From a virus, in IMG/VR virus record IMGVR_UViG_3300021141_000706: a stretch of 64,000 bases of DNA. One strand, 5' to 3'. The notes beneath the pieces were generated by a model. That model made no database searches and was not told the origin of the DNA. It saw nothing but the letters and a program-made list of their open reading frames with translations. Positions 1 through 64,000 of the stretch are shown one piece after another (the first letter of the stretch is position 1; the number at the start of each line of letters is the position of its first letter). The position numbers and the translations under genes were made by a program.

Positions 1-22
1 TGGTTTTTTAATATATAAATCA

Positions 23-1360
23 ATGAAATTATTTAGATATACAGAATTTATAAAGGAAAGCCTTTCTCAAAATACTATTCCAACATATGAACAAGCATTA
101 GAACTTTGTTCTGTTGAGGAAGCGCCATTTTATGAATCTAAGATGGTTGTGGATGGATTTAATGTATCTGTATTCAACTATCGTCTTGCTCAATACAAAG
201 ACTTTGCTTATCCAATTCCAGATAAGCCAGATTTAAAAGGTTATGAAATGAGAGGTTTAACTTTTGTTTTCAATGAAGATGGTTCATTATATAATAGATA
301 TGTACTACTTGAAAAGTTCTTTAACTTGAATCAAGTACCGGAATCTTTATACTCAGTTGTTAAGAACTATAAAATCAAATTTGTGAATAATAAAGAAGAT
401 GGTTCTATTGCTTCTTTTGTTAAGTTACCAAACGGTAAGATTGTTGGTAAATCTAAAATGGGATTTGATAACGACCAAGCTGATGGTATTAACAGAGTTT
501 ATAAAACTAACAAAGAAGTTAAATCTTTAGTTGATTGGGCTTTGAATAATAATATCGTGCCAATTTTTGAATATGTGGCACCAAACAATCGTATTGTTTT
601 AAGATATCCAAGCGAAGAATTAATCTTATTAAGATTAAGAGATAATGTTACTGGTAAACACATTGATATTAGAGACCACTTAGATAAAGTAGGTTCTATT
701 AGAGTTGCGCCATTTGAAGATGATGTAAGAGACTTAGATCACTTAGTTGAGCTAACTGCTACTCAAGTAGATAAAGAAGGCTCTATTGTTACTTGTGAAG
801 ATGAACACGGTAGAGATTTCTTCTTTAAGTTGAAGACTCCTTGGTATTGTGAACGTCACGGTTTACTTACTCAAGACTTATATAGAGAACATATTATTAT
901 TGGTTATATCTTAGATGATAAGATAGATGATATCTTAGGTCAGATACCAGAAGATGAAAAAGAAGCACATATTAGAATTAATAAAATAATTACTATTGTC
1001 AAAAAATCAATTTCTGATAAAGTGTCAGAAATTGAAAGAGTTTACGAACAATTTGTCAAATCTGGAATTTCTAAAAAAGATTATGCCATAAATCAAAGAA
1101 AAGGTAATCCTAACTTTGGTTTTGTAATGAATATGGTTAAAGCCGATGATTTGAAAAAGATGTCTAAAGAAGAAATTCTTGATATCTATGATAATATGGA
1201 AGACTATGAAAAAGCATTACAAAGATGTGAGCCATATGAAATGGCTAAAGGTTGGTTAAGAGATTTAACTAAGAGATTGAATTTATCAAGAGAATGGTTA
1301 CAAACAAAAGATAAAACTTTATTTTTTCAAGATCCAGAAGAAAGTGAAGATGATAATTAA
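23..1360 (+). CDS. RNA ligase, T4 Rnl1-like, with N-terminal tag
   Basis: EMRGLTF, KFFNLNQ, KEDGS (motif I), FEYVAPNNRIV, EG...KLKT motifs. Confidence 0.9.
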   Translation: MKLFRYTEFIKESLSQNTIPTYEQALELCSVEEAPFYESKMVVDGFNVSVFNYRLAQYKDFAYPIPDKPDLKGYEMRGLTFVFNEDGSLYNRYVLLEKFFNLNQVPESLYSVVKNYKIKFVNNKEDGSIASFVKLPNGKIVGKSKMGFDNDQADGINRVYKTNKEVKSLVDWALNNNIVPIFEYVAPNNRIVLRYPSEELILLRLRDNVTGKHIDIRDHLDKVGSIRVAPFEDDVRDLDHLVELTATQVDKEGSIVTCEDEHGRDFFFKLKTPWYCERHGLLTQDLYREHIIIGYILDDKIDDILGQIPEDEKEAHIRINKIITIVKKSISDKVSEIERVYEQFVKSGISKKDYAINQRKGNPNFGFVMNMVKADDLKKMSKEEILDIYDNMEDYEKALQRCEPYEMAKGWLRDLTKRLNLSREWLQTKDKTLFFQDPEESEDDN

Positions 1361-1629
1361 CTTACAACACCTCCAATATTCATCAATATTGGTGCTGAAT
1401 TTCTCATGTCGCCTTTAGATATAAATGTTTTGATATTATCAATATTTATTGATGAATTCATTTCATCTGGATATTCAGTAAAGTAATCTACTAAAAATTT
1501 TATATTTTCCTCTTCACTCATATCATCATTCCAAATGTTTTTTAAATTAGTCTTATTGATTTCAATAAAATCTAAAACCTTCTTGTTTAATACTGGATTC
1601 CATTCAGACCATTCTTTTATAAATTTCAT
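1357..1629 (-). CDS. hypothetical protein with N-terminal tag
   Basis: Starts MKFIKEWSEW; TAATATATA just upstream on the minus strand. Confidence 0.7.
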   Translation of the reverse strand: MKFIKEWSEWNPVLNKKVLDFIEINKTNLKNIWNDDMSEEENIKFLVDYFTEYPDEMNSSINIDNIKTFISKGDMRNSAPILMNIGGVVS

Positions 1630-1689
1630 TAATTATATATTAAACTTTTACTACATCAAAAAATATAAACTTAGTGCTGAATGAAAAAA

Positions 1690-1729
1690 TGACAAATTGT
1701 CAGTAAATAAACTTTGGCACTTAGATTGA
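1690..1729 (+). promoter_or_regulatory. inverted repeat TGACA-N3-TGTCA plus sigma54-like TGGCAC-N5-TTGA upstream of dnaK
   Basis: TGACAaatTGTCA at 1690-1702; TGGCACttagaTTGA at 1715-1729. Confidence 0.55.
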
Positions 1730-1761
1730 TATAATACTAATAAAAAAAAGAATAAATAAAT

Positions 1762-3648
1762 ATGGCAAAAGACGTAATTATTGGAATTGACTTAGGAACT
1801 ACAAACTCATGTGTTGCTGTAGTTGAAGGTGGTGAACCAATTGTAATCACCAACTCTGAAGGAAAAAGAACAACTCCTTCAGTTGTCGGATTTACCGACA
1901 ACGATAGAAAAATTGGAGACCCTGCTAAACGTCAGGCAGTTACCAATCCAAAAAACACTGTTTACTCTATCAAGAGATTCATCGGTAAAGACTTTTCAGC
2001 TTGTACTGACGAGGTAACGAAAGTTCCTTATCAAGTAGTTAAAGCTGGTAAGAATGTACCTGGTGTTCAAATCGGAGATAGAACTTACACACCTCAAGAA
2101 ATCTCAGCTATGATTCTTCAGAAAATGAAGAAAACTGCTGAAGATTATTTAGGGTATGAAGTAAAAAGAGCTGTTATTACAGTTCCTGCTTACTTCGGAG
2201 ACGCTGAAAGAACTGCGACTATTGAAGCTGGTGAAATCGCTGGTTTGAAAGTTGAGCGTATCATCAACGAACCAACTGCTGCTGCCTTGGCTTATGGCTT
2301 AGACAAAAAGAATACAGATTCTAAAATCTTAGTATTCGACTGTGGTGGTGGTACTCATGATGTATCAGTTCTAGAAATTGGTGATGGTGTATTTGAAGTT
2401 AAATCTACTGATGGTGATACTCACTTAGGTGGCGACGACTTCGATAATGCTATTATCGACTGGATGGTTGAAGAATTCAAATCTGAACATTCAATGGATC
2501 TTTCTAAAGATCCAATGGCTCTTCAACGTTTGAAAGATGCGGCTGAAAAGGCTAAGATTGAATTGTCTTCTACTTCTCAATCTGAAATCAACCTTCCTTA
2601 TATCACTGCTCAAGATGGTATGCCTTTACACTTTGTAAAACAATTAACTAAAGCTAAATTCGATCAAATGACTTCAAGTCTTGTTGATAGAGCTATTGCT
2701 TGTGCTAAATCTGCTTTGAAAAGTGCTGGGTTAAAACCGTCTGACATTGATGAAGTTATTCTTGTTGGTGGTTCTACAAGAATTCCTTCTATTCAAGAAG
2801 CTTTAGAAAAGTTTGTTGGTAAGAAACCAAATAAATCAGTTAACCCTGATGAAGTTGTCGCCTTAGGTGCTGCTATTCAAGGTGCTGTATTGACTGGTGG
2901 AATCACAGACGTTCTTCTTCTTGATGTTACTCCACTATCTTTAGGTATTGAAACTATGGGTAGTGTAATGACTAAGTTGATTGAAGCAAATACAACAATT
3001 CCTACCCGTAAGTCTGAAACGTTCTCAACTGCTGCTGACAATCAACCATCTGTAGAAATTCACGTTCTACAAGGTGAAAGACCAATGGCTAAGGATAACC
3101 GTTCGTTAGGTAGATTCCATCTTGATGGTATCATGCCAGCTCCGAGAGGTATTCCTCAAGTAGAGGTAACATTAGACATTGATGCTAATGGTATTCTATC
3201 TGTATCTGCTAAAGATAAAGCTAGTGGAAAAGAAAACAAAATCCGAATTGAAGGTGGTTCTCAACTATCTAAAGAGGAAATTGAAAGAATGAAAGCTGAA
3301 GCTGAATTAAATGCTGAGTCTGACCGTCTTGAAAGAGAATTGGTTGACAAAGTAAATATGGCTGATAATCTTATCTTCCAAACAGAAAAACAAATCAAAG
3401 AATTTGCTGATAAGTTAACTGAAGAAGATAAGTCTGCTTTGAATCAAGACTTAGAGTCATTGAAAACAGCTCATTCAACTAAAGATGCTCAAGCAATTGA
3501 CATAACATCTGAAAAATTGAATAGTACTTGGTCAACAATCTCAACAAGATTATACCAAGAATCTCAATCAGAACCACAGGTTAATACAGATACTGACACT
3601 GGTAATGGCGGTGATGTTGAAGACACTTCTTACGAAGAAGTTAAATAA
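1762..3648 (+). CDS. dnaK: Hsp70 chaperone DnaK
   Basis: [47 protein letters not shown]; full length. Confidence 0.98.
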
Positions 3649-3667
3649 CAGAGTCTCGTAGGAAAAC

Positions 3668-3698
3668 AAAAAACCCAGTCATTTGACTGGGTTTTTTT
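3668..3698. terminator. bidirectional intrinsic terminator
   Basis: A-tract, CCCAGTC-attt-GACTGGG, T-tract, between convergent genes. Confidence 0.85.
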
Positions 3699-3703
3699 AT
3701 TTA

Positions 3704-4960
3704 TTAATTTGCCATATCATATGAATCTTCATAAGATCCACCAGTATCTCTTAATAATCTATCAGAATCATCCCAATAAACATTACAAGCTGTTCCTGTA
3801 TCACTATTTATATAACATATAGTATCACAATAAGGATATTCACCAAAATCAGCGTCATCTAACTTAACTTCAATTGTACCTTTTCTAACTGAATTACCAT
3901 CAGTAAAATTTTCATCTGGTTCCATAGATTGTCTTTTCTTATACCACCAACCATTCTTTTCAGCAAATTGTTTGAATAATTCAACATCAGCATCAAGCGT
4001 TGTATAAATTCTATCCATAAATTTAATAGGTTGTCCATCTAATTTACAATCCCAAAGAATTGCTCTGCCCTTGATTCTATCATCAGTGTATTTTTCAGAT
4101 TCAATACTGCCACTATCACCATAAAGTATAACAAGTGATACTTGAGGGTTTTGTGTATAGATATCAAAATAATCAGAACTAACTTCAGCCATACAAGAAT
4201 TATTTAATGAACCACCACCATCAACATATCTATCTTCATCATTATTATCATACCAGTAAGCAATTTTATCACCTTTAACGATATCAAATTGTTTAAGAGC
4301 ATCTTTAGCAAAATCATAAGTTGCTTTATAAACATTAGTAAATTGTTCAATTTCTTGATCAGCAAAAGGTATTTTAGCCGCAGTAAGAATAGCTCTTACA
4401 ACTCTACCTATTTTAATATTATTTCTTGATGTTGACCAAATTCTTTGATCCTCAGCTTCTTTAGGCTCCATAGCTTCTTTGTTAATAACTCCAATTTTAT
4501 CACCTTCATATTCTTTAAACATAACATAGATTTTACCAGAAGTTCTACTAACAGTTTCTGCTAATATTAAACCTATCTCCCCGGCATTTGGTGCCCAACA
4601 ATTGTATTTTGCTTTATCATAACCAAGAGCTTCAAATATTTTATTATTTCTATCACTTGTAGTTAGGTATTTACCAGATTCTGTAATTACCCAAGTTTCT
4701 GGTTTATCTTTAGTTAATTCTTGAACTTTTCTATCAGGAGTAAAACTAACAGCATCTTTTAAGTCTGTTACATCAATATAATTTTGAGTAACACCATCAA
4801 CATCTTTAGAATAAAGACTTAATAATTGGGTAGCTAATTTATTAGCTTTCATCTTATTTAATAAGTTAATAAACTTTTTTGAGTAAACTACTTTAGACTC
4901 TAGTAAAAGTTCATAAACCACTTTCTCTGAAATATAATCTCCGTATTTAAGAATTGCCAT
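3704..4960 (-). CDS. phage hypothetical protein with N-terminal tag
   Basis: MAILKYGDYISE start; SCM, GRAILW, FMDRIY, YPYCDT motifs; TAATATATA upstream. Confidence 0.75.
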   Translation of the reverse strand: MAILKYGDYISEKVVYELLLESKVVYSKKFINLLNKMKANKLATQLLSLYSKDVDGVTQNYIDVTDLKDAVSFTPDRKVQELTKDKPETWVITESGKYLTTSDRNNKIFEALGYDKAKYNCWAPNAGEIGLILAETVSRTSGKIYVMFKEYEGDKIGVINKEAMEPKEAEDQRIWSTSRNNIKIGRVVRAILTAAKIPFADQEIEQFTNVYKATYDFAKDALKQFDIVKGDKIAYWYDNNDEDRYVDGGGSLNNSCMAEVSSDYFDIYTQNPQVSLVILYGDSGSIESEKYTDDRIKGRAILWDCKLDGQPIKFMDRIYTTLDADVELFKQFAEKNGWWYKKRQSMEPDENFTDGNSVRKGTIEVKLDDADFGEYPYCDTICYINSDTGTACNVYWDDSDRLLRDTGGSYEDSYDMAN

Positions 4961-5070
4961 TTGTAAAAATATTTTTATTAGGATATATATTAATTTCTAA
5001 AATTCCAATATTCATCTTTTATTTTATTTAAAATATTAAATATATACTTTATAAAAAAACAGCCAAAAAA

Positions 5071-5307
5071 ATGAAAGACAAAGTATCAAATTTGATTAAA
5101 ACTTTAGGTTTGGGCCTGAACGAGCTTGTATTTGACTTTGAAGTTGATGGAGTCAAATTTAATTCCATTGAATGGTTACCTGAAGAAGATAAGGTATTGC
5201 TTCACATATTTGAAGATGAAGAAATAGATTATCATTGTGATTTTGAGGGAATAGATATAGACAAACAAATAAAAGTCTATAAAATAATATCTGCCTTTAT
5301 AAATTAA
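5071..5307 (+). CDS. hypothetical protein
   Basis: 78-aa ORF filling the gap between genes. Confidence 0.6.
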   Translation: MKDKVSNLIKTLGLGLNELVFDFEVDGVKFNSIEWLPEEDKVLLHIFEDEEIDYHCDFEGIDIDKQIKVYKIISAFIN

Positions 5308-6284
5308 AGACTATTTAACATTTGTATCATCTCTTTTTGAGGAAATAAATCAAATTTATCTCTTCTAACTTGACCGTGGCTTCTAATTCCACCATTTTTC
5401 ATCCATGTTGTACTATAATCAAACCATTTTTCATTATAGATACCACCATCAATTTTTATAGCATATTTATTTACTAAATGTAGTATCAAGCTTCTACCAC
5501 TTTCTAATTGAGAATCTGTATATCTTTCATAGTATTCATATCCTTTAAATGGATTATCTAATTTAACAACATCTTTTTCATTAATTGGTTTATTTATCCA
5601 ATTATAAAATCTACCATCTTTACCAACAGTAAGTGGTCCGTAATTACAAAATTCAATAGCAACTGATCCTGAATTCAATTCTAAAGAATTATTTGAATTA
5701 ATGCCTAAGTGATATGCCCAGTATTTATCTTCAAATGCTCTCAAGATTTTACCATCCCATATATTTTCATCTGATGTTGATGATTTTCTACCAATAACAT
5801 AAGATGTACCCACTCTTAATGGTTGTATTAAACCATTTGGTCCTAAAACAGGATTGCCTGATTTATCTTTAATATAATCTTTTTCCCATCCATTTATACT
5901 CCAATCCGGTCTTGAACCACCGGCTGTATGATGTAAAAATATTGTGTCTTTTTTAGTTTCTTCTTTAATATATTCTTCATCTGATATTAGATGATCGTAT
6001 ATAATTAGACCTTTGTCATTATTATAAGATATTTCATGAGGAATTCCATTTCTAGTAAATGGCTCTTTACCAAAGTTCATCATTTTACTCCAAGTTAATG
6101 ATCCAACATTACCATCTGCTTTTGTATTAACGGCTCTTTGGAAATTAGTAACAGAAACTAAAGTATTTTGCCCAAAATGACTATCAATTCTTTCATTAAA
6201 GAATCCAAGTTCTTTTAGTTTAGTTTGTAAAAACTTAACATCTTCTCCAGACATTTTTAACGATAACACTCTTTGTAATTTCAT
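5304..6284 (-). CDS. endolysin: peptidoglycan-binding domain plus N-acetylmuramoyl-L-alanine amidase (Amidase_2)
   Basis: GEDVKFLQ...DGNVGSLTW PG-binding motif; IFLHHTAG, AYHLG, SHGQVRRDKFD; TAATATATA upstream. Confidence 0.85.
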   Translation of the reverse strand: MKLQRVLSLKMSGEDVKFLQTKLKELGFFNERIDSHFGQNTLVSVTNFQRAVNTKADGNVGSLTWSKMMNFGKEPFTRNGIPHEISYNNDKGLIIYDHLISDEEYIKEETKKDTIFLHHTAGGSRPDWSINGWEKDYIKDKSGNPVLGPNGLIQPLRVGTSYVIGRKSSTSDENIWDGKILRAFEDKYWAYHLGINSNNSLELNSGSVAIEFCNYGPLTVGKDGRFYNWINKPINEKDVVKLDNPFKGYEYYERYTDSQLESGRSLILHLVNKYAIKIDGGIYNEKWFDYSTTWMKNGGIRSHGQVRRDKFDLFPQKEMIQMLNSL

Positions 6285-6298
6285 ATCTTATATATTAA

Positions 6299-6805
6299 TT
6301 ATTGCTTATATCTTTGTGCGTTTTGAATTTCTAAATAAGCTTTTATATCTTCATATCTAACAGCACCTGGATTAAATGTTACCATTTCAGAATTACCTGT
6401 AGGTTTTGGTTCAACTTTCTTTTCAGTATTTGCTTTAATTCTTTCTTCGTGTTCTTCTTCAACCTTTTTAAGAATATGACCTAGATAAAAATCTATTCCC
6501 TTTTCTCTTATTAATTCAAAATCAACATCAATCAAAAATTCTTCATTTTCAGGACCGACATAGATAGCCATTACTGGATCTTTAATAAAAACGTCAGTAT
6601 AAAATTTTATATCACCAACATTACCTTGTGCGTAAATAGTTGTTCTATATTGTGTGTTATAATAATATGAAAATCTATCTTTATCATTAAATTCTCTATT
6701 ACCATTTCTATCAACAGTAGCAGCGAGACCAAGATTAATCTTAAAATATCTACACTTTTTAACTTCTTGTATTACAAATGTGTTTGTTACTACATTATAT
6801 GCCAT
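6299..6805 (-). CDS. hypothetical protein
   Basis: 168-aa ORF; TAATAAATA upstream. Confidence 0.7.
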   Translation of the reverse strand: MAYNVVTNTFVIQEVKKCRYFKINLGLAATVDRNGNREFNDKDRFSYYYNTQYRTTIYAQGNVGDIKFYTDVFIKDPVMAIYVGPENEEFLIDVDFELIREKGIDFYLGHILKKVEEEHEERIKANTEKKVEPKPTGNSEMVTFNPGAVRYEDIKAYLEIQNAQRYKQ

Positions 6806-6841
6806 ACATTATTTATTAAAAATCTAGATCTTCCTTAAAAT

Positions 6842-6868
6842 AAAAAAACCCTATGTTATAGGGTTTTT
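6842..6868. terminator. intrinsic terminator
   Basis: A7-CCCTAT-gtt-ATAGGG-T5. Confidence 0.7.
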
Positions 6869-6871
6869 AAT

Positions 6872-7456
6872 TTATTCTGTCTCAATTTCAAATTCTTCTT
6901 CATCACCAAACTTATCATCGATTTCGATTTTTAAGTCAATTAAAAATTCCTCATCAATATCTTTAATTTTAACATTTTTAGTTATTTGACCAATAACCTC
7001 AAATGTATCTAGATTATATTTTTTAAATTTAATGTAACACATTTCAATATTTTCATAAGAGAAGTCTTTAGTAGCATCTTTAGGCATAGCATCTTTAATA
7101 TCAATTGCTAAGTAAAGATTATATGTTGCCTCATCATCTGTAAACTTGATAGTTAAAGAGTCATACATTTTTGAATATTTAGAAACCTCTGAACTATCTA
7201 ATCTAACGCCTAAATCTTTTAAAGACATTTTAGATTTATCTCTACTTTCAGACTTAGCCTTTTGTATAGATTTACTACCGTCTTTTTCTTTTTCTAATTC
7301 ATCAGCTGGTCCATTAACATCCGATTCACCTTCTTGAAACTCAAACATCTTATCAAACTTTCTCTTTAATTGGTTAAGTGCTATTTCAACATATGATTCA
7401 GGAGTATCATTCATAATCTCCTCGTTGATAAATTCTGAGTATTTTCTAATTTTCAT
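6872..7456 (-). CDS. acidic hypothetical protein with N-terminal tag
   Basis: MKIRKYSEFINEE; TAATATATA upstream. Confidence 0.75.
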   Translation of the reverse strand: MKIRKYSEFINEEIMNDTPESYVEIALNQLKRKFDKMFEFQEGESDVNGPADELEKEKDGSKSIQKAKSESRDKSKMSLKDLGVRLDSSEVSKYSKMYDSLTIKFTDDEATYNLYLAIDIKDAMPKDATKDFSYENIEMCYIKFKKYNLDTFEVIGQITKNVKIKDIDEEFLIDLKIEIDDKFGDEEEFEIETE

Positions 7457-7481
7457 AATGTATATATTAAATATTATTCCT

Positions 7482-7489
7482 TATATTTG
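7482..7489 (+). promoter_or_regulatory. Bacteroidota -7 promoter element TAnnTTTG
   Basis: TATATTTG 5 nt before the uvsE ATG. Confidence 0.6.
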
Positions 7490-7494
7490 TATTT

Positions 7495-8421
7495 ATGATG
7501 AAGAATATCGGATATTGTTGTATTCCAATGGGATGTAACGAAGGTAAACCTAAAAAAGAACATATAACAGTTAATAGAGGTATGGTTCGTAGAACTTTTG
7601 ATGCTAAAGGCTTGCCTTATGCTTCCGAGTTAATTATTGAGAATCTAAAAGATACTCTCAAAGTTCTAGACTATAATCTTAAAAATCATATCTATATCTA
7701 TCGTTTGAGTTCAGACTCATTTCCATGGATGTCTGAATATGAATTCTCTGACTTACCAAATTTCAAATTGATTCAAATTCTTATGGCTCAAATTGGTGAG
7801 AAGATTAAATCAAATAAAATTCGTGTGAGCTATCACCCAGGTCCTTTCAACGTTTTGGCAAGTGAGAATCCATCAGTTGTTGAGAAAACAATTAAAGAGT
7901 TAAATAAACACGCTGAATTAATGGATTTAATGAACTTAGACAAGACTACGTTCTATCCGATAAACATTCATATCAATACAACTAAACCTACCAGAGAAGA
8001 AGCCGCAGTGCGTTTCTGTGAGCAGTTTGAGAACCTAAGTGAATCTTGTAAGTTAAGATTAGTTGTTGAGAATGATGATGGTCAAAATCAATACTCTGTA
8101 AAGATGTTACACGACTGGGTTCATACTAAGATTGGTATTCCAATTACTTTTGACCAACATCACTTTAACTATGGTCCACAAGACCAATCAATGGAAGAAG
8201 CATTGAGATTAGCTCACTCTACTTGGAAAACAAGAGCCTTAACTCATATGAGTTCACCAAAAACATTAGAAGATACATCAGGAAAACAAACAGCACATGC
8301 CGATTATATTTATGAAGAAATTAAAACATTTGGTCTTGACTTTGATACAGAAATCGAAGCGAAAGCAAAAGACCTCGCAGTTATTAGATATAGAAATCAG
8401 TTTAAAGTTCTCAAAGGGTGA
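7495..8421 (+). CDS. uvsE: UV-damage endonuclease
   Basis: IGYCC, YRLSSDSFP, HPGPFNVLAS, ENDD, FDQHH, HADYI, EAKAKDLA. Confidence 0.93.
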   Translation: MMKNIGYCCIPMGCNEGKPKKEHITVNRGMVRRTFDAKGLPYASELIIENLKDTLKVLDYNLKNHIYIYRLSSDSFPWMSEYEFSDLPNFKLIQILMAQIGEKIKSNKIRVSYHPGPFNVLASENPSVVEKTIKELNKHAELMDLMNLDKTTFYPINIHINTTKPTREEAAVRFCEQFENLSESCKLRLVVENDDGQNQYSVKMLHDWVHTKIGIPITFDQHHFNYGPQDQSMEEALRLAHSTWKTRALTHMSSPKTLEDTSGKQTAHADYIYEEIKTFGLDFDTEIEAKAKDLAVIRYRNQFKVLKG

Positions 8422-8653
8422 TCGTGTTGTTATTGTGACACGAGCTTATGAGGATCTTAAATATCGAGTAGGTTCGGTGGTTGCTGCTAAAGATACACTG
8501 GAATTTAACTCATATAGAGTTGAACTAGATTTATATCCAAGTGGATATCAATTAAAACAACATTTAATACCTATTATTTTTGCTGAAGAAGAACTTCAGT
8601 TTGAAGATACATCTAAAGAAAGAGATTGGAAGTTAAAACAAGTTCTAAAATGA
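8297..8653 (+). CDS. small SH3/KOW-like protein with C-terminal tag (true start probably later)
   Basis: KFSKGDRVVIV...ERDWKLKQVLK; the long overlap with uvsE makes the 8297 start doubtful. Confidence 0.6.
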   Translation: MPIIFMKKLKHLVLTLIQKSKRKQKTSQLLDIEISLKFSKGDRVVIVTRAYEDLKYRVGSVVAAKDTLEFNSYRVELDLYPSGYQLKQHLIPIIFAEEELQFEDTSKERDWKLKQVLK

Positions 8654-8964
8654 TAAAAAAAATACTTTCTATATTCAAAAATAAAGAAGAAGAAATTTAT
8701 GGTTTTGTTAAATATAACAGAGGTGATGAAGTCAAAGTAACTATTTACTCTGAGGTGCCAGAATTTTGGTATATTGGTAAAGTATTAGATATTAATGCTC
8801 GTTATGTTCTGCCAGATATTAAACAAAGTTGGAAAGTAGAATATTATGTTTCATTTAAGAATAGTAAAGGAAGTGAACTAAGATACTGGTTCTTAGAATC
8901 AGAATTAAGAAAGTACTCTTTACAAGAAGAAAGAAATTCAAGAATAGACCAATTGTTAAATTAA
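8650..8964 (+). CDS. SH3-like protein with C-terminal tag
   Basis: KYNRGDEVKV...WFLESEL...ERNSRIDQLLN; ATGA overlap at 8650. Confidence 0.7.
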   Translation: MIKKILSIFKNKEEEIYGFVKYNRGDEVKVTIYSEVPEFWYIGKVLDINARYVLPDIKQSWKVEYYVSFKNSKGSELRYWFLESELRKYSLQEERNSRIDQLLN

Positions 8965-8982
8965 AACTTAATATATAAGTCT

Positions 8983-9345
8983 ATGAAGAAAATGAGTGAA
9001 TTAATCAAAGAAAGTGTAGGTTATGTAGGAGTTGGTTGTCAAAGCCTTAATTCTGAGTTAATATACTTGACAGAAGGTGGTAATCAGGTTGGGAGTCTTG
9101 TACTTATTTATAACGAAAATACAGCTTCTATTTTTTCAGTAGAAGTTCTAAATAAACATAGAGGAAAAGGATATGGTAAGAAATTAGTAGTTGAGGCTAT
9201 TAGTAGAGCTAAGTCTAAAGGTTCATATGTTTTAGAGTTAAATACAGAAACAGATAATACTGTTGCTAATAATCTTTATCAATCTTTAGGATTTGAATTA
9301 AGAGGATTAAAAGATGATTTTAATAATTACATAAAAACATTATAA
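8983..9345 (+). CDS. GNAT acetyltransferase with N-terminal tag
   Basis: HRGKGYGKKL, NTVANNLYQSLGF; MKKMSELIKES; TAATATATA upstream. Confidence 0.88.
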   Translation: MKKMSELIKESVGYVGVGCQSLNSELIYLTEGGNQVGSLVLIYNENTASIFSVEVLNKHRGKGYGKKLVVEAISRAKSKGSYVLELNTETDNTVANNLYQSLGFELRGLKDDFNNYIKTL

Positions 9346-9348
9346 AAG

Positions 9349-9376
9349 AAAAGAGAGTCAAATGACTCTCTTTTTT
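9349..9376. terminator. bidirectional intrinsic terminator
   Basis: GAGAGTC-aaat-GACTCTC flanked by A and T tracts. Confidence 0.85.
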
Positions 9377-9398
9377 GTTATTGCTAGACTTTTTTTGC

Positions 9399-9776
9399 TT
9401 ATTTTTTAAGACCTAAAGCTTGTCTTGTCATTTCTCTAAGATGTTCAATACTTTCATCTCTTTTTTGTAGCTCCTGATAAATACTTGCTACTTCTTTATT
9501 ATATCCGTCATATAATTTATCACAACGGCTATCTAACTTTCTATCTAAGTCATTGTAAACATTAGACACTGAGTTATCAAACTCTACTAATCTATTGTTT
9601 ATGTTTTGTACCTCAGCAATTAAGGCATTTTGTAGATTTGTAATGTCTACTACATTGTCTTTAACAACTTGTCTTAACTTTCTCACAACCACAACCAAGT
9701 AAGCTATAGAGCCTACGACCGCAACTGACAAAAGAGTAATCAAAACTGTTACTAAAATTAATTGTAAATTTTCCAT
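9399..9776 (-). CDS. membrane-anchored coiled-coil protein
   Basis: N-terminal hydrophobic helix followed by heptad pattern. Confidence 0.7.
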   Translation of the reverse strand: MENLQLILVTVLITLLSVAVVGSIAYLVVVVRKLRQVVKDNVVDITNLQNALIAEVQNINNRLVEFDNSVSNVYNDLDRKLDSRCDKLYDGYNKEVASIYQELQKRDESIEHLREMTRQALGLKK

Positions 9777-9778
9777 TT

Positions 9779-10252
9779 TTAATTGTTTATTTTTTGTTGT
9801 CTAGCAATTTCTTTTTCTTTTTCTAATTCTTCTGGATGAAGTAAACCTCTTCCATAGACTTTAAATCTATCTGAGTATCTTAGTTTAACTCTATCTGAAA
9901 TAGGAATGGGTGATCCTTCTCCATCAAGTTTAACGAATACCATTTTTGTTGAACAAACCAATTCTTGTTTACCAGTATGAACATTATGTTTTCTTGCCTC
10001 AAGATTGATAGTGATTGATGTTGTTCCAAATTTATCAACCGAAGCATAAATTTTGATAAGGTTACCTACTCTAACAGGGCTTTGAAAAACTACTTCTTCT
10101 ATTTTCATTGTGACCATTTTATCCGAGTCACATATTTGACAAGCGTATGCCGCTGCTGCTTCATCTAAAAATGACATCATATTACCACCAAAGAGATTAC
10201 CGTGAACTCCTAAGTCTAATGCCATACAAATTTTTGTTGTTACTAATTCCAT
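9779..10252 (-). CDS. acyl-CoA thioesterase (hotdog fold, YciA-like)
   Basis: DLGVHGNLFGGNMMSFLDEAA, FQSPVRVG, GTTSI, FVKLD. Confidence 0.9.
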   Translation of the reverse strand: MELVTTKICMALDLGVHGNLFGGNMMSFLDEAAAAYACQICDSDKMVTMKIEEVVFQSPVRVGNLIKIYASVDKFGTTSITINLEARKHNVHTGKQELVCSTKMVFVKLDGEGSPIPISDRVKLRYSDRFKVYGRGLLHPEELEKEKEIARQQKINN

Positions 10253-10254
10253 AA

Positions 10255-10755
10255 TTACTTTAATATTTCTTCTAATTTATTATCTCTTTCTTCGTACTTC
10301 TCTGTTATATCAGCATATCTTAATCTATATGATGTGCTTAGATTTACTAGATCTACATATTTTATAATTGAAAAGAGCACAAATGTTTTCCATCTTCTCT
10401 TTTCAAAAAAATCATTAACTAAATCTTCGGATTCAAATTCTTTTGTTTCAGCATTATATTGTTTTGAAACTATTTTATTATCAACTACTTTCATTATATG
10501 AAATGATGGCATCGAAGTAACATAAGAAATTTTAGTCCAATGTTTATCTAAAAATTGACCTAACCATAATGATGGATCAACTGTAGCCATTCTAACATTA
10601 CTATTATCACTACCCATTCTAAAGCAGTTATCAATTAGTATTTTAATACCTTCAAGATTATTCTCACCAATAGGATAAACTGATATACTTTTTGGATCCG
10701 TATTCGTTAGTTGAGTCGGTCCATTTAAATTTTTTATAAAGTCTTTGAATATCAT
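10255..10755 (-). CDS. hypothetical protein with C-terminal tag
   Basis: Ends ERDNKLEEILK. Confidence 0.7.
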   Translation of the reverse strand: MIFKDFIKNLNGPTQLTNTDPKSISVYPIGENNLEGIKILIDNCFRMGSDNSNVRMATVDPSLWLGQFLDKHWTKISYVTSMPSFHIMKVVDNKIVSKQYNAETKEFESEDLVNDFFEKRRWKTFVLFSIIKYVDLVNLSTSYRLRYADITEKYEERDNKLEEILK

Positions 10756-10757
10756 AT

Positions 10758-11450
10758 TTATTTTATGTAATAATATAGTTTAAGTTTATCTCCCCAGGAG
10801 ACATCAACGACAAATTCTTCTTTTAATATCTTACAAGATTTATTTTCGTGTGATGTAATAAAGTGACAGCCTTTTGACAGCCTATTAAATATATCAGACC
10901 TCATATCATAATCAAAACAAACATCATTCATAAAAACAATAGAACCCATTGATAAATCAAAATCTTTTACATCTTTTTCAATGAAAAAAATTGATTTATG
11001 TTCTGGTAAAACTTCTTCTTTAATAGACTTAGCATATCTAAGTCTTTGTGGAACTATTTCAATACCAACAAATGTTTTTATATCAGACTTAATAGCAGTA
11101 TGTATAATTAATTTACCACAACCACAACCAATATCTACGAAAACATCTTTATCAGATACTTTTTTATATTTATTGATTTTATTTATGATTTCATCAACAC
11201 CATTTCTAAGAATCTCACCATATGTAAAATTATTATTATAATTTCCTTTATATGTGAAGTGTTTATTGATATTTGTATCTCTTTTAGTAAAATTTTCTAA
11301 TTTGAATTTGTCTTCAGATGAATAGTTATCCCAAACACCTAAAGACACACAAATAGATTTAATACTAAATAAGTTATGCTTATAAAGTTGATCTAATTTA
11401 GAATTGTCTAATAATAATTTAAGTTCCTTGTCCATATTTAACAATCTCAA
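10758..11450 (-). CDS. class I SAM methyltransferase, DOT1-like
   Basis: TYGEI, FVDIGCGCGK, GIEIV, FMNDVCF, VSW. Confidence 0.75.
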   Translation of the reverse strand: MRLLNMDKELKLLLDNSKLDQLYKHNLFSIKSICVSLGVWDNYSSEDKFKLENFTKRDTNINKHFTYKGNYNNNFTYGEILRNGVDEIINKINKYKKVSDKDVFVDIGCGCGKLIIHTAIKSDIKTFVGIEIVPQRLRYAKSIKEEVLPEHKSIFFIEKDVKDFDLSMGSIVFMNDVCFDYDMRSDIFNRLSKGCHFITSHENKSCKILKEEFVVDVSWGDKLKLYYYIK

Positions 11451-11841
11451 TTTTAGCCTCTCTTAAAAAATCTAAGCCAGAGGTGTCTTTATAGTCTTCA
11501 ATGTAGACTAATCGTTTTATTCCAGATTGTAGTATAAGTTTAGAACAATCTCTACAAGGAGAATGTGTTTGATATAAAGTACTACCCTCACAAGAATGAC
11601 CATGTTTAGCACACTTTAGAATAGCATTAGCTTCACCGTGAATAACATACCAATTAGTATCACCATCACCATTCTCACAAGAGTTATCAAAGCCTGTTGG
11701 TGTTCCATTATAACCATCAGATATAATCATTCCGTTCTTAACTATTAGGGCACCTACTTGTTTTCTACTACAATGTGAAAGTTTAGCCCACTCTGTAGCC
11801 ATATTCAAATAAGTTCTATCGTATCTTTCTTCCTTAGTCAT
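11419..11841 (-). CDS. dCMP deaminase
   Basis: HGEANAI, SPCRDC, GYNGTP. Confidence 0.93.
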   Translation of the reverse strand: MTKEERYDRTYLNMATEWAKLSHCSRKQVGALIVKNGMIISDGYNGTPTGFDNSCENGDGDTNWYVIHGEANAILKCAKHGHSCEGSTLYQTHSPCRDCSKLILQSGIKRLVYIEDYKDTSGLDFLREAKIEIVKYGQGT

Positions 11842-11983
11842 TTTTAAATAGTTTATTTATTTTATATTTTCTAACCTCGTTTCTTTCCAGACCTAACATT
11901 TTAATTATCCAATCTATTGAAAAGTATGGAGTATTATATGATTTAATCATATCAGACATTATTTTCATTCTATCCTTATTCAT
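11834..11983 (-). CDS. 49-aa mini-protein: portal (gp20)-like fragment plus C-terminal tag (not in ORF track)
   Basis: Hand translation MNKDRMKIMSDMIKSYNTPYFSIDWIIKMLGLERNEVRKYKINKLFKND; ATGnnTAA overlaps with both neighbours. Confidence 0.7.
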   Translation of the reverse strand: MNKDRMKIMSDMIKSYNTPYFSIDWIIKMLGLERNEVRKYKINKLFKND

Positions 11984-12128
11984 TGAATAATTTATTAATT
12001 TTTTTCTTTCTTATAAGTTTTCTAACACTATCTTTATATACCTTATTAAAGGCTTCTTTTGGATATATTCTACCATTGTGTTTATCATAGGCTTTTTGTA
12101 TAACACCTTCTAGAATATACTTACTCAT
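11976..12128 (-). CDS. 50-aa mini-protein: prohead protease (gp21)-like N-terminal fragment plus C-terminal tag
   Basis: MSKYILEGVIQKAYDKHNGRIYPKEAF...IRKKKINKLFNE; start reassigned to 12128 (ATGAGTAA overlap). Confidence 0.75.
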   Translation of the reverse strand: MSKYILEGVIQKAYDKHNGRIYPKEAFNKVYKDSVRKLIRKKKINKLFNE

Positions 12129-12294
12129 CTGGAAATAACTTTTTAATTTTTTCTTTTCTACTACCTCTTTTAAAATCATTTATAACATCAGCAACAGCAG
12201 GTGAAACAACCATATAATTAGCACTACCTTTAGTAGATGCTTTATGAATCATTTCAGATGCCTTTAATAATTTATTAATTAGTTCTTTACTCAT
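12121..12294 (-). CDS. 57-aa mini-protein: major capsid (gp23)-like fragment plus C-terminal tag (not in ORF track)
   Basis: Hand translation MSKELINKLLKASEMIHKASTKGSANYMVVSPAVADVINDFKRGSRKEKIKKLFPDE. Confidence 0.75.
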   Translation of the reverse strand: MSKELINKLLKASEMIHKASTKGSANYMVVSPAVADVINDFKRGSRKEKIKKLFPDE

Positions 12295-13072
12295 GTGTTA
12301 TTCTTATATTAGTTTTCACACTCCAATCTTTTGGTAAATGTTTACACTCATTATGTTCTAAGAAGTGTGATCTCCACATCTCTATAAAACTTTGTATATT
12401 ATCTATCTTAGACATAACAACTTCACCGTGGGTCTTTTTAATAACCATTGTTTTTATTTTAGATATCTTCTCTAATCTTCTACAATCTAACCTTTTAATA
12501 CCAAAGTAATCTTTAATCTTCTTTTTCATCAGATTAATTTTATCTTTAGGTATAGTAATATCTGGATTAAGTAAAGCAATTGATATCTTCACATAAGTTA
12601 TTAACTCTTTACTATCACTACATAATTCACCGTTCAAAGGTATTTGATACTCTTCGCCAATTTTGTTTTTTAACTCATCTGCTTTTCTTTCATAAGAATC
12701 ATGACAATCAGCACATAATGAAAGAACATCGTGGAAGTTATGAGATTTTAATTCCATCGGAAAGTATCTACGATAACAGTAAGGCACAACGTGGTGTCTA
12801 GTAAGATATTCTTCATTACCACAAGTAACACAGCGATTACCCATTTCAGATAAACCGAATGATTTATTATGATTACCTAAACCTCTTGGTTCAAATTTCA
12901 ATTTAACTATTAATGGTGATTCTGATACAATCTCACCTAAATTTCTATTAAGATACCACTTGGCTTTTTTCTCGTCACATCTAAACATCAAAATCCCACC
13001 CGGAGATAGGACTTGACAGTTTCCATAAATTTTTCGGTCTTTCTCTACACCATATGATGTAACTCTACCCAT
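12287..13072 (-). CDS. HNH/Zn-finger nuclease resembling the C-terminal domain of eukaryotic EXD2
   Basis: YGNCQVLSPGG..MFRCDEKKAKWYL, CVTCG..YLTRHHVVP.CYRRYFP..LKSHNFHDVLSLCADCH. Confidence 0.75.
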   Translation of the reverse strand: MGRVTSYGVEKDRKIYGNCQVLSPGGILMFRCDEKKAKWYLNRNLGEIVSESPLIVKLKFEPRGLGNHNKSFGLSEMGNRCVTCGNEEYLTRHHVVPYCYRRYFPMELKSHNFHDVLSLCADCHDSYERKADELKNKIGEEYQIPLNGELCSDSKELITYVKISIALLNPDITIPKDKINLMKKKIKDYFGIKRLDCRRLEKISKIKTMVIKKTHGEVVMSKIDNIQSFIEMWRSHFLEHNECKHLPKDWSVKTNIRITHE

Positions 13073-13075
13073 TTA

Positions 13076-13633
13076 TTAAGCGATATGTTTGTCGATTTGT
13101 TGAATGTTTAATTCTACCAAAGTTTTTCTACCAAAGATTAAAACAGCAATCTTAACCTTATCACCATCAATGTTTTCAACATCACCAGTGAATGAATTAA
13201 AAGGACCATCTAAGATTTTAACTTCTTCGCCTATGATGAATCTGTTTGTAGATTCCTGTTCAACAGCTACTTGTTCTTGTACACCAATCATTCTTTCTAC
13301 TTCTTTAAGAGAAAGTACTTGAGGTTTTTTAGCTCTATCTGAAAGTAAACCAGTGGCACCATCACAACCTTTAACAAAGTGTGCTAATTCTCCAATTGAT
13401 ATTGTTTCAACAAAAATATAACCAGGGTACATAACTTTTTCTCTGGTAACTTTCTTACCGTCTTTTAAGTGGAAGCTTTTTTCAGTAGGTACTAAAACTC
13501 TACTAATAGCACCCATCAAGTCACCTTTTTCAGATTCTTTTCTTAACTTTTCGGCTACAGAACGCTCACGATTAGATTGTGCTCTAACGATGTACCACTT
13601 CATTGTTGTTTCTTTTTCCATTGTTGTATTCAT
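13076..13633 (-). CDS. nusG: transcription termination/antitermination factor NusG
   Basis: KWYIVRAQSNRE, YPGYIFVE, KOW motif VKILDGPFNSFTG, IFGRKTLVEL. Confidence 0.93.
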   Translation of the reverse strand: MNTTMEKETTMKWYIVRAQSNRERSVAEKLRKESEKGDLMGAISRVLVPTEKSFHLKDGKKVTREKVMYPGYIFVETISIGELAHFVKGCDGATGLLSDRAKKPQVLSLKEVERMIGVQEQVAVEQESTNRFIIGEEVKILDGPFNSFTGDVENIDGDKVKIAVLIFGRKTLVELNIQQIDKHIA

Positions 13634-13642
13634 ATTTTTAAT

Positions 13643-14038
13643 TTAATTTCCTTTTTCTATTTGTTTGTAATATTTGAGTTCTTCTTTAATGAAGTCGATA
13701 TGATGTTCAATTAGATAATCTAAATCAATATCTTTTATTTTAAGTTTTTGTAAAAGAAGTTTGTAATCCTTATCAATGATCTCAGACTTTTCGCCTTTCT
13801 CACTCTTAGACCAAAACCAATTTGGATAAGGTTGCTTTAACATAAACTGATACCATAAATTCATGGCGGTTATCTTATCTATTGATTTTAGGTTAAGAAG
13901 TTGAGCCTTTTCGGGAAATTTTTTAGCAAAGTAACGGTTGAAGATAAAGAAGCAAGACTCCTTTTCTTCATCCGGTACATTTACCCAATCACTCTTTTTA
14001 TAGAACATTGCGTTCCCTACAAGTTTCAAATCCGCCAT
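13643..14038 (-). CDS. hypothetical protein (possibly clamp-loader small subunit-like)
   Basis: FIFNRYF...WFWSK, weak resemblance only; next to the 5' exonuclease. Confidence 0.5.
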   Translation of the reverse strand: MADLKLVGNAMFYKKSDWVNVPDEEKESCFFIFNRYFAKKFPEKAQLLNLKSIDKITAMNLWYQFMLKQPYPNWFWSKSEKGEKSEIIDKDYKLLLQKLKIKDIDLDYLIEHHIDFIKEELKYYKQIEKGN

Positions 14039-15012
14039 TATCTTAATACTGAATAACCAGTTTCCATTTTGTTAATAATCTCATCTGGTAAATTGTGTAA
14101 TCTTAAATCGATTAATCTCATATTACCTTTAATGTTTTCTACAATTGATTCAATTTGAGTTTTACTTAACTTTTTCTTTTCACAGATTAAGTCAGCTATA
14201 TTCTCATATAAATCTGGATCGCCTAAGTTTACTTCACCAAACTCTTGTAGATATTCGTCATAAATTGTTTTAGCTCCTTTATCACCAATACCTCTTTTCT
14301 TTCCATTCTTAGTAACAGACCAAACAGAGCCGATATTATCTGAAGTATCACCTGAAATGACTTTAATCATTAAAGATTCAACTGGGTCAATTTCGTTGAT
14401 TTCATACTTGTTAATAAATCTATCAAGTAATAATAAGAAGTCTGTATTATCATTTAGACTAAAAATATCGTCACTTGGTAGTTTAGATACTTTATTCAAA
14501 AAGACTTGATAGTTTCTTGGTAAAAAGAGTTTTTCTTTATTATACATTTCATTAGTCATAATGTTAATGTACAATGGATCCAAACCATAGTTAACAATTT
14601 GTTTAATATCATAGTCATTTGAAACTATGATTGCTGATCTTCCTTCTTTATTAGCTTTAGTAACTAAGAATGAAATCCAGTCATCACCTTCAACATGAGG
14701 TGCTTCTAAAATTTTCACTAAATCTCTCATAGAATCTTTGAATTCACCGTAAGCGTTATAAACGAATTGCCAGTCAATATCAGAATCTTTTTTACGAGTA
14801 GCTTTGTAAGCAGTGGTTAATTGTTTTCTCCAAGATTTCTCTTTGGAATCAGAGACAAGATAAACATTAGCAAATGGGTACCACTTTCTATAATTGTTTA
14901 TTGTATTCTCTAATGACTTATGTAGTGCGCCGAACAATAAATTGTTCTTGTGTAGTGTGAATGTATTCTTACTTAGAATATAATTACCATCTATTATTAA
15001 ATCACATATCAT
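14038..15012 (-). CDS. 5'-3' exonuclease / T4 RNase H-like flap endonuclease
   Basis: IIDGN, SWRK...YKATR, EGDD, SNDYD, GDTSDNI, GIGDKGA. Confidence 0.88.
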   Translation of the reverse strand: MICDLIIDGNYILSKNTFTLHKNNLLFGALHKSLENTINNYRKWYPFANVYLVSDSKEKSWRKQLTTAYKATRKKDSDIDWQFVYNAYGEFKDSMRDLVKILEAPHVEGDDWISFLVTKANKEGRSAIIVSNDYDIKQIVNYGLDPLYINIMTNEMYNKEKLFLPRNYQVFLNKVSKLPSDDIFSLNDNTDFLLLLDRFINKYEINEIDPVESLMIKVISGDTSDNIGSVWSVTKNGKKRGIGDKGAKTIYDEYLQEFGEVNLGDPDLYENIADLICEKKKLSKTQIESIVENIKGNMRLIDLRLHNLPDEIINKMETGYSVLR

Positions 15013-15067
15013 TGGATTTTATTAATTTTATTTTTATACTAAAATAAAGATGGTTTGTTTTTCTAAT

Positions 15068-15490
15068 CTATTTAAGAATCTCTTTTATTTTTCTATCTCT
15101 TTCTAAAATTTTGAATTTAATTTCTAAATATTCTTCTATCTCTGAAGGTAAGTTAAGGTTATTCTTTTTTAACTCATCGTAAAAAGGTTTACCTAAAACA
15201 TTTAATGTTGAAATAGCAACAGCAAGATGTGGATCACCATAACCATCAACTTCAATATCTTCATCTAAAACATGATAAGTTGTTTTATTAATTGAGTAGT
15301 TCATAGTGCTACCGCCCCAAGTAAGATATTGACCAGATGATAATGTAGATGTTGTGATTGAAGAATTTGTACCAGATATGTTGATAACTCCAGAATTACC
15401 TACTGAGCTTGATATAGAAGGTGTTCCAAATACTGGAGCACCTATTGCGCTTGTGTGAACTGTTTGTCCGGCTATGTTTACGAATCCCAT
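15068..15490 (-). CDS. hypothetical protein, S/T/G-rich N-terminus, C-terminal tag
   Basis: Ends ERDRKIKEILK; TAG stop. Confidence 0.7.
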   Translation of the reverse strand: MGFVNIAGQTVHTSAIGAPVFGTPSISSSVGNSGVINISGTNSSITTSTLSSGQYLTWGGSTMNYSINKTTYHVLDEDIEVDGYGDPHLAVAISTLNVLGKPFYDELKKNNLNLPSEIEEYLEIKFKILERDRKIKEILK

Positions 15491-15519
15491 AGGAATTATA
15501 TAAACATCATATAGAAAGT

Positions 15520-16065
15520 TTAGATAATCTTACTAATTTGAATATGGCGATAAAGACTTTGAAACTCTTCTCTTATTTCTTCTTTGTATTCATATGAATA
15601 ATTATTTGAAAAATAATCATATTCTTTTCTCTCTACTTTCTTACTAATTGATTCATAATTGGCTTTAACTTTATCAAAGCAGTTTTCTTTATCAGTCCAC
15701 TTAACCATATTGTTAATTAAGTCAAAGTCAATCTTTTTGAATCCGTCAAAAAACTCAACTTGAGCATGTGAGTATAGATAGTGTCTAATAACTTTATCAT
15801 AATAATCTTCTTCTAAAACTCCTTTAGGATTTGATAACTCTGTTGTTGTAAAGTAAAACTCAACACCTATGTTTATTAAATGTTTAACTAATTTTACTAT
15901 TGCGTTTGAAACTCTATTGTCTAAAAAAACATAAACTATATCATCCTCAACAAAACAAACCGGTATATGTTCATATTTTTTGAACATAACAAATTTACCT
16001 TTAACAACCCAAGTAGGATTGACTAAAGGTCTAAATTTATCTGGTATTAAGTTATTTAAGTCCAT
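15520..16065 (-). CDS. hypothetical protein with degenerate C-terminal tag
   Basis: Ends YRHIQISKII. Confidence 0.7.
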   Translation of the reverse strand: MDLNNLIPDKFRPLVNPTWVVKGKFVMFKKYEHIPVCFVEDDIVYVFLDNRVSNAIVKLVKHLINIGVEFYFTTTELSNPKGVLEEDYYDKVIRHYLYSHAQVEFFDGFKKIDFDLINNMVKWTDKENCFDKVKANYESISKKVERKEYDYFSNNYSYEYKEEIREEFQSLYRHIQISKII

Positions 16066-16381
16066 TCTCTTTTAATATCTTCAAAAATAATCTTTTTTGT
16101 TTTTCTCTGGTTTGACCATTACCTTCATCACGATAATAACCTTGGTCTTTGTTTGGAGAGTATTTTACTTTGTGTTTAGTGTCCCACTTTGTAGTGGTGT
16201 GAGTTTTAGCTCTAAAGTGTATTTCAGTTCCGATATAAATTGCTATAGTAGGTCTTTGATGATTAATGTCATTAACATCTCTAAATCCTCGCCACCACCT
16301 ATTGGTACAAACAGCGCGAGACATTCTACGAATGACTATTCGTTCTTCCATATACCTACGCCATGCTCTATTTCGGATCAT
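16052..16381 (-). CDS. basic hypothetical protein
   Basis: TATCTTTG on the minus strand at 16386-16393 just upstream. Confidence 0.65.
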   Translation of the reverse strand: MIRNRAWRRYMEERIVIRRMSRAVCTNRWWRGFRDVNDINHQRPTIAIYIGTEIHFRAKTHTTTKWDTKHKVKYSPNKDQGYYRDEGNGQTREKQKRLFLKILKENGLK

Positions 16382-16404
16382 CAGGCAAAGATAGTAAAAC
16401 TAAA

Positions 16405-18249
16405 TTACTTTAGCAACTCTGTTTTTCTTAGGTCAGAGTTTTTACCAAACCATATATCTAAAGAATTAGCTGACATATCATCTTTTGAGATTAAAGTCAT
16501 TTTAGGACTATTGATAATATCTTGATACTCATCATCAACAAGTGCGGCTAAACCTTTCTTATACTTAATCTCATAGTTCTTCAAGTCGTTCTTAGCGGCC
16601 CAATCATTATATTCTGTTTGAGTATAGAAAAGAACTTTCTTTTTAGTTTTAGCTTTTGGAACAGCAACTACGATAGGAGTTTCAACTTTATAAATCATTC
16701 GTCTCTCAAACATATCAGGCCAGTACTTGTAGAAAAAGTTTAGAAGCAATCCAGCGATTGAATTTCCATCAACATCAGCATCTACATAGAAAAGTATTCT
16801 ACCATATCTTAAATCTTTTAATTCAATTCTTTGTCCTAATTTCAAACCAATAGCCGCCATTAAATTAACAACTTCTGTATTTTGAACTAATTTTTGATTA
16901 GTCATTTCAGATACATTTACAAACTTGCCTTTAAGAGCAAAGGCTCCCATTGTTTGTGGATCTCTATACTTTCTGAAAGCAGAGATAGCAGAATCACCTT
17001 CAAATAAACCAATTGAGTACTTCCATCTGTCTTTACCTTTAGCATCAATAAGCTTCTCAACTTTAATCTTGTCAAGTTTCTTATTTAAGTCTCTTTGTAA
17101 TTTAGATTCTTCAGCACTTTTCTTTTGTTGAATCCAATCTAAGATAGAATTAACTATTTCAGATTTAATAATTGATTGAATTAATTTATTAGTGACTTCA
17201 AAAGTAGAACCAAAGTCTTTAATCTCAGTGATAAGTTTCTCTTTAGTTTGAGAAGAGAATGATGGATTAATTACAGTAGAATCTAGGAATAGAAACATAT
17301 GATTCCTTAATTCACCAGGTCTTACATCTACTTTATGTTTCTTCATAAAGAACTCTCTTAACTGAGCAATGATTTGATTCATCACATAATCAACGTGAGT
17401 ACCACCATCATAAGTATCGGTAGAGTTGGCGAAACTGACTTGTTGGAATCCATTGTTAGAAAGAGCTATACCTAAAGACCAAGTTTTATCTTTCTTAGCT
17501 TCGTAGAAGAAGTCTTTAGTATAATACTTAATGTAATCTTCAAATGTTTTGATATTGACTAACTTACCGTTAAAATAAACTTTAAGATTGGTATTACAAG
17601 CCGCAATATCATAAACTCTTTTCTCAAGCATCTTAAAGTGGTCATCATCGATTCCAGTTATGGCAAACTTTTCGAAATCAATTAGGTAATTGATTTCAGT
17701 GAATCCTTTTGTAGATTTCTTAACTTTAGCCGCGGTTCTTTTTCTCATATTATTAGAGAAAGTTTGTGTAAAGTGATTCACTCCGTCGCAAGTAGTTACT
17801 GTAAATTCTTTTGAGTAAATGTTAGTAAGTGTAGAACCCACACCGTTTGTACCAGCACCAGTTCTTTGTTCTTCATCATTGAAGTTAGAACCTGCTTTAA
17901 GATTCGAGAATATCATCTCAGGAATCCACTCTTTATGTTGTGTGTGTTTAACTACAGGAATACCACCATTGTCCCAGATGTTTATGTAGTTTGTTGTTCT
18001 ATCAATATTTACTTTAACAGTATTTAATTTAGAACCTGCTCTTTTGCTTTCATCTACAGAGTTGGTAACAATCTCATCAAAAATTTTAAGTAAACCTGGA
18101 TTATAGGTTACTTCTTTTTGAATCATTTTATCATCTTCAACTATCCATTTAGTAGCTTTGTGAGGTTTAATAGAACCGATATACATACCAGGTCTTAATA
18201 TAACGTGGTCAATATCATCTAACTTTTTGAACTTCTTATCTACTGACAT
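16405..18249 (-). CDS. DNA topoisomerase II large subunit (ATPase plus TOPRIM; T4 gp39+60-like)
   Basis: RPGMYIGS, EIVTNSVDE, GTNGVGS, EGDSA, DADVDG, YKKGLA. Confidence 0.95.
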   Translation of the reverse strand: MSVDKKFKKLDDIDHVILRPGMYIGSIKPHKATKWIVEDDKMIQKEVTYNPGLLKIFDEIVTNSVDESKRAGSKLNTVKVNIDRTTNYINIWDNGGIPVVKHTQHKEWIPEMIFSNLKAGSNFNDEEQRTGAGTNGVGSTLTNIYSKEFTVTTCDGVNHFTQTFSNNMRKRTAAKVKKSTKGFTEINYLIDFEKFAITGIDDDHFKMLEKRVYDIAACNTNLKVYFNGKLVNIKTFEDYIKYYTKDFFYEAKKDKTWSLGIALSNNGFQQVSFANSTDTYDGGTHVDYVMNQIIAQLREFFMKKHKVDVRPGELRNHMFLFLDSTVINPSFSSQTKEKLITEIKDFGSTFEVTNKLIQSIIKSEIVNSILDWIQQKKSAEESKLQRDLNKKLDKIKVEKLIDAKGKDRWKYSIGLFEGDSAISAFRKYRDPQTMGAFALKGKFVNVSEMTNQKLVQNTEVVNLMAAIGLKLGQRIELKDLRYGRILFYVDADVDGNSIAGLLLNFFYKYWPDMFERRMIYKVETPIVVAVPKAKTKKKVLFYTQTEYNDWAAKNDLKNYEIKYKKGLAALVDDEYQDIINSPKMTLISKDDMSANSLDIWFGKNSDLRKTELLK

Positions 18250-18306
18250 TTTACTTAACTTAGAATTTTAAGTATATATGGTAAATAATTTCTTTTGTTT
18301 AGGAAT

Positions 18307-18972
18307 TTAATCTTTTAGAGGAATTTCGGGATTAACTTCAAAGTTTCTATTTAAATAATCTTTTAGTTCATTTTCAATATAGTGTTGAGGAACTTCCATA
18401 TTAGAATCCATATTAGCCATCTTCTCAGATAACTCTAATGAAAACTTTTGTAGAACTTCTGGTTTAATTGCTTCTACTAATCTATCGGATACAACGAATG
18501 CTCTTGTGAATCTATCTTTTTCGGTAGTTAAATCACCTTCAGCGATTCTCATTGTTGCGTCAATAACTTTCTTTAAGAAGTCTGGATAATCGTGTCCTGG
18601 ATCTGCTAAGATAGGAGCAACAACTTTATTAAATGCTCTTGATGTACCTAAAACATAACCAAAAATTGCTAATATTGGAAAGAAAGGTGCTAATAACATT
18701 GGAACAATTCTGTGTACGGCTTTAATAATACCTACTTTAAGTTCAGTTCCTTTTTTAGCGGCTCTAGCATCTTTGAATAAGGCATTTAACATACCAAATG
18801 TAAATACTTTACCATTTTCTTCTAAGTATTTTGCTAAATGACCTCTATGAGCGTGATATAAATATGTGTTGATTTCTTTTTCATCAGTTACACCTAATTT
18901 TATAAGTTCAGCCTTGATATTACTATCAAACTTCTCTAAAATCAAAAAATCGTCATATTTTTTAAGTCTCAT
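18307..18972 (-). CDS. hypothetical protein with N-terminal tag
   Basis: Start reassigned to MRLKKYDDFLILE, directly after TAATATATA. Confidence 0.7.
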   Translation of the reverse strand: MRLKKYDDFLILEKFDSNIKAELIKLGVTDEKEINTYLYHAHRGHLAKYLEENGKVFTFGMLNALFKDARAAKKGTELKVGIIKAVHRIVPMLLAPFFPILAIFGYVLGTSRAFNKVVAPILADPGHDYPDFLKKVIDATMRIAEGDLTTEKDRFTRAFVVSDRLVEAIKPEVLQKFSLELSEKMANMDSNMEVPQHYIENELKDYLNRNFEVNPEIPLKD

Positions 18973-19082
18973 AATGTATATATTATTTTTACTTAGCATA
19001 AAAATAACATTGAAAAAATCAGTGTAATTTTTAAGAATTAAAGAACTTTATTAAAAATGACTTTTATACATGAATAGATATA

Positions 19083-20021
19083 TTGATGAAAATTTTATAC
19101 GGAATACAACTTAATGGAAACGGACATATAACAAGATCTTTAGAATTGATAAATCAACTAAAGGTAAAAGGTTATGAGGTTGATGTTATTGCCTCTGGTG
19201 GTAATTACAGTATAGAATTACCAGATTACATTAAGAAGTTCAAAGGTTTATCAATGTATTTTAACAAGTCTGGTAGAATCAATAAACTTAAAACAACATT
19301 ATCATTAAATTTATTTAAATTAATAAAAGATATAAATTATGATTGTAGTGGATATGATTTAGTTATCTCTGACTTTGAACCTATAAGTGCTTACTCTGCT
19401 AAAAAGTACAAGGTAAGATCAATAGGTATTTCAAATCAAGTTTCAATTACAAAATCAAGTTTTTTAGAATCTCTTTTTATTAAATACTTTGCTCCTTGTG
19501 ATTATTATATACCTTTAGATTATACAAATGGTTATCAGCCTATTATATCTGAGAAGTTCTTGAATGGTAAAGTATCTGATGAAGATTTCTATTTAGTTTA
19601 CTTAGCCGCTTACAGTTTGGAACATATTAAGAATGAACTTAAATACTCAGATAAAAAATTCAAAGTTTATAGTAGTGATGTTATTGTAGATTACGTTTAT
19701 AACAATATAGAATTCAAAAAATCAAATAAAGATTCATTTCAGTCTGACTTACTTAGATGTTCTGGAGTTATAACTGCTTCTGGATTCTCAACAACATCTG
19801 AGGCTCTTGTTTTAGGTAAAAGACTATGGTCAATTCCAATAAAAGGTCAGTTTGAACAAATTGATAATGCTACAAAGTTAAATAAGTTAGGTATCTATAC
19901 AGATGACTTAACTTCTGAAAATTTAGAAAATTGGTTAAATAATTATACTAAAATAGATTATGAATGGATTAATCCAATTGAAAGTATAGTTACTAAAATA
20001 AAAGAGATATATGAAAGTTAA
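19083..20021 (+). CDS. GT-B glycosyltransferase (MJ1255/VC2487-like)
   Basis: KILYGIQLNGNGHITRS, DLVISDFEP, GFSTTSEAL.LGK, PIKGQFEQ..NA. Confidence 0.85.
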   Translation: MMKILYGIQLNGNGHITRSLELINQLKVKGYEVDVIASGGNYSIELPDYIKKFKGLSMYFNKSGRINKLKTTLSLNLFKLIKDINYDCSGYDLVISDFEPISAYSAKKYKVRSIGISNQVSITKSSFLESLFIKYFAPCDYYIPLDYTNGYQPIISEKFLNGKVSDEDFYLVYLAAYSLEHIKNELKYSDKKFKVYSSDVIVDYVYNNIEFKKSNKDSFQSDLLRCSGVITASGFSTTSEALVLGKRLWSIPIKGQFEQIDNATKLNKLGIYTDDLTSENLENWLNNYTKIDYEWINPIESIVTKIKEIYES

Positions 20022-20745
20022 AACATTATTTGTATCTGATATACATTTAGGTAACCACAAATCACAACCAGAAAAACTACTTGAAGTTTTGAGAGACTAC
20101 GAGTATGAAAATTTAGTAATTGTTGGAGACTTTATTGATTTAACATCATTAAAAAAGAAATTCTATTGGAGTGCTAATCATTCAACAGTTATTCAAAAAG
20201 TTTTAAGAGCATCCAGAAAAGGAGTTAATGTTACTTACATATTAGGCAATCATGATTTCTATTTAAGAGGTTTAATAAAAGATGAGAATATAAATATTGG
20301 TGATATAACTATTTGTGATGAGATGTATTATGAAACATCTAAAGGTGAGAAAATATACATTTGTCACGGTGACCAGTTTGATGGTTTTATCAGATTACAT
20401 CCTTTTTTATATGTCTTAGGTGACTGGGCTTACGAATTTAGTTTTAAGATTAACAAAGCTTATAACTGGTTAAGAAAAATTGTAGGTTTAGAATACTGGT
20501 CTTTATCTCAATATCTCAAATATAAAGTTAAGAATGCTATAACATTTATTAATGACTTCAAAATTTTATCACTTAGAAAATTAGATGAGGTTGATTGTGA
20601 TTCAATTATGATTGGACATATTCACACACCAGCAATTGAAAAAATAGGAGAAAAAACCTACTACAACACAGGTGATTTCTGTGAGACCTGTTCATTTTTA
20701 TATGAAGATTTAGATGGTGAGATTAAGTTAGTCGTGATCGGATAA
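20011..20745 (+). CDS. metallophosphoesterase, PlcP / LpxH-like
   Basis: SDIHLG, GDFID, W..H..VIQKVLR..RKG, GNHD, HGDQFD, LGDWAY, YWSLS, GHIH. Confidence 0.85.
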   Translation: MKVKTLFVSDIHLGNHKSQPEKLLEVLRDYEYENLVIVGDFIDLTSLKKKFYWSANHSTVIQKVLRASRKGVNVTYILGNHDFYLRGLIKDENINIGDITICDEMYYETSKGEKIYICHGDQFDGFIRLHPFLYVLGDWAYEFSFKINKAYNWLRKIVGLEYWSLSQYLKYKVKNAITFINDFKILSLRKLDEVDCDSIMIGHIHTPAIEKIGEKTYYNTGDFCETCSFLYEDLDGEIKLVVIG

Positions 20746-20782
20746 TCTAAAACAAACAAACATTTTTATCATATATAAACGT

Positions 20783-22126
20783 ATGATGACAGAAAAAACA
20801 ATATCTGATTTCTTAGCCAATGAGTATAAGGAGTTCGCAATGTATTCAATTGAAGGTAGAGCTATCCCTTCTGTTATTGATGGTTTCAAACCAACTCAAC
20901 GAAAAATTATTCACGTTTCAAACGATATCTGGAAGAATGGTAGTGAAAAAGCACTTAAAGTATTTCAACTAGCCGGTAAAGTAGCATCTGATGCTTTCTA
21001 CCATCACGGTAATGCTTCTTTAGAGAATGCTATTATCACAATGGCTCAACGATTTAAGAACAATGCGGCTTTATTAGAAGAAGATGGTCAGTTTGGATCA
21101 TTACGTTCACCTCAAGCTGGTGCGCCTCGTTATATCGGTACTAAACTATCTGAAAACTTTAGATTGATTTATAAAGACTTTGAACTTCTTGAATACAAAG
21201 AAGAAGAGGGTGAATCAATTGAACCAAGATTTTTCTTACCAATTGTACCAACCGTATTATTAAATGGCTCATCTGGTATTGCTGTAGGATTTGCTTCTAA
21301 TGTTCTTAATAGAGATATTAAAAGTATCATTGATGCTTGTGTTAAAGTACTTGCTGATAAGAATCCTGGTGAAGTTAAACCATCTCTAAATGGATTCACT
21401 GGTGAGTTTGTTCAAGATTCTGAGAATAATAAAAGATGGATGATTAGAGGTAAGTTTGATAGAGCAAATACTTCTACTGTTAAGATTAGTGAACTTCCTC
21501 CTTCAATGACTTATGAAAAATATGAAGAAATATTAGATAAGTTAGTTGATGATAAATTAATTGTTTCTTATGATGACAACTGTAAAGATAATATTGATTA
21601 CACTATTAAATTTACAAGAGCTGATTTAGATAAGTTAGATGATGAGAAGTTAGTTAAGTTACTAAAGTTAGAAGAATCATCTACAGAAATCTTCTCAACA
21701 TTAGATGAGTTTGGTAAGTTAATGATATTTGAAAATACAAGTGACATCATTAAATACTTTGTTAACTTCAGGTTAAAATATTATCACAAAAGAAAACAAT
21801 TCTTATTAGATAAAATGAACAGAGAGTTGAAAATACTTTCTAATCGTGGTCGATTTATTAAAGCCATTATTGATGGTAAGTTAAAAGTAAACAATGTTGC
21901 TAAAGCCCTCATCATTGAAGGCATTGAAGCAATGGGTTTGGATAAGATTGATGATTCATATGATTACTTATTGAGAATGCCTATCTACTCTTTGACTAAA
22001 GAGATGTATGAAAAGATTAAAGAGGATTTTACTACTAAGAAAGAAGAAATTAAAATCTTAGAAGCAACTGATCCTAAAGATATGTACTTATTAGATTTAA
22101 CTGAATTGAAAAAGAAATTCAAATAA
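20783..22126 (+). CDS. DNA topoisomerase II medium subunit (T4 gp52 / GyrA-like)
   Basis: RAIPSVIDGFKPTQRK, YHHG, GAPRY (catalytic Tyr), NGSSGIAVGFAS. Confidence 0.95.
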   Translation: MMTEKTISDFLANEYKEFAMYSIEGRAIPSVIDGFKPTQRKIIHVSNDIWKNGSEKALKVFQLAGKVASDAFYHHGNASLENAIITMAQRFKNNAALLEEDGQFGSLRSPQAGAPRYIGTKLSENFRLIYKDFELLEYKEEEGESIEPRFFLPIVPTVLLNGSSGIAVGFASNVLNRDIKSIIDACVKVLADKNPGEVKPSLNGFTGEFVQDSENNKRWMIRGKFDRANTSTVKISELPPSMTYEKYEEILDKLVDDKLIVSYDDNCKDNIDYTIKFTRADLDKLDDEKLVKLLKLEESSTEIFSTLDEFGKLMIFENTSDIIKYFVNFRLKYYHKRKQFLLDKMNRELKILSNRGRFIKAIIDGKLKVNNVAKALIIEGIEAMGLDKIDDSYDYLLRMPIYSLTKEMYEKIKEDFTTKKEEIKILEATDPKDMYLLDLTELKKKFK

Positions 22127-22140
22127 ATTGAATATCTAAG

Positions 22141-22494
22141 ATGAATCAAAGATCAATTAATCTTTCACCCTGGAAAGAAATTTCTATATCAACTGAAGTA
22201 CAACATCATACTTTAATTGATATAGCAACCATTATCATAAGTGATGATGAAGACTATTATATAATTGAGGATGATATTGAAAAAGTAATGGATGTTAGTC
22301 AAATGCCTCATTATATAAAAGAAGATTGGATTAACTACAATAAGAAAGAACTTAACCAAAAAGTTATAGATAAACACATCGCAGTTTATACCGATAAGTC
22401 TGAAATGATATATCCACCTGACAGAGAAGTTGAAGAAATAATTTCTACACTAAAATCAATAAAAAGACATTTAATTATTAAAAAGATAATTTAA
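22141..22494 (+). CDS. hypothetical protein with degenerate C-terminal tag
   Basis: Ends KRHLIIKKII. Confidence 0.65.
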   Translation: MNQRSINLSPWKEISISTEVQHHTLIDIATIIISDDEDYYIIEDDIEKVMDVSQMPHYIKEDWINYNKKELNQKVIDKHIAVYTDKSEMIYPPDREVEEIISTLKSIKRHLIIKKII

Positions 22495-22512
22495 TTTTTG
22501 TATATTTGCTAA

Positions 22513-22683
22513 ATGAAGCATTTAAGACCAAGAAAAGAAGATCCATTTAAAGATTTTGCGCCAGTGATGACAAAAGATTGTCAAGGTGTCTGTGATCGTC
22601 AAGTTGTAATGACTAAGGAAGGACCAGTTATTGTTTGTAATGGTTGTATGAGAATTGTAATGGATAATAGAGATAAAAAATGA
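22513..22683 (+). CDS. 56-aa zinc-ribbon-like protein (not in ORF track)
   Basis: MKHLRPRKEDPFKDFAPVMTKDCQGVCDRQVVMTKEGPVIVCNGCMRIVMDNRDKK; TATATTTG at 22501-22508; ATGA overlap with rhomboid. Confidence 0.65.
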   Translation: MKHLRPRKEDPFKDFAPVMTKDCQGVCDRQVVMTKEGPVIVCNGCMRIVMDNRDKK

Positions 22684-23243
22684 TAAATTTAACACCAGTT
22701 GTAAAGCAGTTATTAAAGATTAATGTTATAGCTTTTATTATATCATATCTTTTATTTGAAATGGGATTACCTTTTGTTAGTCAATTTCTATTATATCCAA
22801 TTCAATCTGAAGAATTTCACATCTACCAGCTTGTGAGTTATATGTTTTTACATAGCTCACTCATGCATATTATATTCAATATGCTAGGTTTAATAACATT
22901 TGGACCAGATATAGAAGAAAGATTTGGTAGTAAAAAGTTTTTGAACTATTATTTAATAATGGGAATAGTATCTGGTTTATGTCATGCTTTATTTATAAGT
23001 AATCCAGTTTTAGGCGCATCAGGTGCTGTTTGGGGAGTTATGATGATATATGCTTTATCTAATCCAAATACAATTCTACATCTTTACTTTTTAATTCCGG
23101 TTAAAGTTAAATATATTGTTGGTGTGTTTTTTACCATAGAGTTATACTTAGCACTTATAGGTGGTAGTGATGGTGTGAGTCATATTGCTCATGTTGGAGG
23201 TGCTTTAACTGGTCTTTTAATTTATTTGCTCAATAGAAAGTAG
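22680..23243 (+). CDS. rhomboid intramembrane serine protease
   Basis: MFLH..MHIIFNM, GASG, HIAHVGG; several transmembrane helices. Confidence 0.92.
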   Translation: MINLTPVVKQLLKINVIAFIISYLLFEMGLPFVSQFLLYPIQSEEFHIYQLVSYMFLHSSLMHIIFNMLGLITFGPDIEERFGSKKFLNYYLIMGIVSGLCHALFISNPVLGASGAVWGVMMIYALSNPNTILHLYFLIPVKVKYIVGVFFTIELYLALIGGSDGVSHIAHVGGALTGLLIYLLNRK

Positions 23244-23406
23244 CCTTTGCTCATCCATTGTAAATAAATTATAACTTTAGATAAATCTTTATTTATAACT
23301 TGATATATATATATATTATATGTTATCTGGGCTAATATTCTAACATAATTTTTGTTAGTCACCCAATTTGAGATAACTTTTGTTTTGAAAAATTTTATTT
23401 TATTTT

Positions 23407-25617
23407 ATGAGAAAATTGCTAACTATGTTATTTTCTGTGATTAGTTTATTTGCTATTTCACAGAACTGTCCTGAATTAGGACCAAATCAGATTTTACCTT
23501 GTGGTGTAAATACTGCTATATTGACTGCTAACCTAACCGCTTGTGGTGCTGGTACAAATCCAAATCAAACAACTAACTATTCTGTTGCTTCTATTCCTTA
23601 TGTTGCTCAAACAAATACGGGAACTCAGTTATTTATGACTGATGATTCACAACAAGGACCTTTTAATATAGGTTTTAACTTTTGTTTCTTTGGTACAACA
23701 TACACTCAATTTTATATAGGTTCAAATGGTTGGATATCTTTCTCACCCGCACAACCAACAACATTTAGTTCTCAACTAATACCAACTATCAATCCTTTAG
23801 TTCCAAAGAACTGTATTATGGGTCCTTGGCAAGATTGGCATCCAGGTTTAGGAGGTCAAATTAGATATCAAACGTCTGGTGTTGCTCCTTGTAGAAAACT
23901 AACAGTTAGTTGGATTGGGGTTCCAATGTTCTCTTGTACAGGTAATCAAGGAACATTTCATATAGTTATTTATGAATCTAGTAATAATATTGAAAATCAT
24001 ATTCAAAATAAACCGGCTTGTTTAGGTTGGCAAGGTGGTACTGCTGTTGAAGGTATACATAACTTAGCGGGTACAATAGGAATTCCAGTACCTGGTAGAA
24101 ATTCAACTGCTTGGGTTGCTAATAATGATGCTTGGAAATGGACACCTAGTGGACCAGTAGTTACACCTGTATTAACTTGGTATCAAGTTGGTAATCCAGT
24201 TGCTATTGGAACAGGTCCTACTATAACTGTAAATCCATTAGTACCAACACAATATACTTGTCATTTTGTTTACCCTATTTGTAATGCGGGTTGGACTTCT
24301 TGTAATGCTGGTATTGCTGGACCTGGACCAGATACTGTTTTAGTTGTGCCAGGTCCACCTAACATTCTTCTTAATACTTCATTTACCGAACCACTTTGTT
24401 TTAATGATTGTAATGGGACAGCAACTGTTACTCCAATAACAGGAACACCACTATATAATTATTTATGGTCAAATGGTCAAACAACTCAAACTGCTACTAG
24501 TTTATGTGCTGGTGTTTATAGTGTAAATGTAACTGATATAAACGGATGTTCAGCAAATACCACTGTTAATATAACTCAACCAACACAATTGATTTTTGAT
24601 AGTTTAGTTTTATCTGATGTTACTTGCTCATTAAATGATGGACAAATTTTTATTTATCCAAATGGTGGAACACCAACATATGATTATTTTATAGATGGTT
24701 TAATATCAAATGACACAATTACTAATCTCGCTGGTGGTAACTATACAGTTTCTGTAACAGATAATAATGGTTGTACTATAGACTCAATCGTTTTTATTGA
24801 TTTTCCTACACCTATAAATATTTCAGTATCACCAGTTGATACAATTCTTTGTGTTCCAGGTACATTCAATTTTATAAATAACTCTACACCTGCTGTTAAT
24901 ATTGTTAGTTCAATAATAGATTATGGTGATGGATTTACTGATAATATATTATCAAATTCTAACTTTACACATACTTATAGTACAGTTGGTATTTGGGATG
25001 TTATAGTAACAACGGTTAATGATTATGGATGTACATACACACAAACATTTAACAATATAGTAGAAACCGTTTCATTGCCAGTTTCTCAGTTTATGGTTGG
25101 ACCAAACCCAACAACAATGTTTGAGACAACTGTTTCTACATTTGATTATTCAGGTCCTAATATTGTGGCTTGGAATTGGTCAGCACCAGGATCTTTAGAA
25201 CTAACTAGTGGTCTTTCTAATCCAAATTTCACATACCCTGAAGGAATTATAGGTCAGTATTTAATTACTCTAACAGTTCAAAATAGCTTAGGTTGTAGTG
25301 ATTCATCTTCTGTTGTTTTAATTGTTAATCCAGATGTATTAACTTATATACCTAATGCTTTCACTCCGGGTGGTGATGAATTCAATTCAACTTGGAAATT
25401 CTACTTATCAGGTGTTGATGAGCAAGATTTCACTATGTCTATATTCAATAGATGGGGTCAAATGATATGGGAATGTCATGATATAAATGGTGAGTGGGAT
25501 GGATCTTATAATGGGTATTATGTTCCAGATGGTTGTTATTTTTGGAAATCTCAGTTTACGGTTTTAAACTCTTCAGAGAAAAGAACTGTTATGGGTTATG
25601 TAACTATTATCAGATAA
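23407..25617 (+). CDS. secreted adhesin-like protein with SprB and PKD repeats and a T9SS type B C-terminal domain
   Basis: Signal peptide; CFNDCNGTATV..GTPLYNYLWSNG SprB repeat; DYGDG PKD; YIPNAFTPGGD...IFNRWG...WDG...GYVTIIR. Confidence 0.88.
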   Translation: MRKLLTMLFSVISLFAISQNCPELGPNQILPCGVNTAILTANLTACGAGTNPNQTTNYSVASIPYVAQTNTGTQLFMTDDSQQGPFNIGFNFCFFGTTYTQFYIGSNGWISFSPAQPTTFSSQLIPTINPLVPKNCIMGPWQDWHPGLGGQIRYQTSGVAPCRKLTVSWIGVPMFSCTGNQGTFHIVIYESSNNIENHIQNKPACLGWQGGTAVEGIHNLAGTIGIPVPGRNSTAWVANNDAWKWTPSGPVVTPVLTWYQVGNPVAIGTGPTITVNPLVPTQYTCHFVYPICNAGWTSCNAGIAGPGPDTVLVVPGPPNILLNTSFTEPLCFNDCNGTATVTPITGTPLYNYLWSNGQTTQTATSLCAGVYSVNVTDINGCSANTTVNITQPTQLIFDSLVLSDVTCSLNDGQIFIYPNGGTPTYDYFIDGLISNDTITNLAGGNYTVSVTDNNGCTIDSIVFIDFPTPINISVSPVDTILCVPGTFNFINNSTPAVNIVSSIIDYGDGFTDNILSNSNFTHTYSTVGIWDVIVTTVNDYGCTYTQTFNNIVETVSLPVSQFMVGPNPTTMFETTVSTFDYSGPNIVAWNWSAPGSLELTSGLSNPNFTYPEGIIGQYLITLTVQNSLGCSDSSSVVLIVNPDVLTYIPNAFTPGGDEFNSTWKFYLSGVDEQDFTMSIFNRWGQMIWECHDINGEWDGSYNGYYVPDGCYFWKSQFTVLNSSEKRTVMGYVTIIR

Positions 25618-25620
25618 TTC

Positions 25621-25651
25621 TTTGGTATTTATAATTTTTTTACTATCTTTG
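25621..25651 (+). promoter_or_regulatory. Bacteroidota-type promoter (-33 TTTG / -7 TATCTTTG)
   Basis: TTTG 25621-24; TATCTTTG 25644-51; ATG 4 nt later. Confidence 0.7.
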
Positions 25652-25655
25652 CTTT

Positions 25656-26018
25656 ATGAAGACTGAAAGTGTATTTAACATGATTGATAAAAAGATAATT
25701 GAACATCTTGTTGAAGGTCATGCTATACCTTTTATTCAGAAGGATCTTAATGATAAGATGAATAAATTCTGTGATAATATTAAACAAGCTGACAAGACAG
25801 TGGATCTTTTGAAGCTACTTATGATGGAAACAGAAATCATAACTCCTTCAAAGACTAAGTATCAAGTAATGTATATTAAAGTTTGTGCTCAAAGAGTTAA
25901 AGACTTAGATTGGTTGATAAAGAATAAATATAAGTTTCCTGGAAGATCTAATTCTCAAGTATTTAAGTTAATAAAATTAAAAGAAAAACTTTCAATAGAA
26001 AACGCTATTTCTTTCTAA
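25656..26018 (+). CDS. hypothetical protein
   Basis: ORF directly after a host-type promoter. Confidence 0.65.
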   Translation: MKTESVFNMIDKKIIEHLVEGHAIPFIQKDLNDKMNKFCDNIKQADKTVDLLKLLMMETEIITPSKTKYQVMYIKVCAQRVKDLDWLIKNKYKFPGRSNSQVFKLIKLKEKLSIENAISF

Positions 26019-26022
26019 TTTA

Positions 26023-26054
26023 TTTGGCAAATTAGGTAGTTTTGCTTATATTTG
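26023..26054 (+). promoter_or_regulatory. Bacteroidota-type promoter
   Basis: TTTG 26023-26; TATATTTG 26047-54. Confidence 0.7.
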
Positions 26055-26058
26055 TATT

Positions 26059-26292
26059 ATGAAAATCACTACAGAAAATAAAGCAATCCTTTGGTCAATT
26101 CTTGAAAAATATGACGGTATTTCAGAATATTCAAATTTCTGTGATGCTCTTTCTAGATTTATTCAAAATAAAGTAAATAATACTGATATTCTTGTTGTTT
26201 ATCAAAGTCTTTTGATTATAGATATGGTTGATAAGAAAAAAATTGACTCTACTATTGGTGATGAAATCGACGCTTGCTTGTTCTCTATCTAA
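26059..26292 (+). CDS. hypothetical protein
   Basis: ORF directly after a host-type promoter. Confidence 0.6.
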   Translation: MKITTENKAILWSILEKYDGISEYSNFCDALSRFIQNKVNNTDILVVYQSLLIIDMVDKKKIDSTIGDEIDACLFSI

Positions 26293-26378
26293 AAATCATG
26301 TAACATCATGATGCCTATTCTTACTAATAATACTTGAATTTTTTGAAAAATCTTATACTGGATTTTTTATAGAAAAAG

Positions 26379-26404
26379 AAACCTCTCAAATTGAGAGGTT
26401 TTTT
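26379..26404. terminator. bidirectional intrinsic terminator
   Basis: AAACCTCTCAA-a-TTGAGAGGTTT. Confidence 0.8.
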
Positions 26405-27143
26405 ACTTTTTTATCCATTCTTTGAATTTCATAACTGATTCTTTTAGTGATTCTACAAAATCAAACTCTCTAAGAAAATCTCCAAAGTCTTCAAGATAAC
26501 CTTTCTTACTTTCATCGTTCTTATCTTTAGTCCATTGCCAGTTAAAAGAAAGAACATCTGGAGTTTTGAATCCAAAGAAACTTAAAACTTGTTTTTCTAA
26601 CTTAACAGCTTCTTCACCGTTCCAGTTGTGACCAGTTGCTATAACACCAACTTCTTTATCTTTAAGTAAATTAGATTCACCTAAAGTTGTATGTCTGTTA
26701 TCTAACCAAGTTAATCTTTCAACTAACTCACCATATATAGAATTCATTTTACCCCAACGAATTGAACCAAAGAAAATAACTATATCAGCATCAAAAATAG
26801 CATTTGCTACTTTATACATTTCGTCTGATTTATTATTCAAAGATGCCCAACATCTAATGTTACCTGTTGGATTTTTTTCTTTATCATCTAACTTAGCTTC
26901 TTTCAATCCACAAGTATTACCTCTTTTAGTTGAAACATTTCCTTCACAAGGATATATTTTTAATTTAGCAACATTAATCAATTGAACTCTATCAGAACCT
27001 AACTTTTTAATAAGTTCATCAGCTATTATTGATGATTTAGGAAGTTCATTATCACCTTCCCATCTGTTAGATGTTGTTAAGAAAAGAATTTTTTTATTCT
27101 TATTTTTCTTTAAGTAATTGTAAAGTTTCTTTAAGTTATCCAT
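26403..27143 (-). CDS. flavodoxin-fold protein (NAD(P)H-dependent FMN reductase / iron-sulfur flavoprotein-like)
   Basis: TTSNR, IYPCEGNVS..C...CW, ADIVIFFGSIRWG, ERL. Confidence 0.8.
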   Translation of the reverse strand: MDNLKKLYNYLKKNKNKKILFLTTSNRWEGDNELPKSSIIADELIKKLGSDRVQLINVAKLKIYPCEGNVSTKRGNTCGLKEAKLDDKEKNPTGNIRCWASLNNKSDEMYKVANAIFDADIVIFFGSIRWGKMNSIYGELVERLTWLDNRHTTLGESNLLKDKEVGVIATGHNWNGEEAVKLEKQVLSFFGFKTPDVLSFNWQWTKDKNDESKKGYLEDFGDFLREFDFVESLKESVMKFKEWIKK

Positions 27144-27178
27144 TATGAAGTTATATATTAAAATTTATATATAGGTAT

Positions 27179-27754
27179 ATGAAATTTCTTAAAAAATTTG
27201 AAGCCAAATCAGAAGACTCTAAAGAAAAGTTAATAGAGTATGCTGATGATATTGTAAAAGTTATAACAACTTATTACTCAACTCATACTGGTGATTTATG
27301 TGATCAAATTGATGAAATACTTTGGAATACCTCAAATGTTGATTTAGATGGTTGGGAGAATGATGGTGTGCTAACTGAAGAGATGATGAGAGAAGTAGTT
27401 GAGGATTATAAAGGTGCTTGGTCCAGAGAAATAGAAAAATTACTTGATGTATATTATGATTGTAGACATTTTGTTAAACATGTAAATAAAGACTTAGTTG
27501 AAGATATAAAAGAAGTATTTTTAGAATATTCTGATATGGGTAAGGTTGAAGTTAGTAAAACGTCTAGGTTAAATGATGATAGATATTCTGTAAAAATTTA
27601 TATTAAAGATATATTATTTAAAATTAACTTTGAAGAAGTATTAGATAGAATAAAAGAATTAGGTTTTGAACATTATTCCATAGAGTGTGTCAAAAATGGT
27701 TATATAGAAAGTATGACTATTGAATTTTGGAAGCCATTACCAGAAGAAGAATAA
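27179..27754 (+). CDS. hypothetical protein with N-terminal tag
   Basis: MKFLKKFE; TTATATATA upstream. Confidence 0.7.
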   Translation: MKFLKKFEAKSEDSKEKLIEYADDIVKVITTYYSTHTGDLCDQIDEILWNTSNVDLDGWENDGVLTEEMMREVVEDYKGAWSREIEKLLDVYYDCRHFVKHVNKDLVEDIKEVFLEYSDMGKVEVSKTSRLNDDRYSVKIYIKDILFKINFEEVLDRIKELGFEHYSIECVKNGYIESMTIEFWKPLPEEE

Positions 27755-27780
27755 AAAACCCACTTTAGAGTGGGTTTTTT
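27753..27780. terminator. bidirectional intrinsic terminator
   Basis: A6-CCCACT-ttag-AGTGGG-T6. Confidence 0.85.
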
Positions 27781-27782
27781 AT

Positions 27783-28757
27783 TTAGTCGAACATATTATT
27801 GTCAACTCTATCTTTTAACTTTTGTATTGCTCTTGTTAACTCACCAGCAACTTGAATAACAACTGGATGATTAAATCCTGAAAGGCTATTTGCTATGCTA
27901 CTAATATTTCTAACTTCTGATTCTATTCCTTTTAATTCAGCCTCTAAATCACCGTATATTTTACTTTTATTAGCCTCTGTAATTTCATTCATCTTAGATT
28001 CTAACATAGACTCTAATTCTTGAACTTTTTTGAATCCAGCTTCTAATTCTTTCTCTCTCTTAGAAAGATCAGCTAAGTCAGAATCAATTTTAGTTTGAAG
28101 TTCTGCGTATTTAGAATCTACTTCTTTAGCTGATGAAAGAGCAGTTCTATCAAGATTTCTTTCTCTTTCATTTAACTCTTGAATCTTTTCTTGTAAGTCT
28201 AATTCTTTTTCAGTTATAGTTCTTGTTCTTAATCTTAAATCATCGTCTTTCTTTTCAATTGTTTTAAGATCTAATTTATATTCGTCTTCTCTTTTTTCAA
28301 CTCTTTTAATTCTGATTTCAAGTTCATCTTCTTTATCTTTGATTCTTCTATCCCTTGAATCTAAATCAGTTTCTCTTCTATCTAAATCTCTTTTGAAAGT
28401 GTTTAATTCAGATTCTCTTCTTTCTACATCTTTCATTAAAGCAGGGTCCATAGATGGAACATTATCATGTTGAATTGAAGACATAATCATATCTTCAAAG
28501 AAAGGAATTAATTTTTTACCTAATTGAGCAGGTTGAGGCATTTTTTCAGCTCTCATAAATGTTAATAATTCGGCTTTCCAGTCGATTACCTCGAAAAACT
28601 CCGGATTATTATCTATGATAGCTCTATCAATAGGAATTAATTCAGTCTTTACCTTATAAATGTACTCTTCTAAGATAGCACCAATTTTAAGAATAAAGAT
28701 TTTTTTATCTGGACTTAAATACTGAAACTCCTTTATTACTTTATGTTTAATTTTCAT
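27783..28757 (-). CDS. long coiled-coil protein
   Basis: Charged heptad repeats; TAATATATA upstream. Confidence 0.75.
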   Translation of the reverse strand: MKIKHKVIKEFQYLSPDKKIFILKIGAILEEYIYKVKTELIPIDRAIIDNNPEFFEVIDWKAELLTFMRAEKMPQPAQLGKKLIPFFEDMIMSSIQHDNVPSMDPALMKDVERRESELNTFKRDLDRRETDLDSRDRRIKDKEDELEIRIKRVEKREDEYKLDLKTIEKKDDDLRLRTRTITEKELDLQEKIQELNERERNLDRTALSSAKEVDSKYAELQTKIDSDLADLSKREKELEAGFKKVQELESMLESKMNEITEANKSKIYGDLEAELKGIESEVRNISSIANSLSGFNHPVVIQVAGELTRAIQKLKDRVDNNMFD

Positions 28758-28828
28758 GTTTCGAAAATGAATTTTATTTATATATTAAAAACCATTGTTT
28801 TTGTTTTAATTTTTAGTATATTTGTAAA

Positions 28829-29293
28829 ATGGTGTCTTTGAATAAAGAATATAATCAAATTGTGAACCTTACTAAATTCAATGTGAATTTTAGTAAGTTT
28901 ATTCATAATAATGACTTATTGAGTCATAGTCCAGACTATATTCTTGAAAAATATAATCATTGGATTGGATTTGAACCAACTATTGAGTGTAAATTATATA
29001 CACCAGATGATATGACTGATTTTTTTCTTAAATATTGGAAAAGATGGGGTATATTTGAAGAATATTCTGTGAAAAATATTTTGATGTATCTTTACTCAAC
29101 TAGAAGTATGAATCTAGTATTAATGTCTGAGAAGTTTGAAGAGTATATCGGGCCAATGAATATGATATCAGATATACCAGATAAAAAAGGATTACATCAT
29201 AAATCAGATTTATTTATTAATGATGTATTAGAAAAGAATAAAGACAATGTAAAAGTTGTTTTAAGAGATATGAAAATTGGAAGTATAATATAA
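28829..29293 (+). CDS. hypothetical protein with C-terminal tag
   Basis: TATATTTG at 28817-24; ends LRDMKIGSII. Confidence 0.7.
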   Translation: MVSLNKEYNQIVNLTKFNVNFSKFIHNNDLLSHSPDYILEKYNHWIGFEPTIECKLYTPDDMTDFFLKYWKRWGIFEEYSVKNILMYLYSTRSMNLVLMSEKFEEYIGPMNMISDIPDKKGLHHKSDLFINDVLEKNKDNVKVVLRDMKIGSII

Positions 29294-29526
29294 GTCAGAG
29301 AAGCTATCGCTGGTAGAAATACTAGAGAAACTTCGACACTACAGAACCTAACACGGGAGAATAAGTAAAGAAATTGAAAGTTCGTTTGTACCGAGGAAGT
29401 AGCAACACATACAGACTTAGGGTATCGGTTCCCCTTTGATGGTCGGGTTGTGGCAGTCCTTCGGGACCACTGAAAGGTGAGATAAATGATAGCTTAAAGC
29501 AAAATGTCGGGTACGCTCAACTTATA
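29289..29526 (+). ncRNA. rnpB: minimal, divergent RNase P RNA
   Basis: P1 TATAAGT/ACTTATA; P2 AAGCTATC/GATAGCTT; P3 CTGGTA-gaaa-TACTAG; P4 TCGACA/TGTCGG with bulged U; P5 CTACA/TGTGG; GTCC-ttcg-GGAC; CACT-gaaa-GGTG followed by AGATAAATGA. Confidence 0.82.
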
Positions 29527-29571
29527 TAACTTTCAATTATAAAATAGTAACAAATAAAAAATAAAATAAAT

Positions 29572-30036
29572 ATGAAAATGATTAAATTCTTGATGTTGGC
29601 TCTTGTAGCAACAATGTTCTTAACTTCTTGTACTGAGAACTATTCTAATGGTGAACGTATTGGTATGATTACCAAATTCTCACAAAAAGGTCTTGTTTGG
29701 AACTCTTGGGAAGGCTCATTAAACACAACACAAACTGGTATGAATAGTGCCACTCCGTTTGAGTTCTCTGTTGATAATGATGTAAATGATGCTAAAGTTA
29801 TCTCTACTTTAGATTCAGCGGCTACCGAAGGATGGAAAGTTAAAATTAAATATCATGAAACATTCGGTAAGAACTGGCTTTCTAATAGAGGTGAAACTAA
29901 TTACTTTGTTAAAGAAGTAGAAGTTTTAGATAGAGACCCAATGGGTAGCGTATTTGGTAACTCAAATAATACAGGTGGTAAAGTTGTTGACACAATCTAT
30001 GTGGTAATCGTTCCAAAAGAAAAAGTAATTAAATAA
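29572..30036 (+). CDS. lipoprotein
   Basis: Lipobox FLTSC; YSNGERIG..TKFSQKG..WEG. Confidence 0.8.
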   Translation: MKMIKFLMLALVATMFLTSCTENYSNGERIGMITKFSQKGLVWNSWEGSLNTTQTGMNSATPFEFSVDNDVNDAKVISTLDSAATEGWKVKIKYHETFGKNWLSNRGETNYFVKEVEVLDRDPMGSVFGNSNNTGGKVVDTIYVVIVPKEKVIK

Positions 30037-30249
30037 ATGAATATAAGAAAGGGAGATAAGCTTTTATGTACCGAAGATGTGAATAACGTCTTCGGTTGGC
30101 CCTTATTTGAAAAAGGTAAGCAATATGAAGTTCTTTATGTAGATAATGAAAAGGTAAAAACTTATGTCTATATGAACCATAATCTATATGGTAATGAATA
30201 TATGGAACACGAATTACAATGGGTATTAAAAAGATTTAAGAAACAATGA
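30037..30249 (+). CDS. small hypothetical protein
   Basis: IRKGDKLLC...FEKGKQYEV. Confidence 0.65.
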   Translation: MNIRKGDKLLCTEDVNNVFGWPLFEKGKQYEVLYVDNEKVKTYVYMNHNLYGNEYMEHELQWVLKRFKKQ

Positions 30250-30698
30250 TAAACGATAAAGTGATAATGATTGTAGAAAATCTGATACAATCAACTAAAA
30301 ACGCAGAGTTAGAATGGATTGATAAAGGTTCTGTTGATAAAAGAAGTTATCATCGTGAGTATTATGCTATTGCTGAAGATGGTACAAAATACGAGGCAGA
30401 AGTTAAGTACACATTAAGTAATAGTGGTACTTGGGTATTAGAATCTGCTCCTTCTATCTGGGTTAGAAGTGAGAAACTTCCAAATGGTGTTTTCTATATC
30501 TATGGTGGTCAATCCGAATTGAAAGAAATTATTTCCGAATTTAGAAAAGTAATTATGGATAAGTATTGTCAAGATATGAAGCCATCTGAAAAAGTGGTTG
30601 AAGATGCTTTAGATGGTATTGCTAAAGGTATTAGTATATCAACTTATCGTGATAATAAACTAAATAAGATTCTTGGTGTCTTTGGATTAGGTAAATAA
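30246..30698 (+). CDS. hypothetical protein with C-terminal tag
   Basis: YRDNKLNKILG near the C-terminus. Confidence 0.7.
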   Translation: MINDKVIMIVENLIQSTKNAELEWIDKGSVDKRSYHREYYAIAEDGTKYEAEVKYTLSNSGTWVLESAPSIWVRSEKLPNGVFYIYGGQSELKEIISEFRKVIMDKYCQDMKPSEKVVEDALDGIAKGISISTYRDNKLNKILGVFGLGK

Positions 30699-30731
30699 TA
30701 AACTTATTAATTTCCATAGAATATAACGTCT

Positions 30732-31544
30732 ATGGAAATTAATGATATTCATCAAGGTGATTCTTTGGAGTTACTAAAAAAACTACCAGACAACTCTGTT
30801 GACTTGGTAATAACATCACCACCTTACGCTGACTTAAAAGTTTATATAGACAATGGTGGAATCTTAGCCAAAGATTATGTCAATTGGTTTATACCTTATT
30901 GTAAGGAAATAGAAAGAGTTCTTAAACCAACAGGGTCTTTCATCTTAAACATCAATGATAAAGTAGAGAATGGTTTTAGACATCCTTATGTCTTTGACTT
31001 AATATCAGAACTACATAAACAAACAGGTCTAAAAATGTTTGAGAGATTGTTCTGGAATAAATTAAAAAGTCTTCCTAACAGAGCCAGATTTGGTGATAGA
31101 GTAGAATACTTATTTTGGTTCGCTAAAGAAAAAGGATTCAAGTTTAATCTTGATGAAATGAGAACTGAGTATTCTGAGAAGTCTATTAAAAGAATGACTA
31201 AACCTCTAAAGAAAAGATTTGCCAGAACTGAAGGTGATGATAATTTAGAGTATAAAGATTGGGCTCCAAATCCAAAAGGTGCTTTACCGACTACATTAGT
31301 AAACATCTCATCTGAATCAAAACGAATTGCTGATAATCACGTTGCTGTTTTTCCAGTTGATCTTATTGAATACTTTATCAAAGGTGCTACTGATAAAGGT
31401 GATTTAGTTTTAGATATATTTATGGGAACTGGTACAACTGCTGTTGCCGCTAAGAAGTTAGGTAGAAATTGGATGGGATTTGAACTACAACAAGATTATA
31501 TAGATGTTGCGAATATTAGAATAGGTGATGTTGAGAATAACTAA
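30732..31544 (+). CDS. orphan DNA methyltransferase, beta class (likely N4-cytosine)
   Basis: ITSPPY precedes DIFMGTGTT; HVAVFP. Confidence 0.9.
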   Translation: MEINDIHQGDSLELLKKLPDNSVDLVITSPPYADLKVYIDNGGILAKDYVNWFIPYCKEIERVLKPTGSFILNINDKVENGFRHPYVFDLISELHKQTGLKMFERLFWNKLKSLPNRARFGDRVEYLFWFAKEKGFKFNLDEMRTEYSEKSIKRMTKPLKKRFARTEGDDNLEYKDWAPNPKGALPTTLVNISSESKRIADNHVAVFPVDLIEYFIKGATDKGDLVLDIFMGTGTTAVAAKKLGRNWMGFELQQDYIDVANIRIGDVENN

Positions 31545-31797
31545 AAATATGGGTAAGATAATTTCTATGAAGAGAGGTGACTTTCCCATAGATAGTTTTG
31601 TTATTATGCCTGGTGTTACCCATTATAAAAACATATACACAAATGGAAATTATTTATTCTTTAGTCAAGAAGACTATAAACAATCCATAACTATTGAATT
31701 TACTAATGAAGGTGAGTTAGATAGATTTTTTACTATGTTAATGAGAGAGATAAAATTAAATCAGCTAATAAATGTTGAGACGAAAAATACTAAATAG
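31525..31797 (+). CDS. hypothetical protein with C-terminal tag
   Basis: MREIKLNQLIN near the C-terminus; exact start uncertain. Confidence 0.6.
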   Translation: MMLRITKNMGKIISMKRGDFPIDSFVIMPGVTHYKNIYTNGNYLFFSQEDYKQSITIEFTNEGELDRFFTMLMREIKLNQLINVETKNTK

Positions 31798-32002
31798 AAT
31801 AGGTGTTGTGTTTGGTATATTAGCATTCTTAATGATGTTTGTTATACCATTCTTTATCAAGTCTAATGATAAAATGTATGCTGGTATTTACTTTTGTTTC
31901 TTTCTAACTTGTACTTGTGTGGCTAATGTAACATTAGAAAAATCAAATAAACCACCATCTCTTGAAGAAAGAGAAGAAAAAATTAGACAAATTATTAAGT
32001 GA
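31772..32002 (+). CDS. two-helix membrane protein with C-terminal tag
   Basis: Two hydrophobic segments; ends EREEKIRQIIK. Confidence 0.65.
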   Translation: MLRRKILNRIGVVFGILAFLMMFVIPFFIKSNDKMYAGIYFCFFLTCTCVANVTLEKSNKPPSLEEREEKIRQIIK

Positions 32003-32277
32003 AAGTTTATTGTAAAAGAACTTGCTTTGAAAAGAATACAAATGCTTTTCCAGTAAATGGAAAAGAGTATGGTCAAGACTATGTTAAATGGGCTTGGGGT
32101 AAGATATATGAATGTCACGAACCAAAAGATTATGAAAAATCGGCTACTTATTTAATAATAGAGTCTGAAGTAAAAGAATCTTGGTATCCAATAAGTGAGA
32201 AGAATTTTAACAAACATTTTGAAACTTTAGAAGAAAATCGTAATAAGAAAATAGAAAAAATTTTAAAAAATGATTAA
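31999..32277 (+). CDS. hypothetical protein with C-terminal tag
   Basis: Ends NRNKKIEKILKND; GTGA overlap. Confidence 0.65.
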   Translation: MKVYCKRTCFEKNTNAFPVNGKEYGQDYVKWAWGKIYECHEPKDYEKSATYLIIESEVKESWYPISEKNFNKHFETLEENRNKKIEKILKND

Positions 32278-32779
32278 AGAAATACCAAATTATTTAACCG
32301 AACATGAATGTAGCATGTTGATTGGATTAGGAGAGTCTGGTCAATTAGATGCTGGTCGTGTATCTAATCATAAGTTGGCTTATAGAAAAGCCAGAGTTAC
32401 TTGGTTAAAAACACAATCACCTTTAGTTGATAAAATTAAAAGTGATGTTGCTGAATTAACAGGATATCCAGTTGAAAATCAAGAAGATTTTCACTTTGTT
32501 AAATATAACACTGATGGTGAATACAAAGTACACACTGATGGTAAAGATAGACCAAAAACTGCTTTAGTTTATTTAAATGATGGATTTGTTGGTGGTGAAA
32601 CTGAGTTTCCAAAATTAAATACTATCATAAAGCCAGAAATTGGAAAGTTAGTGATATGGGACAATACTTTAGAAGATGGATCAAGTGATCCTAATAGTTT
32701 ACATGCTGGATTGCCTGTAATTGTTGGTACTAAATACATTGGTGTTATTTGGATAAGAGGGGAAAAATATAAAAAATGA
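32270..32779 (+). CDS. 2OG-Fe(II) dioxygenase, prolyl 4-hydroxylase-like
   Basis: Y..HTD, YLND.F.GGETEFP, LHAGLPV..G.K. Confidence 0.9.
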   Translation: MIKEIPNYLTEHECSMLIGLGESGQLDAGRVSNHKLAYRKARVTWLKTQSPLVDKIKSDVAELTGYPVENQEDFHFVKYNTDGEYKVHTDGKDRPKTALVYLNDGFVGGETEFPKLNTIIKPEIGKLVIWDNTLEDGSSDPNSLHAGLPVIVGTKYIGVIWIRGEKYKK

Positions 32780-33519
32780 AATATTTATCAGATACAGAAA
32801 TCCTTAACTGGAACAGAAGATTAGAAAGAAGTGATTACGCAGTTTATCCACTTTCCAATGTTAGATCAGGTCATCCTGACATCATCTTTAGACAAAAAAT
32901 CAATAATGGTTATAGTCCTATGGGTGAACAACTTGTTGAAACAATTGATCCATTTATTCGATATGACTTTACATTCTCAGTAGCTTCTAACAGGAAAGAA
33001 ACATTTCATGACTTATTTGAAAAACTATCAAAAGATCCATTTGGTACTAAATCTATTTATAGAGATCAGAAAAGTGAGAAGATAATGGATATTACTTTTA
33101 ATGATACTGTTATTGAAAGTAAAGAAGTAAATACACACTTAGTTTTTGAAAAAGAGTATATTAGATTTACCATACATTTTGCTGGTAAGTTAGGATCTAT
33201 AATGGCTTATGTTTCTTATTTAGAAGATACTATTAATTTCTTCTCTGAGATTTGGGGTTATAATGAAGATGGTTCAGAAGTTTGTTTATTAAAATATCCA
33301 ATTGGTACAATTGTTTCTTTACCTAAAGATAAGTCTACTGATTATTTAGTTTTAGAATATAAGTATAGAAAATTAGATGATAAGTATTTTATCGATTTTA
33401 TTGCTAGTGAAATGTTAAATAATAAAGGTTCGGTTATAACTTATGGTGAGATTTATACATTTAGAGAATCAGAATTATGTTACAGTCGTAATTCAAGAAT
33501 TGATGATATTTTAAATTAA
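32776..33519 (+). CDS. hypothetical protein with C-terminal SH3-like module and tag
   Basis: LKYPIGTIV...FRESEL..SRNSRIDDILN. Confidence 0.7.
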   Translation: MKYLSDTEILNWNRRLERSDYAVYPLSNVRSGHPDIIFRQKINNGYSPMGEQLVETIDPFIRYDFTFSVASNRKETFHDLFEKLSKDPFGTKSIYRDQKSEKIMDITFNDTVIESKEVNTHLVFEKEYIRFTIHFAGKLGSIMAYVSYLEDTINFFSEIWGYNEDGSEVCLLKYPIGTIVSLPKDKSTDYLVLEYKYRKLDDKYFIDFIASEMLNNKGSVITYGEIYTFRESELCYSRNSRIDDILN

Positions 33520-33527
33520 TAATTGAA

Positions 33528-34493
33528 ATGAAAGATTTAATAATAGTAACCGCCTATTGTAAAACTGAAGAGCAAGAAAGGTGTTTAGAAAAATGTATTG
33601 ATTCAGTAATTAAATCAGATGCTCACGTTGCTCTTATTTCACACTCACATGCTCCAATACATATTCAGAAAAAGTGTCAATATTATTTTTATGATTATCT
33701 AAATGATATTTCAGATGATTACAAACTACTGGGTTTAAAGTATTTCTCATTTAATAATAATGTTAATAATGTGATTCAATCTATATTTTTTGAAAAATAT
33801 TTTTATGGATTTGCCATTTATAGAATGTTTTCAATTGCTAGTCAAATAGCTATAAATTTTGGTTATCAAAATATTCATCATATTGAATATGACTGTGAGC
33901 TTTTAGATGTAAATCTTATAAACGAACACAGTAATTTACTTGAAGAATGTGATTCAGTAATTTATACAAACACTGGTAAAGAAGATGGTTTTCTTTATGG
34001 ATCATTCAAGTCATTTAAAGTTAGCTCACTTCCAGATAATTTCAAAAATTATAATCGTGAATTTATTAAAAATGAAATTTCAAAAATGAATCCAGCCGCT
34101 TTGGAGTTTTTAACAAAAAGAATTTTTATGAATTCCGGAAAAGTTTTATTTAAAAATACAAATGGATTGTATAATAGATTTAAGGGTGGTGAGCATTTTT
34201 ATAATAGAAATCTACACTATACTTTTTATTATAATCCTGATGACGGATCATTAAATTTATTTTATAAAGGTTTTGATTTTGAAGAAAAAATAACTGTTAT
34301 TGTTAATAAACAAAAAGTTATTAATTTGGATGTTAAACCAAATCATTGGTATGTAAGACCATTAGGTACATTTGATGAAATAGATAATGTTAGAATTGAT
34401 AACTCTGTTAAAATTTTATTTGAAAAGAATTTTGACCAAATCGAAAGAGAAATCTATAAAAATAAATCATTTATTTGTGAACAAAATAATTAA
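33528..34493 (+). CDS. hypothetical protein, possibly glycosyltransferase-like
   Basis: IIVTAY...LISH...HHIEYDC; precedes an acyltransferase module. Confidence 0.6.
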   Translation: MKDLIIVTAYCKTEEQERCLEKCIDSVIKSDAHVALISHSHAPIHIQKKCQYYFYDYLNDISDDYKLLGLKYFSFNNNVNNVIQSIFFEKYFYGFAIYRMFSIASQIAINFGYQNIHHIEYDCELLDVNLINEHSNLLEECDSVIYTNTGKEDGFLYGSFKSFKVSSLPDNFKNYNREFIKNEISKMNPAALEFLTKRIFMNSGKVLFKNTNGLYNRFKGGEHFYNRNLHYTFYYNPDDGSLNLFYKGFDFEEKITVIVNKQKVINLDVKPNHWYVRPLGTFDEIDNVRIDNSVKILFEKNFDQIEREIYKNKSFICEQNN

Positions 34494-35304
34494 TTTTACT
34501 CCAACTGGTACACAAACCACAAGAGATAATTCGTATGCTCCTTTGATTCCAAATGAGATAATTGAGTCTGTACATGAGGCTAATGAATTAGGTATATCTA
34601 TAGTTCATTTACACGCAAGAGATGAGATTACATTAGAGAATACTTATAAGAAAGAAGTATATCAAAAGATAATAGAGGGTATAAAAAAATATTGTCCTGA
34701 GTTATTGATTTGTGTTTCTTTAACGGGTAGAAATTTTCCTGAATTAGAGAAAAGATCAGAAGTGTTACAGTTACTACCTGATATGGGTTCACTAACTATG
34801 TCTTCTTTAAATTTTCCATCAGGTGCCTCAGTTAATCAACCTAATATGATTCTATCTTTGATAGATGAAATGAATAAATATGGAGTACAGCCAGAGATAG
34901 AATGTTTTGATACAGGTATGTTGAATTATACTAATTATCTTATATCAAAAGGTAAATTAAATCCACCGTATCACATTAATATAATCTTAGGTAATATATA
35001 CAACGGTCAGTGTGATTTAAGTAATTTATCATCGATTAAGACCAATCTACCATCTAATTCATATACTTGTTTAGGTGGTATAGGCTCTCAACAATTAAAT
35101 AGTAACTTATATGGTTTATTAGATTTTGATGGCGTTAGAATTGGACTTGAGGATAATTTATATCTTAAAGAAAAGAAAAAAACAACAAATAGTGAACTAT
35201 TAAAAAGATTACATAGAATAATGAATGAGTTAGATATAACTCATTATACATCAAAAGAATTAAAACAATTAGGATATGGAAACAAAATTATTAATAATAG
35301 GTAA
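34477..35304 (+). CDS. beta-keto acid cleavage enzyme (BKACE/Kce, DUF849)
   Basis: INFTPTG, VHLHARD, PDMGSL, PEIECFD, GVRIGLED; GTG start at 34477 preferred. Confidence 0.88.
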   Translation: MNKIINFTPTGTQTTRDNSYAPLIPNEIIESVHEANELGISIVHLHARDEITLENTYKKEVYQKIIEGIKKYCPELLICVSLTGRNFPELEKRSEVLQLLPDMGSLTMSSLNFPSGASVNQPNMILSLIDEMNKYGVQPEIECFDTGMLNYTNYLISKGKLNPPYHINIILGNIYNGQCDLSNLSSIKTNLPSNSYTCLGGIGSQQLNSNLYGLLDFDGVRIGLEDNLYLKEKKKTTNSELLKRLHRIMNELDITHYTSKELKQLGYGNKIINNR

Positions 35305-35914
35305 AGGAGATAATATTATAACAATGATATTAGATAATTTATATTCTAATAAGAGTACACCAGAAATTCACATATACAATAATCTAAAACTTCCTATACT
35401 GAACACATTTGAACATGATGAATTTGATATAAAAGTATTAGAGGATTTAGACCTAAATGAATATGATAAAATGACTCTGGGTGTTTATCAACCTCAACAT
35501 AAAATAAAAATAATAGAATCATTAAAGCCTGATGTGAATAAATTTACTAATATTATACATAGTGGTTTAGATATATCTAAAATGAGTAAAATAGGAAGAG
35601 GAGTTTTAATCAATTCAAAAGTATCAATTGCTGCTCATACAACAATTGGTGATTTTGTTTCAATTAATAGACACGTTTCTATAGGACATCATACTATAAT
35701 AGAAGATTATTGCTCTATTAATCCAGGTGTTAATATTGCTGGAAATGTTGTAATAGGCGAAGGCACAACAATTGGAATGGGTACAAACATTCTTCATCAA
35801 GTTAAGATAGGTAAAAATTCAATTATTGGAGCTGGTTCAGTTGTTACAAAAGATATACCTGATAATGTTGTAGCATATGGATCACCGTGTAAAATAATCA
35901 GAAATATTATTTGA
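35276..35914 (+). CDS. sugar O/N-acyltransferase, NeuD/PglD-like hexapeptide-repeat protein
   Basis: Hexapeptide repeats, IGHH, GAGSVVTKDIP...GSPCK. Confidence 0.9.
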   Translation: METKLLIIGKGDNIITMILDNLYSNKSTPEIHIYNNLKLPILNTFEHDEFDIKVLEDLDLNEYDKMTLGVYQPQHKIKIIESLKPDVNKFTNIIHSGLDISKMSKIGRGVLINSKVSIAAHTTIGDFVSINRHVSIGHHTIIEDYCSINPGVNIAGNVVIGEGTTIGMGTNILHQVKIGKNSIIGAGSVVTKDIPDNVVAYGSPCKIIRNII

Positions 35915-35940
35915 CAATTCAAAAAGTTTTACTATCTTTG
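35910..35940 (+). promoter_or_regulatory. Bacteroidota-type promoter driving the tRNA-like RNA
   Basis: TTTG 35910-13; TATCTTTG 35933-40. Confidence 0.75.
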
Positions 35941-35951
35941 TAAAACAAATT

Positions 35952-36031
35952 GCGAGTAGAGTCTAATGCGGCGTGGAAGTCGCGGGCGCCTCTAAAACGT
36001 CTAACACCGGGTTCAAATCCTGCTACTCGCA
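35952..36031 (+). tRNA. atypical tRNA-like RNA with CUA (amber) anticodon
   Basis: Acceptor GCGAGTAG/CTACTCGC; T arm CGGG-TTCAAAT-CCTG; anticodon loop CTCTAAA; D-like hairpin GCGGC/GTCGC; no encoded CCA. Confidence 0.65.
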
Positions 36032-36044
36032 CTAATTTTTTATT

Positions 36045-36221
36045 ATGAAATATATTCTTGTTGCCCTATTATCTATTGCTCTTTTTTCTTGTAAAACACA
36101 AAAGACATCTTGTGATGCTTATTCCGTAAATCAAAGTGATACTACTTTTATCACACCCAATCATTATCATATAGAGTCAGAATATAAATGTGTTTGGTTG
36201 GATACGGCAGTTAGAAAATGA
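36045..36221 (+). CDS. 58-aa lipoprotein (not in ORF track)
   Basis: MKYILVALLSIALFSCKTQKTSCDAYS...; lipobox LFSC; ATGA overlap with the next gene. Confidence 0.7.
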   Translation: MKYILVALLSIALFSCKTQKTSCDAYSVNQSDTTFITPNHYHIESEYKCVWLDTAVRK

Positions 36222-36508
36222 TAGTTCAAACTAAATTTCTTTGTAAAACAGGTAGCAGAACCGCACCGAGAGGTCCACTTGATGGTATTAAATGGCAAGA
36301 TAGATTCATTGAAGATAAGTGGTATGATGGTGAGTATGAAACTTGGTCTTGGGAAGATGGCTATAGAATAAATAGTGGATGGAGAAGATATTGGGTTATA
36401 AATGAACAAGGTGAGAAAGAAGAAATATCAAAACCAATGTTCAGATTACTTTTTGAAACTGATACACAACAATTAAGAGATAGAAAAATAGAAGACTTAA
36501 TAAAATAA
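36218..36508 (+). CDS. hypothetical protein with C-terminal tag
   Basis: Ends LRDRKIEDLIK. Confidence 0.7.
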   Translation: MIVQTKFLCKTGSRTAPRGPLDGIKWQDRFIEDKWYDGEYETWSWEDGYRINSGWRRYWVINEQGEKEEISKPMFRLLFETDTQQLRDRKIEDLIK

Positions 36509-36514
36509 AATAAT

Positions 36515-36916
36515 ATGTACGATAACGAATCAACCAAAGAGAACCAAATTCATGTTTCAAATGAGTTTGTTGATATATTCTCAAACTTCAACGTTGTAAC
36601 ACAAGTTGAAAAAATGAAACAACTTACTAAGCGTGAGTTGTATTTACTTCTAACCGTTTGCTTAGATAAATTCTCTGATGAAGATCCTGTTGTTAAACAC
36701 AACTTACTTCCTTTCAAAGAAGAAATTATGAATATCTTTGATGTTCAAGATGATAAAGATGCTATTGACTCAGTGCTGATTGATTTAATCACTGAATCTG
36801 GTGATAAATACATTGAAACTGATAACATCGTTTATAATGACGACCAAAAGTTACCAGAGCCTTTAACCAAAGACCAAGTTCGTGATGCTAAAATTAATAT
36901 CATCAACGAGAACTAA
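36515..36916 (+). CDS. acidic hypothetical protein with C-terminal tag
   Basis: Ends VRDAKINIINEN. Confidence 0.7.
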   Translation: MYDNESTKENQIHVSNEFVDIFSNFNVVTQVEKMKQLTKRELYLLLTVCLDKFSDEDPVVKHNLLPFKEEIMNIFDVQDDKDAIDSVLIDLITESGDKYIETDNIVYNDDQKLPEPLTKDQVRDAKINIINEN

Positions 36917-36959
36917 TTCTAAATTATTTTTACTATATTTGTAATCTAAATAAAAATTC

Positions 36960-38759
36960 ATGGAAGAAACATTAAATACTGAACAAGAAGTGAAACAACC
37001 TGTAATTGGTGAGTTCAAACCTAAGCGCAAGTTCTTAAACTTTGTATCGGCTGTAAACGGAGCAAGAATTCGTTTCATCCGTGATATCGCATTTGTAAAA
37101 GGCGAGAAACTATCTGGCACCTTAGAAGGTGTCGTTTTCAAAATCACAATCTGTGATGAAGGTACAATTAACTTTGAAGAAGTTGATACTACTGTAACTG
37201 ATGCGGCTCAACGTAAACGTCTTATTGATGATATTGATTCAACTGATGTTACAGGTTACGCTCAGAAATTTGTAGTTGCTGGTATTCAGTTTGCTGATGT
37301 TAATGGTGACCTTTGCTATCTTGAAGTAGAACAAATGAAACCAATTGATAAATTGAAATCTATCTTTGACGATGAAGAAACTCCTTCTTTGTCTAATAAA
37401 GGTATGAGTTTTCTTGATGATTTACTAAGTGGTTCTAATGAAGTTGAAACATTAGAATTGTCTGAAAAAGATGCTGAGATTTTTGTTGAAGCTATTGAAA
37501 ATCCACCATCACCAAATGAAAAATTAATCAAAGCTTCTGAGTCTTATTTGGAACAACAATTCCGTAAGATGAATGAAGATAAAATTAATGAGTTAAAAAA
37601 CCGCATTGAGGATGCTGAGAAAGAGTCTGCTCGTTTAAGAAGAGAGATCTCTATGAATGAAACTAAGTTGAAGAAACAAACAGAAGATTTAGGTGTATTA
37701 GAAACTCGTTTAGATAGTTTCAATGCTAATGATGAATCTACGGGTTATGTATTCTTCGTTTCGGAAGAACAAAAGCCAGAAGAAATTGGATTAACAGAAG
37801 ATAACAGAGCAATGGCTGATAAGATTGCGGATATCGTTGGTCTTAAAAAAGATGTTCTTTTCAAAATGTTAACAGAAGGTCACTACAAAATTCGTATTGC
37901 TGAGAAATCAGATATGACTGCTGAGAAAGTAAAAGTTACTAATGATATCTTAGAAAAGATGAAGGCTTTGGTTAATGGTGATAGTTCACTTGAAGCTAAA
38001 GTAACTATGACTGAACCAGGTCAGTTTGAGTATCGTGGTAGTATGACTTGGCATCAAATTGTTGGTAAGATGATTCGTAAAGGATTTGAACAAGAGCCAG
38101 AGTTTGATAAGATTTGTCAATCTAACTCTTACGATTCTAAAGAAGAGGTTAAAGATGAAATGTCTGATATGAAATCAGACATTCAAAAAATGGCTGATGG
38201 TTTAGGTCTTGGTAAAGTTGATTTTGGTAAAGACGGAATTTCAGTAGAAGGTGAGACAAAAACACCTTCAATTGAGATTAAATCAAAAACTGTAAGAACA
38301 TACAAAGAAGAAACTACATTAGTAGTTGTAGGTACAATCGACCACGAGGATAACCGTGATGTTGAAATCACTGACGACTATACCGGATTTGAAGTTTATG
38401 TTGGTAATAAAAAGATGAAGGGTGGTTATGAGTCCGATGGATTTATTTCAATTATGACTTTAACAGAGTTTGCTAAATGGCAAAAACAATACCCAGATGC
38501 TATGACTGATGGTGGTGGTATAGGTTCATTCTTATTACCTAACTTCAAAGGAACTATTGGAGTAACTGCTATGTATGATGTAGGTGAATTCACAAATGAA
38601 TTTGATTTGGATGATTACATTCTACACCAAGATGGAATGGAAGATGCTTATGTGTCCTTGACTCTACCAGAAGGAACTCAAATTATGAAGATGGATGATT
38701 ATCATCAAGTTCCAGTTGCCGCAATGAGAGATATTAAAATCAATAAAATAATTAAGTAA
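36960..38759 (+). CDS. large multidomain protein with DUF1778 (TacA antitoxin)-like segment, coiled coil and C-terminal tag
   Basis: LELSEKDAEIFVEAIENPPSPNEKLIKA; ends MRDIKINKIIK; TATATTTG at 36934-41. Confidence 0.75.
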   Translation: MEETLNTEQEVKQPVIGEFKPKRKFLNFVSAVNGARIRFIRDIAFVKGEKLSGTLEGVVFKITICDEGTINFEEVDTTVTDAAQRKRLIDDIDSTDVTGYAQKFVVAGIQFADVNGDLCYLEVEQMKPIDKLKSIFDDEETPSLSNKGMSFLDDLLSGSNEVETLELSEKDAEIFVEAIENPPSPNEKLIKASESYLEQQFRKMNEDKINELKNRIEDAEKESARLRREISMNETKLKKQTEDLGVLETRLDSFNANDESTGYVFFVSEEQKPEEIGLTEDNRAMADKIADIVGLKKDVLFKMLTEGHYKIRIAEKSDMTAEKVKVTNDILEKMKALVNGDSSLEAKVTMTEPGQFEYRGSMTWHQIVGKMIRKGFEQEPEFDKICQSNSYDSKEEVKDEMSDMKSDIQKMADGLGLGKVDFGKDGISVEGETKTPSIEIKSKTVRTYKEETTLVVVGTIDHEDNRDVEITDDYTGFEVYVGNKKMKGGYESDGFISIMTLTEFAKWQKQYPDAMTDGGGIGSFLLPNFKGTIGVTAMYDVGEFTNEFDLDDYILHQDGMEDAYVSLTLPEGTQIMKMDDYHQVPVAAMRDIKINKIIK

Positions 38760-39229
38760 TGACTAATATAAAGAAATTAAAGTACAAGTATTTACGTCTA
38801 AGAGTTAAATGGCGTAATTTTAGAAATTCGATCGATGATAAAATGGTCGCTGAGAAATCTAAACTAACCCCATATGAAGAAAAAGCCATTAGACTTTGGA
38901 AGATTCTTCTAAGAGACGAAGACACTAAAATGTCGTATAATACTTACGGTGTTCGTCAAATTGAAAAGAATAATGTATTTATGACTTTTCAATCTGGCGG
39001 TAATAACGATTATATAATGACACTTATTGACATCACTGATGAAAGAAGAAGTTTATATGAGTTACATATTCCACTTAAACACGCTGATGTTGTATCAGAT
39101 CACTTTGACTATGAGTTAGAGAAAAGAATGAAAAGAGCTGAGACTAATAAAAGAGCAATTATTGAAACAGATATTGATAAGTTATTAGAACAAGAAGAGA
39201 AAATTCTTTTAAGTAGAATAAAGAAATAA
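38759..39229 (+). CDS. hypothetical protein
   Basis: TAATG overlap with the previous gene. Confidence 0.7.
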   Translation: MTNIKKLKYKYLRLRVKWRNFRNSIDDKMVAEKSKLTPYEEKAIRLWKILLRDEDTKMSYNTYGVRQIEKNNVFMTFQSGGNNDYIMTLIDITDERRSLYELHIPLKHADVVSDHFDYELEKRMKRAETNKRAIIETDIDKLLEQEEKILLSRIKK

Positions 39230-39260
39230 TTTGCCAATTAAAAATAAATACATATCTTTG
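39230..39260 (+). promoter_or_regulatory. Bacteroidota-type promoter
   Basis: TTTG 39230-33; TATCTTTG 39253-60. Confidence 0.75.
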
Positions 39261-39282
39261 TAAAAAGAAATAAATAATAACT

Positions 39283-40848
39283 ATGGTATTAAAGAATATA
39301 CACGAAAAACTATTATCAGGTATCCAGACGATGTTGATTGATACTAAGATTAACCTACCTTACTACGGTGAGTTTAACTTACATATTAACTTCATAGAGC
39401 AAGACTCTGTTGGTACTTGTGGTGTCAACGTATCGTCTAAGGGTATGAACTTTTTCTACTCTCCAAAGTTCTTGGAAGATATGTCACAAAAAGAAGTGAA
39501 TTTCATTACTCTTCACGAGGATTTCCACTTATTGTTTAATCACCCAAAACGTACAGTTACTGGTCAATACGACCATAAGATGTCTAACATCGCCCAAGAT
39601 ATGATTATCAATCACGTTATCTGGGAAGATATTCCACACGCTTTCGTTGAAATTCCTAAGAACAAAGATGGTAAGAATATGGCTTTATTCGTTCCGAAAG
39701 AGTACACTGGTAAACTTATCTTTGAAGAGTTGTACGAGTGGTTGAAAGACGAGAAAGAAAAATGGCAGAAAGAGCAAAAGAAAAACTCTGAATGTAAATC
39801 TTGTGGTGGTTCTGGTAAGAAAGACCAAGGTCAAGGTCAACAAGACCAAAAACAAAAAGGTCAAGGTCAACAACCAGGTGATGGTCAAGGCGAAGGCGAG
39901 AAACAAGAAGGTCAAGGCAAAGGTCAACAACCAGGCGAAGGTCAAGGTCAAGGTGAAAGCCAAGACAAACAAGACGGTCAAGGAAAAGGCGAAGGTCAAG
40001 GTCAACAAGGTGGTGGTTCTGGTGAAGGTGAAAGTTGTCCAGACTGTCAAGGTACTGGTAACGAAGGTGGTAAAGACTCAAGTGGTAAACCATCTTACGG
40101 ACCTTACGGAAAGAACCCATCTAAAGATGGTGAGTCTTTAGATACTTGGTCTAAAGAGCAAATCTTCCAAGATATGGAAAATGGTAACGGAGAATACATG
40201 GACAAACACATGGGAGACGATGTTCCAGAAGAAATGCGTGAAGCAATGGTTAAAGACGTTATGGAGCGTTTAGCGGCTCGTGGTTTATCTGCGGGTAATG
40301 TTGAGACTACTCTTAACAAACTTCGTAAGAAACGTAAAGATTATCTTCGTGAAATCAAACGTGCTGTATCAAATATGATTTTCGGTACTGTAAAACAAAA
40401 AACGATTGTTAAACCTAACCGTAGACAAATCGCTGGTTTGAAAGGTAACCGTAAAGTTAAAAACAAAATCAATTGTATCTTAGATACATCTGGTTCAATG
40501 GGTGGTACTTTTGAAAGAGTTCTTTCTTACATCTACCGTAATGATATTGAAATCAACTTGATTGAGGCTGATACTGAAGTTAAGTGGATTGAGAACATCA
40601 AGAACAAACGCAAGTTGGAAACAATGGTGATTAAAGGTCTTGGTGGTACTATCTTACAACCTGCTATCGACTTGGTAGCTGACCAGTTCAATGAGTTCAA
40701 CACTGTTGTCTTAACAGACGGATATTGTGACTCTCTTGACTTGTCAAAAATCAAAGGCAAAGTATTAATGGTTTCAATTGGAGTGAAAGTTCCAATCTCA
40801 AGAAGTAATGGTAAGGTAAAACAAATTATGGTTGAGAAAGAAAGCTAA
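39283..40848 (+). CDS. metallopeptidase-like plus VWA-domain protein (DUF2201-like)
   Basis: LHEDFH, NIAQDMIIN, DTSGSM, GLGGT, LTDG; Q/G/E/K-rich linker between two CxxCxGxG motifs. Confidence 0.88.
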   Translation: MVLKNIHEKLLSGIQTMLIDTKINLPYYGEFNLHINFIEQDSVGTCGVNVSSKGMNFFYSPKFLEDMSQKEVNFITLHEDFHLLFNHPKRTVTGQYDHKMSNIAQDMIINHVIWEDIPHAFVEIPKNKDGKNMALFVPKEYTGKLIFEELYEWLKDEKEKWQKEQKKNSECKSCGGSGKKDQGQGQQDQKQKGQGQQPGDGQGEGEKQEGQGKGQQPGEGQGQGESQDKQDGQGKGEGQGQQGGGSGEGESCPDCQGTGNEGGKDSSGKPSYGPYGKNPSKDGESLDTWSKEQIFQDMENGNGEYMDKHMGDDVPEEMREAMVKDVMERLAARGLSAGNVETTLNKLRKKRKDYLREIKRAVSNMIFGTVKQKTIVKPNRRQIAGLKGNRKVKNKINCILDTSGSMGGTFERVLSYIYRNDIEINLIEADTEVKWIENIKNKRKLETMVIKGLGGTILQPAIDLVADQFNEFNTVVLTDGYCDSLDLSKIKGKVLMVSIGVKVPISRSNGKVKQIMVEKES

Positions 40849-40874
40849 AAAAGAGTCCCGAAAGGGACTTTTTT
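40848..40874 (+). terminator. intrinsic terminator
   Basis: AGTCCC-gaaa-GGGACT-T tract. Confidence 0.85.
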
Positions 40875-40903
40875 ATTTTAAAAACTTTCCGTATATTTGT
40901 CAA

Positions 40904-41170
40904 ATGACTGAATGTGATATTTGGATAAAAGTATTTGATAAATTGGGATTTAAGTTTATAGAAGAATATTCCTCTCAAAGTAAGATAAACTTTTTAGTTT
41001 ATCGCAATGATGATGGTGACTATAACTTATACTTTAATAGAGAAACCGATGAAGTTTTATCTTTATTTATCAGAAATAGTAAAACTGAAAATCAAACTAC
41101 TAAACAGTTATTTATAGAAGAAAATAAAAATCTATTCAGGGATGTAAAACTTGAATTAATGAATATATAA
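40904..41170 (+). CDS. hypothetical protein with C-terminal tag
   Basis: Start reassigned to MTECD after TATATTTG (40892-99); ends FRDVKLELMNI. Confidence 0.65.
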   Translation: MTECDIWIKVFDKLGFKFIEEYSSQSKINFLVYRNDDGDYNLYFNRETDEVLSLFIRNSKTENQTTKQLFIEENKNLFRDVKLELMNI

Positions 41171-41174
41171 TAAG

Positions 41175-41738
41175 ATGAAAGTAATATTTTTAGATAATGA
41201 TGGTGTTGTTTGCTTGTCTACCGAATGGGGTGGACGAGGCAAAAAGAAATCTAAGTACTTGAAAGAATTTCCAGGTACTGAAGATACTATGCCTGCTTGG
41301 GTAAAAATGGATAACTTCAATGATAAAGCTGTTAAGATTCTTAATTCAATCTTATTAGAAACTGATGCTGAAATTGTTGTTAGTTCTGATTGGAAGTTAT
41401 ATTGTACTTTAGATGAACTAAAAGAAATGTTTACTAAGTATGGTGTTATCAAACAACCAATTGATACTACTCCTAGTATTCCTTTGAAGTATGATAAAAA
41501 CTATTACACTGCTGGAGAATTAGCTGACTATAGAATAAGTGAAGTTAATAAGTGGTTAAAAGAACATCCAGAAGTAACTCACTGGGTTGCTGTTGATGAT
41601 TTGCCTTTAGGTGAATTATATGGTCCAATCTCTGGTAACTTTCTTGGTGGTTTGAAGAACTTTGTCTTAACACCAAAGAGTTCCGAAGGTATTAAACAAA
41701 GTGGCATTAAAGAAAAAATATTAAAATTCTTACTGTGA
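41175..41738 (+). CDS. HAD-superfamily phosphatase of RNA-repair (Swiss Army Knife) type
   Basis: IFLDNDGV, IVVSSDWK, EVNKWL, WVAVDD. Confidence 0.82.
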   Translation: MKVIFLDNDGVVCLSTEWGGRGKKKSKYLKEFPGTEDTMPAWVKMDNFNDKAVKILNSILLETDAEIVVSSDWKLYCTLDELKEMFTKYGVIKQPIDTTPSIPLKYDKNYYTAGELADYRISEVNKWLKEHPEVTHWVAVDDLPLGELYGPISGNFLGGLKNFVLTPKSSEGIKQSGIKEKILKFLL

Positions 41739-42202
41739 TATACAGATTAGATTTCGGCAATCTTTATGAGTGGAATAATTGTAATTCTGCTAACTCTAAG
41801 TTACTTGAAATGGTTCATAACTTAGTGCTAGATTCTTTATTACTATATCGTTACAAGGTTAAGAAATCTATTGTTAATAGGTATGGTGTTAGTGATCCTG
41901 AAAAGATTAACTTTGATTTGATTAAACATAAATCAATTATTGTTTATCATTTAGATATCTACAAAGAAAAGCCTACTTTAATAAATGATTTAATTAAATT
42001 CTGCTTAAAAACAGATAGAGATTTGTTTATACCTACCCAAAGAGAAAGATACTGGGGTAAAGATGATGTTTATAGAAAAAAACACGAGTATAGATTTGAT
42101 ATAGCACTTGAGTTAGACACTTATGATTATCAATACTATGATATGAATAAAGATAGCTCTTTAGTACAATTAAAAAGAGAGCTAATAATTAGCTCTCTTT
42201 AA
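41735..42202 (+). CDS. hypothetical protein with degenerate C-terminal tag
   Basis: Ends KRELIISSL. Confidence 0.6.
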   Translation: MIYRLDFGNLYEWNNCNSANSKLLEMVHNLVLDSLLLYRYKVKKSIVNRYGVSDPEKINFDLIKHKSIIVYHLDIYKEKPTLINDLIKFCLKTDRDLFIPTQRERYWGKDDVYRKKHEYRFDIALELDTYDYQYYDMNKDSSLVQLKRELIISSL

Positions 42203-43618
42203 TTAAAATTTTATGTACCAAGCTTTAACTGGTATACCTAGTTGTAAAGCTACTGTAGTTCTTTTATGACCACCAACTAAATGATATGGTTTACCTTCTG
42301 TATTTTTCAAGTTGATTATAAATGGTGCTGGTTTAGATATTGATTTTTCTTTAACTAATTCATCATAAGTAAATAGGTATCTTTCCATATCTTTTGAATT
42401 TGGTGCTAAATCAGTTTTTAATCTACTTCTTAAATCCTCTATACCTTCTACTCCTGATTTGAAAGATATTTTACTTTTAAAACCTCCTTTACCAGAGTTA
42501 GGACCAAATACTTGAGTTAAATCACCCATATTACCAGTTTTTTTAACTTCATCTAAAGACCAGTCTTGTAGTTTACCTGATTTGATTAGGTTAAATACCT
42601 CTTTCTTAATATCTGCTGGTGTATTTTCTTTAAAACTTTCCATATCAGCACCTAAACCAATTTGGTCTGGATTTTTACCTACAACTAAACCTCTGATTTC
42701 TTCTTTATCAGTAGTTTCTTTCTTTAAGTATTTAGATACAATATAATGATATACACTTGGTAGTTTAGAATAAACTTTATCAAAGTTATCTTTAATAAAG
42801 AATAATTCTATATTATTAAGTAATTCATGCATTTCTTGATTAATCAATTCATCAGTTGGACCTTGCCAAGTTATTGAATACTTTTCATTAAAATTCTCAT
42901 AAAACTTTAAATATTTCATTTTATAATTGAATGACTCAGCTACCGAACCTTTTGAATTTTCAATAACTTCTTTACTTGTAGTTGTAAAGTAATAACCTTG
43001 TTTCATAAAGTCATTTCTATTAGCAACTTCAGCACCATTTTTACCTGGAAAAGCTGTCATAACAGAAAGAACTGATTTATCTCCTATTTTACCAAGTTTA
43101 GCACCAATGAAACTCAAGAAAGTAGTTTTTTCACCTTCACCTTCTTTTACTTTAATATTAAATTCATTACCTCTTGAATCTTTATAAGTATAAACATTCA
43201 TTGATTTGAATTCATCAGCATTTGGTTCTAATTTATGAACATTCTCAACACCAACATTTGTTTTAGAGTCTAAACCTAACCATTTGAACTTTTCAGCTTC
43301 TTCTGGATTAGTTACTTTAGATTCACTTGGTCCAAAACCTTTTGTCATTTCAGTTGGTTTATTATTTGAAACTAAACCAATAATTGCTTTTTTCAAATCA
43401 ACTCCTTTTTCAAATTTAGAACCAGGAATTGTCTCATCAACGTGAGCATCTGTGATGTGTGTTAAATCACCAAGTAGAAGAATAAAATCACCAGCTTCAA
43501 ATACTGTTGAGTTGTCAGCTTTTACTTTACCTTTTAAAAATTGATTATTATCAATCATACTTTGTATTTCTTGATAAAGTGTTTCATTTAAGTCTTCAAA
43601 CATTTTTAAGTGTTTCAT
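42203..43618 (-). CDS. two-module protein with N-terminal and internal tags; C-terminal ParB/Srx-like domain
   Basis: MKHLKMFEDLNE; internal MKYLKFYENFNE (ATG at 42919); YHLVGGHKRT.VA. Confidence 0.7.
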   Translation of the reverse strand: MKHLKMFEDLNETLYQEIQSMIDNNQFLKGKVKADNSTVFEAGDFILLLGDLTHITDAHVDETIPGSKFEKGVDLKKAIIGLVSNNKPTEMTKGFGPSESKVTNPEEAEKFKWLGLDSKTNVGVENVHKLEPNADEFKSMNVYTYKDSRGNEFNIKVKEGEGEKTTFLSFIGAKLGKIGDKSVLSVMTAFPGKNGAEVANRNDFMKQGYYFTTTSKEVIENSKGSVAESFNYKMKYLKFYENFNEKYSITWQGPTDELINQEMHELLNNIELFFIKDNFDKVYSKLPSVYHYIVSKYLKKETTDKEEIRGLVVGKNPDQIGLGADMESFKENTPADIKKEVFNLIKSGKLQDWSLDEVKKTGNMGDLTQVFGPNSGKGGFKSKISFKSGVEGIEDLRSRLKTDLAPNSKDMERYLFTYDELVKEKSISKPAPFIINLKNTEGKPYHLVGGHKRTTVALQLGIPVKAWYIKF

Positions 43619-43619
43619 A

Positions 43620-43874
43620 TTAAAATTCTATTTTTTCAACGTCATTTAAATCGACATTGTATTGTTTTCCATCAATCTCAACGGTGATTAAGCCATCTTG
43701 ATCAATATCAATCGGAGTTATACCTTCTTCAGGTTTATTTTCAGGGAAATCATGAACAATAGTTGAATAAATAAGACCTCTATTTTTTATACACTTGATA
43801 ATATCATCTTGTGTTATAAGAGTTCCTTCCTCATTATTCTTCTTAAAATCCTCAAAAAGTTTCATCCATTTCAT
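43620..43874 (-). CDS. hypothetical protein with N-terminal tag
   Basis: Start reassigned to MKWMKLFEDF after TAATATATA. Confidence 0.7.
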   Translation of the reverse strand: MKWMKLFEDFKKNNEEGTLITQDDIIKCIKNRGLIYSTIVHDFPENKPEEGITPIDIDQDGLITVEIDGKQYNVDLNDVEKIEF

Positions 43875-43920
43875 GAATTTATATATTAAAAATAATATAT
43901 ACATAAAATTACTTTATAAA

Positions 43921-45225
43921 ATGGCAGTAAGATGGAAAGGTGGGTGGTCCGGCTCCGGTTCACCTGAAACTAGTTTAATCACATATTATAACGGTGATTC
44001 TGTTTTATATGAAAACATAACATACACCGTCCAAACAAATGTATTGAGTGTACCTATTGGTTCACCTCCCCCACCAAGTGACATGGCTAATTGGGATGTT
44101 CTTGTTGCTGGTGGATCTGATGGTACTTCTGGATCTTCCGGTACAAGTGGATTATCAGGATCAAGTGGAACTTCAGGTTCTTCCGGATCAAGTGGCTCTG
44201 CTGGTACAAGTGGTTCATCTGGGTCTTCTGGTGCTTCAGGGTCAAGTGGTACTTCTGGATCTTCAGGTATTTCAGGTTTTAAAGATAACGATTGGTTATC
44301 CTTAATCCCCACTAGCGGAAGCATAGCTACTACGGGTAATGTGTTTGTTTTAAGTGGGACTACGACCTCGTATGGTGAGGTCTCCTATAACAATTCCACA
44401 GGAATAATTACCCTAGCATCCAATAAGACTTATAATATAAGAGCATCATTATCACTTGCTAATGATGTGCTCAATGCCGAAGTTCAATATCAATGGATAA
44501 ATGTAACATCAGGTAATACTACGATAGGAAATTCAGGAGGAGTTTTAGTAGTTTCCAGCACAGCAACAGCAGCTTGGCAACCTGTCGCAGAAGCTATCAT
44601 TACAACATCTGCTTCAACTCAAATTGCTTTAAAATCAAACTTTAGTAATTCATCCGGAAGTTTAAACTTTTACATGTGTTACTTTTTAGTCCAAGAGATA
44701 TACGGATATTCAGGATCGAGTGGATCATCTGGTACTTCTGGATCATCTGGTACATCAGCACCTGGTATAACATCTGGATCTTCTGGTACTTCAGGATCTT
44801 CTGGTTCATCAGGTAGTTCTGGAACAAGTGGTTCTTCGGGTACATCAGGATTGAGTGGTAATGTACCAGTCACGGGAAGTTGGACTTTATCTACAGGTGC
44901 CAATACTGTTAGTTTTACAGTTCCCAGTGCGAATTCATATGTTATGTGGGTGAACGGAAATATTCCAAATGGTATTGTTAATTGGAATGCCACGGTAACA
45001 TTATCAAACTCAAATGTGCCAGTAATAGGTTCGCAATATGGTTGGTACTATTCAGCAGGAAATGCTTTAGTTTTAACATCAATACCAAGTCAAATAGTTG
45101 GAACTCTAGGAAGTATTAGTACCTCAATGCCAGCAGTTTCAAATTCAAATACATTTACATTTGGTATAACAAATAACAGTGTTACATCACAAACAGTTTA
45201 TTACGGATATATTAAAGTAAGTTAG
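43921..45225 (+). CDS. virion fibre-like protein with collagen-like Gly-x-Ser repeats
   Basis: Start MAVRWKGGW after TAATATATA; two (GSS/GTS)n tracts separated by beta-rich domains. Confidence 0.75.
   Translation: MAVRWKGGWSGSGSPETSLITYYNGDSVLYENITYTVQTNVLSVPIGSPPPPSDMANWDVLVAGGSDGTSGSSGTSGLSGSSGTSGSSGSSGSAGTSGSSGSSGASGSSGTSGSSGISGFKDNDWLSLIPTSGSIATTGNVFVLSGTTTSYGEVSYNNSTGIITLASNKTYNIRASLSLANDVLNAEVQYQWINVTSGNTTIGNSGGVLVVSSTATAAWQPVAEAIITTSASTQIALKSNFSNSSGSLNFYMCYFLVQEIYGYSGSSGSSGTSGSSGTSAPGITSGSSGTSGSSGSSGSSGTSGSSGTSGLSGNVPVTGSWTLSTGANTVSFTVPSANSYVMWVNGNIPNGIVNWNATVTLSNSNVPVIGSQYGWYYSAGNALVLTSIPSQIVGTLGSISTSMPAVSNSNTFTFGITNNSVTSQTVYYGYIKVS
44113..44280 (+). repeat. coding Gly-x-Ser triplet repeat tract 1 (tract 2 at about 44707-44860)
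   Basis: GSSGTSGLSGSSGTSG... Confidence 0.85.
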
Positions 45226-45243
45226 AAAATTAATATATAACAT

Positions 45244-46008
45244 ATGAAATACTTAAAAAGATTTAACGAAGAACTTAGACCAAGAACATATCTATCTGCT
45301 GCTAAAAAATTAACAGCTATTGGACATACTGATAGAGCTAACACCCTAAAAGATTGGGCTAATGAAACTGAAAAAAGAGAAGAAATTGCTAAATGGAAAG
45401 AACAACTTCAAAATTATTCACCATTTGGTATTTATAAAGTGAATGTTGTTAATCCAGAAAGTGGTGAAAAATTCACTGCTGATTTTGCGTTAGATTTAAG
45501 TTTTGATGAATTAGCATTTGAAGATAACTTTGAATATGAAAAACAAAAAGATCCAAACAATATTAGTGAAGTAAGTATTTTCTTTTTTGTTGGTTTAATT
45601 CCTACATCAGAAGAAGTTCTTAAAAAATGTGAAGAAGTAATGCCTGAACCTGAATTTGGTAACGGTATGTACTGGGGCATGTCTTGTGGTATAGATTTCA
45701 AAGTCGAAAATGGACAAGTTATACTTGATAAATTTGCCTTAGATGATTATGACGATAACTTATCTGGTAATGTTTCTTTTGCTGATAGAGCTTCTGCTGG
45801 TAAATTCAAAAACTTATTAAAAAGTATTTTTAGTAACCCTGACTTAAATTATCCAAGTGGATATACTGATGCTGATAGTATCTATCAGAAATTAGAACAA
45901 GTTATTTTAATTCAACAAGGATTCTCATCTGATTATGGATTTGAATTAAAAAATATTGCCGACTTTATTAACACTCAATCACCAAATACAATGTATAAAA
46001 CTATTTAA
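45244..46008 (+). CDS. N-tagged hypothetical protein, paralog 1 of 3
   Basis: MKYLKRFNEELRPRTYLSAAKKLTAIGH; TAATATATA upstream. Confidence 0.75.
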   Translation: MKYLKRFNEELRPRTYLSAAKKLTAIGHTDRANTLKDWANETEKREEIAKWKEQLQNYSPFGIYKVNVVNPESGEKFTADFALDLSFDELAFEDNFEYEKQKDPNNISEVSIFFFVGLIPTSEEVLKKCEEVMPEPEFGNGMYWGMSCGIDFKVENGQVILDKFALDDYDDNLSGNVSFADRASAGKFKNLLKSIFSNPDLNYPSGYTDADSIYQKLEQVILIQQGFSSDYGFELKNIADFINTQSPNTMYKTI

Positions 46009-46009
46009 T

Positions 46010-46837
46010 ATGAAACATCTAAAAAGTATTAATGAATTAAAATCTAGTACATATGCTTCTGCTGCTAATAAGTTGAAGAATATGGGTCATATTAGAAGAT
46101 CTGGTGAATTAGAACAATGGACTAAAGAAGTCCAAAATAAAGAAAAAGATGCTAGAGAATTAGAAAATTTTAATTCATTCAAACACGGTGTTCCTTTCAA
46201 AATTAACTTAGTTAAAGTTAAATATAATAGTGCTACTAAAAGTAGAGATCATGACATAATGGTTACAGGTAACTTTTATCTAAAGCCTTCTTTTGATTTT
46301 TCATGGGCTCAAGATCAATACAATGATAATGCTGATGAGAATGGAAATACTGAATACTCTTACTATATGCCTTTTGAAGTAGGTATAATGGCAGCAGATG
46401 AAGAAACAAAAGAGAAATTCAGATCAATTGAAGAAAATCTTTCTGATGAAGTATATGAAGGAGTTTATTGGTTACAAAGACTTTATTATAAAATAATTAA
46501 TGAAGGTTCTAAAGAAATAACTCCAACTGGTGAATTTTCTTGGGAATGTAGAGAAAGTGATGAAATAATGTTTGAAAATAGAGCCGAGGCTTTAAGATTC
46601 AAAAAGATGTTTGTTGATGCGGTTCACGGTAGAAATACTTTTGGTAATTCAAAATGGGTACCAAGTATGCATGAAGAATTAAAGAAATTCTTTTTAGGTG
46701 ATTGGTTACAGAGATATAATCGTGATACAAAATCATATGATAAAGTAGACAGACAAGAAGTATTTAACGAAGAAGCTTTCAAAAGATTCTTAGATTCAAC
46801 TAATAAAATGTCAATAAATCAATTATATAGAAACTAA
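46010..46837 (+). CDS. N-tagged hypothetical protein, paralog 2 of 3
   Basis: Start reassigned to MKHLKSINELKSSTYASAANKLKNMGH. Confidence 0.75.
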   Translation: MKHLKSINELKSSTYASAANKLKNMGHIRRSGELEQWTKEVQNKEKDARELENFNSFKHGVPFKINLVKVKYNSATKSRDHDIMVTGNFYLKPSFDFSWAQDQYNDNADENGNTEYSYYMPFEVGIMAADEETKEKFRSIEENLSDEVYEGVYWLQRLYYKIINEGSKEITPTGEFSWECRESDEIMFENRAEALRFKKMFVDAVHGRNTFGNSKWVPSMHEELKKFFLGDWLQRYNRDTKSYDKVDRQEVFNEEAFKRFLDSTNKMSINQLYRN

Positions 46838-47604
46838 TGAAGTATCTAAAGAAATATAATGAAGAGTTAAAGGCTGATACTTATAAATCAGCGGCTGATA
46901 AATTGGCTAAGATGGGTCATGTTAAAAGACCAGAAGAGTTAATGAAGTTTCATGTTGTGGCTAAAGAAAGAGAAAAAGAAGAAGCTAAAAGAAAAGCCAT
47001 TGAAGAAGCATCTGAATTAGGTACTTATAAAATGACCTTAAAAGGTCGTGGTGATATTAAATTCACTGGTGATTTCTATGTTTATTTTTACTGGAATAAT
47101 GATAATTTTGATGAAAGCTATGGAGATTGGAAATCATTTGATAGCAGTTCTCTTTGGTTACAATTTGACTTTTCTGTTTTACCAGCATCTGAAGAATCTA
47201 AAGAATTTACTCAAAATGTTCTTAATAAAGAAATAGGTCTTAATTATGACGGTAAATGTTATTTAGGTTCATTTGGTCTTAATCTAACACAAGGTGGTGC
47301 CTCTTATGATGAAAATGATAAACCAACATATGTTCTAAAACCTAATGGTGGATTCTATTTTGAGGAGTATGATAGTATAGCATGGTATATGGCTGATAGA
47401 GGATCTGCTCAGAAATTTAAGAAGATGCTTTATGATGTATTTGAGGGTAATATTGTTTGGAGAGAAACTCCACAATTACCTGGTGGTGTGAAAGAACAAA
47501 TCTTAGACTTCCTTTGTTCAGATATGGATCATACCTTAGAAGAGTTTGAAGAATTTATAGAATCTCTAAAACGAATAAGTGTAAATAAACTTTATAAAGA
47601 CTAG
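46837..47604 (+). CDS. N-tagged hypothetical protein, paralog 3 of 3
   Basis: MKYLKKYNEELKADTYKSAADKLAKMGH. Confidence 0.75.
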   Translation: MKYLKKYNEELKADTYKSAADKLAKMGHVKRPEELMKFHVVAKEREKEEAKRKAIEEASELGTYKMTLKGRGDIKFTGDFYVYFYWNNDNFDESYGDWKSFDSSSLWLQFDFSVLPASEESKEFTQNVLNKEIGLNYDGKCYLGSFGLNLTQGGASYDENDKPTYVLKPNGGFYFEEYDSIAWYMADRGSAQKFKKMLYDVFEGNIVWRETPQLPGGVKEQILDFLCSDMDHTLEEFEEFIESLKRISVNKLYKD

Positions 47605-47972
47605 TGAAATATCTAAAAAGATTTAATGAATCCTCTGACTTTACTCCAGAAGAAATAATGAAAGAATTAACTCTTGGATTATTAGATGCTGGTTTACAAG
47701 TTAATGTTTATTCTGGTGAATATAAAAAATCAAATCACCCAAGATTTGAAGGTGAGTTACATGTTGAGATAACTGATAATAATAAAGTATTTTGTAAAAA
47801 CTATCCTGAAGATGATATGGATTGGTTATATGGTAAACCTGTTATTATGGATTTCTTTGATGAGCTAACAGACTTTGGTTTAATAAGAGATAAAGATTAC
47901 AAAGTATATGGTGGTGGATTAAATGTTAATTTAGTCTTCCAAAAAGAAGGACTTAATAAAGTTAAACTATAA
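47604..47972 (+). CDS. N-tagged hypothetical protein
   Basis: GTG start, MKYLKRFNES. Confidence 0.7.
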   Translation: MKYLKRFNESSDFTPEEIMKELTLGLLDAGLQVNVYSGEYKKSNHPRFEGELHVEITDNNKVFCKNYPEDDMDWLYGKPVIMDFFDELTDFGLIRDKDYKVYGGGLNVNLVFQKEGLNKVKL

Positions 47973-47996
47973 CCTGAAACTCTTTCAGGTTTTTTT
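47971..47996 (+). terminator. intrinsic terminator
   Basis: ACCTGAAA-ctc-TTTCAGGT-T tract. Confidence 0.75.
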
Positions 47997-48022
47997 ATTA
48001 TATTTGTAGAATATATACACAT

Positions 48023-49192
48023 ATGAAATTAAAAAGATATAATCAATTTTTAGAATCTAAATCTGATATGTGGGATATCATTCCACAATCAGTGAAAGAG
48101 TTACACGAACTATTTCAATCAGCAGGTAAGAAACTTTACTTAGTTGGTGGTTCAGTGCGTGACTTCTTAACTGGTGATAAACCAAAAGATTTTGACTTAG
48201 CAACCGATGCTCTTCCAGATGAAGTTTTGGAAATTGTCGGAGATAAATTTAGAACTAACCTTCAAGGTAAAGCCTTCGGAGTTGTTGTAGTTTACACTAA
48301 AGAAGTTCCAGAAGGAATGGAAATTGCTACATTCAGAGAAGATGTTTCAAAAGGTCGTAACCCAGAAGTTAAATTGGGTGTTACTATTGAAGATGATGTT
48401 AAGCGTAGAGACTTAACTTACAACTCTCTTTTCTATGATTTAGATACAAGACAAATCGTTGACTTAGTTGGTGGTAAAGAAGATTTACAATCTGGTATTA
48501 CGAGAATGGTTGGTGATCCTATTGAAAGATTTGATGAAGATTCATTAAGAATTTTAAGAGCATTTAGATTTGCTTCAAGATATGAACATCCTTTACATAA
48601 AGATACTGAAAGTGCTATTGAGAAAAGAAAACAACTTCAAAACATTGATCCAGAGACTGGTGAAATGAAAAGAATTTCTCAAGAAAGAGTTTGGGAAGAA
48701 ATGAAGAAAGCTTGGAAACAAGCCAAAGATTACAGATACTACTTATCATTCTTTACTAAGTTTGATATGTGGGATGAAGTATTTCCTGTTGCTAACATCA
48801 ATACTAATTTAGTTGATTCAAAAGACTTTATAGTTGTTGTTGCTAACTTATTTAAGAACGAATCCACTTTAGGTTTGACTGATAGACTAGCTCAAGAATA
48901 TAAGATTGAATTAGAAACAGCTACTAAAGTAACTTTCTTACTTTCGTTATTAAATTTCAAAGTAGAAGATGTATTTGATATTTACAAGAAAAGACAACAA
49001 TGTGCTATCACTGATGCTACTATTTTAGAGTGGTTAAAAGTCGAAGGTATTGATACTGATACTTTAGTTAAGTTTGTTGAATACAAACCAAGTGTATCTG
49101 CTCAAGAACTTATGTCTCAAGGATTCAAGGGTAAAGATCTTGGTGATGAAATCAAAAGATTAGAGATAGAAAAATTTAAACAAATGCTATGA
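48023..49192 (+). CDS. cca: CCA-adding tRNA nucleotidyltransferase with N-terminal tag
   Basis: VGGSVRD..DFDLAT, EIATFR, RRDLTYN, ERFDEDSLRILRAFRF, ISQERV; MKLKRYNQFLES. Confidence 0.88.
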   Translation: MKLKRYNQFLESKSDMWDIIPQSVKELHELFQSAGKKLYLVGGSVRDFLTGDKPKDFDLATDALPDEVLEIVGDKFRTNLQGKAFGVVVVYTKEVPEGMEIATFREDVSKGRNPEVKLGVTIEDDVKRRDLTYNSLFYDLDTRQIVDLVGGKEDLQSGITRMVGDPIERFDEDSLRILRAFRFASRYEHPLHKDTESAIEKRKQLQNIDPETGEMKRISQERVWEEMKKAWKQAKDYRYYLSFFTKFDMWDEVFPVANINTNLVDSKDFIVVVANLFKNESTLGLTDRLAQEYKIELETATKVTFLLSLLNFKVEDVFDIYKKRQQCAITDATILEWLKVEGIDTDTLVKFVEYKPSVSAQELMSQGFKGKDLGDEIKRLEIEKFKQML

Positions 49193-49653
49193 CACATAAA
49201 TTAACTTATTTAAAAGATGCGGTTGGGAATAATTATGTTGGAATTAATATTCCAAATGAAGTTGTCGAACCACATTTAGAAAAACTAAAAGAAATTTTAG
49301 GTGAAGAAGATTTTGAAATCTTTACACAAAATCAAAAGACGAGAGATCACGGACACTATCACATTACTGTTATTAATGTAATGGATTGTAACCGACTTTC
49401 TAAAGAAATGGGAATGGCTAACTTTGTTAAATCAGTTGAATTAGCATTTGATTATACTGTAGAAGATTTAGAACTATTAGGTGTTGGCATGGCTTCTAAG
49501 AATGCCAATACCGCTTACTTTATAGTTTGCTCATCTGATAGTTTAGATGCCGTTAGAACTCGTTTTAACTTACCTAAACAAGACTTTCATGTTACACTTG
49601 GTTTCAATACTAAAGATGTGTTTGGTGTTCCAAAAAATTTGGTAATAAATTAA
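49189..49653 (+). CDS. 2H phosphoesterase (RNA-repair type)
   Basis: HITV and HVTL motifs; coupled to cca. Confidence 0.85.
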   Translation: MTHKLTYLKDAVGNNYVGINIPNEVVEPHLEKLKEILGEEDFEIFTQNQKTRDHGHYHITVINVMDCNRLSKEMGMANFVKSVELAFDYTVEDLELLGVGMASKNANTAYFIVCSSDSLDAVRTRFNLPKQDFHVTLGFNTKDVFGVPKNLVIN

Positions 49654-49704
49654 AACTTTTTTTAATTTCTAAATAAGAAAGAAACAATTATAAATAAATT
49701 TAAA

Positions 49705-49980
49705 ATGGAACTATTTAATTATTACAGCATGGACGAGTGTCCAGAAAGAAAAGTGATCAAAAAAAGACTTACTCAATTAGAAGAAGAAGGCAAAATCGAT
49801 TTTGATATCGATGGAGACATTCTTAAAATATCAGACTTAGATTTAGATGAAGATGAGGTTGCTGAGTTAGTAGAAATGTTTGATAAATATGATGTCTTTC
49901 CTTATCCTGATTATGAAGAAGGAATAGATGATGAAGAAGATGATTACTATGATGGTTTTGACGAAGAAGACGATTATTAA
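49705..49980 (+). CDS. highly acidic small protein
   Basis: D/E-rich 91-aa ORF. Confidence 0.7.
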   Translation: MELFNYYSMDECPERKVIKKRLTQLEEEGKIDFDIDGDILKISDLDLDEDEVAELVEMFDKYDVFPYPDYEEGIDDEEDDYYDGFDEEDDY

Positions 49981-50007
49981 TATCAAATTGAATCAATAAG
50001 ACCTAAT

Positions 50008-50038
50008 AAAAAAACCCAATCATTTGATTGGGTTTTTT
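50008..50038. terminator. bidirectional intrinsic terminator
   Basis: A7-CCCAATC-attt-GATTGGG-T6; near-copy of the terminator at 3668. Confidence 0.85.
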
Positions 50039-50040
50039 AT

Positions 50041-52854
50041 TTAGAATGTATATTTAACTGAGGCTGATATTGTTTGACCAAAGTTTATGTTTTGCCAATT
50101 GTTATCACCTTTATCATACTTTTGATTACCGTTCAAGTCTTGGAAGTAAACTAAGTCTTGAGCTAAGATATCTTTTATATTAAGTTTTGTTTCAAAGTGT
50201 TTACCAAACTTTTTAGATACTTGAAAGTCTATAACATTTCTTCCATTTTCCCAAACTGAAGGCTCTTGAATATTACCTACAATGTAAATTCTTTGACCAA
50301 TTACATTATAAGATAAAGTTACTGTCATATCTTTCTTAGGTGTATTATAGAATATACCAGAGTTTATAATGTAAGGTGACTGACCTTGTAGTGGTCTGTT
50401 CTCACCAGAACCAATGAAGTGACTCATATCAACTGTTGACTTTATTAAAGACAGGTTTGAATAAACTGTTATGTTATCCCATACTTTACTTTCTTTCTTA
50501 CAGAATGTTCCTAAGTTATATCTAATTTCAAATTCAGCACCGATATTTGTTACTTTATTTACATTAGCGTAGTAAAGTTCAGGTGCTCCTGATGTACCAG
50601 TTCTATTGATTAACTCAATTGGATTCTCAAATGTTTTATAGAAACCAGATACAGATATGATTTGACCTTTACCAGGATACATTTCCCATCTAACATCAAA
50701 GTTATCTATGGTAGCTCTTTTCAAATTAGGGTTACCACTTACTATATTATCAATAACAAAGTTATAGAAACTAAATGGTGCTAACTCTCTAAACTCTGGA
50801 CGAGAAACTGTTCTATAATAAGAACCTCTTACTTTCATCTTTTTGTTTAACGAATAAACTATATTAACTGATGGTAAGAAATCAACAACTGTTGTATCAA
50901 TATGTTTATTTTCGTTAGAACCAAACTCAATATAATTAAATTGTTGATTATATGACTCTATTCTTAAACCACCAATGATTCTAAACTTCTCACCAATCTT
51001 TGTATCTGTCATTGCGAAAGCCGCATTTAGAAAAGAGTTGGCTTGATAACTATCATCAACATTTGTAGCTTCATCTAATTTGAAACCTCCTTGACCATTT
51101 GATAAAAGACCCATATTTTCTTGAGAGAATATCTCATCTGGTCCTAATAGTAGTAAGTTACTATTGAATGTGCTACCTGTTGGTTTGTATTGAGAGAACC
51201 CTAAGTTTCTTGATGAGAAATCACGAGTTCTGTATTGATGCCATCCACCTATCTTAAATTCATTTTCTATTTTATTAAAAGTAAAAGGAATAGACCAATC
51301 ATAATTAGCACTGTAGATTTTCTCAGATGATTTAGACCAAAACATATTACCAGCCGCAGTTGGAATAGTTCCATTTTGTTGAATAATAGCTGTCCATTGT
51401 TGAGTTGTATCATCTTCAAGTAATGAATACTTACGATAAACTAATCTTCTAAGATTTGGAATATCTCTTTTAACATCACTGAATCCTAAATTCCAGTTCA
51501 ATTTAGTTTTCTTAATCTCATGTTTACCATATAGTTGTTGAGTTAATAAATTGTTTTGTGTATACCAGAAGTTTGTTGATCTTTCCCATTGACGAGGATC
51601 ATTATCCATCTCTCTAACACCGTTTCTAATATTTACTTTATCTTCTGAATTGATAGAATAAAGATTTTTGAATCTAATTATGTTCTTATCATTAATCTGA
51701 TAAGCAAAGTTTAACATAGCACTATTCAAAATAGTTTGAGTAAATACAGAATCTTTCAATTCCATTTTTTGAACAACACCTGCTGATTGTTCTTCAAAGT
51801 CTCTTCTTACTGAGTTATTCATAGTAGAAGCACTTTGATAACTATAAGCGAAAGTTATACCAAGTGAGTTATCTTTTTTGAATTTGATATATCTACCAAT
51901 CGAGTATTGTAAACTACCAATTGGTAAAGCCAATCTTGATTTAGTTGACCAAGAAGTGTTAATCATTTTTGATAAATCCGCCTTATCTGACTTATTTAGA
52001 GTAGAAAAGTCTAAAGTACTTGGCATTGATTCAGGTAAACTTCTATAGTTAGAACCAAACCCTAAGAAGTCAGTAGAACTTCCTTGATAAGTTTTGAAGT
52101 TTTGAAATGTAGATATCGCATTGAATCCTAAACCATACTGAATACTTTGAAACTTAGAATCTTTTGGTTCAGATGTGCTGATATTAATAACACCACCAGC
52201 AAACTCACCTGGCATATCTGGTGAACCAGACTTCATAACAATTAGATTATCTAACATATTAGAAGGAAAGATATCAAATGAGAAAGCTTTTCTATCTGAT
52301 TCTGAACTTGGTAGTGGAGAACCATTTATTAGAGCGAAGTTGTATCTATCATTTAGACCACGAATAACTACAAACTTATTATCTTGTACAGAAGCACCAC
52401 TCACTCTTTTGAATACATCTGATACTTTCGTATCTGGTGTTTTCTTAAAAGTTTCAGCATTAACACCATCTTGAACGACAGCACTGTTGCTTTGTTGTTT
52501 AACTAAATCAACTGTTGATTCTTTATTAGCTTTAGCTTTAACTGTAACAGTTCCTATGTCTAAAGTTTTTTCCTTTAACTTTATATTTAAAGTGTCTTTT
52601 GATGTCGCTTTAATGAATTGTGAATGATAACCCATGTATCTAAATTCTAAAGAGTAAGTAGGTTTATCTAAACCTTTCAATTCAAATTTACCATTTATGT
52701 CAGTTGTGGTTCCTTTTCCGGACTCACCTTGAATTAGTATCAACACGCCAATGACTGGCTCGTTTGAAATCGAGTCAGTCACTGTGCCTGATATTTGTGA
52801 AAATGCTGTAAGTGTCGATATTAAGAATGTAAATATCAGTAAGAGTTTTTTCAT
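50041..52854 (-). CDS. TonB-dependent receptor with N-terminal carboxypeptidase-regulatory-like domain
   Basis: Signal peptide; plug VIRGLNDRYN; RPEFRELAPF; GNPNL; terminal KYTF. Confidence 0.93.
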   Translation of the reverse strand: MKKLLLIFTFLISTLTAFSQISGTVTDSISNEPVIGVLILIQGESGKGTTTDINGKFELKGLDKPTYSLEFRYMGYHSQFIKATSKDTLNIKLKEKTLDIGTVTVKAKANKESTVDLVKQQSNSAVVQDGVNAETFKKTPDTKVSDVFKRVSGASVQDNKFVVIRGLNDRYNFALINGSPLPSSESDRKAFSFDIFPSNMLDNLIVMKSGSPDMPGEFAGGVINISTSEPKDSKFQSIQYGLGFNAISTFQNFKTYQGSSTDFLGFGSNYRSLPESMPSTLDFSTLNKSDKADLSKMINTSWSTKSRLALPIGSLQYSIGRYIKFKKDNSLGITFAYSYQSASTMNNSVRRDFEEQSAGVVQKMELKDSVFTQTILNSAMLNFAYQINDKNIIRFKNLYSINSEDKVNIRNGVREMDNDPRQWERSTNFWYTQNNLLTQQLYGKHEIKKTKLNWNLGFSDVKRDIPNLRRLVYRKYSLLEDDTTQQWTAIIQQNGTIPTAAGNMFWSKSSEKIYSANYDWSIPFTFNKIENEFKIGGWHQYRTRDFSSRNLGFSQYKPTGSTFNSNLLLLGPDEIFSQENMGLLSNGQGGFKLDEATNVDDSYQANSFLNAAFAMTDTKIGEKFRIIGGLRIESYNQQFNYIEFGSNENKHIDTTVVDFLPSVNIVYSLNKKMKVRGSYYRTVSRPEFRELAPFSFYNFVIDNIVSGNPNLKRATIDNFDVRWEMYPGKGQIISVSGFYKTFENPIELINRTGTSGAPELYYANVNKVTNIGAEFEIRYNLGTFCKKESKVWDNITVYSNLSLIKSTVDMSHFIGSGENRPLQGQSPYIINSGIFYNTPKKDMTVTLSYNVIGQRIYIVGNIQEPSVWENGRNVIDFQVSKKFGKHFETKLNIKDILAQDLVYFQDLNGNQKYDKGDNNWQNINFGQTISASVKYTF

Positions 52855-52860
52855 ATAGAA

Positions 52861-54444
52861 TTATTTTCTAACTATAATCTTTTTTGTTGTATTATCAACT
52901 TGTAAGAAATAGATACCATTCGTAAGTGTACTAACATCTAAACTAAGATTTCCTGATACTGTTTGAGTATTAATTACTCTACCCATACCATCGATTAAAG
53001 TTACTTGTACTAATCTATCAGTTGTGATGTTTACATTGTTTGTAGCAGGGTTAGGGTAGATAGATACGTTTGTAGTTTTAGTAATCTCATTTACACTAAC
53101 AAATCCACCAACAAATTTAGAGTTTGTGAAATCAGCTCCTGTTGCTACTAATGAAGTAGAATCTAATCTACAGTCAGGTGTAGTTCCTAATGTTGGAAAA
53201 GCATTGACCCAATTGATTTGAGATACTGAAGTTGTTGTATCATTTACTGAAGCAACTGTTGTAAAGAAAGTTGGTGTGGCAGTTACATAACTAGCACCTA
53301 AAGGTAGTTCAGTTAAAACATTGTTTGAGAAAACTAATGTTCCAGATGTTACGTTATTCTCACAAGAAGGACCTTCGATTGATAATCCTTTTTCCCAACC
53401 AACTACTAAAGAGTTGAATACTGAGATAGAAGAGTTTCTTCTAATTCTAAAAGCTTTTTCAAATTTTTCACCAACTGGTAAAGATAAAGAACCATTTCCT
53501 TTAGCTCCAATAATTGTTAAGTTTGAGAATATTGCTGCTGTTTGTGGTGTGTTAGCTGAACCAGCCGCATCGTTATCTGATTCTAAACCGTTTGAGTCAC
53601 CAGCCGCATCATACATAGTATTATCACGAATGATTAAACCAAATTGAATTCTACCTCTGTAACCAAAATCAGTATCGAAGTCATCATCAATTCCTCTGTA
53701 AGCGATTAGATGTTTACAATCAACTGTGCCACCAAACCATTCGTAAGAGTCATCACCTGAGAAAGAAACTTGTATAAAGTCTACTTGAGTTCCTCTACCA
53801 ACTGAACCAAAAGTAATACCGTTGATTTCTTTGTTTGGTTCTAAAGCGATACCAGCAAATTCAATTCTTACATATTTTAATGAACCTGAGTTATCATTGT
53901 CATCTGATCCACCATATTGTGTATTAGCAGTTGGTACAATACCTTCAATGTTAGCAACACCACCTGGTTGATTATTTGTAGCTTGACCTAAGATAACTAA
54001 ACCACCCCAGTCACCTTCAGCTCTATTACCAACTGATTCATTTGAAGTGAAAACGATTGGTAAGTTTTGTGTACCTTCAGCTATTATTTTACAACCTTTA
54101 GTAACGATTAAAGTTGCTTGTGTTGCTTTGTCACCTCTGATAATTGTACCAGGTAAGATAGTTAATGTAGCTCCGTTAGTTACATAGATTTTATTTTGTA
54201 ATAAAACATTACCACCGATTGTTGTGTTTGTTGTAATGTCTGAGTTAAGTGTAGAAGTAGTTGAAGGATAGTTAGTGTTTTCTGGGTCGAAATTTGACCA
54301 TCCATATGTCCAGTTTGTACCTGGTGTTCCATCAGTTACAGGGAATGCTCCTTTGTAAGATGTTGCTGTCCAAAATGTAGACTGTGCGTTTAGACTAAGA
54401 TTAAGACCAAGTCCGATTAAAATAAGAGTAAATAATTTTCTCAT
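52861..54444 (-). CDS. secreted beta-helix protein with T9SS type A C-terminal domain
   Basis: WGGLVILG, YGG..DNDNSG.LKYVRIEFAG, DDSYEWFGG, DDDFDTD; IYPNPATN...GIYFL...KKIIVRK. Confidence 0.88.
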   Translation of the reverse strand: MRKLFTLILIGLGLNLSLNAQSTFWTATSYKGAFPVTDGTPGTNWTYGWSNFDPENTNYPSTTSTLNSDITTNTTIGGNVLLQNKIYVTNGATLTILPGTIIRGDKATQATLIVTKGCKIIAEGTQNLPIVFTSNESVGNRAEGDWGGLVILGQATNNQPGGVANIEGIVPTANTQYGGSDDNDNSGSLKYVRIEFAGIALEPNKEINGITFGSVGRGTQVDFIQVSFSGDDSYEWFGGTVDCKHLIAYRGIDDDFDTDFGYRGRIQFGLIIRDNTMYDAAGDSNGLESDNDAAGSANTPQTAAIFSNLTIIGAKGNGSLSLPVGEKFEKAFRIRRNSSISVFNSLVVGWEKGLSIEGPSCENNVTSGTLVFSNNVLTELPLGASYVTATPTFFTTVASVNDTTTSVSQINWVNAFPTLGTTPDCRLDSTSLVATGADFTNSKFVGGFVSVNEITKTTNVSIYPNPATNNVNITTDRLVQVTLIDGMGRVINTQTVSGNLSLDVSTLTNGIYFLQVDNTTKKIIVRK

Positions 54445-54561
54445 GTTTGTTTTTTGTTGTTTTTTGTTTGTTTTAATGTATATATGAATGGAGTCTGAAT
54501 TGGAAAGTGTCTAAAAAAATTAAAAAATCCTACAACATAGAGCCAGTCTAATGTTCTGTCT

Positions 54562-54603
54562 TTATTAACTAATTGTTAATTTTTGGTTGATCTATTGTAA
54601 ATT
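54562..54603. promoter_or_regulatory. four 11-bp-periodic direct repeats (candidate PhoB/OmpR-family site)
   Basis: TTAAC 54565, TTAAT 54576, TTGAT 54587, TAAAT 54598. Confidence 0.45.
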
Positions 54604-54606
54604 TAA

Positions 54607-54730
54607 TTTGGTGTAATATAAAATCTTCCGTATCTTTGTATTCACAAAGGAAGAGAAAGATTAAGAGATAAAAAAAAATAAAAAAATCTCTAAAAAAGTT
54701 TGACAAAACGAAAAAGTCTCCTTATCTTTG
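54607..54730 (+). promoter_or_regulatory. two tandem Bacteroidota-type promoters
   Basis: TTTG 54607 with TATCTTTG 54631; TTTG 54699 with TATCTTTG 54723. Confidence 0.75.
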
Positions 54731-54770
54731 TAAAACAAATAAGATAAATCACTACTTAAAAAAAGAAAAT

Positions 54771-55391
54771 ATGGCAAATCTATTCGCAAAAGCAAAGAAA
54801 TCAGCACCAGCTAAAACAACTAAAGCTAAAGACGAGAAAGTTCGTATAGCTATTGAAGACAAAACCTTCTTCGATAAAATCGAAAAGTTAGAAGTACTAC
54901 AAGACCAAATGAAAGTTGCGAAAGCGAAAGCAGATATGATTTCTGACGAGCTTCGTGACCTTGGTAAATCAGAGTGGGCTAAACTTTATGACCAAACAGG
55001 TAAAAATCCTGGCTCTGTAATGTTAGAGCAAGTTAATGCTGAAGATGTTGCTCAATTGATGTTTATCCCTACTGATAAATACATCACAATCACTCCAGAA
55101 AGAGCTGAAGAATTACAAGAAACATACGGTGCTGAAATCGTTGAAGAAGAAACTACTTTCTCTTTTGACTCTGCTATGATTGAGAAATATGGTGAAATCC
55201 TTTCTCGTCTTATCGAAGAGTCTGATGAAATCAAAGACACTGATAAAGAAAAAATCATCAAAGCTACTACTAAGTACTCTGTAGCTAAAGGTACAATCGA
55301 CAAGTTTGCTACCTACGGTGATGTAAACGAAGTGATGGATGCTGTAAAGCCAGTAGTAGCACTTAAAAACGTAGAAATTATCAAAGGATAA
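54771..55391 (+). CDS. hypothetical protein, probably early and abundant
   Basis: Tandem promoters; CGT/ATC/TTC-rich codon choice. Confidence 0.8.
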   Translation: MANLFAKAKKSAPAKTTKAKDEKVRIAIEDKTFFDKIEKLEVLQDQMKVAKAKADMISDELRDLGKSEWAKLYDQTGKNPGSVMLEQVNAEDVAQLMFIPTDKYITITPERAEELQETYGAEIVEEETTFSFDSAMIEKYGEILSRLIEESDEIKDTDKEKIIKATTKYSVAKGTIDKFATYGDVNEVMDAVKPVVALKNVEIIKG

Positions 55392-55440
55392 TATAAACTT
55401 TCTGAAAGTGAGTACATATATAATGAACTCACTTTCACTT

Positions 55441-55525
55441 GGTCGGGTGGTGGAATAGGTAGACACGAGGGACTTAAAATCCCTTGCCCCTAAAGGGCGT
55501 GCGGGTTCGATTCCCGCCTCGACTA
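55441..55525 (+). tRNA. tRNA-Leu(TAA), CCA not encoded
   Basis: GGTCGGG/CTCGACT acceptor; AGGGA-CTTAAAA-TCCCT; long variable arm; GTTCGATTC. Confidence 0.95.
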
Positions 55526-55533
55526 CAAATATT

Positions 55534-55607
55534 GGTTGCGTAGCTCAGCTGGATAGAGCAACTCACTTCTAATGAGTAGGTCACAGGTTCGAATCCTGTC
55601 GCGATCA
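55534..55607 (+). tRNA. tRNA-Arg(TCT), CCA not encoded
   Basis: GGTTGCG/CGCGATC; ACTCA-CTTCTAA-TGAGT; GTTCGAATC. Confidence 0.95.
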
Positions 55608-55620
55608 CAAATCAAATAAA

Positions 55621-55878
55621 ATGAGAACATCAATACTATCAGTGGCTGCTTTAGGAATTCTATCAATTGGTTTTATGTTTGGTTCAGTTGTATCAAACGG
55701 TAAACGTGAGAAGATAGAACAGTCTTATCAAAGTAAAATTGACTCACTAGGTCTTATAATTGAAGATAAAGACTGGCAAATTGAAGAATTAGAAAAAGAA
55801 ATCTCTTTTAGAGAATCAGAAATTAGCTACTGGGGTCAAAAGTACGATTCGCTTCGATTCGAAGAAAATTGGCCCTAA
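55621..55878 (+). CDS. membrane-anchored coiled-coil protein
   Basis: N-terminal hydrophobic helix. Confidence 0.65.
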   Translation: MRTSILSVAALGILSIGFMFGSVVSNGKREKIEQSYQSKIDSLGLIIEDKDWQIEELEKEISFRESEISYWGQKYDSLRFEENWP

Positions 55879-55960
55879 TAAAGTAGCCCTTGGGCCTCGT
55901 TAAGCCTCTTACCCTAGTGGTAACGTAACGAGTGGGAGTAGGGTAACACCGACGCCTCCC
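55871..55960 (+). ncRNA. unidentified structured GC-rich element (possible pseudoknot)
   Basis: CTCGTTA/TAACGAG crossing TTACCCTA/TAGGGTAA; GGGAG/CTCCC. Confidence 0.35.
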
Positions 55961-55966
55961 AAATTT

Positions 55967-56040
55967 GGTCCTGTAGCTCAGTTGGTTAGAGCAACTGACT
56001 CATAATCAGTAGGTCCACGGTTCGAGCCCGTGCGGGACCA
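55967..56040 (+). tRNA. tRNA with CAT anticodon, probably Ile2 (reads AUA after lysidine modification); CCA not encoded
   Basis: GGTCCTG/CGGGACC with C4-G69 and C5-G68; ACTGA-CTCATAA-TCAGT; no initiator features. Confidence 0.9.
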
Positions 56041-56057
56041 CTAAAAAAGAAAAGAAT

Positions 56058-56240
56058 ATGAATATGAATTTTATAAATGAAAACATCGAAGTTCTAACTC
56101 AGTTAGAAAAAGAATTTCCAAATAATATGGAGTTTGGAAATGCTATTAGAAGTAGATTTATGGATGAAGAGTTCGTAAGAAGTCTACCCAATGACCAAGA
56201 GTTTGGTAAAGAAGTTAGAAAAATAATTAAAAATATCTAA
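56058..56240 (+). CDS. small protein with internal duplication
   Basis: PNNMEFGNAIR and PNDQEFGKEVR. Confidence 0.65.
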   Translation: MNMNFINENIEVLTQLEKEFPNNMEFGNAIRSRFMDEEFVRSLPNDQEFGKEVRKIIKNI

Positions 56241-56247
56241 AATAAAT

Positions 56248-56278
56248 TTTGTCGGTTCGAAAAAAGTTCCTACATTTG
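56248..56278 (+). promoter_or_regulatory. Bacteroidota-type promoter
   Basis: TTTG 56248-51; TACATTTG 56271-78. Confidence 0.75.
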
Positions 56279-56310
56279 TATAAATAATTAAAAAACATAA
56301 AAAATAAGAT

Positions 56311-57450
56311 ATGGCTGAAATGACACAAAAATCCACAATGCCTCAATCAGTGATTGAGAATCTTTCAAAGTTAACCGAGAAAGAGCGTAAATACTTTGCC
56401 GTGATGTGGGCAAAATATGGTGTATTGAATATTACATCTAAACCAGGCGTTGCGAAGTCTGCTATTGGTAAATCAATTGCCGATAAAATGAACTTCCGAT
56501 ATATGGATATTCGTTTGTCAATGGTTGACGAAACTGACGTGGGTTTGTATCCATCTATCAACGAAATTGAAGTTGATGGTAAGATGGTTAAGTGTTTGGA
56601 CTTCGTTGTTCCTCGTTGGGCAGTTGAAGCTAACAAGCAACCAACGATTATCCACTTTGAAGAGTTGAACCGTGCTTCTCAGCAAGTTCGTAATGCCGCT
56701 CTTCAAATCCTACTTGAGCGTCAGATTGGTACTGACTTCAAATTCAACGATAGCGTACTTATGATGTCTTCTGGTAACTTAGGTGACGAAGACGGAACAG
56801 ACGTTGAAGAGTTTGACTCTGCCTTGAACAACCGTTTGGTTCACATCAACCATACATTGTCAGTTGACGAGTGGATTAAAGACTTCGCGATGGATAACTG
56901 TCACAAGTTAATCACCTCTTTCATCAAAGCTCACCCAGAGCAAATGTACAAAGGTGCCACTGAGAACACAAAGGCTTACGCTACTCCACGTTCTTGGACT
57001 ATGATGTCTAAGTTCATCACCGAAAACTTCGGTCAAGATGCTTCACCTCGTGAGTTCTTGCCTTTGTTGAAAGAGGTGGCAAGTGGTTACTTAGGTAACT
57101 CTGCTGTGAAGTTCGTTCAATACTGCGAAGATATGTTGAATATTTCTATCAACGATGTAATCAACAACTACGACGGTATCAAGAAAGACCTTGAGAAGTA
57201 CAACCGTGATAAGAACTCTGAATTGATTCAATCATTGAAAGAGATCGATATCACCAAGTTGAATAAGAAACAACTTGACAACGTTGTAAAGTTCTTGAAC
57301 AACGTGGGTGATGATGAGAAAACCGCTTACTTGCTTTACATCTTAGATAACATCGCCGATGTAACGAACCCAACCTTGAAGACTTTCTTGCTTCAGTTCG
57401 AAGACCTTCTTCGTACTATCAAGAAAATCAACAAGCCTGGTAGTAAGTAA
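56311..57450 (+). CDS. MoxR-like AAA+ ATPase
   Basis: SKPGVAKS (variant Walker A), IIHFEELNRA, SGN, ALNNRL, ATPRSW. Confidence 0.88.
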   Translation: MAEMTQKSTMPQSVIENLSKLTEKERKYFAVMWAKYGVLNITSKPGVAKSAIGKSIADKMNFRYMDIRLSMVDETDVGLYPSINEIEVDGKMVKCLDFVVPRWAVEANKQPTIIHFEELNRASQQVRNAALQILLERQIGTDFKFNDSVLMMSSGNLGDEDGTDVEEFDSALNNRLVHINHTLSVDEWIKDFAMDNCHKLITSFIKAHPEQMYKGATENTKAYATPRSWTMMSKFITENFGQDASPREFLPLLKEVASGYLGNSAVKFVQYCEDMLNISINDVINNYDGIKKDLEKYNRDKNSELIQSLKEIDITKLNKKQLDNVVKFLNNVGDDEKTAYLLYILDNIADVTNPTLKTFLLQFEDLLRTIKKINKPGSK

Positions 57451-57471
57451 TCAGAACCAGCCAATCTGATT

Positions 57472-57507
57472 AAAAAGGGGATGTCAGTATTGATATCCCC
57501 TTTTTTT
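57472..57507 (+). terminator. intrinsic terminator
   Basis: GGGGATGTCA-gtat-TGATATCCCC-T7. Confidence 0.85.
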
Positions 57508-57542
57508 CTAAACAAATTATTCATAAATAGATATAATCTACA

Positions 57543-57809
57543 ATGGAAACATATCAAGTACAACTGGTTCTAATAAATAAATTCGGTGAGTTCAAAGGAA
57601 AACCAGCGGATATTGACGAAGAAAAATATGACAATTTAATTAAAATGTCTAGAACATTTTATGCCAGTGGTGGATTTGAATTAACATGTGAAGATGATTC
57701 ATATGCTATATTTCCACCAAACATTGTAGAAGAATCTATATTAATAATAAATAAAAAAATCATAACTGATATAACATCAGAAGAAGGAGAAGAAAATGTA
57801 CAAGAGTAA
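57543..57809 (+). CDS. hypothetical protein
   Basis: 88-aa ORF in a co-directional run. Confidence 0.65.
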   Translation: METYQVQLVLINKFGEFKGKPADIDEEKYDNLIKMSRTFYASGGFELTCEDDSYAIFPPNIVEESILIINKKIITDITSEEGEENVQE

Positions 57810-58446
57810 GTTTAAACGTTTTGGAGGTGAATATATTCCAGACATAATAGAATACCTAAAGGACTATCTAAAAGATGATCCTACTGCTACGATTACAGTT
57901 GGTTGCGACTCTATTCAAAAGAGACGTAGAACTGTTTATGCTGTTACGATTATGATGTATAATACAGATTTAAGAAATGGTGCTCACGTTATTTTCTTCC
58001 GTGAATCTTGTGATAAGATTAGAGATAATCAAGAAAGACTTTATAAAGAAGCTCAATATCTTCATGATGTTGGTGTTTATCTTGATGAAGAATTATCTAA
58101 TTTTTATGAAAGAAAAGACTTAACTGAAATAGAAAGAAAAAGATATAAGTTTCACTTAGCCAAGTGTAATCACGAATATTCTCATGTACCACTACATCTT
58201 GAAGAAGGTGTAATGAATGCTATGAACTTAGTACCTGCTGATAGAATGTACTTTAGATTAGTTGATATTCATATTGACTTTAATCCAAATGAAGGAACTA
58301 AGAATGAAAGAGGTGTTAGTAAGAATAAGTCTTATGCTGCCTATAAAGCTTATGTGCCTTGGTTAAGAGGTATGGGATTCAGAACTTGGGCTAAGCCGCT
58401 TGCCTTTGGAGCCACAACAGCGGCAGATCTTTTACTTCAAGACTAA
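57796..58446 (+). CDS. RNase H-like YkuK (DUF458) protein
   Basis: VGCDS, GAHV, RLYKEA, IHIDFN, KP.AFGATTAAD. Confidence 0.82.
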   Translation: MYKSKFKRFGGEYIPDIIEYLKDYLKDDPTATITVGCDSIQKRRRTVYAVTIMMYNTDLRNGAHVIFFRESCDKIRDNQERLYKEAQYLHDVGVYLDEELSNFYERKDLTEIERKRYKFHLAKCNHEYSHVPLHLEEGVMNAMNLVPADRMYFRLVDIHIDFNPNEGTKNERGVSKNKSYAAYKAYVPWLRGMGFRTWAKPLAFGATTAADLLLQD

Positions 58447-58447
58447 T

Positions 58448-58759
58448 ATGTTTCAAATAAATTCAATGCTATTAAGAAAAATGGGGTGGACTGATCACAG
58501 TTCACCTACATTTAATAGTCCTAGATTTGATGATAATGACTTGGTTAGATTTTATATCAGACCAGAAACAATTTATTTTTTTATAAAAGAACTTTCAGAA
58601 GAAGAAAAACAAATATCAAAAAATTCATATAAATTTGTAATTGGTAAAAGAGAAATTCAATTTGATTCTAATATAGAATTAATTAGATTAATAATTGAAA
58701 ATGAAGCTTGTAACGAAGATTATAAAAGGCACTTTAAATTAAATAAAATATTAAGATGA
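58448..58759 (+). CDS. hypothetical protein with C-terminal tag
   Basis: Start reassigned to MFQIN; ends KRHFKLNKILR. Confidence 0.65.
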   Translation: MFQINSMLLRKMGWTDHSSPTFNSPRFDDNDLVRFYIRPETIYFFIKELSEEEKQISKNSYKFVIGKREIQFDSNIELIRLIIENEACNEDYKRHFKLNKILR

Positions 58760-59358
58760 AAAAAGAAGTAAAAGTATTAGGTTTATCCTACAGTCAATCA
58801 CAGTCAGGATCTTATGTTGTTGTTCTTTCTGAAAAGAAAGGCAAACGTAAATTACCTATCGTAATTAAACCATCAGACGCGCAACAAATCGCTTTGAAGA
58901 TTGAAGGAGTTAAATCACCTAGACCTTTGACTCACGACTTGTTCAAAACAATCACAGATTCCTATCAAATTGATATTCAAGAAGTTTATATCTATGCTAT
59001 CTTAGAAGGTATCTTCTATACTAAATTAATCACTTCAAATGGAGTTGAAGAAGCTGAGATTGATTGTACAGCGGGTGATGGTATTGCTTTATCTATTGTT
59101 TATGGTTGTCCTTTATATGCTTCTAAGGAAGTTTTAGATTTATCTGGTGTTTACATCAATGACGATGGAAGTACTCTGGATAATTCAAATATCGAAGACA
59201 TTGATGATTACGAAGAAGACATTGAAGAAACTCCAAAAAGAGTTGTTTCTATTGAAGACTTAGAACATATGATTGAAGATGCTATCAGAAATGAAGAGTA
59301 TGAAATTGCGGCTGAAATTCGTGATAGAATTGAAAAATTAAAAAAAGAAGGTAACTAA
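58756..59358 (+). CDS. bifunctional nuclease family (DUF151) with C-terminal UVR domain
   Basis: LPIVI...AQQIA, RPLTHDL, EGIFY, DGIAL; AIRNEEYEIAAEIRD. Confidence 0.9.
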   Translation: MKKEVKVLGLSYSQSQSGSYVVVLSEKKGKRKLPIVIKPSDAQQIALKIEGVKSPRPLTHDLFKTITDSYQIDIQEVYIYAILEGIFYTKLITSNGVEEAEIDCTAGDGIALSIVYGCPLYASKEVLDLSGVYINDDGSTLDNSNIEDIDDYEEDIEETPKRVVSIEDLEHMIEDAIRNEEYEIAAEIRDRIEKLKKEGN

Positions 59359-59359
59359 T

Positions 59360-60196
59360 ATGGCATTATCGTATATCGGTGGTAAATCGAAAATCGGAAC
59401 TTGGATTAGAAATTACATTCCAAACAATATTGAAACTTATGTAGAACCATTCTCAGGGATGTTCTGGGTATTCTTTAAGTTGAATACACCAAGTTTCAAA
59501 AATCTTAAAACTGTTGTTTACAATGACGTAAACCCGTTAAATGTAAACTTATATCTTTGTCTTAAAGATTATAAGAAGTTTTGGGATATGACTCAAAACA
59601 CACCAATTGAAAACAAAGAGTTATTCAATAAATGTAAATCAGATTTATTTGATACTGAGTTTGTATTAGATATGAATAACCCTAACTTTGATATTGCTAT
59701 CAAGTATGCTTATGTTTTAAGTCAAGTTTGGTCTGGTACCGATCCTAAAAAAGGTAACCTAATCTTAAAAGGTGGTTATGAAGGTAAAGATGGTGTTTAT
59801 AAATCTAAGTTTGAAATCTTTAGAAGTAAACTAATTGATCCTAAATGGCACAGATACTTTGATGCTATTACGAACATTGAGAATCTTGATTTTGAAGAAG
59901 TTATTAAGAAATATGATTCACCTACAACTTACTTCTATTGTGATCCACCATACTTCAAAACCGAAGACTATTATATCAATCATGACTTTGGTATTCAAAC
60001 ACACGAAAGATTGGCTAATGCTTTGAAGGCTATGGAAGGTAGATTCTCATTAAGTTACTATCATTTTGATTTATTAGATGATTGGTTTCCAAGAGAAGAA
60101 TACACTTGGAAAGATAAAGAGTTTGCTAAGACCGCAATGGCTGTTCCTGGTAAGGCACAGACTAAAGGTACCGAGATTCTAATAATGAACTACTAA
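59360..60196 (+). CDS. DNA adenine methyltransferase (Dam/D12-like)
   Basis: YIGGKS, YVEPFSG, YND, YCDPPY, EILIMNY. Confidence 0.9.
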   Translation: MALSYIGGKSKIGTWIRNYIPNNIETYVEPFSGMFWVFFKLNTPSFKNLKTVVYNDVNPLNVNLYLCLKDYKKFWDMTQNTPIENKELFNKCKSDLFDTEFVLDMNNPNFDIAIKYAYVLSQVWSGTDPKKGNLILKGGYEGKDGVYKSKFEIFRSKLIDPKWHRYFDAITNIENLDFEEVIKKYDSPTTYFYCDPPYFKTEDYYINHDFGIQTHERLANALKAMEGRFSLSYYHFDLLDDWFPREEYTWKDKEFAKTAMAVPGKAQTKGTEILIMNY

Positions 60197-60197
60197 G

Positions 60198-60536
60198 ATG
60201 ATTATACTTACTTGTCAGTTAATCTTTGATAAAGGCGGTGAAAGAATACTTACCTCAGTTGTTTATGATGATATTACTGATAGATTTGTTAGAACGGCTC
60301 AAAAAATATCACCTGAATTAGTACAGGATTTAAATTCTAACAACCCTATGGTTGATATTAATGATGTTGTTAGTTTAGATTATATTGATTATGTATTAGA
60401 TGATGAAGAGTTAGAAGAAGTTATTGAAATGGTTGAAGATGGACCTGACAATGATATAATTAAAAAAGCAAAAGAATTTATTGTCTTCTATAAAAGAGAT
60501 AAAAAAATAAAAAATATAATAGATGAAAAAGATTAA
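60198..60536 (+). CDS. hypothetical protein with C-terminal tag
   Basis: Ends KRDKKIKNIIDEKD. Confidence 0.65.
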   Translation: MIILTCQLIFDKGGERILTSVVYDDITDRFVRTAQKISPELVQDLNSNNPMVDINDVVSLDYIDYVLDDEELEEVIEMVEDGPDNDIIKKAKEFIVFYKRDKKIKNIIDEKD

Positions 60537-61113
60537 GTCAGTTTTAATATCAGTTTTTGATAAAGAAGGATTAGAACCATTAGTTAGAATATTAAATGAT
60601 AATGGTGTAAGAATTTACTCAACCGGTGGTACAGAAAAATTTATTAATGACTTAGGGGTTAATGTTATTTCTGTTGAAACAGTTACTGACTATCCATCTA
60701 TCTTAGGTGGTAGAGTTAAAACTTTACATCCAAAAGTATTTGGTGGTATCTTAAATCGTAGAGAAAATGAAAAAGACCAATTAGAAATTTCAGCATTTGG
60801 AATTCCAGAAATTGATATGGTAATTGTTGATCTTTATCCTTTCTCAGAAACAGTTAAGAATGAATCATCAACACATCAAGATATAATTGAGAAGATTGAT
60901 ATTGGTGGTGTTTCTTTAATCAGAGCCGCTGGTAAAAACTATAAAGATGTTCTTATTGTTTCAAATAAGGACCAATATTCTGATGTTTGTGAAATTTTAA
61001 GTACCCAAGAAGTCTCAACGTCATTAGAACAAAGAATGAAGTTTGCTGGTAAGTCATTTGAGTTAACTACTAAATATGATTCTGAAATAGCAGAATATTT
61101 TTATGAAATATAA
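60523..61113 (+). CDS. stand-alone IMP cyclohydrolase (PurH N-terminal domain only)
   Basis: LISVFDKEG, STGGT, GGRVKTLHP, LYPF, IDIGG.SLIRAAGKNY, YD; stops before the transformylase domain. Confidence 0.88.
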   Translation: MKKIKSVLISVFDKEGLEPLVRILNDNGVRIYSTGGTEKFINDLGVNVISVETVTDYPSILGGRVKTLHPKVFGGILNRRENEKDQLEISAFGIPEIDMVIVDLYPFSETVKNESSTHQDIIEKIDIGGVSLIRAAGKNYKDVLIVSNKDQYSDVCEILSTQEVSTSLEQRMKFAGKSFELTTKYDSEIAEYFYEI

Positions 61114-61420
61114 GAAGATAATTAAAGAGTGGAAAGAAGCAACACCACAAGAAGTCTGGGAAGGAGTTAAAGATAACTTTCTTTTTGGATTTATTGGAGC
61201 TACTTTAGTTGTCTTCATTGCCACAAAAACAGACTTAGCTGTTTTGATTGGTTATATGGCTTACTATATGTTTATGGGTAAGATTGTTAATAGACCTAAG
61301 TATGTAACTGATTTAGGTAGAATGATTGTATTCCCTATCCCGTCTGCGTTAGGTGCTTTCACTGGTTATAAACTATCATATTTAATGATAGAACTTTTAA
61401 ATCAATTGATGGGAAGTTAA
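61103..61420 (+). CDS. membrane protein
   Basis: Several hydrophobic helices. Confidence 0.7.
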   Translation: MKYKKIIKEWKEATPQEVWEGVKDNFLFGFIGATLVVFIATKTDLAVLIGYMAYYMFMGKIVNRPKYVTDLGRMIVFPIPSALGAFTGYKLSYLMIELLNQLMGS

Positions 61421-61457
61421 AAACTTTAATAAATAAGATATAAAAATATCTTTATTA

Positions 61458-61688
61458 ATGAAGTATAAACCCGGAGATGTCGTAATAAAAACCACTGGTG
61501 GAAATAAAATGACTGTCTTTGATAAAGTTAATGATAGTTATAAATGTCTTTGGTTTGTTGAAAGTTCAATGAATGAATCTGAGTTCAAAGAAGAAGAGAT
61601 AGTCTCTCTAAATGAATATAAACGATTTCTAAAGACAGAAGAAAGAGAAGATAAGATTAACCAACTTCTTAATTCTTTTACCAATTAA
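61458..61688 (+). CDS. YodC/DUF2158-like small beta-barrel with C-terminal tag
   Basis: YKPGDVV..TGGNKMTV...CLWF...F.EEE; EREDKINQLLN. Confidence 0.75.
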   Translation: MKYKPGDVVIKTTGGNKMTVFDKVNDSYKCLWFVESSMNESEFKEEEIVSLNEYKRFLKTEEREDKINQLLNSFTN

Positions 61689-62439
61689 TATTTACTACTT
61701 CTGGATTTGAATAAAGTGATTTAGAATAATAGTTATCAAATATATTTCTATACTTTTGTTGCCAAATCTCTACATCTGGAATATTCATTTCAGTCATTTT
61801 TCTACCTAAACCAGTTGACATATAAGCTTGTAACTCATCTGGTAAAACGTGGTCAGCATAACCATATTCAGTAATACACTTATACATCATATCTTTTACC
61901 GTAGGATCACACTCATCATTCATTTTAGACATTTCTGCCTTATATTCAGGTAAAGTAAACCACATAGCGTGAGCAAATTCGTGTTCAAGTAAGCTATTTG
62001 ATAACTCATCAACACCTAAAAGATAGTAGTTATGATCACCTTCTATTTCTTTAATTGTATTAATAGTTGATAACATTAATTTATCCCAGTTGTTTATTTC
62101 ATCTTCTGGTATATTAAACATACACTCTTCTAATATATTTGAAGGAATGTTAAATCCAGACCAATCAGAACCATATGTAAACTGTTGTTTACCATAGTGT
62201 TGTTTGTAGATATTTACAAAGTCTGTTACCTTAAATTGTTTACCAATAATTTCTTCAAATGAAGATTCATAAAACTCTTGAGGTCTCATAAACATTAATG
62301 CTCTAGTGTGAGAGTCTGGAGCCTTTATTGCCCAAATATGATCACCACAATGATACAATTCAATTTGAGCTGAAAAAAGATCTATCTCAGGTCTCATATT
62401 TAATTCTTCTAAGAACAGTTTATACTTTTTAATAATCAT
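61678..62439 (-). CDS. N-tagged HExxH zincin-like protein
   Basis: MIIKKYKLFLEE; HEFAH...DELQAY. Confidence 0.7.
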   Translation of the reverse strand: MIIKKYKLFLEELNMRPEIDLFSAQIELYHCGDHIWAIKAPDSHTRALMFMRPQEFYESSFEEIIGKQFKVTDFVNIYKQHYGKQQFTYGSDWSGFNIPSNILEECMFNIPEDEINNWDKLMLSTINTIKEIEGDHNYYLLGVDELSNSLLEHEFAHAMWFTLPEYKAEMSKMNDECDPTVKDMMYKCITEYGYADHVLPDELQAYMSTGLGRKMTEMNIPDVEIWQQKYRNIFDNYYSKSLYSNPEVVNINW

Positions 62440-62443
62440 AGTA

Positions 62444-63481
62444 TTATTTAATTTTTAACGAGTAAAGTTTTAGTATATTTCTTTGTATTCTATTACCAGC
62501 TCTATTGATTCTCTTTTGAATGAATGCTAAAAACTTATCAACTGACATAGCTTTAACAGATTCACCCGATAAAGTAGGTTTGTCTTCTTCTCTACTAATA
62601 GAGCCCTCTCTATTTTTTATTAACTCATTAGCAAATCCATTTTTAACTCTTCTCAACATCATTTCAACATCAGCATCTGGATAAACACTTAGTATCTTAT
62701 CAGTCATTTTTTGTTTGAACTGATTAGCATCAAACTCTATCATCTTTGTAGCAAACTTCCAAGATGGTGCTTTTTCTTTTACTTCTTCTATATCATATCT
62801 TTTAACATAAGGATAAGCATCTTGAGTCATTGCGTTAATTTCATGAAGTTCACTCCAGTAAACATAAAACCCAATCTCATCATACCAAATCTTCCAAATA
62901 TCTTTTCTAATCTTAGCTCTATTAGCATCTAAAGCCCAAGTAACATCAGTTGATACTTGACCTTTACCTTTTCTCATTCTATTCCAACCCTCATAACCGT
63001 GATTTAATTCGTGTGTTATAGAAGATTCAATCTCAAGAGATAATCCTTCTCTATCATTAAGAACATCGCTTACAATAGCACCAATCTCAAGTACTAAATG
63101 AAGAGTAGCATCTGATCTATCATCAATTGCTGGTTTGATTGCTGAACCACCTTCTTCACCAATATTATAACAAGCACCAGTACCAATATATTTCTTTTTT
63201 GATGTTGGAAATCTTTTAATAAAATCTTCATCAGTCATTGTTTTAAGTGTGTAATTAACAGACATTGATGAGATAGGATATTTGGACCAAATATCATTTT
63301 GAATAAATTGAGTTAAATCTTCTTGACTATATTCTTGAATGTGTGAATAATCTTTTTCACCGGATTCTAAAGCGATATCACAATACTTATTGAACTCATC
63401 TAATAAGAACTGATTGTAGATAAGAGTAGCTTCTGCTACACCGTGTGCTTCAAATAATTGATATGATTTTAAGTGTTTCAT
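62444..63481 (-). CDS. N-tagged HExxH zincin-like protein
   Basis: MKHLKSYQLFE; ITHELNHGYE...EINA. Confidence 0.7.
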   Translation of the reverse strand: MKHLKSYQLFEAHGVAEATLIYNQFLLDEFNKYCDIALESGEKDYSHIQEYSQEDLTQFIQNDIWSKYPISSMSVNYTLKTMTDEDFIKRFPTSKKKYIGTGACYNIGEEGGSAIKPAIDDRSDATLHLVLEIGAIVSDVLNDREGLSLEIESSITHELNHGYEGWNRMRKGKGQVSTDVTWALDANRAKIRKDIWKIWYDEIGFYVYWSELHEINAMTQDAYPYVKRYDIEEVKEKAPSWKFATKMIEFDANQFKQKMTDKILSVYPDADVEMMLRRVKNGFANELIKNREGSISREEDKPTLSGESVKAMSVDKFLAFIQKRINRAGNRIQRNILKLYSLKIK

Positions 63482-63485
63482 TTCG

Positions 63486-63959
63486 TTATATATTAAAATA
63501 GACTAAGAACTTAACAGGTTTGTATTGTCCGTGACTAGCATTCAAATCCATTTTAACATCATATCCGGATTCTATTAGTCTTGAATTAGCGGTTAACATA
63601 TCATCAAATAATCTAATACCTTCATTACCAATTACAGTAGAACCAAATTCATTTGATTCACCAGGTAGTTTAATATCAACGATGATACAAACTTTATCTA
63701 ACTTCTTTGACTTAGTTCCTAATTCAGAAGTTGATATAATTACTGGTAATTGATAATCTAAAAATCTATTTACATCACCTCTTTTTGGATCGAAACTAAT
63801 ATATCCACCTCTTTCAAATCCAGGAGATACCATAGAGTATGATATAATACCCATATCTTCAAAATCTAAAAATACTTCTCTCACTTCAAGAAACTTACTT
63901 GAAATAATTTCTTTAGAATTACTTGTATTTTCATTAAAAGTAGACCAACGTTTAATCAT
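63486..63959 (-). CDS. N-tagged hypothetical protein
   Basis: Start reassigned to MIKRWSTFNE after TAATATATA. Confidence 0.7.
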   Translation of the reverse strand: MIKRWSTFNENTSNSKEIISSKFLEVREVFLDFEDMGIISYSMVSPGFERGGYISFDPKRGDVNRFLDYQLPVIISTSELGTKSKKLDKVCIIVDIKLPGESNEFGSTVIGNEGIRLFDDMLTANSRLIESGYDVKMDLNASHGQYKPVKFLVYFNI

Positions 63960-64000
63960 ATAATATATATTAAATATGAAACTCGATATCAATGAAGTTT

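Follow-up and report, generated by a model that had tools for sequence, protein, structure and literature searches.

A short C-terminal peptide tag, of which we found no published description in the literature, is carried by many unrelated proteins in one lineage of huge phages, and it is real and not a product of sequence composition. The tag was noticed in a window of 64,000 nucleotides (the whole stretch of DNA analysed) from an uncultured giant phage whose hosts are of the Bacteroidota type. With belief and doubt evenly balanced, we regard it as a portable, lineage-specific docking label that would be read by one common partner; we infer docking from the pattern.

The tag in the 64,000-nt window

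The initial annotation had described a shared C-terminal tag on about 23 ORFs. All 23 cited ORFs are present and, when looser forms of the motif are included, 22–23 of them are tagged (Table 1); the ORF list has alternative starts at 8626, 40832 and 58400 for those cited at 8650, 40904 and 58448, with identical stops. Among the 93 ORFs of the window (20,546 aa), the strict motif R-[DEN]-x-K-[IL]-x-x-[IL]-[ILF] had 11 C-terminal matches, defined as lying at most 16 residues from the C-terminus, and no internal match, and residue shuffles gave a mean of 0.01 C-terminal matches with a maximum of 1. The pattern of the initial annotation gave 15 C-terminal and 0 internal matches and a relaxed pattern 18 and 1, respectively, whereas the bare core K-[IL]-x-x-[IL]-[ILF] was unspecific (15 C-terminal versus 13 internal). 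The tag ends 0–8 residues before the stop. An origin from composition alone is contradicted by the AT-rich T4-like controls, Campylobacter phage CP220 (27% GC) and Salicola phage SCTP-2 (29% GC), and by two sister huge phages (24% and 32% GC), all of which gave 0–2 C-terminal matches. Five of the cited ORFs (15520, 22141, 36515, 40904/40832 and 41735) have degenerate tags, and better tags are found on orthologues of these ORFs in relatives; the LR745206 orthologue of ORF 15520–16065, for example, reads R-D-x-Q-I.

Table 1. Positions of the C-terminal tag (9-mer) in the ORFs of the window
ORF	Length (aa)	Tag type	Tag position	Strand	Remarks
8297–8653	118	relaxed (V at position 8)	8621..8647	+	1 residue before stop
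8626–8964	112	relaxed (R at position 4)	8932..8958	+	
10255–10755	166	strict	10261..10287	-	kept by orthologues in IMG/VR loci
11834–11983	49	K-type	11846..11872	-	mini-ORF, portal-like body
11976–12179	67	K-type	11985..12011	-	mini-ORF, prohead-protease-like body
12121–12294	57	K-type	12133..12159	-	mini-ORF, major-capsid-like body
15068–15490	140	strict	15074..15100	-	tag also on orthologues from LR745206 and IMG/VR loci
15520–16065	181	degenerate	15523..15549	-	R-H-x-Q-I-x-x-I-I at extreme end
22141–22494	117	degenerate	22465..22491	+	LR745206 orthologue tail also tag-like
28829–29293	154	strict	29264..29290	+	
30246–30698	150	strict	30648..30674	+	7 residues before stop
31525–31797	90	strict	31744..31770	+	8 residues before stop
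31772–32002	76	strict	31970..31996	+	
31999–32277	92	strict	32239..32265	+	SH3-like barrel, then helix
32776–33519	247	relaxed	33487..33513	+	kept in L001, L002, LR745206 and G001
36218–36508	96	strict	36476..36502	+	
36515–36916	133	degenerate	36881..36907	+	tail of relatives degenerate alike
36960–38759	599	strict	38727..38753	+	behind host-type promoter box
40832–41170	112	degenerate	41138..41164	+	
41735–42202	155	decayed	42173..42199	+	good tags on L002 and L003 orthologues
58400–58759	119	H at position 2	58727..58753	+	core identical in LR745206 orthologue
60198–60536	112	strict	60495..60521	+	
61458–61688	76	strict	61644..61670	+	DUF2158/YodC-like

Distribution and conservation of the tag

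The tag is restricted to one lineage. LR745206 and G001, the tag-bearing relatives that were fully read, carry it at the C-terminus of 108 of 975 and 69 of 662 ORFs, respectively, by the relaxed pattern (67 and 44 by the strict one), and a K-type variant with K at position 2 is found on 51 ORFs of LR756504. The exact DNA pattern of the tag matched 26, 16, 0, 0 and 1 times in five huge-phage genomes, in which the reversed pattern had 0 matches. That the tag is absent from recognisable enzymes, as stated in the initial annotation, holds for the window only, and the motif is not confined to C-termini: among relatives, 10–15% of its copies sit internally or close to an N-terminus, and two helicases have one. 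An XPD-like helicase of G001, LR745206 and LR756502, the three D-type genomes compared, has a 13-residue loop insertion with the motif that is missing from the orthologues of LR756504, LR756501 and LR756500; the motif was grafted into the loop in tag-positive lineages only.

Within the window, the tag codons vary (AGA, CGT, AGG or CGC for Arg; TTA, CTA, CTT or TTG for Leu; ATT, ATA or ATC for Ile), and the tag DNA is neither a repeat nor does it have signs of recent common descent. This free synonymous variation indicates that selection acts on the peptide, in line with the original proposal, which also agrees with the conservation of Arg, Lys and Leu and with tags that outlast their bodies. 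R81, K84 and L89 are invariant in 13 relatives of ORF 31999–32277 with identities down to 52%, and orthologues that share 91, 62 and 46% identity with the 599-aa protein have retained its tag. Between LR745206 and G001, the tag is better kept than the body, with 58% identity in the 9-mer (70% in the core residues) and 44% in the bodies. A tag-like tail was kept in 12 of 12 tagged window proteins that have an LR745206 homologue, and none of 40 untagged pairs had gained one. Turnover of the tagged genes is rapid: of the 108 in LR745206, only 38 have a G001 homologue, and 10 of 22 in the window have none in LR745206.

Structure of the tag and its carriers

The tag is predicted to be an amphipathic α-helix of 12–14 residues. 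Its extended logo comprises an N-cap Ser/Thr at position -3, a hydrophobic residue at -1, R1, D/E/N2, K4, I/L5, I/L8 and L/I/F9, followed by a polar cap. The hydrophobic face has the invariant Arg and the near-invariant Lys at its centre. Basic (R1, K4) and acidic residues (position 2, often also 6–7) beside a hydrophobic ridge might allow tags to bind each other by R/K–D/E contacts and an Ile/Leu core, so that the early proteins would form a hub-free network or condensate. With a helix of only about 1.5 heptads and an Arg in a core position, we consider such self-pairing extremely unlikely.

The bodies in front of this constant helix are unrelated, as had been proposed: BLAST detected no pairwise similarity between the bodies of tagged window proteins, and the 108 tagged proteins of LR745206 fall into 107 sequence clusters. 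A Pfam scan of 20 tagged window proteins returned only DUF2158 and a weak DUF4064 match, both in bodies. The former (PF09926, E=1.9e-6, 28.0 bits versus a gathering cut-off of 22.3) confirms the YodC-like body of ORF 61458–61688 and leaves the tag outside the domain; the latter, below the Pfam cut-off, lies at the N-terminus of ORF 31772–32002 and is a membrane family, so this protein possibly has an N-terminal membrane segment. The body of ORF 31999–32277 is SH3-like in an AF2 model, in which the tag helix (residues 77–90, pLDDT about 86) begins directly after the last strand of the barrel.

Three mini-proteins align best to portal, prohead protease and major capsid protein, with scores above those of shuffled sequences, which substantiates the head-protein fragments of the initial annotation. 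Mini-ORF 11834–11983 aligns to residues about 462–487 of portal homologues (score reached by 0 of 200 shuffles), mini-ORF 11976–12179 to residues 39–72 of T4 gp21, the prohead protease (3 of 200), and mini-ORF 12121–12294 to residues about 457–496 of gp23 homologues (0 of 200). Head-protein matches were found for 6 of 211 tagged versus 5 of 1187 untagged small ORFs (p=0.003); tagged small ORFs are not generally fragments of larger proteins (8% with a match versus 10% of the untagged). The resemblance of tagged mini-proteins to segments of these head proteins hints at a testable way by which head assembly might be controlled or sabotaged.

Since the confidently predicted helix comes so soon after the body, it may pack against the domain that precedes it and not be free to dock. 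It would then be a ready-made stabiliser of each domain that spread as a legacy of gene birth, with new genes capturing DNA fragments, including parts of the phage's own head genes, in front of a tag-coding 3' end, and there would be no common reader. The fast turnover of tagged genes and the presence, among the bodies, of fragments from the phage's own genes would fit this view. However, varied packing surfaces hardly explain why the central Arg and Lys are kept on 107 unrelated bodies, and an already stable helicase received the motif in a loop. In addition, the whole-genome variant switch in LR756504 suggests a shared partner, and the tag DNA has no sign of recent common descent. Overall, we regard this explanation as unlikely.

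Expression class of tagged genes

Tagged genes are dispersed, early-class and not linked to the head module. With operons that have host-sigma-type promoters counted as early, 46 tagged genes of LR745206 are in early and 9 in late operons versus 210 and 244 untagged genes (p=1e-7); in G001, the numbers are 36 and 9 versus 134 and 195 (p=7e-7), corresponding to an odds ratio of about 6 in both genomes. In the window, a host-type TAnnTTTG promoter box immediately precedes ORF 28829–29293. A separate N-terminal tag resembling the T4 capsid-targeting sequence (CTS) marks late genes and has the opposite bias. The reported mutual exclusion of the two tags is borne out by a single double-tagged ORF among 108 + 63 in LR745206 and none in G001.

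The CTS of T4 is N-terminal, occurs on packaged proteins that are made late and is cut off after h-x-Glu. The C-terminal tag is similarly a peptide of roughly 10 residues that is common to unrelated proteins of a T4-like phage and would give them one fate, but it is mostly C-terminal or internal, has early-class carriers and contains no h-x-Glu cleavage site. The CTS of internal proteins is mentioned in PMC5694885 and PMC10229621. In the manner of encapsulin cargo peptides or scaffolding-protein C-terminal helices, the helix could dock cargo on the inner capsid or scaffold, so that small takeover proteins are injected together with the DNA. Homologues of Gp23, Portal_T4 and Peptidase_S77 identify the phage as T4-like, head-protein fragments are among the tagged proteins, and PMC10052503 describes huge capsids as carrying many proteins. 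The strong bias of tagged genes to early host-promoter operons, the presence of the CTS-like tag on late genes and the tags inside helicases nevertheless make a packaging signal quite improbable. Cargo of encapsulins and microcompartments docks on one shell protein and is co-expressed with the shell. Its peptides and the C-terminal helices of scaffolding proteins have in common with the tag that a terminal amphipathic helix is placed on unrelated cargo, whereas the tag accompanies the early genes rather than the head module.

Tagged genes are also found among replication genes, raising the question whether the tag is a clamp- or replisome-binding peptide of the PIP-box or T4 gp45-binding type that tethers its clients to a DNA-bound platform. 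The spacing D2-x-x-I5-x-x-I8-L9 equals that of Q-x-x-h-x-x-a-a, and the short helical h-x-x-h-h motif with preceding basic residues resembles the tail of T4 gp43 and the clamp peptides of T4 and RB69. The mostly C-terminal and partly N-terminal or internal position is likewise known from the termini and loops of many clamp clients, including XPD-family helicases, and the phage encodes a gp44-type clamp loader. However, the phages' own PolB tails contain Phe and do not follow the tag (MDIFGGFK in LR745206, LSLF or SSLF in LR756504 and LR756500, and different again in LR756501), aromatics are rare at tag positions 8–9, and neither the FEN/RNase H protein nor the topoisomerase is tagged. No clamp of the gp45, PCNA or beta type was found with the Pfam models PF02916, PF09116 and PF00712 or with hhalign of 71 families against T4 gp45 (probability <2%). 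More than 100 clamp clients would be unprecedented, the carriers being, to our knowledge, about ten times more numerous than for any known clamp. We therefore judge a clamp peptide to be very improbable.

Candidate readers and possible function

The tag stands on over 100 early-class proteins that have no other relationship to each other and are for the most part small and evolve fast, and in a few cases it was spliced into surface loops of enzymes. If it is indeed a docking label, recognition of the helix by one common reader would allow the whole early accessory proteome to be handled as a set. The genome-wide switch to another variant in the sister lineage LR756504 suggests that the reader is phage-encoded and co-evolves with the tag.

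The leading candidate, though a weak one, possible but doubtful, is the phage's own ClpC-like unfoldase together with ClpP. The unfoldase has AAA and AAA_2 domains, a UVR motif and a VGF loop, and lacks the usual N-domain (Clp_N). In a comparison that covers six related genomes, both proteins are encoded in all four tag-bearing ones, and the unfoldase is missing from LR756500 and ClpP from LR756501. Two observations count against this candidate: 0–12 residues follow the motif, which is thus not at the extreme C-terminus, and the copies inside helicases are unlike classical terminal degrons. The SspB XB tail, ssrA and the MuA C-terminus hand proteins to one unfoldase; they are extended, located at the very end and few per genome. 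They are comparable to the tag as short basic-hydrophobic C-terminal peptides on varied carriers, and the phage encodes ClpC-like and ClpP proteins of the cognate type. The tag differs as a capped helix that abuts the body, can be internal and occurs on about 10% of the proteome.

With a ClpC-like/ClpP reader, the system might clear early proteins on time, or the variable bodies, including the mimics of head segments, might act as baits through which captured proteins reach the protease. Such a targeted-handling system encoded by the phage, in which binders and mimics serve as baits and the helix docks the catch onto a phage machine, e.g. ClpC-like/ClpP, seems rather far-fetched at present. 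If it existed, chosen proteins of the host or of rival phages would be removed, or the phage's own head assembly timed, before the early proteome is cleared, and it would be the bacterial-virus counterpart of viral ubiquitin-ligase hijacking on a different machine. F-box proteins, to which the initial annotation compared the tag, contain a domain of 40–50 residues that binds Skp1. The likeness to these and to poxvirus PRANC proteins is in the logic only, variable bodies with a constant docking element; the tag is a helix of 12–14 residues and not a domain, and no Skp1-like partner is evident. Pfam detected no three-helix domain of the F-box/PRANC kind in the 20 tagged proteins of the window that were searched.

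In huge phages, the majority of genes are small ORFans that offer no handle for study. A single peptide that is present on roughly 10% of the proteome, follows the early temporal class and co-varies genome-wide provides an experimental entry point, as one pull-down experiment with it could reveal the reader and place over 100 uncharacterised proteins under a common fate. DnaK, the VWA-peptidase and the 379-aa protein at 56311–57450 are also present in tag-negative relatives and are not discriminated as readers in this way; the identity of the 379-aa protein as a MoxR ATPase stems solely from the initial annotation. Phylogenetic profiling for a hub gene, as had been suggested, did yield 35 candidates that are present in tag-bearing and absent from tag-free genomes, but none of them stands out. 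They include RNase R/II, methyltransferase, kinase-like and nuclease proteins as well as two large proteins without an assigned family.

The tag as a C-terminal peptide on unrelated proteins

All ORFs and tails cited in the initial annotation are present in the window. The strict motif R-[DEN]-x-K-[IL]-x-x-[IL]-[ILF], here called the tag, occurs 11 times at most 16 residues from a C-terminus and nowhere else in the 93 ORFs (20,546 residues), with a mean of 0.01 strict C-terminal matches after residue shuffling. The pattern as first proposed matched 15 C-terminal and no internal sites in these ORFs, and a relaxed pattern 18 and one, respectively. Five of the cited cases are degenerate, yet their orthologues in related phages have better copies. 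The bare four-residue hydrophobic core was found 15 times at C-termini and 13 times internally and is hence not specific, so that the signal lies in the arginine and lysine plus the spacing. A composition artefact is ruled out by the residue shuffles and by AT-rich control phages.

As initially proposed, the DNA is not a repeat and the peptide is what is selected: arginine is encoded by AGA, CGT, AGG or CGC, leucine by TTA, CTA, CTT or TTG and isoleucine by ATT, ATA or ATC, and the synonymous variation extends to first codon positions. Some tags precede long intergenic gaps or convergent genes, and the motif is missing from overlapping stop/start junctions of the same kind in untagged genes; therefore, neither a promoter, a recombination site nor the initiation region of the next gene explains it. 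Together with the codons, these observations contradict an origin at the DNA level as repeat, promoter or translation-initiation region.

In 108 aligned tails from the huge-phage assembly LR745206, R1 never varies, 85% have D, E or N at position 2 and 84% have K4. Ile, Leu, Val or Phe occupy positions 5, 8 and 9 (Tyr once at position 9), and position 10 is polar. Between tag and stop lie 0–12 residues, most commonly 1–2. The upstream side in LR745206 has a hydrophobic residue at –1 and frequently Lys-Ser at –4/–3, which reads as a helix N-cap. On a helical wheel, positions –1, 5, 8 and 9 make one face with R1 and K4 at its centre. The AlphaFold2 model of a 92-aa family (13 sequences, mean pLDDT 91.9) predicts a small barrel that matches SH3 weakly and, behind it, a tag-containing helix at residues 77–90 (pLDDT ~86).

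The proteins in front of the tag were described as unrelated, and indeed BLAST detected no similarity among the tagged window proteins after tail removal, while the 108 tagged LR745206 proteins formed 107 clusters. Hidden paralogy of the bodies was rejected, as BLAST linked none in the window or LR745206. Tagged ORFs in LR745206 have a median length of 105 aa, compared with 144 aa for all ORFs. No Pfam domains were found in the ten largest tagged LR745206 proteins, and those in tagged window proteins were limited to DUF2158 (ORF 61458) and a weak membrane-family match (ORF 31772). A tail-profile search of a 5.8-billion-protein collection for tagged proteins with known domains returned only the profile's own source families.

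The tag of the 599-aa window protein is kept in orthologues with 91, 62 and 46% identity. Where a tagged window protein has a homologue in LR745206 (12 cases), a tag-like tail is always retained, and no such tail had been gained in 40 untagged window/LR745206 pairs. Between LR745206 and the 476-kb IMG/VR contig G001, the tag 9-mer is 58% identical and its core positions 70%, compared with 44% for the bodies. Tagged genes have a high turnover, with G001 homologues for just 38 of the 108 tagged LR745206 proteins and no LR745206 homologue for 10 of 22 tagged window ORFs.

Genomic context and distribution

The window has a GC content of ~30% and encodes T4-type enzymes of replication and nucleotide metabolism, namely topoisomerase II (both subunits), FEN/RNase H, dCMP deaminase, Rnl1 and DNA methylases, as well as NusG, DnaK, a VWA-metallopeptidase, a TonB-dependent receptor and type IX secretion cargo. 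Among public sequences, it is most closely related to the 635–642-kb 'huge phage' assemblies LR745206.1 and LR756502.1; G001 is closer to the window than the LR assemblies (70–96% protein identity). PDB sequence searches with the 599-aa protein, a 379-aa protein and a putative gp55-like ORF gave no informative match. Further features of the window and its relatives are listed with their coordinates in the following table.

Coordinates of features in the window and related genomes
Genome	Coordinates (strand)	Feature	Remarks
Window	1762-3648, 50041-54444	Full-length DnaK, TonB-dependent receptor, type IX secretion cargo proteins	Host-like chaperone and surface genes; all without tag
Window	10758-11450 (-)	DOT1-like methyltransferase (PF08123, E=4e-13)	Shares its early operon with several tagged genes; conserved Lys or Arg of the tag a conceivable modification site
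Window	11834-12294 (-)	Three translationally coupled mini-genes	Each with K-type tag
Window	31999-32277	ORF of the 92-aa family	AlphaFold2 model
Window	35960-36035 (+)	Sequence 5' of ORF 36045	Ends T-arm-like GGGTTCAAATCC, then T run
Window	45956-46837, 46837-47604 (+)	Adjacent 293- and 255-aa proteins, late-type operon	Tag-like end [KR]-x-S-[IV]-N-[QK]-L-Y, nearer the LR756504 K-type variant
Window	55441-56041	tRNAs Leu, Arg, Met	The only three found by ARAGORN in the window
Window	Starts 23, 1629(-), 5071, 6284(-), 7456(-), 8983, 27143(-), 28757(-), 45244, 63481(-)	Late-promoter-like TAATATATA box	5-10 nt 5' of start
LR745206	130568-131992 (-), 232803-234344 (+)	Family B DNA polymerase	Apparently two genes ~100 kb apart
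LR745206; G001	423224-425329 (+); 284643-286775 (locus L169)	ClpC-like unfoldase	701 aa in LR745206
G001; LR745206	50240-50747 (+); 189151-189649 (+)	121-aa ORF, then overlapping 53-60-aa ORF	First gp55-like in look, without database support; second with tag at end, body a weak prohead protease match
G001; LR745206	56656-58536 (-); 195382-197286 (-)	RNase R/II-type exoribonuclease	RNB, cold-shock and S1 domains

LR745206, G001, LR756504, LR756500 and LR756501 were each covered in full. Samples of 41 kb gave 8 tagged ORFs of 58 in LR756502 and none in Campylobacter phage CP220 (27% GC) or Salicola phage SCTP-2. When R-D-x-K-I-x-x-I-L was searched as an exact DNA pattern, 26 matches were found in LR745206, 16 in LR756502, one in LR756501 and none in LR756504 or LR756500, and the reversed pattern had no match in any of the five genomes. 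With a longer pattern, 12 loci were retrieved from IMG/VR, all with 27–32% GC and most with further tags on neighbouring ORFs. The genome counts and pattern scans thus restrict the tag to a single branch of these phages.

Tag counts and temporal class of tagged genes (early/late by nearest promoter motif)
Genome	ORFs	C-terminal relaxed	C-terminal strict	Internal relaxed	C-tagged early/late	Untagged early/late	Fisher p
LR745206	975	108	67	26	46/9	210/244	1e-7
G001	662	69	44	28	36/9	134/195	7e-7
LR756504 (636 kb)	958	51	4	22
LR756500 (462 kb, 24% GC)	708	1	1	6
LR756501 (735 kb)	1052	2	0	16

The tag exists in two types, a D-type and a K-type, the latter with K at position 2. LR756504 has the variant R-K-x-[KR]-I-x-x-L-[LYF]. 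In D-type genomes, a minority of ORFs also has the K-type, the three coupled mini-genes of the window among them.

Temporal class and internal copies

Two promoter-like motifs precede the genes, a TAnnTTTG box of Bacteroidota sigma-A type and the T4-late-like TAATATATA directly before the start codon, and each gene was assigned to a temporal class by the nearest upstream motif on the same strand. C-terminally tagged genes are biased to the early class in LR745206 and G001. The N-terminal tag M-K-[YH]-[LI]-K-x-[FY]-N-E, which begins 63 LR745206 ORFs and resembles the T4 capsid-targeting sequence, has the opposite bias, with early/late ratios of 4/42 in LR745206 and 4/20 in G001. A related initial proposal that the tags follow promoter class thus holds in both genomes, and so does their mutual exclusion, as a single ORF in LR745206 and none in G001 carries both.

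Strict copies in internal positions or near the N-terminus number 12 in LR745206 and 9 in G001. One internal copy lies within the first RecA-like domain of a DEAD/ResIII helicase, and another, at residue 246 of an XPD/DinG-like helicase, is conserved in LR745206, G001 and LR756502. Alignment with the LR756501, LR756504 and LR756500 orthologues identified the latter as an insertion of ~13 residues that is found in D-type genomes only. These copies in two helicases of relatives correct the earlier statement that recognisable enzymes never carry the tag. Of all observations, the helicase insertion points most clearly to the motif as a portable unit added to finished proteins.

Tagged fragments of head proteins

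For the bodies of the coupled mini-proteins 12121, 11976 and 11834, similarity was sought to T4 head proteins and to their homologues from the five genomes. Mini-protein 12121 aligned best with the major capsid protein (homologue residues ~457–496; score reached by 0 of 200 shuffles), 11976 with the prohead protease (T4 gp21 residues 39–72; 3 of 200) and 11834 with the portal (residues ~462–487; 0 of 200), and the target proteins were confirmed as Gp23, Peptidase_S77 (weak) and Portal_T4. Against our expectation, the head-protein fragments of the initial annotation were thereby borne out. Similar tagged capsid and protease fragments occur in LR745206 and LR756504.

Small ORFs matching head proteins were more frequent among tagged (6/211) than among untagged ORFs (5/1187; p=0.003; LR745206, G001, LR756504 and window). 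Most of the six tagged matches have a K-type tail, and one covers only the repeat region of a protease-scaffold protein. As a class, tagged ORFs are no fragments of larger proteins, with matches for 17/211 compared with 114/1187 untagged ORFs, and the enrichment is limited to the head-protein subset.

Candidate partners of the tag

The chances are about even that the tag serves as a label read by one common partner. This reading is favoured because the invariant Arg and the Lys sit in the middle of a hydrophobic face on 107 unrelated bodies, because the motif was grafted into a helicase loop, because a sister lineage switched the variant across its whole genome and because the tag is tied to one temporal class. 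In being a common peptide that gives unrelated proteins one fate, the tag would be akin to the T4 capsid-targeting sequence, PIP-boxes, protease adaptor tails and the cargo peptides of encapsulins or microcompartments, but at least one defining feature of each family tested is missing. No description of the tag was found in the literature, including a comparative paper on jumbo phages. A role as virion-packaging signal seems quite unlikely to us, a little more so than an intramolecular cap inherited through gene birth, which we consider simply unlikely; pairing of tags with each other is highly improbable.

The tag shares its spacing with PIP-boxes and the T4 gp43 tail, and a gp44-like loader is present, which would suit a clamp or replisome tether in which the tag binds a DNA-bound platform. 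However, no sliding clamp was found with Pfam models, with PHROGs for 10 conserved ORFs of ~200–260 aa or with hhalign against T4 gp45, and the C-terminal halves of family B polymerases in these phages have a different, Phe-containing end; we regard such a tether as very unlikely. In LR745206, the N-terminal polymerase half adjoins the XPD-like helicase, and a 77-aa ORF directly downstream of the C-terminal half has a tag followed by an acidic, Phe-containing tail.

Among possible common partners, a phage Clp machine is a conceivable but doubtful choice. A UVR-motif middle domain and a VGF loop are present in the ClpC-like unfoldase, which has an acidic N-terminal stretch in place of a Clp_N domain. 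LR745206 has two ClpP genes, one directly followed and the other directly preceded by a tag-bearing ORF. Both ClpC-like protein and ClpP occur in 4/4 tag-bearing genomes, while the unfoldase is missing from LR756500 and ClpP from LR756501, a distribution that fits that of the tag on the basis of six related genomes. Such a machine might act as a timer for early proteins or, alternatively, tagged bodies might be its baits. Against it, the tag is a capped helix, stops short of the very C-terminal end and also lies inside enzymes. When the 92-aa tagged family was modelled in complex with the ClpC-like protein of G001, without control runs, the scores were 0.02 and 0.00, under the 0.32 mark, and bear on binding in neither direction.

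Other proteins were considered as the common partner. DnaK, the VWA-peptidase and the 379-aa protein, a protein of unknown function initially annotated as MoxR, are present in tag-free relatives too. The suggested profiling for a co-occurring hub gene, which required presence in LR745206, G001 and LR756504 and absence from LR756500 and LR756501, yielded 35 candidates, but none was compelling and no obvious reader emerged. The RNase R/II-type gene is found in tag-bearing genomes and is absent from two tag-free ones, and the gene directly downstream of it has the motif near its N-terminus.

Follow-up and report, generated by a model that had tools for sequence, protein, structure and literature searches.

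A 64,000-nt stretch of viral DNA, referred to here as the window, carries an RNA gene between two plus-strand open reading frames of its ORF list (28829..29293 and 29572..30036). The gene coincides with a local maximum of GC content, 43.5% against ~28% in the surroundings. The upstream frame encodes 154 amino acids and has no match in Pfam or PHROG. Phage-type topoisomerase II genes are also present in the window, as are three tRNA genes, while ARAGORN detected no tmRNA, and a tmRNA identity was rejected on that ground. The assigned features are given below, where position 1 of the RNA numbering is window position 29287.

29288..29527, plus strand: whole RNA gene (putative miniature RNase P RNA, subtype A), ~240 nt, matched by the family covariance model R1
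29288-29300 with 29516-29527, plus strand: P1 (RNA 2-9/234-241 and 12-14/230-232), 8 bp, a small internal loop and 3 bp
29303-29308 GCUAUC with 29488-29493 GAUAGC, plus strand: P2 (RNA 17-22/202-207), from covariation
29310..29325, plus strand: P3 hairpin with GAAA loop (RNA 24-29/34-39), 100% paired
29325..29339, plus strand: CR-I and 5' strand of P4, GAGAAACUUCGACAC, bulged U at 29333 (or 29332)
RNA 44-46 and 48-52 with 219-226, plus strand: P4, a pseudoknot of 8 pairs with U47 bulged
29339-29342 CUAC with 29399-29402 GUAG, then CAA (J5/15), plus strand: P5 (RNA 53-56/113-116), from comparison with E. coli
29344-29348 GAACC with 29427-29431 GGUUC in the P17 loop, plus strand: P6 pseudoknot (RNA 58-62/141-145), from covariation
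29352-29356 with 29391-29395, plus strand: P7-like helix of 5 bp (RNA 66-70/105-109) enclosing one hairpin
29359-29362 with 29380-29383, plus strand: base of the S-domain remnant hairpin (RNA 73-76/94-97), within 29352..29395
29406-29409 with 29449-29452, plus strand: P15 (RNA 120-123/163-166), both sides changed in 1 of 4 pairs
29414-29417 with 29441-29444, plus strand: P16 (RNA 128-131/155-158), both sides changed in 3 of 4 pairs
29419-29435, plus strand: P17 hairpin (RNA 133-136/146-149), both sides changed in 2 of 4 pairs
29445..29448, plus strand: J16/15, GGGU, 3' side of the P15/P16 internal loop
29456..29479, plus strand: two perfectly paired hairpins, GUCC-UUCG-GGAC and CACU-GAAA-GGUG, a subtype-specific insert at the P18 position
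29480..29487, plus strand: CR-IV (J18/2), AGAUAAAU; relatives carry AGAUAAAU, AGAUAGAU or AGACAAAU
29499..29513, plus strand: CR-V (J2/4 and 3' strand of P4), GCAAAAUGUCGGGUA, from comparison with E. coli 347-361
55441..56041, plus strand: three tRNA genes (Leu-UAA, Arg-UCU, Met-CAU) that do not encode CCA

Folded as a single sequence, the RNA does no better than its shuffles (z = 0.29), and the case therefore depends on comparison with relatives. These were gathered by sensitive blastn against deposited phages and by scanning IMG/VR and JGI/ENA metagenomes for exact patterns; loci that the 16-17-nt patterns hit by chance (L002-L005, L008-L012, L014-L017, L019, L037 and L041) were discarded by eye. 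The blastn search returned one homologue, 73% identical and intergenic in LR745206, an uncultured phage of 634,780 bp. This 634-kb genome belongs to the Mahaphage clade, whose predicted hosts are Bacteroidetes (PMC7162821). Copies in IMG/VR sit on viral contigs of 29 to 483 kb and the names of the metagenome contigs include marine assemblies. Altogether the homologues stem from phage genomes of 380-640 kb and from lake or marine metagenomes. Alignment A3 holds 24 distinct full-length sequences, and R1 was built from it. R1 matches the window at 29287-29528 with 254 bits and retrieved a far more diverged full-length copy (81.9 bits) from LR756502, a phage of 642,428 bp, the addition of which gave the 25-sequence alignment A4. 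Short hairpins elsewhere in the window match the P1 of R1 only (E 0.14-6).

The window is collinear with four related huge-phage genomes at 65-92% nucleotide identity and the RNA occupies the same site in each; the genomes with this syntenic site measure 385-635 kb. There is one copy per large phage record and likewise one in the window, where nhmmer found no second. The 476-kb record G001 (IMGVR_UViG_3300032236_002285) is classed as 'provirus' in IMG/VR, yet phage genomes that were published as complete are collinear with it. We suspect that its many cell-like translation genes misled the classifier.

Analysis of A4 showed that the helix model is 98.1% paired, against 32-39% in controls in which the 3' partners were slid by 1-3 columns. 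Both sides have changed in 36 of the 61 pairs, compared with 1-3 pairs in the slid controls, and the observed values were reached in none of 500 shuffles. The same picture came from an independent MAFFT alignment made before LR756502 was added. A4 was fitted to the nested helices of R1, from which P4 and P6 are absent, and the counts for these two helices are for that reason unbiased by the model. P4 is 99.5% paired with both sides changed in four of its eight pairs; its forms are CGACA/UGUCG, CGCGA/UCGCG, CACGA/UCGUG and, in LR756502, CAAC/GUUG, and G.U intermediates were seen. The GAACC/GGUUC form of P6 in 24 sequences says little because the search pattern fixed its 5' strand. In LR756502 the same helix reads CUUCU/AGAAG, with both sides changed in 4/5 pairs, and P6 is 100% paired overall. 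P5 of LR756502 (CACC/GGUG) likewise has two pairs changed on both sides. Among the nested helices, double changes were found in 8/11 pairs of P1 (98.5% paired), 3/6 pairs of P2 (GC/CG, CG/AU and UA/CG; 99.3% paired) and 4/5 pairs of the P7-like helix, where an A.A mismatch persists in subtypes A and B. A first-pass annotation of the window had placed a structured RNA at 29289-29526 and named covariation of P2 and P4 among related phages as a check. Both are borne out, as the element is intergenic, GC-enriched, conserved and covarying, in P2 and P4 as well.

RNase P RNA is among the few ribozymes found throughout cellular life, and few known RNA sequences are as conserved as its P4 core. We compared the phage RNA with a bacterial type-A molecule, the M1 RNA of E. 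coli (rnpB, L049:344-720), and found the same helix order, P1-P2-P3-P4-P5-P6 ... P15-P16-P17 ... J18/2-P2'-J2/4-P4'-P1'. Both pseudoknots, P4 and P6, and the regions CR-I, CR-IV and CR-V stand in RNase P order and register. CR-I of E. coli (61-75, GAGGAAAGUCCGGGC) corresponds in an equal 15-nt register to GAGGAAGUUCGCGAC in phage subtype B and to GAGAAACUUCGACAC in the window, and CR-V (347-361, ACAGAACCCGGCUUA) corresponds at equal length to ACAGAAUCGCGGCUA and GCAAAAUGUCGGGUA. J18/2 reads AGAUGAAU in E. coli (328-335) and AGAUAAAU in the phage. The 3' strand of P5 with J5/15 is GGAG-CAA in the former and GUAG-CAA in the latter, so that GCAA matches, and in both molecules the strand after P5 pairs with the P17 loop to form P6. 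P4 has the same geometry of three pairs, a bulged U and five pairs, whereas 5/8 of the phage P4 pairs differ from E. coli. The two pairs just 5' of the bulged U deviate from the bacterial consensus, and in the window CR-V begins with G in place of A. With the exception of this first A, the phage RNA retains the positions of CR-I, CR-IV and CR-V that we take to be universal (GNAANNUC; AGNNNNAU; ACNNNANNNNGNNUA). The strings quoted in the first-pass annotation are exact (GAGAAACUUCGACAC at 29325-29339, GCAAAAUGUCGGGUA at 29499-29513 and AGAUAAAUGA at 29480-29489), and its proposal that P4 has been rewritten, with pairing and bulged U kept by compensatory changes, is supported by the covariation in the homologues.

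The 3' side of the P15/P16 loop is GGGUA in E. coli (291-295) and GGGU in the phage. GGGU is invariant in 24 homologues and replaced by GAGGU in LR756502. This motif is the counterpart of G291-G292-G293-U294 of E. coli, where the tRNA 3' CCA binds, and presumably has the same function. As GGU is retained, the RNA can in principle pair with a CCA added post-transcriptionally. The placement of P15 and P16 at 29406..29452 agrees with the Rfam RNaseP_arch alignment. Here the earlier reading has to be corrected. It had described the topology of RNase P, of which P1-P5, the P4 pseudoknot, the P7-like helix and J18/2 stand, but had assigned P15 to a bare UUCG hairpin lacking GGU. The true P15-P16-P17 lies upstream at 29406-29452 and contains GGGU. 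The UUCG hairpin (29456-29467) belongs with a GAAA hairpin (29468-29479) to an optional insert at the P18 site, between the 3' strand of P15 and J18/2. This insert is restricted to the window's subtype, in the window itself, L006, L031 and the first copy of L039; its four copies are identical, and it consequently offers no covariation. The other 21 homologues run from GGCA directly to AGAUA, and most phage members are without P18, unlike E. coli. With GGGU in the real P15/P16 loop, the argument that a missing GGU fits CCA-less tRNAs falls, although the tRNA genes do lack an encoded CCA.

Between the P5 strands there are 56 nt in the phage compared with 164 in E. coli, so P8-P14 are gone; CR-II/III are absent too. 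In place of a specificity domain (P7-P14, CR-II/III) we found a P7-like helix and one hairpin only. The RNA keeps the whole type-A catalytic domain, and the specificity domain has shrunk to this short helix and hairpin. The phage RNAs span ~213-242 nt and the E. coli RNA 377. At ~215-240 nt they are, to our knowledge, smaller than any bacterial RNase P RNA. The description of a phage-encoded, strongly reduced RNase P RNA homologue is supported.

Existing covariance models recover little of this, as had been anticipated. Rfam gave no RNase P match in the window, neither at gathering nor at E <= 10, and only a chance snoRNA match. RF00010 had no match at E <= 10 either in the window, where its gathering score of 100 bits was not reached, or in five related phage records; as a control, the same model matched 11 of 14 control genomes, eight above the cut-off. 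On LR745206, Rfam returned only a chance IMES-5 match. The Infernal comparison with RNase P models that had been suggested as a check was thus negative for the window, but two relatives match RF00373 (RNaseP_arch, gathering 84 bits) over the whole model, 1-288: L013 with 20 bits (E 4.5e-4) and LR756502 with 32.4 bits (E 6.4e-8), both far below gathering. These are the only significant Rfam matches of the two relatives, and ~117 S-domain model positions are deleted in the alignment. L007 reached 6.8 bits (E 6.3). With scores below gathering, the RNA falls outside the existing family models by Rfam's criterion. In the reciprocal search R1 missed E. coli rnpB both under default filters and with filtering turned off, which is weak evidence because R1 is narrow (effective sequence number 1.05). 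On the combined evidence of structure, motifs and model matches, we regard the RNA as an RNase P RNA homologue.

The homologues fall into three subtypes. Subtype A, to which the window belongs, combines P2 GCUAUC/GAUAGC with the non-canonical P4. Subtype B, elsewhere near-identical to A, combines P2 CCUAUC/GAUAGG with a P4 closer to the canonical one. Subtype C (LR745206 and the 483-kb record G002) shares the P2/P4 flavour of the window and differs in P3, where an additional hairpin is inserted, and in the S-domain remnant. P2 and P4 swap jointly, as a block, between the flavours; the number of independent events behind this switch is therefore small, and further compensatory changes occur within each flavour. 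Copies of subtype A show compensatory differences among themselves in P16 and P17. The P2/P4 flavour of the window is also that of LR745206 and G002, two complete genomes that both bear rnpA, and it is neither a private oddity nor the mark of a decaying copy.

Both flavours meet on one metagenome contig of 1145 nt (L039:53-722, minus strand), where a subtype A copy and a subtype B copy of the RNA lie 451 nt apart. An identical ORF end (...VLRDMKIGSII*) stands before both; of the two ORFs, the second encodes a 64-aa protein that has only this C-terminus in common with the 154-aa upstream ORF. The pair is either a tandem duplication or a recombination between phage variants, or a chimeric assembly. 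The last ~50 nt of the upstream ORF (window 29243-29293) are near-identical DNA across subtype A and B loci despite differing downstream genes, which are of three kinds (lipoprotein-like MKMIKFLM..., MAIKKGDKL... and MEQKLKDY...). This conserved ORF end may hold promoter or processing signals for the RNA. A sigma-70-like TTAAGA-17-TATAAT lies at 29261-29289, and its start would fall inside P1; we set it aside because such sites are no commoner than in shuffles. No terminator was found for the RNA gene.

A search for the protein subunit gave PF00825 matches above the curated Pfam cut-off in three of the four large records searched, G001 (476 kb), G002 (483 kb) and LR745206. The phage RnpA has ~100 aa, aligns to a solved RNase P protein and carries KRAVDRNRIKRLM (KRAVDRNRIKR motif), with RNR intact. 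By tblastn a 52%-identical homologue was found in LR756502, a fifth genome that also has the RNA. Metagenomes contain at least 140 related RnpA protein clusters (90% identity), some on contigs of 268-642 kb, and JGI labels several of them ribonuclease P protein component. No rnpA was found in G003 and G004, which are linear and possibly incomplete records, nor in the window. The absence from the window had been noted in the first-pass annotation, along with the idea that the RNA may borrow the host protein. This second part is not supported: collinear relatives (65-92% nucleotide identity) encode a Pfam-valid RnpA, and a phage protein partner is therefore more likely than the host's. The possibility that the related genomes carry a canonical RNase P RNA at another locus was rejected, because RF00010 finds none in the five phage records; the RNA described here is thus the sole candidate found to partner the phage RnpA. 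RNA and rnpA are 85 kb apart in G001.

Bacterial rnpA typically has rpmH and yidC as neighbours. These are missing beside rnpA in G001 and G002 (L047 and L048), where it adjoins a gene with a product that by eye resembles ClpP protease.

The three tRNAs of the window are likely substrates of the predicted enzyme. The RNA gene itself stands apart from any tRNA array. Among the relatives, G001 has 59 tRNA matches, LR745206 has 61 and G003 has 41, whereas G002 and G004 have only 4-6 and keep the RNA, so tRNA load alone fails to explain its retention. The spread among these related huge phages, all of them RNA-bearing, is about ten-fold (4-6 vs 41-61). Directly upstream of tRNA-Met, the AT-rich genome of the window has a GC-rich segment of ~95 nt (55872-55966). 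It has no Rfam match and folds no better than shuffles (z = -0.67), and it may be a long structured leader.

We think it likely that the stretch encodes the catalytic RNA subunit of an RNase P specified by the phage, and three other explanations were weighed against this. The RNA might be a structured phage RNA with no relation to RNase P and only a fortuitous resemblance to it, as the lack of an Rfam match in the window and the negative reciprocal search of E. coli rnpB with R1 would allow. Such a coincidence is very improbable, since it would have to produce two pseudoknots and three conserved regions in correct order and register, matches of two relatives to the entire RF00373 model (E 4.5e-4 and 6.4e-8) and co-occurrence with rnpA. 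An active RNase P with main substrates other than phage pre-tRNAs, such as mRNAs (of the phage or the host) or other structured RNAs, or one that replaces a host RNase P shut down by the phage, is conceivable with G002 (483 kb) and G004 in mind, which keep the RNA at 4-6 tRNA matches, G002 with rnpA as well. The specificity domain reads the tRNA elbow; an enzyme that has lost it could not do so and should be relaxed in its choice of substrate. We consider this quite unlikely, as nothing indicates another substrate, three relatives have 41-61 tRNA matches and the GGU for the CCA end is invariant.

A true homologue might also have ceased to cleave pre-tRNA and serve instead as a decoy or regulator that, for instance, ties up host RnpA or binds pre-tRNAs, a role that was proposed for the orthopoxvirus RNase P-like RNA; the camelpox version of that RNA was inactive on pre-tRNA in vitro (PMC3001073). 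The departure of P4 and of the first CR-V base from the bacterial consensus, the missing S-domain, the lack of an Rfam match in the window and the retention of the RNA by relatives with few tRNA genes would all suit this role. On the other hand, the bulged U, the P4 geometry, the J5/15 adenosines, GGU, CR-IV and CR-V are all conserved or covarying, and the phages keep an RnpA with an intact RNR motif, for which a decoy aimed at the host protein would have no use. A loss of activity therefore appears unlikely to us.

Under the preferred reading of a phage-encoded RNase P, the RNA would assemble with the phage's own RnpA, the GGU of its P15/P16 loop would pair with the tRNA 3' CCA, and the holoenzyme would cut the 5' leaders off phage pre-tRNAs during infection. 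Judged from the genomes, phages of this lineage, which includes two of the largest published phage genomes (634 and 642 kb), probably bring a complete tRNA-processing enzyme of RNA and RnpA. Only tentatively would we go further. It is possible, and to our mind doubtful, that the clade's self-sufficient RNase P, with its own RnpA and an S-domain-less RNA of ~215-240 nt, takes over tRNA 5' maturation, that the P2/P4 flavours show the near-invariant bacterial P4 to be dispensable for catalysis, and that they might evade something targeting the canonical P4.

Our search of the searchable literature turned up no description of an RNase P RNA encoded by a phage. RNase P is unmentioned in the main text and the first 200 of the 257 supplementary files of the paper that describes the genomes (PMC7162821). 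What is new is a known ribozyme family in a new type of host, where the S-domain has been lost naturally, P4 is re-coded and the lineage encodes the protein subunit as well. If both subunits are encoded, with an RNA that lacks the specificity domain and tolerates a re-coded P4, the known translation-related toolkit of huge phages would extend to tRNA 5' maturation. Structure-function work would then gain a minimal RNase P of bacterial type that occurs naturally, and such genes, being missed by covariance models, would probably be under-annotated in viral data.

Among known systems, type-A RNase P RNA has an RnpA-type protein partner, and so does the phage lineage. The type-T RNA of Thermoproteaceae (Pyrobaculum; RF02357; PMC3579882) is likewise a natural RNA that has kept the catalytic domain and lost most of the specificity domain, but it is archaeal, works with archaeal proteins and represents a separate lineage. 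The cmscan tables, which list no member of the RNase P clan but the best-scoring one, here RF00373, contain no type-T match. The isolated C-domain of the E. coli RNA (Eco CP RPR) also resembles the phage RNA in being a catalytic domain without an S-domain, and it reportedly cleaves its substrates less efficiently (PMC5839562). With the type-T RNA it sets a precedent for catalysis in RNAs that have no S-domain. That molecule is a laboratory construct, whereas the phage RNA is natural, has a short P7-like helix with a hairpin and differs in its P4 sequence. The orthopoxvirus RNA (PMC3001073) is, like the phage RNA, virus-encoded and RNase P-like in secondary structure. It belongs to a eukaryotic virus and has no virus-encoded protein partner, whereas the phage RNA has far fuller core motifs and a lineage that encodes rnpA.

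What the first reader, a model, noticed from the sequence alone, without database searches (positions are those of the whole stretch)
35910..36031. Non-canonical amber (CUA) tRNA-like RNA with its own host-type promoter in a standard-code genome
The fold is best read as an 8-bp acceptor with a 4-bp T stem (8/4, as in some allo-tRNAs), an 8-nt linker before a 5-bp D-like hairpin, and an extended anticodon stem with a C-A mismatch closing CUCUAAA (the loop of tRNA-Pyl). GTCTAA occurs twice (35961 and 35999), allowing alternative pairing with GGGC. Genes here are intact in code 11 and TAG is only a rare stop (15068, 23243, 45225, 47604), so recoding does not explain it. Possible roles (inference): read-through of host TAG stops, read-through elsewhere in the phage, or a decoy for anticodon nucleases.
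Basis: partly seen in the sequence, partly recalled or inferred. Interest (0 to 1): 0.7.

Follow-up and report, generated by a model that had tools for sequence, protein, structure and literature searches.

The report
Odd-shaped amber suppressor tRNA of huge phages
A giant lake phage that uses the normal genetic code carries a conserved, oddly folded tRNA gene that reads the UAG stop codon. In related phages this tRNA family accompanies two genes that have a UAG among their first five codons, but those genes are missing in this phage's lineage, so its target here is unknown.

Summary
Window 35952-36031 (+) encodes an 80-nt tRNA-like RNA with anticodon CUA, an 8-bp acceptor stem, a 4-bp T stem, a GG-loop hairpin behind an 8-nt connector, and a non-Watson-Crick pair closing the loop CUCUAAA. 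ARAGORN at default settings and Rfam at its curated threshold both miss it.

It is a real gene. I found 18 distinct homologues, plus five more distant ones, in huge freshwater and estuarine phages. 99% of stem cells stay paired, 13 of 22 pairs show compensatory changes, and UCUAA is invariant. It is single-copy per genome and sits behind a conserved promoter. I add a fifth helix: nt 10-12 pair with the three bases that follow the anticodon stem.

Recoding is excluded. Two relatives read whole (476 kb and 635 kb) use TAG as an ordinary stop (7-8% of stops).

In related phages the family sits beside, or in the same genome as, a PTH2-like gene (10 of 10) and an HD-domain gene (7 of 7), each with a TAG at codon 3-5. 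Neither gene is in this window or in its closest near-complete relative.

The scan noted this tRNA family before in another genome (e1-5692345), and amber-gated PTH2 genes in several others. I rate it a new structural variant of a known kind.

The parts
35911..35940 (+). Promoter: TTGACA (35911-16), a 16-nt spacer and TATCTT (35933-38), overlapping a Bacteroidetes-type TAnnTTTG box (35933-40). It ends 11 nt before the first tRNA base.
   Evidence: Consensus scan, 10 of 12 positions. The TAnnTTTG box is kept at the same distance in the homologous loci read. The same box precedes other genes of the window, at 36934 and 47999. Transcription itself was not tested.
35952..36031 (+). 80-nt non-canonical tRNA gene with anticodon CUA and no encoded CCA.
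   Evidence: My covariance model R1 scores it 97.4 bits; the next best hit in the window is an ordinary tRNA at 23.9 bits.
35952..35959 (+). Acceptor stem, 5' strand (8 nt). It pairs with 36023-36030.
   Evidence: 8 pairs, 99.3% of cells paired, and 4 pairs with changes on both sides. The eighth pair is G-C or G.U in all 18 sequences.
35961..35963 (+). Helix X, 5' strand (GTC). It pairs with 36003-36005 (AAC). In this sequence that gives two pairs and a C.A mismatch.
   Evidence: Across the family 94% of cells are paired, against 9-44% when the partner is slid, and G-C swaps with U-A. More distant members have GCU/AGC, GUU/AAC and GGU/ACC.
35964..35967 (+). Invariant connector TAAT. Together with C35963 it forms the invariant CTAAT.
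   Evidence: Invariant in the 18 sequences. It reads TAAA in the more distant members. Its role is unknown.
35968..35983 (+). Hairpin H, the D-arm analogue: a 5-bp stem with the 6-nt loop GTGGAA, which carries the conserved GG.
   Evidence: All 5 pairs show changes on both sides across the family, and GG is invariant.
35984..36002 (+). Anticodon arm: a 5-bp stem, a non-Watson-Crick closing pair C35989.A35997, and the loop CUCUAAA (35990-96). The anticodon CUA is at 35992-94.
   Evidence: 3 of the 5 pairs covary. The closing pair is C.A, C.C, A.C or C.U and never a standard pair. UCUAA is invariant.
36008..36022 (+). T arm: a 4-bp stem (CGGG/CCTG) with the canonical loop TTCAAAT.
   Evidence: 100% of cells paired, and the outer pair swaps C-G with G-C.
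36023..36031 (+). Acceptor stem, 3' strand, and the discriminator A36031.
   Evidence: The discriminator is A in 17 of 18 sequences and G in L035.
36036..36041 (+). T run directly after the tRNA, possibly a termination signal. The next ORF starts at 36045.
   Evidence: Read from the sequence. The simple terminator scan found no separate hairpin. Inference only.
48023..49192 (+). Phage CCA-adding enzyme gene, which would supply the CCA end that the tRNA gene lacks. It is not amber-gated here.
   Evidence: The G001 orthologue scores 107.9 bits against PF01743, and the gene is syntenic in W01 and W02. The window gene starts with ATG and has no early TAG.

Best explanation
This is a working, single-copy phage tRNA that decodes UAG, built on a non-canonical five-helix scaffold.

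The likely steps are as follows; steps 1-4 are inferred, not shown.
1. Host RNA polymerase transcribes it from its own host-type promoter.
2. RNase P trims the 5' end.
3. The phage or host CCA-adding enzyme adds the CCA end.
4. A synthetase that is still unknown charges it. Glutamine by the phage GlnRS is the leading guess.
5. The tRNA then competes with release factor 1 at UAG.

Shown for the family: in related phages its conserved partners are a PTH2-like hydrolase gene and an HD-domain gene. Their open frames begin only after a UAG at codon 3-5, so full-length product needs read-through. The tRNA therefore acts as a key for these genes.

Shown for this lineage: both lock genes are absent from the closest near-complete genome and from the window. 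The tRNA is nevertheless still kept intact by compensatory changes.

Its present job in this phage is therefore either to read a UAG that I did not find, or to give low-level read-through of ordinary UAG stops. Those stops make up 7-8% of phage genes, and most have a second stop within a few codons.
For: A real structured RNA:
- 18 distinct homologues keep 99.2% of stem cells paired, and 13 of 22 pairs show compensatory changes.
- A fifth helix X is 94% paired, against 9-44% when slid.

tRNA-like where it matters:
- It has a canonical T loop, GG in the hairpin loop, U33 and A37.
- Acceptor and T stems together make 12 bp, the length Mukai et al. give for the branch that EF-Tu recognises and report as translation-competent in 8/4 allo-tRNAs (PMC5389517).

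The anticodon is the selected feature:
- UCUAA is invariant although the flanking genes have diverged to about 67% nt identity.
- There is one copy per genome at 79-99 bits; the next hits are ordinary tRNAs at 38 bits or less.
- ARAGORN finds no other CUA, UUA or UCA tRNA in G001 or W01.

Key and lock:
- Family members lie 58-2400 nt upstream, on the same strand, of a PTH2-like gene in L035, L204, L205, L206, L209 and L210.
- All 10 PTH2-like genes seen start with ATG, then one or two codons, then TAG. In the two I measured, no further ATG follows for about 40 codons or at all.
- All 7 neighbouring HD-domain genes do the same, with one to three codons before the TAG.
- W01 and W02 hold both the tRNA and the gated PTH2-like gene.

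Support genes: a CCA-adding enzyme in the window, and GlnRS and GluRS in G001. The one phage tRNA-Gln I read has discriminator A, like this tRNA.

Still under selection within the window's own clade: pairs 4-77, 5-76 and 17-32 change on both sides with no broken stem.
Against: - No lock was found in this lineage. A custom HMM of the 10 PTH2-like proteins scores 204 bits in W01 but finds nothing in G001 or the window (best E about 0.7-0.95). tblastn and PF01981 also find nothing, and there is no HD-gene orthologue.
- I found no conserved early or internal TAG in the window or G001.
- TAG stops are not followed by a back-up stop significantly more often than TAA stops. That gives no sign of strong suppression.
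- The window's own copy has a C.A mismatch in helix X.
- The 8-nt connector and the non-standard closing pair of the anticodon stem are untested on a ribosome.
- Transcription, processing, charging and decoding are all unshown.
- G001 is only an 80-90% identical relative, rated 97% complete. The window's own genome outside these 64 kb could not be read.
Confidence: 0.62

Rival explanations
1. Orphaned key. The tRNA served only the amber-gated PTH2/HD module. That module was lost in this lineage, and the gene is now a functionless relic that has not yet decayed.
For: Both lock genes are absent from G001 and the window. The window's copy carries a C.A mismatch in helix X.
Against: Within the window's clade, 11 distinct sequences show only pair-preserving changes in stems (A-U/G-C at 4-77, G-C/A-U/G.U at 5-76, G-C/A-U at 17-32). 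The loop is untouched and the promoter is conserved. The 129-bp promoter-plus-tRNA island is 87-95% identical in loci where it abuts different flanks, with or without the cassette. This pattern indicates continued selection.
Confidence: 0.12
2. General read-through or insurance. The tRNA weakens termination at UAG overall. That could buffer the AT-rich 0.5-Mb genome against amber mutations, extend some phage proteins, or disturb host proteins that end in UAG. Borges et al. propose this as the stage that precedes recoding.
For: These are standard-code, low-GC (about 30%) genomes with TAG at 7-8% of stops. Most TAG stops have another stop within 0-3 codons. Borges et al. describe suppressor tRNAs in standard-code relatives of recoded phages (10.1101/2021.08.26.457843). 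Lak phages all carry a UAA-reading tRNA without any sign of TAA recoding (PMC8346664).
Against: Back-up stops are not significantly enriched after TAG compared with TAA. TAG is no rarer than TGA in G001. Conservation of TAG stops between G001 and W01 (5 of 22) is weaker than that of TGA stops (23 of 43). This rival also does not explain why the family is tied to two specific early-UAG genes elsewhere.
Confidence: 0.2
3. A non-decoding tRNA-like RNA. It could be a decoy for a host anticodon nuclease, a regulator, a processing signal for the downstream mRNA, or a carrier for a reaction off the ribosome.
For: The core is non-canonical, and standard tRNA finders miss it. An ORF follows within 14 nt, so the RNA could mark a processing site. 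Mukai et al. found natural allo-tRNAs that were inactive in translation (PMC5389517).
Against: The invariant parts are those a decoding tRNA needs: U33, CUA, A37, the T loop, the GG loop and a 12-bp acceptor branch. In relatives the RNA sits in front of genes that require UAG decoding. The anticodon nucleases I know of from memory cut Lys, Arg, Tyr/His/Asn/Asp and fMet tRNAs, not a CUA loop.
Confidence: 0.08
4. Genome-wide or late-gene TAG recoding (code 15), as in Lak and crAss-like phages, with this tRNA as the recoding tRNA.
For: The anticodon is CUA, the phages are huge phages with Bacteroidetes-type promoter boxes, and they encode a GlnRS.
Against: No ORF is split by TAG in the window, in G001 (6 candidates, all adjacent genes or spurious frames, against 11 for the TGA control) or in W01 (7 against 29). 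The major capsid genes of G001, W01 and W02 contain no stops. I found no RF2. G001 has no RF-1-domain hit, and W01 and W02 have only an ORF of about 175 aa with that domain.
Confidence: 0.02

Closest known systems
Phage-encoded amber suppressor tRNAs of stop-codon-recoded phages (Lak, crAss-like, Agate and others; Borges et al., bioRxiv 10.1101/2021.08.26.457843; Lak phages, PMC8346664)
   Same: A phage-borne tRNA with anticodon CUA in large, low-GC phages with Bacteroidetes-type promoter boxes. It accompanies other translation genes (GlnRS, CCA-adding enzyme, many tRNAs) and is presumed to override UAG termination.
   Different: The genomes here are not recoded. At most two genes per genome carry a UAG, always at codon 3-5, and this lineage has none. 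The published suppressors were found with tRNAscan-SE. This one has a five-helix core and escapes ARAGORN and the Rfam threshold. Borges et al. predicted such undetected non-canonical suppressors but did not describe one.
(8/4) allo-tRNAs and (8/4) tRNA-His/tRNA-Ser of bacteria and phages (Mukai et al. 2017, PMC5389517)
   Same: A 12-bp acceptor branch made of an 8-bp acceptor stem and a 4-bp T stem. The (8/4) tRNA-His share the A73 discriminator. Some allo-tRNAs are nonsense suppressors.
   Different: There is no long variable arm and no G73, so no serine identity. The region between the acceptor and anticodon arms differs: a 1-nt spacer, the 3-bp helix X formed with the bases after the anticodon stem, UAAU, and a separate 5-bp GG hairpin. 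The anticodon is fixed as CUA across the family rather than diverse.
tRNA-Pyl
   Same: Anticodon CUA, the loop CUCUAAA, and an anticodon stem lengthened by one layer.
   Different: It has GG in the D-like loop, a canonical T-psi-C loop and a 5-6-nt variable region. The features that define tRNA-Pyl (recalled from memory) are the absence of the first two and a 3-nt variable loop. There is no PylS. The best hit is 36.6 bits against a cut-off of 178, and it is a mini HisRS-like protein.
Amber-gated PTH2/HD modules with a suppressor tRNA, noted earlier by this scan in other phage genomes (e1-5709949, e1-5560322, e1-5784516, e1-5772546, e1-5692345). Two literature searches here found no published description.
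   Same: Relatives of this phage show the same layout: a CUA tRNA, then a PTH2-like gene with TAG at codon 3-4, then an HD-domain gene with an early TAG. I checked this here in 10 loci.
   Different: The window and its closest near-complete relative have the key but not the locks.

Membership tests
Canonical tRNA (Rfam RF00005, 7/5 cloverleaf) | Score at or above the curated threshold, or detection by standard tRNA finders | tested here: not met
   Rfam scores it 21.6 bits against a gathering score of 29. ARAGORN at default settings finds nothing and detects it only at a relaxed threshold.
Canonical tRNA (Rfam RF00005, 7/5 cloverleaf) | 7-bp acceptor stem with a 5-bp T stem, two bases between acceptor and D stem, and a D stem formed by nt 10-13 with 22-25 | tested here: not met
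   The branch is 8/4 in all 18 sequences. The connector is 8 nt, and nt 10-12 pair with the three bases after the anticodon stem.
Canonical tRNA (Rfam RF00005, 7/5 cloverleaf) | T-psi-C loop consensus, GG in the D loop, and a 7-nt anticodon loop with U33 and a purine at 37 | tested here: met
   GGTTCRAHTCC, GG and YUCUAAM are conserved. The pair closing the loop is never a standard pair.
Canonical tRNA (Rfam RF00005, 7/5 cloverleaf) | Processing, CCA addition, aminoacylation and use on the ribosome | not testable with these tools
   No expression or biochemical data are available.
(8/4) allo-tRNA (Mukai et al. 2017) | 8-bp acceptor stem plus 4-bp T stem | tested here: met
   pair 8-73 is G-C or G.U in all sequences, and all four T-stem pairs are paired.
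(8/4) allo-tRNA (Mukai et al. 2017) | Long variable arm and serine identity (tRNA-Sec-like body, G73) | tested here: not met
   The variable region is 5-6 nt. The discriminator is A in 17 of 18 sequences.
tRNA-Pyl | No G18G19 and no T-psi-C, a 3-nt variable loop, and one base between acceptor and D stem | tested here: not met
   GG and TTC are present, the variable region is 5-6 nt, and the connector is 8 nt.
tRNA-Pyl | PylRS encoded with it | tested here: not met
   TIGR02367 scores at best 36.6 bits against a cut-off of 178 in G001, W01 and W02. That ORF is HisRS-like.
tRNA-Sec (RF01852) | Anticodon UCA, long variable arm, 13-bp acceptor branch, and a score over threshold | tested here: not met
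   The anticodon is CUA, there is no variable arm and the branch is 12 bp. Homologues score 25.6-28.5 bits against 47.
Phage amber suppressor tRNA (functional class) | Anticodon CUA kept among homologues | tested here: met
   UCUAA is invariant in 18 sequences. The four more distant members whose alignments were shown keep UCUAAA, and the fifth, L210, keeps UCUAA.
Phage amber suppressor tRNA (functional class) | In-frame UAG codons in genes of the same genome | tested here: not met
   None was found in the window or G001. The feature is met in the relatives W01, W02, L035 and L204-L210, where the PTH2-like and HD genes have a UAG at codon 3-5.
Amber-gated PTH2/HD module (earlier notes of this scan) | A PTH2-like gene with an early TAG in the same genome as the CUA tRNA | tested here: not met
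   The custom HMM, PF01981 and tblastn find no PTH2-like gene in G001 or the window. The unread remainder of this phage's own genome could not be searched.

The most novel reading that the evidence does not exclude
The five-helix scaffold is a natural orthogonal tRNA. Its odd core would keep it apart from ordinary synthetases and from host nucleases, and a dedicated phage enzyme would charge it. Candidates are the phage GlnRS or the anticodon-blind 210-aa HisRS-core protein that G001, W01 and W02 all carry. The charged fraction of this one tRNA would then act as a sensor of translation health. It would switch on tRNA-repair or recycling enzymes (the PTH2-like and HD genes) through a UAG placed at codon 3-5. 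In the window's lineage the sensor would have been rewired to a target that is still unrecognised.
Probability: 0.12. Interest if true: 0.85.

Novelty: new variant of a known kind. Interest (0 to 1): 0.6.

Why it matters
Surveys of recoded phages find a suppressor tRNA in only 35-40% of the genomes, and their authors suspected that non-canonical tRNAs were being missed. This is a concrete family of that kind, supported by covariation, and the covariance model built here can now be used to search for more members.

Its architecture is, as far as I could find, undescribed. It combines an 8/4 acceptor branch, a D stem replaced by pairing between nt 10-12 and the variable region, a free-standing GG hairpin, and an anticodon stem that always closes with a non-standard pair. 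If the ribosome accepts it, it widens the known limits of tRNA shape. It would also be a candidate scaffold for genetic-code expansion.

The family also shows that standard-code phages can use a stop codon as a gene-specific switch rather than as a recoded sense codon. This phage has the key without the known locks, which makes it a natural test case for what else such a tRNA does.

Tried and rejected
- **Exact and BLAST searches.** An exact search for the 3' half in IMG/VR found nothing. BLAST of the 101-nt region against GenBank phages gave only chance hits.
- **Relaxed-anticodon pattern scans.** Scans of IMG/VR and of 185,579 species genomes returned ordinary tRNAs only, apart from the two known CUA members (L003, L007). 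I found no family member with another anticodon and none in cellular genomes.
- **TAG recoding.** Rejected for the window, G001 and W01.
- **Back-up stops after TAG.** Not significantly enriched.
- **Read-through adding the shared C-terminal R-x-x-K-I/L tag.** One chance hit each after TAG and after TAA.
- **Conservation of TAG stops between G001 and W01.** 5 of 22, weaker than TGA with TGA. The one conserved 'extension' (KKYHF) is a conserved intergenic promoter region.
- **Early-TAG gene starts in G001.** No enrichment over the TAA and TGA controls. The candidates at G001 189329, 422985 and 466602, and the BKACE gene at window 34381, failed on comparison with relatives. W01 starts downstream or has another stop there, and L030 has TAA at the BKACE site.
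- **Conserved TAGs inside frames open in both the window and G001.** One case only; it lies on the strand opposite the + ORF 29572-30036 and is probably spurious.
- **Alignment-before-ATG screen.** Too noisy to use.
- **CCA-adding enzyme gene.** It has no early TAG here.
- **The two conserved genes downstream (36218-36508 and 36515-36916).** They are in the same frame but are separated by TAA, not TAG.
- **Closest paralogue among the 53 tRNAs of G001.** None. Only the common GCGGGUA acceptor is shared, with tRNA-Gly.
- **tmRNA-like reading.** One 16-bit hit in L002. There is no G3.U70 pair.
Full report
**What is there.** Window 35952-36031 (+) reads as an 80-nt tRNA-like gene.
- The acceptor stem has 8 bp.
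- One spacer base and a 7-nt stretch follow, the latter ending in the invariant CTAAT.
- A 5-bp hairpin carries a GG-containing loop.
- Directly after it comes a 5-bp anticodon stem, then a C.A mismatch and the loop CUCUAAA.
- The variable region is 5 nt, the T stem is 4 bp with a canonical TTCAAAT loop, and the discriminator is A.
- No CCA is encoded.

ARAGORN at default settings and Rfam at gathering score both miss it. With permissive settings, Rfam's tRNA model gives 21.6 bits (threshold 29) and places CUA at positions 34-36. ARAGORN at a relaxed threshold also calls anticodon cta. The single sequence therefore does not prove anything.

**Where it comes from.** No whole genome is held for the window. 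The flanks match two of the largest known uncultured phages, LR745206.1 (635 kb, W01) and LR756502.1 (642 kb, W02), at about 67% nt identity. An IMG/VR contig of 476 kb (G001, rated 97% complete) is collinear with the window at about 78-92% identity. I fetched G001 and W01 whole.

**It is a conserved gene.** Homologues lie at the syntenic place in W01 and W02. Pattern scans gave two IMG/VR contigs and 20 metagenome contigs (freshwater or estuarine, going by their names), making 18 distinct sequences in two clades plus one intermediate.
- On this alignment 99.2% of stem cells are paired, against 81% in shuffles and 40-50% when the partners are slid.
- 13 of 22 pairs change on both sides, including all five pairs of the hairpin.
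- RNAalifold predicts the same structure on its own.
- UCUAA in the anticodon loop, CTAAT in the connector, GG in the hairpin loop and the T loop are invariant.
- The pair closing the anticodon loop is C.A, C.C, A.C or C.U and never a standard pair, so this oddity is itself conserved.

A covariance model (R1) finds exactly one copy each in G001, W01 and W02 at 79-99 bits. Ordinary tRNAs score 38 bits or less. It finds nothing among 58 candidate loci from 185,579 bacterial and archaeal species genomes. A scan that left the anticodon free found no member with another anticodon.

**A fifth helix.** Bases 10-12 of the 'linker' are complementary to the three bases directly after the anticodon stem. 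The combinations seen are GUC/GAC, GUC/GGC, UCC/GGA and UUC/GGA. 94% of cells are paired, against 9-44% when the partner is slid. More distant members add GCU/AGC, GUU/AAC and GGU/ACC.

So the D stem's usual 3' strand is replaced by the variable region. The GG loop sits on a separate hairpin that abuts the anticodon stem. The window's own copy has one C.A mismatch in this helix. It is not conserved in the other clade.

**Promoter.** TTGACA, 16 nt and TATCTT (10 of 12 positions) lie at 35911-35938. They overlap a TAnnTTTG box, the Bacteroidetes -7 element as I recall it. The box is kept 9-14 nt before base 1 in the loci read and recurs before other genes of the window. The promoter-plus-tRNA island (129 bp) stays 87-95% identical while its flanks vary. 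A 2.4-kb cassette (a 321-aa ORF, a BKACE enzyme and a hexapeptide acetyltransferase) sits directly upstream in the window and in some relatives, and is absent in others.

**No recoding.**
- No frame in the window is split by TAG.
- In G001, TAG ends 33 of 443 long genes. The 6 TAG-joined candidates are adjacent genes or spurious frames; the TGA control gives 11.
- In W01, TAG ends 43 of 527 long ORFs, with 7 candidates against 29 for TGA.
- The major capsid genes of G001, W01 and W02 contain no stops.
- Neither G001 nor W01 has another stop-reading tRNA by ARAGORN.
- I found no RF1 or RF2.

**What the family is for.** Earlier notes of this scan suggested that such tRNAs unlock genes with an early UAG. 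I tested this.
- W01 and W02 each have a PTH2-like gene that starts M-N-N-TAG or M-K-N-TAG, followed by the conserved first strand of the domain. No ATG follows for about 40 codons.
- W01 also has an HD-domain gene that starts M-N-T-TAG, 1 kb downstream.
- On contig L035 the odd tRNA (3352-3431) is followed on the same strand by the PTH2-like gene (ATG at 3776) and the HD gene (ATG at 4657). Both have an early TAG, and the PTH2 frame has no methionine after it.
- A search for relatives of this PTH2-like protein in IMG/VR gave eight loci. Five carry an R1 match 58-2400 nt upstream on the same strand (38-68 bits; UCUAAA in the four alignments shown, UCUAA in L210). One has a canonical CUA tRNA instead.
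- All 10 PTH2-like genes and all 7 HD genes seen begin with ATG, one to three codons, then TAG.

This ties the tRNA family to decoding two specific UAG codons. Two full-text searches for suppressor tRNAs with PTH2 or recoding turned up no description of this arrangement.

**But not here.** A profile of the 10 PTH2-like proteins scores 204 bits in W01 and nothing in G001 or the window (best E about 0.7-0.95). PF01981 and tblastn agree, and the HD gene is also absent. Screens for other early or internal TAGs in G001 and the window found nothing that survives comparison with relatives. The CCA-adding enzyme gene (window 48023-49192) starts normally.

Yet within the window's clade the tRNA varies only by pair-preserving changes. 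I therefore think it is still in use. It either reads a UAG in the unread part of this genome or acts more diffusely on ordinary UAG stops. I found no statistical trace of the latter.

**Which amino acid.** Unknown. G001 encodes GlnRS and GluRS. The one phage tRNA-Gln I read has discriminator A, like this tRNA. Glutamine is the usual meaning of recoded TAG in phages, so it is the leading guess. All three genomes also carry a 210-aa HisRS catalytic core without an anticodon-binding domain. HisRS reads an 8-bp acceptor stem (from memory), so this protein is a speculative alternative.

**Verdict.** This is a real member of a phage-specific family of non-canonical UAG-reading tRNAs. Its structure appears undescribed, and its family-level role as the key to early-UAG genes is well supported by comparison. 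Its role in this particular phage remains open. All steps from transcription to decoding are inferred.

Noticed in passing
G001 (L058-L081), e.g. 219872-219959, 231626-231712, 257011-257097, 272129-272211: About ten tRNAs for amino acids that normally have short-armed tRNAs (Lys, Glu, Ile, Asn, Thr, Met, Gln) are 83-88 nt long and carry a long variable-arm hairpin with GNRA-like loops. Each sits next to an ordinary copy of about 73 nt with the same anticodon. There are also tRNAs with 8-nt and 6-nt anticodon loops at 257917 and 271550.
   Followed up: partly
L104:1447-2079 (G001 220433-221065); also W01 about 345.5 kb and W02 about 378.9 kb: A 210-aa HisRS catalytic core (TIGR00442 at 158 bits, below cut-off) with no anticodon-binding domain. 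It is conserved in all three huge phages and lies inside the tRNA gene region.
   Followed up: partly
window 33526-35908: A 2.4-kb cassette (a 321-aa ORF, a BKACE beta-keto acid cleavage enzyme and a hexapeptide acetyltransferase) is inserted exactly between a conserved gene and the tRNA promoter. It is present in some close relatives and absent in others, so this is a variable hotspot next to the tRNA gene.
   Followed up: partly
L035:3439-3530: Directly after the CUA tRNA lies a second element of about 92 nt with an acceptor-like stem and a canonical T arm, but no recognisable anticodon arm. ARAGORN and Rfam do not detect it, and its fold is no better than shuffles.
   Followed up: partly
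W01 about 338000-338150; L195 (W02) upstream of the PTH2-like gene; L208 about 2920-2975: A conserved inverted repeat (a CCTCCTTAA-type arm with a TTAAGGAGG-type arm) precedes the amber-gated PTH2-like gene. It may be a leader or attenuator.
   Followed up: no
W01 48139-48459 (-) and W02 107309-107629 (-): ORFs of about 175 aa with only the RF-1 (GGQ) domain, possibly ArfB-like ribosome-rescue factors. G001 has none.
   Followed up: no
window 36218-36508 and 36515-36916: Two small genes downstream of the tRNA are unusually conserved (about 67% nt identity with W01, which is otherwise very distant). They share a frame separated by TAA plus two codons, and the first ends in the RDRKIEDLI-type C-terminal tag noted elsewhere in this genome. 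Pfam gives no match.
   Followed up: no
G001, genome-wide: The C-terminal motif R-x-x-K-[IL]-x-x-[IL]-[LG] ends 26 of 202 TGA-terminated ORFs, against 26 of 707 TAA-terminated ORFs.
   Followed up: no
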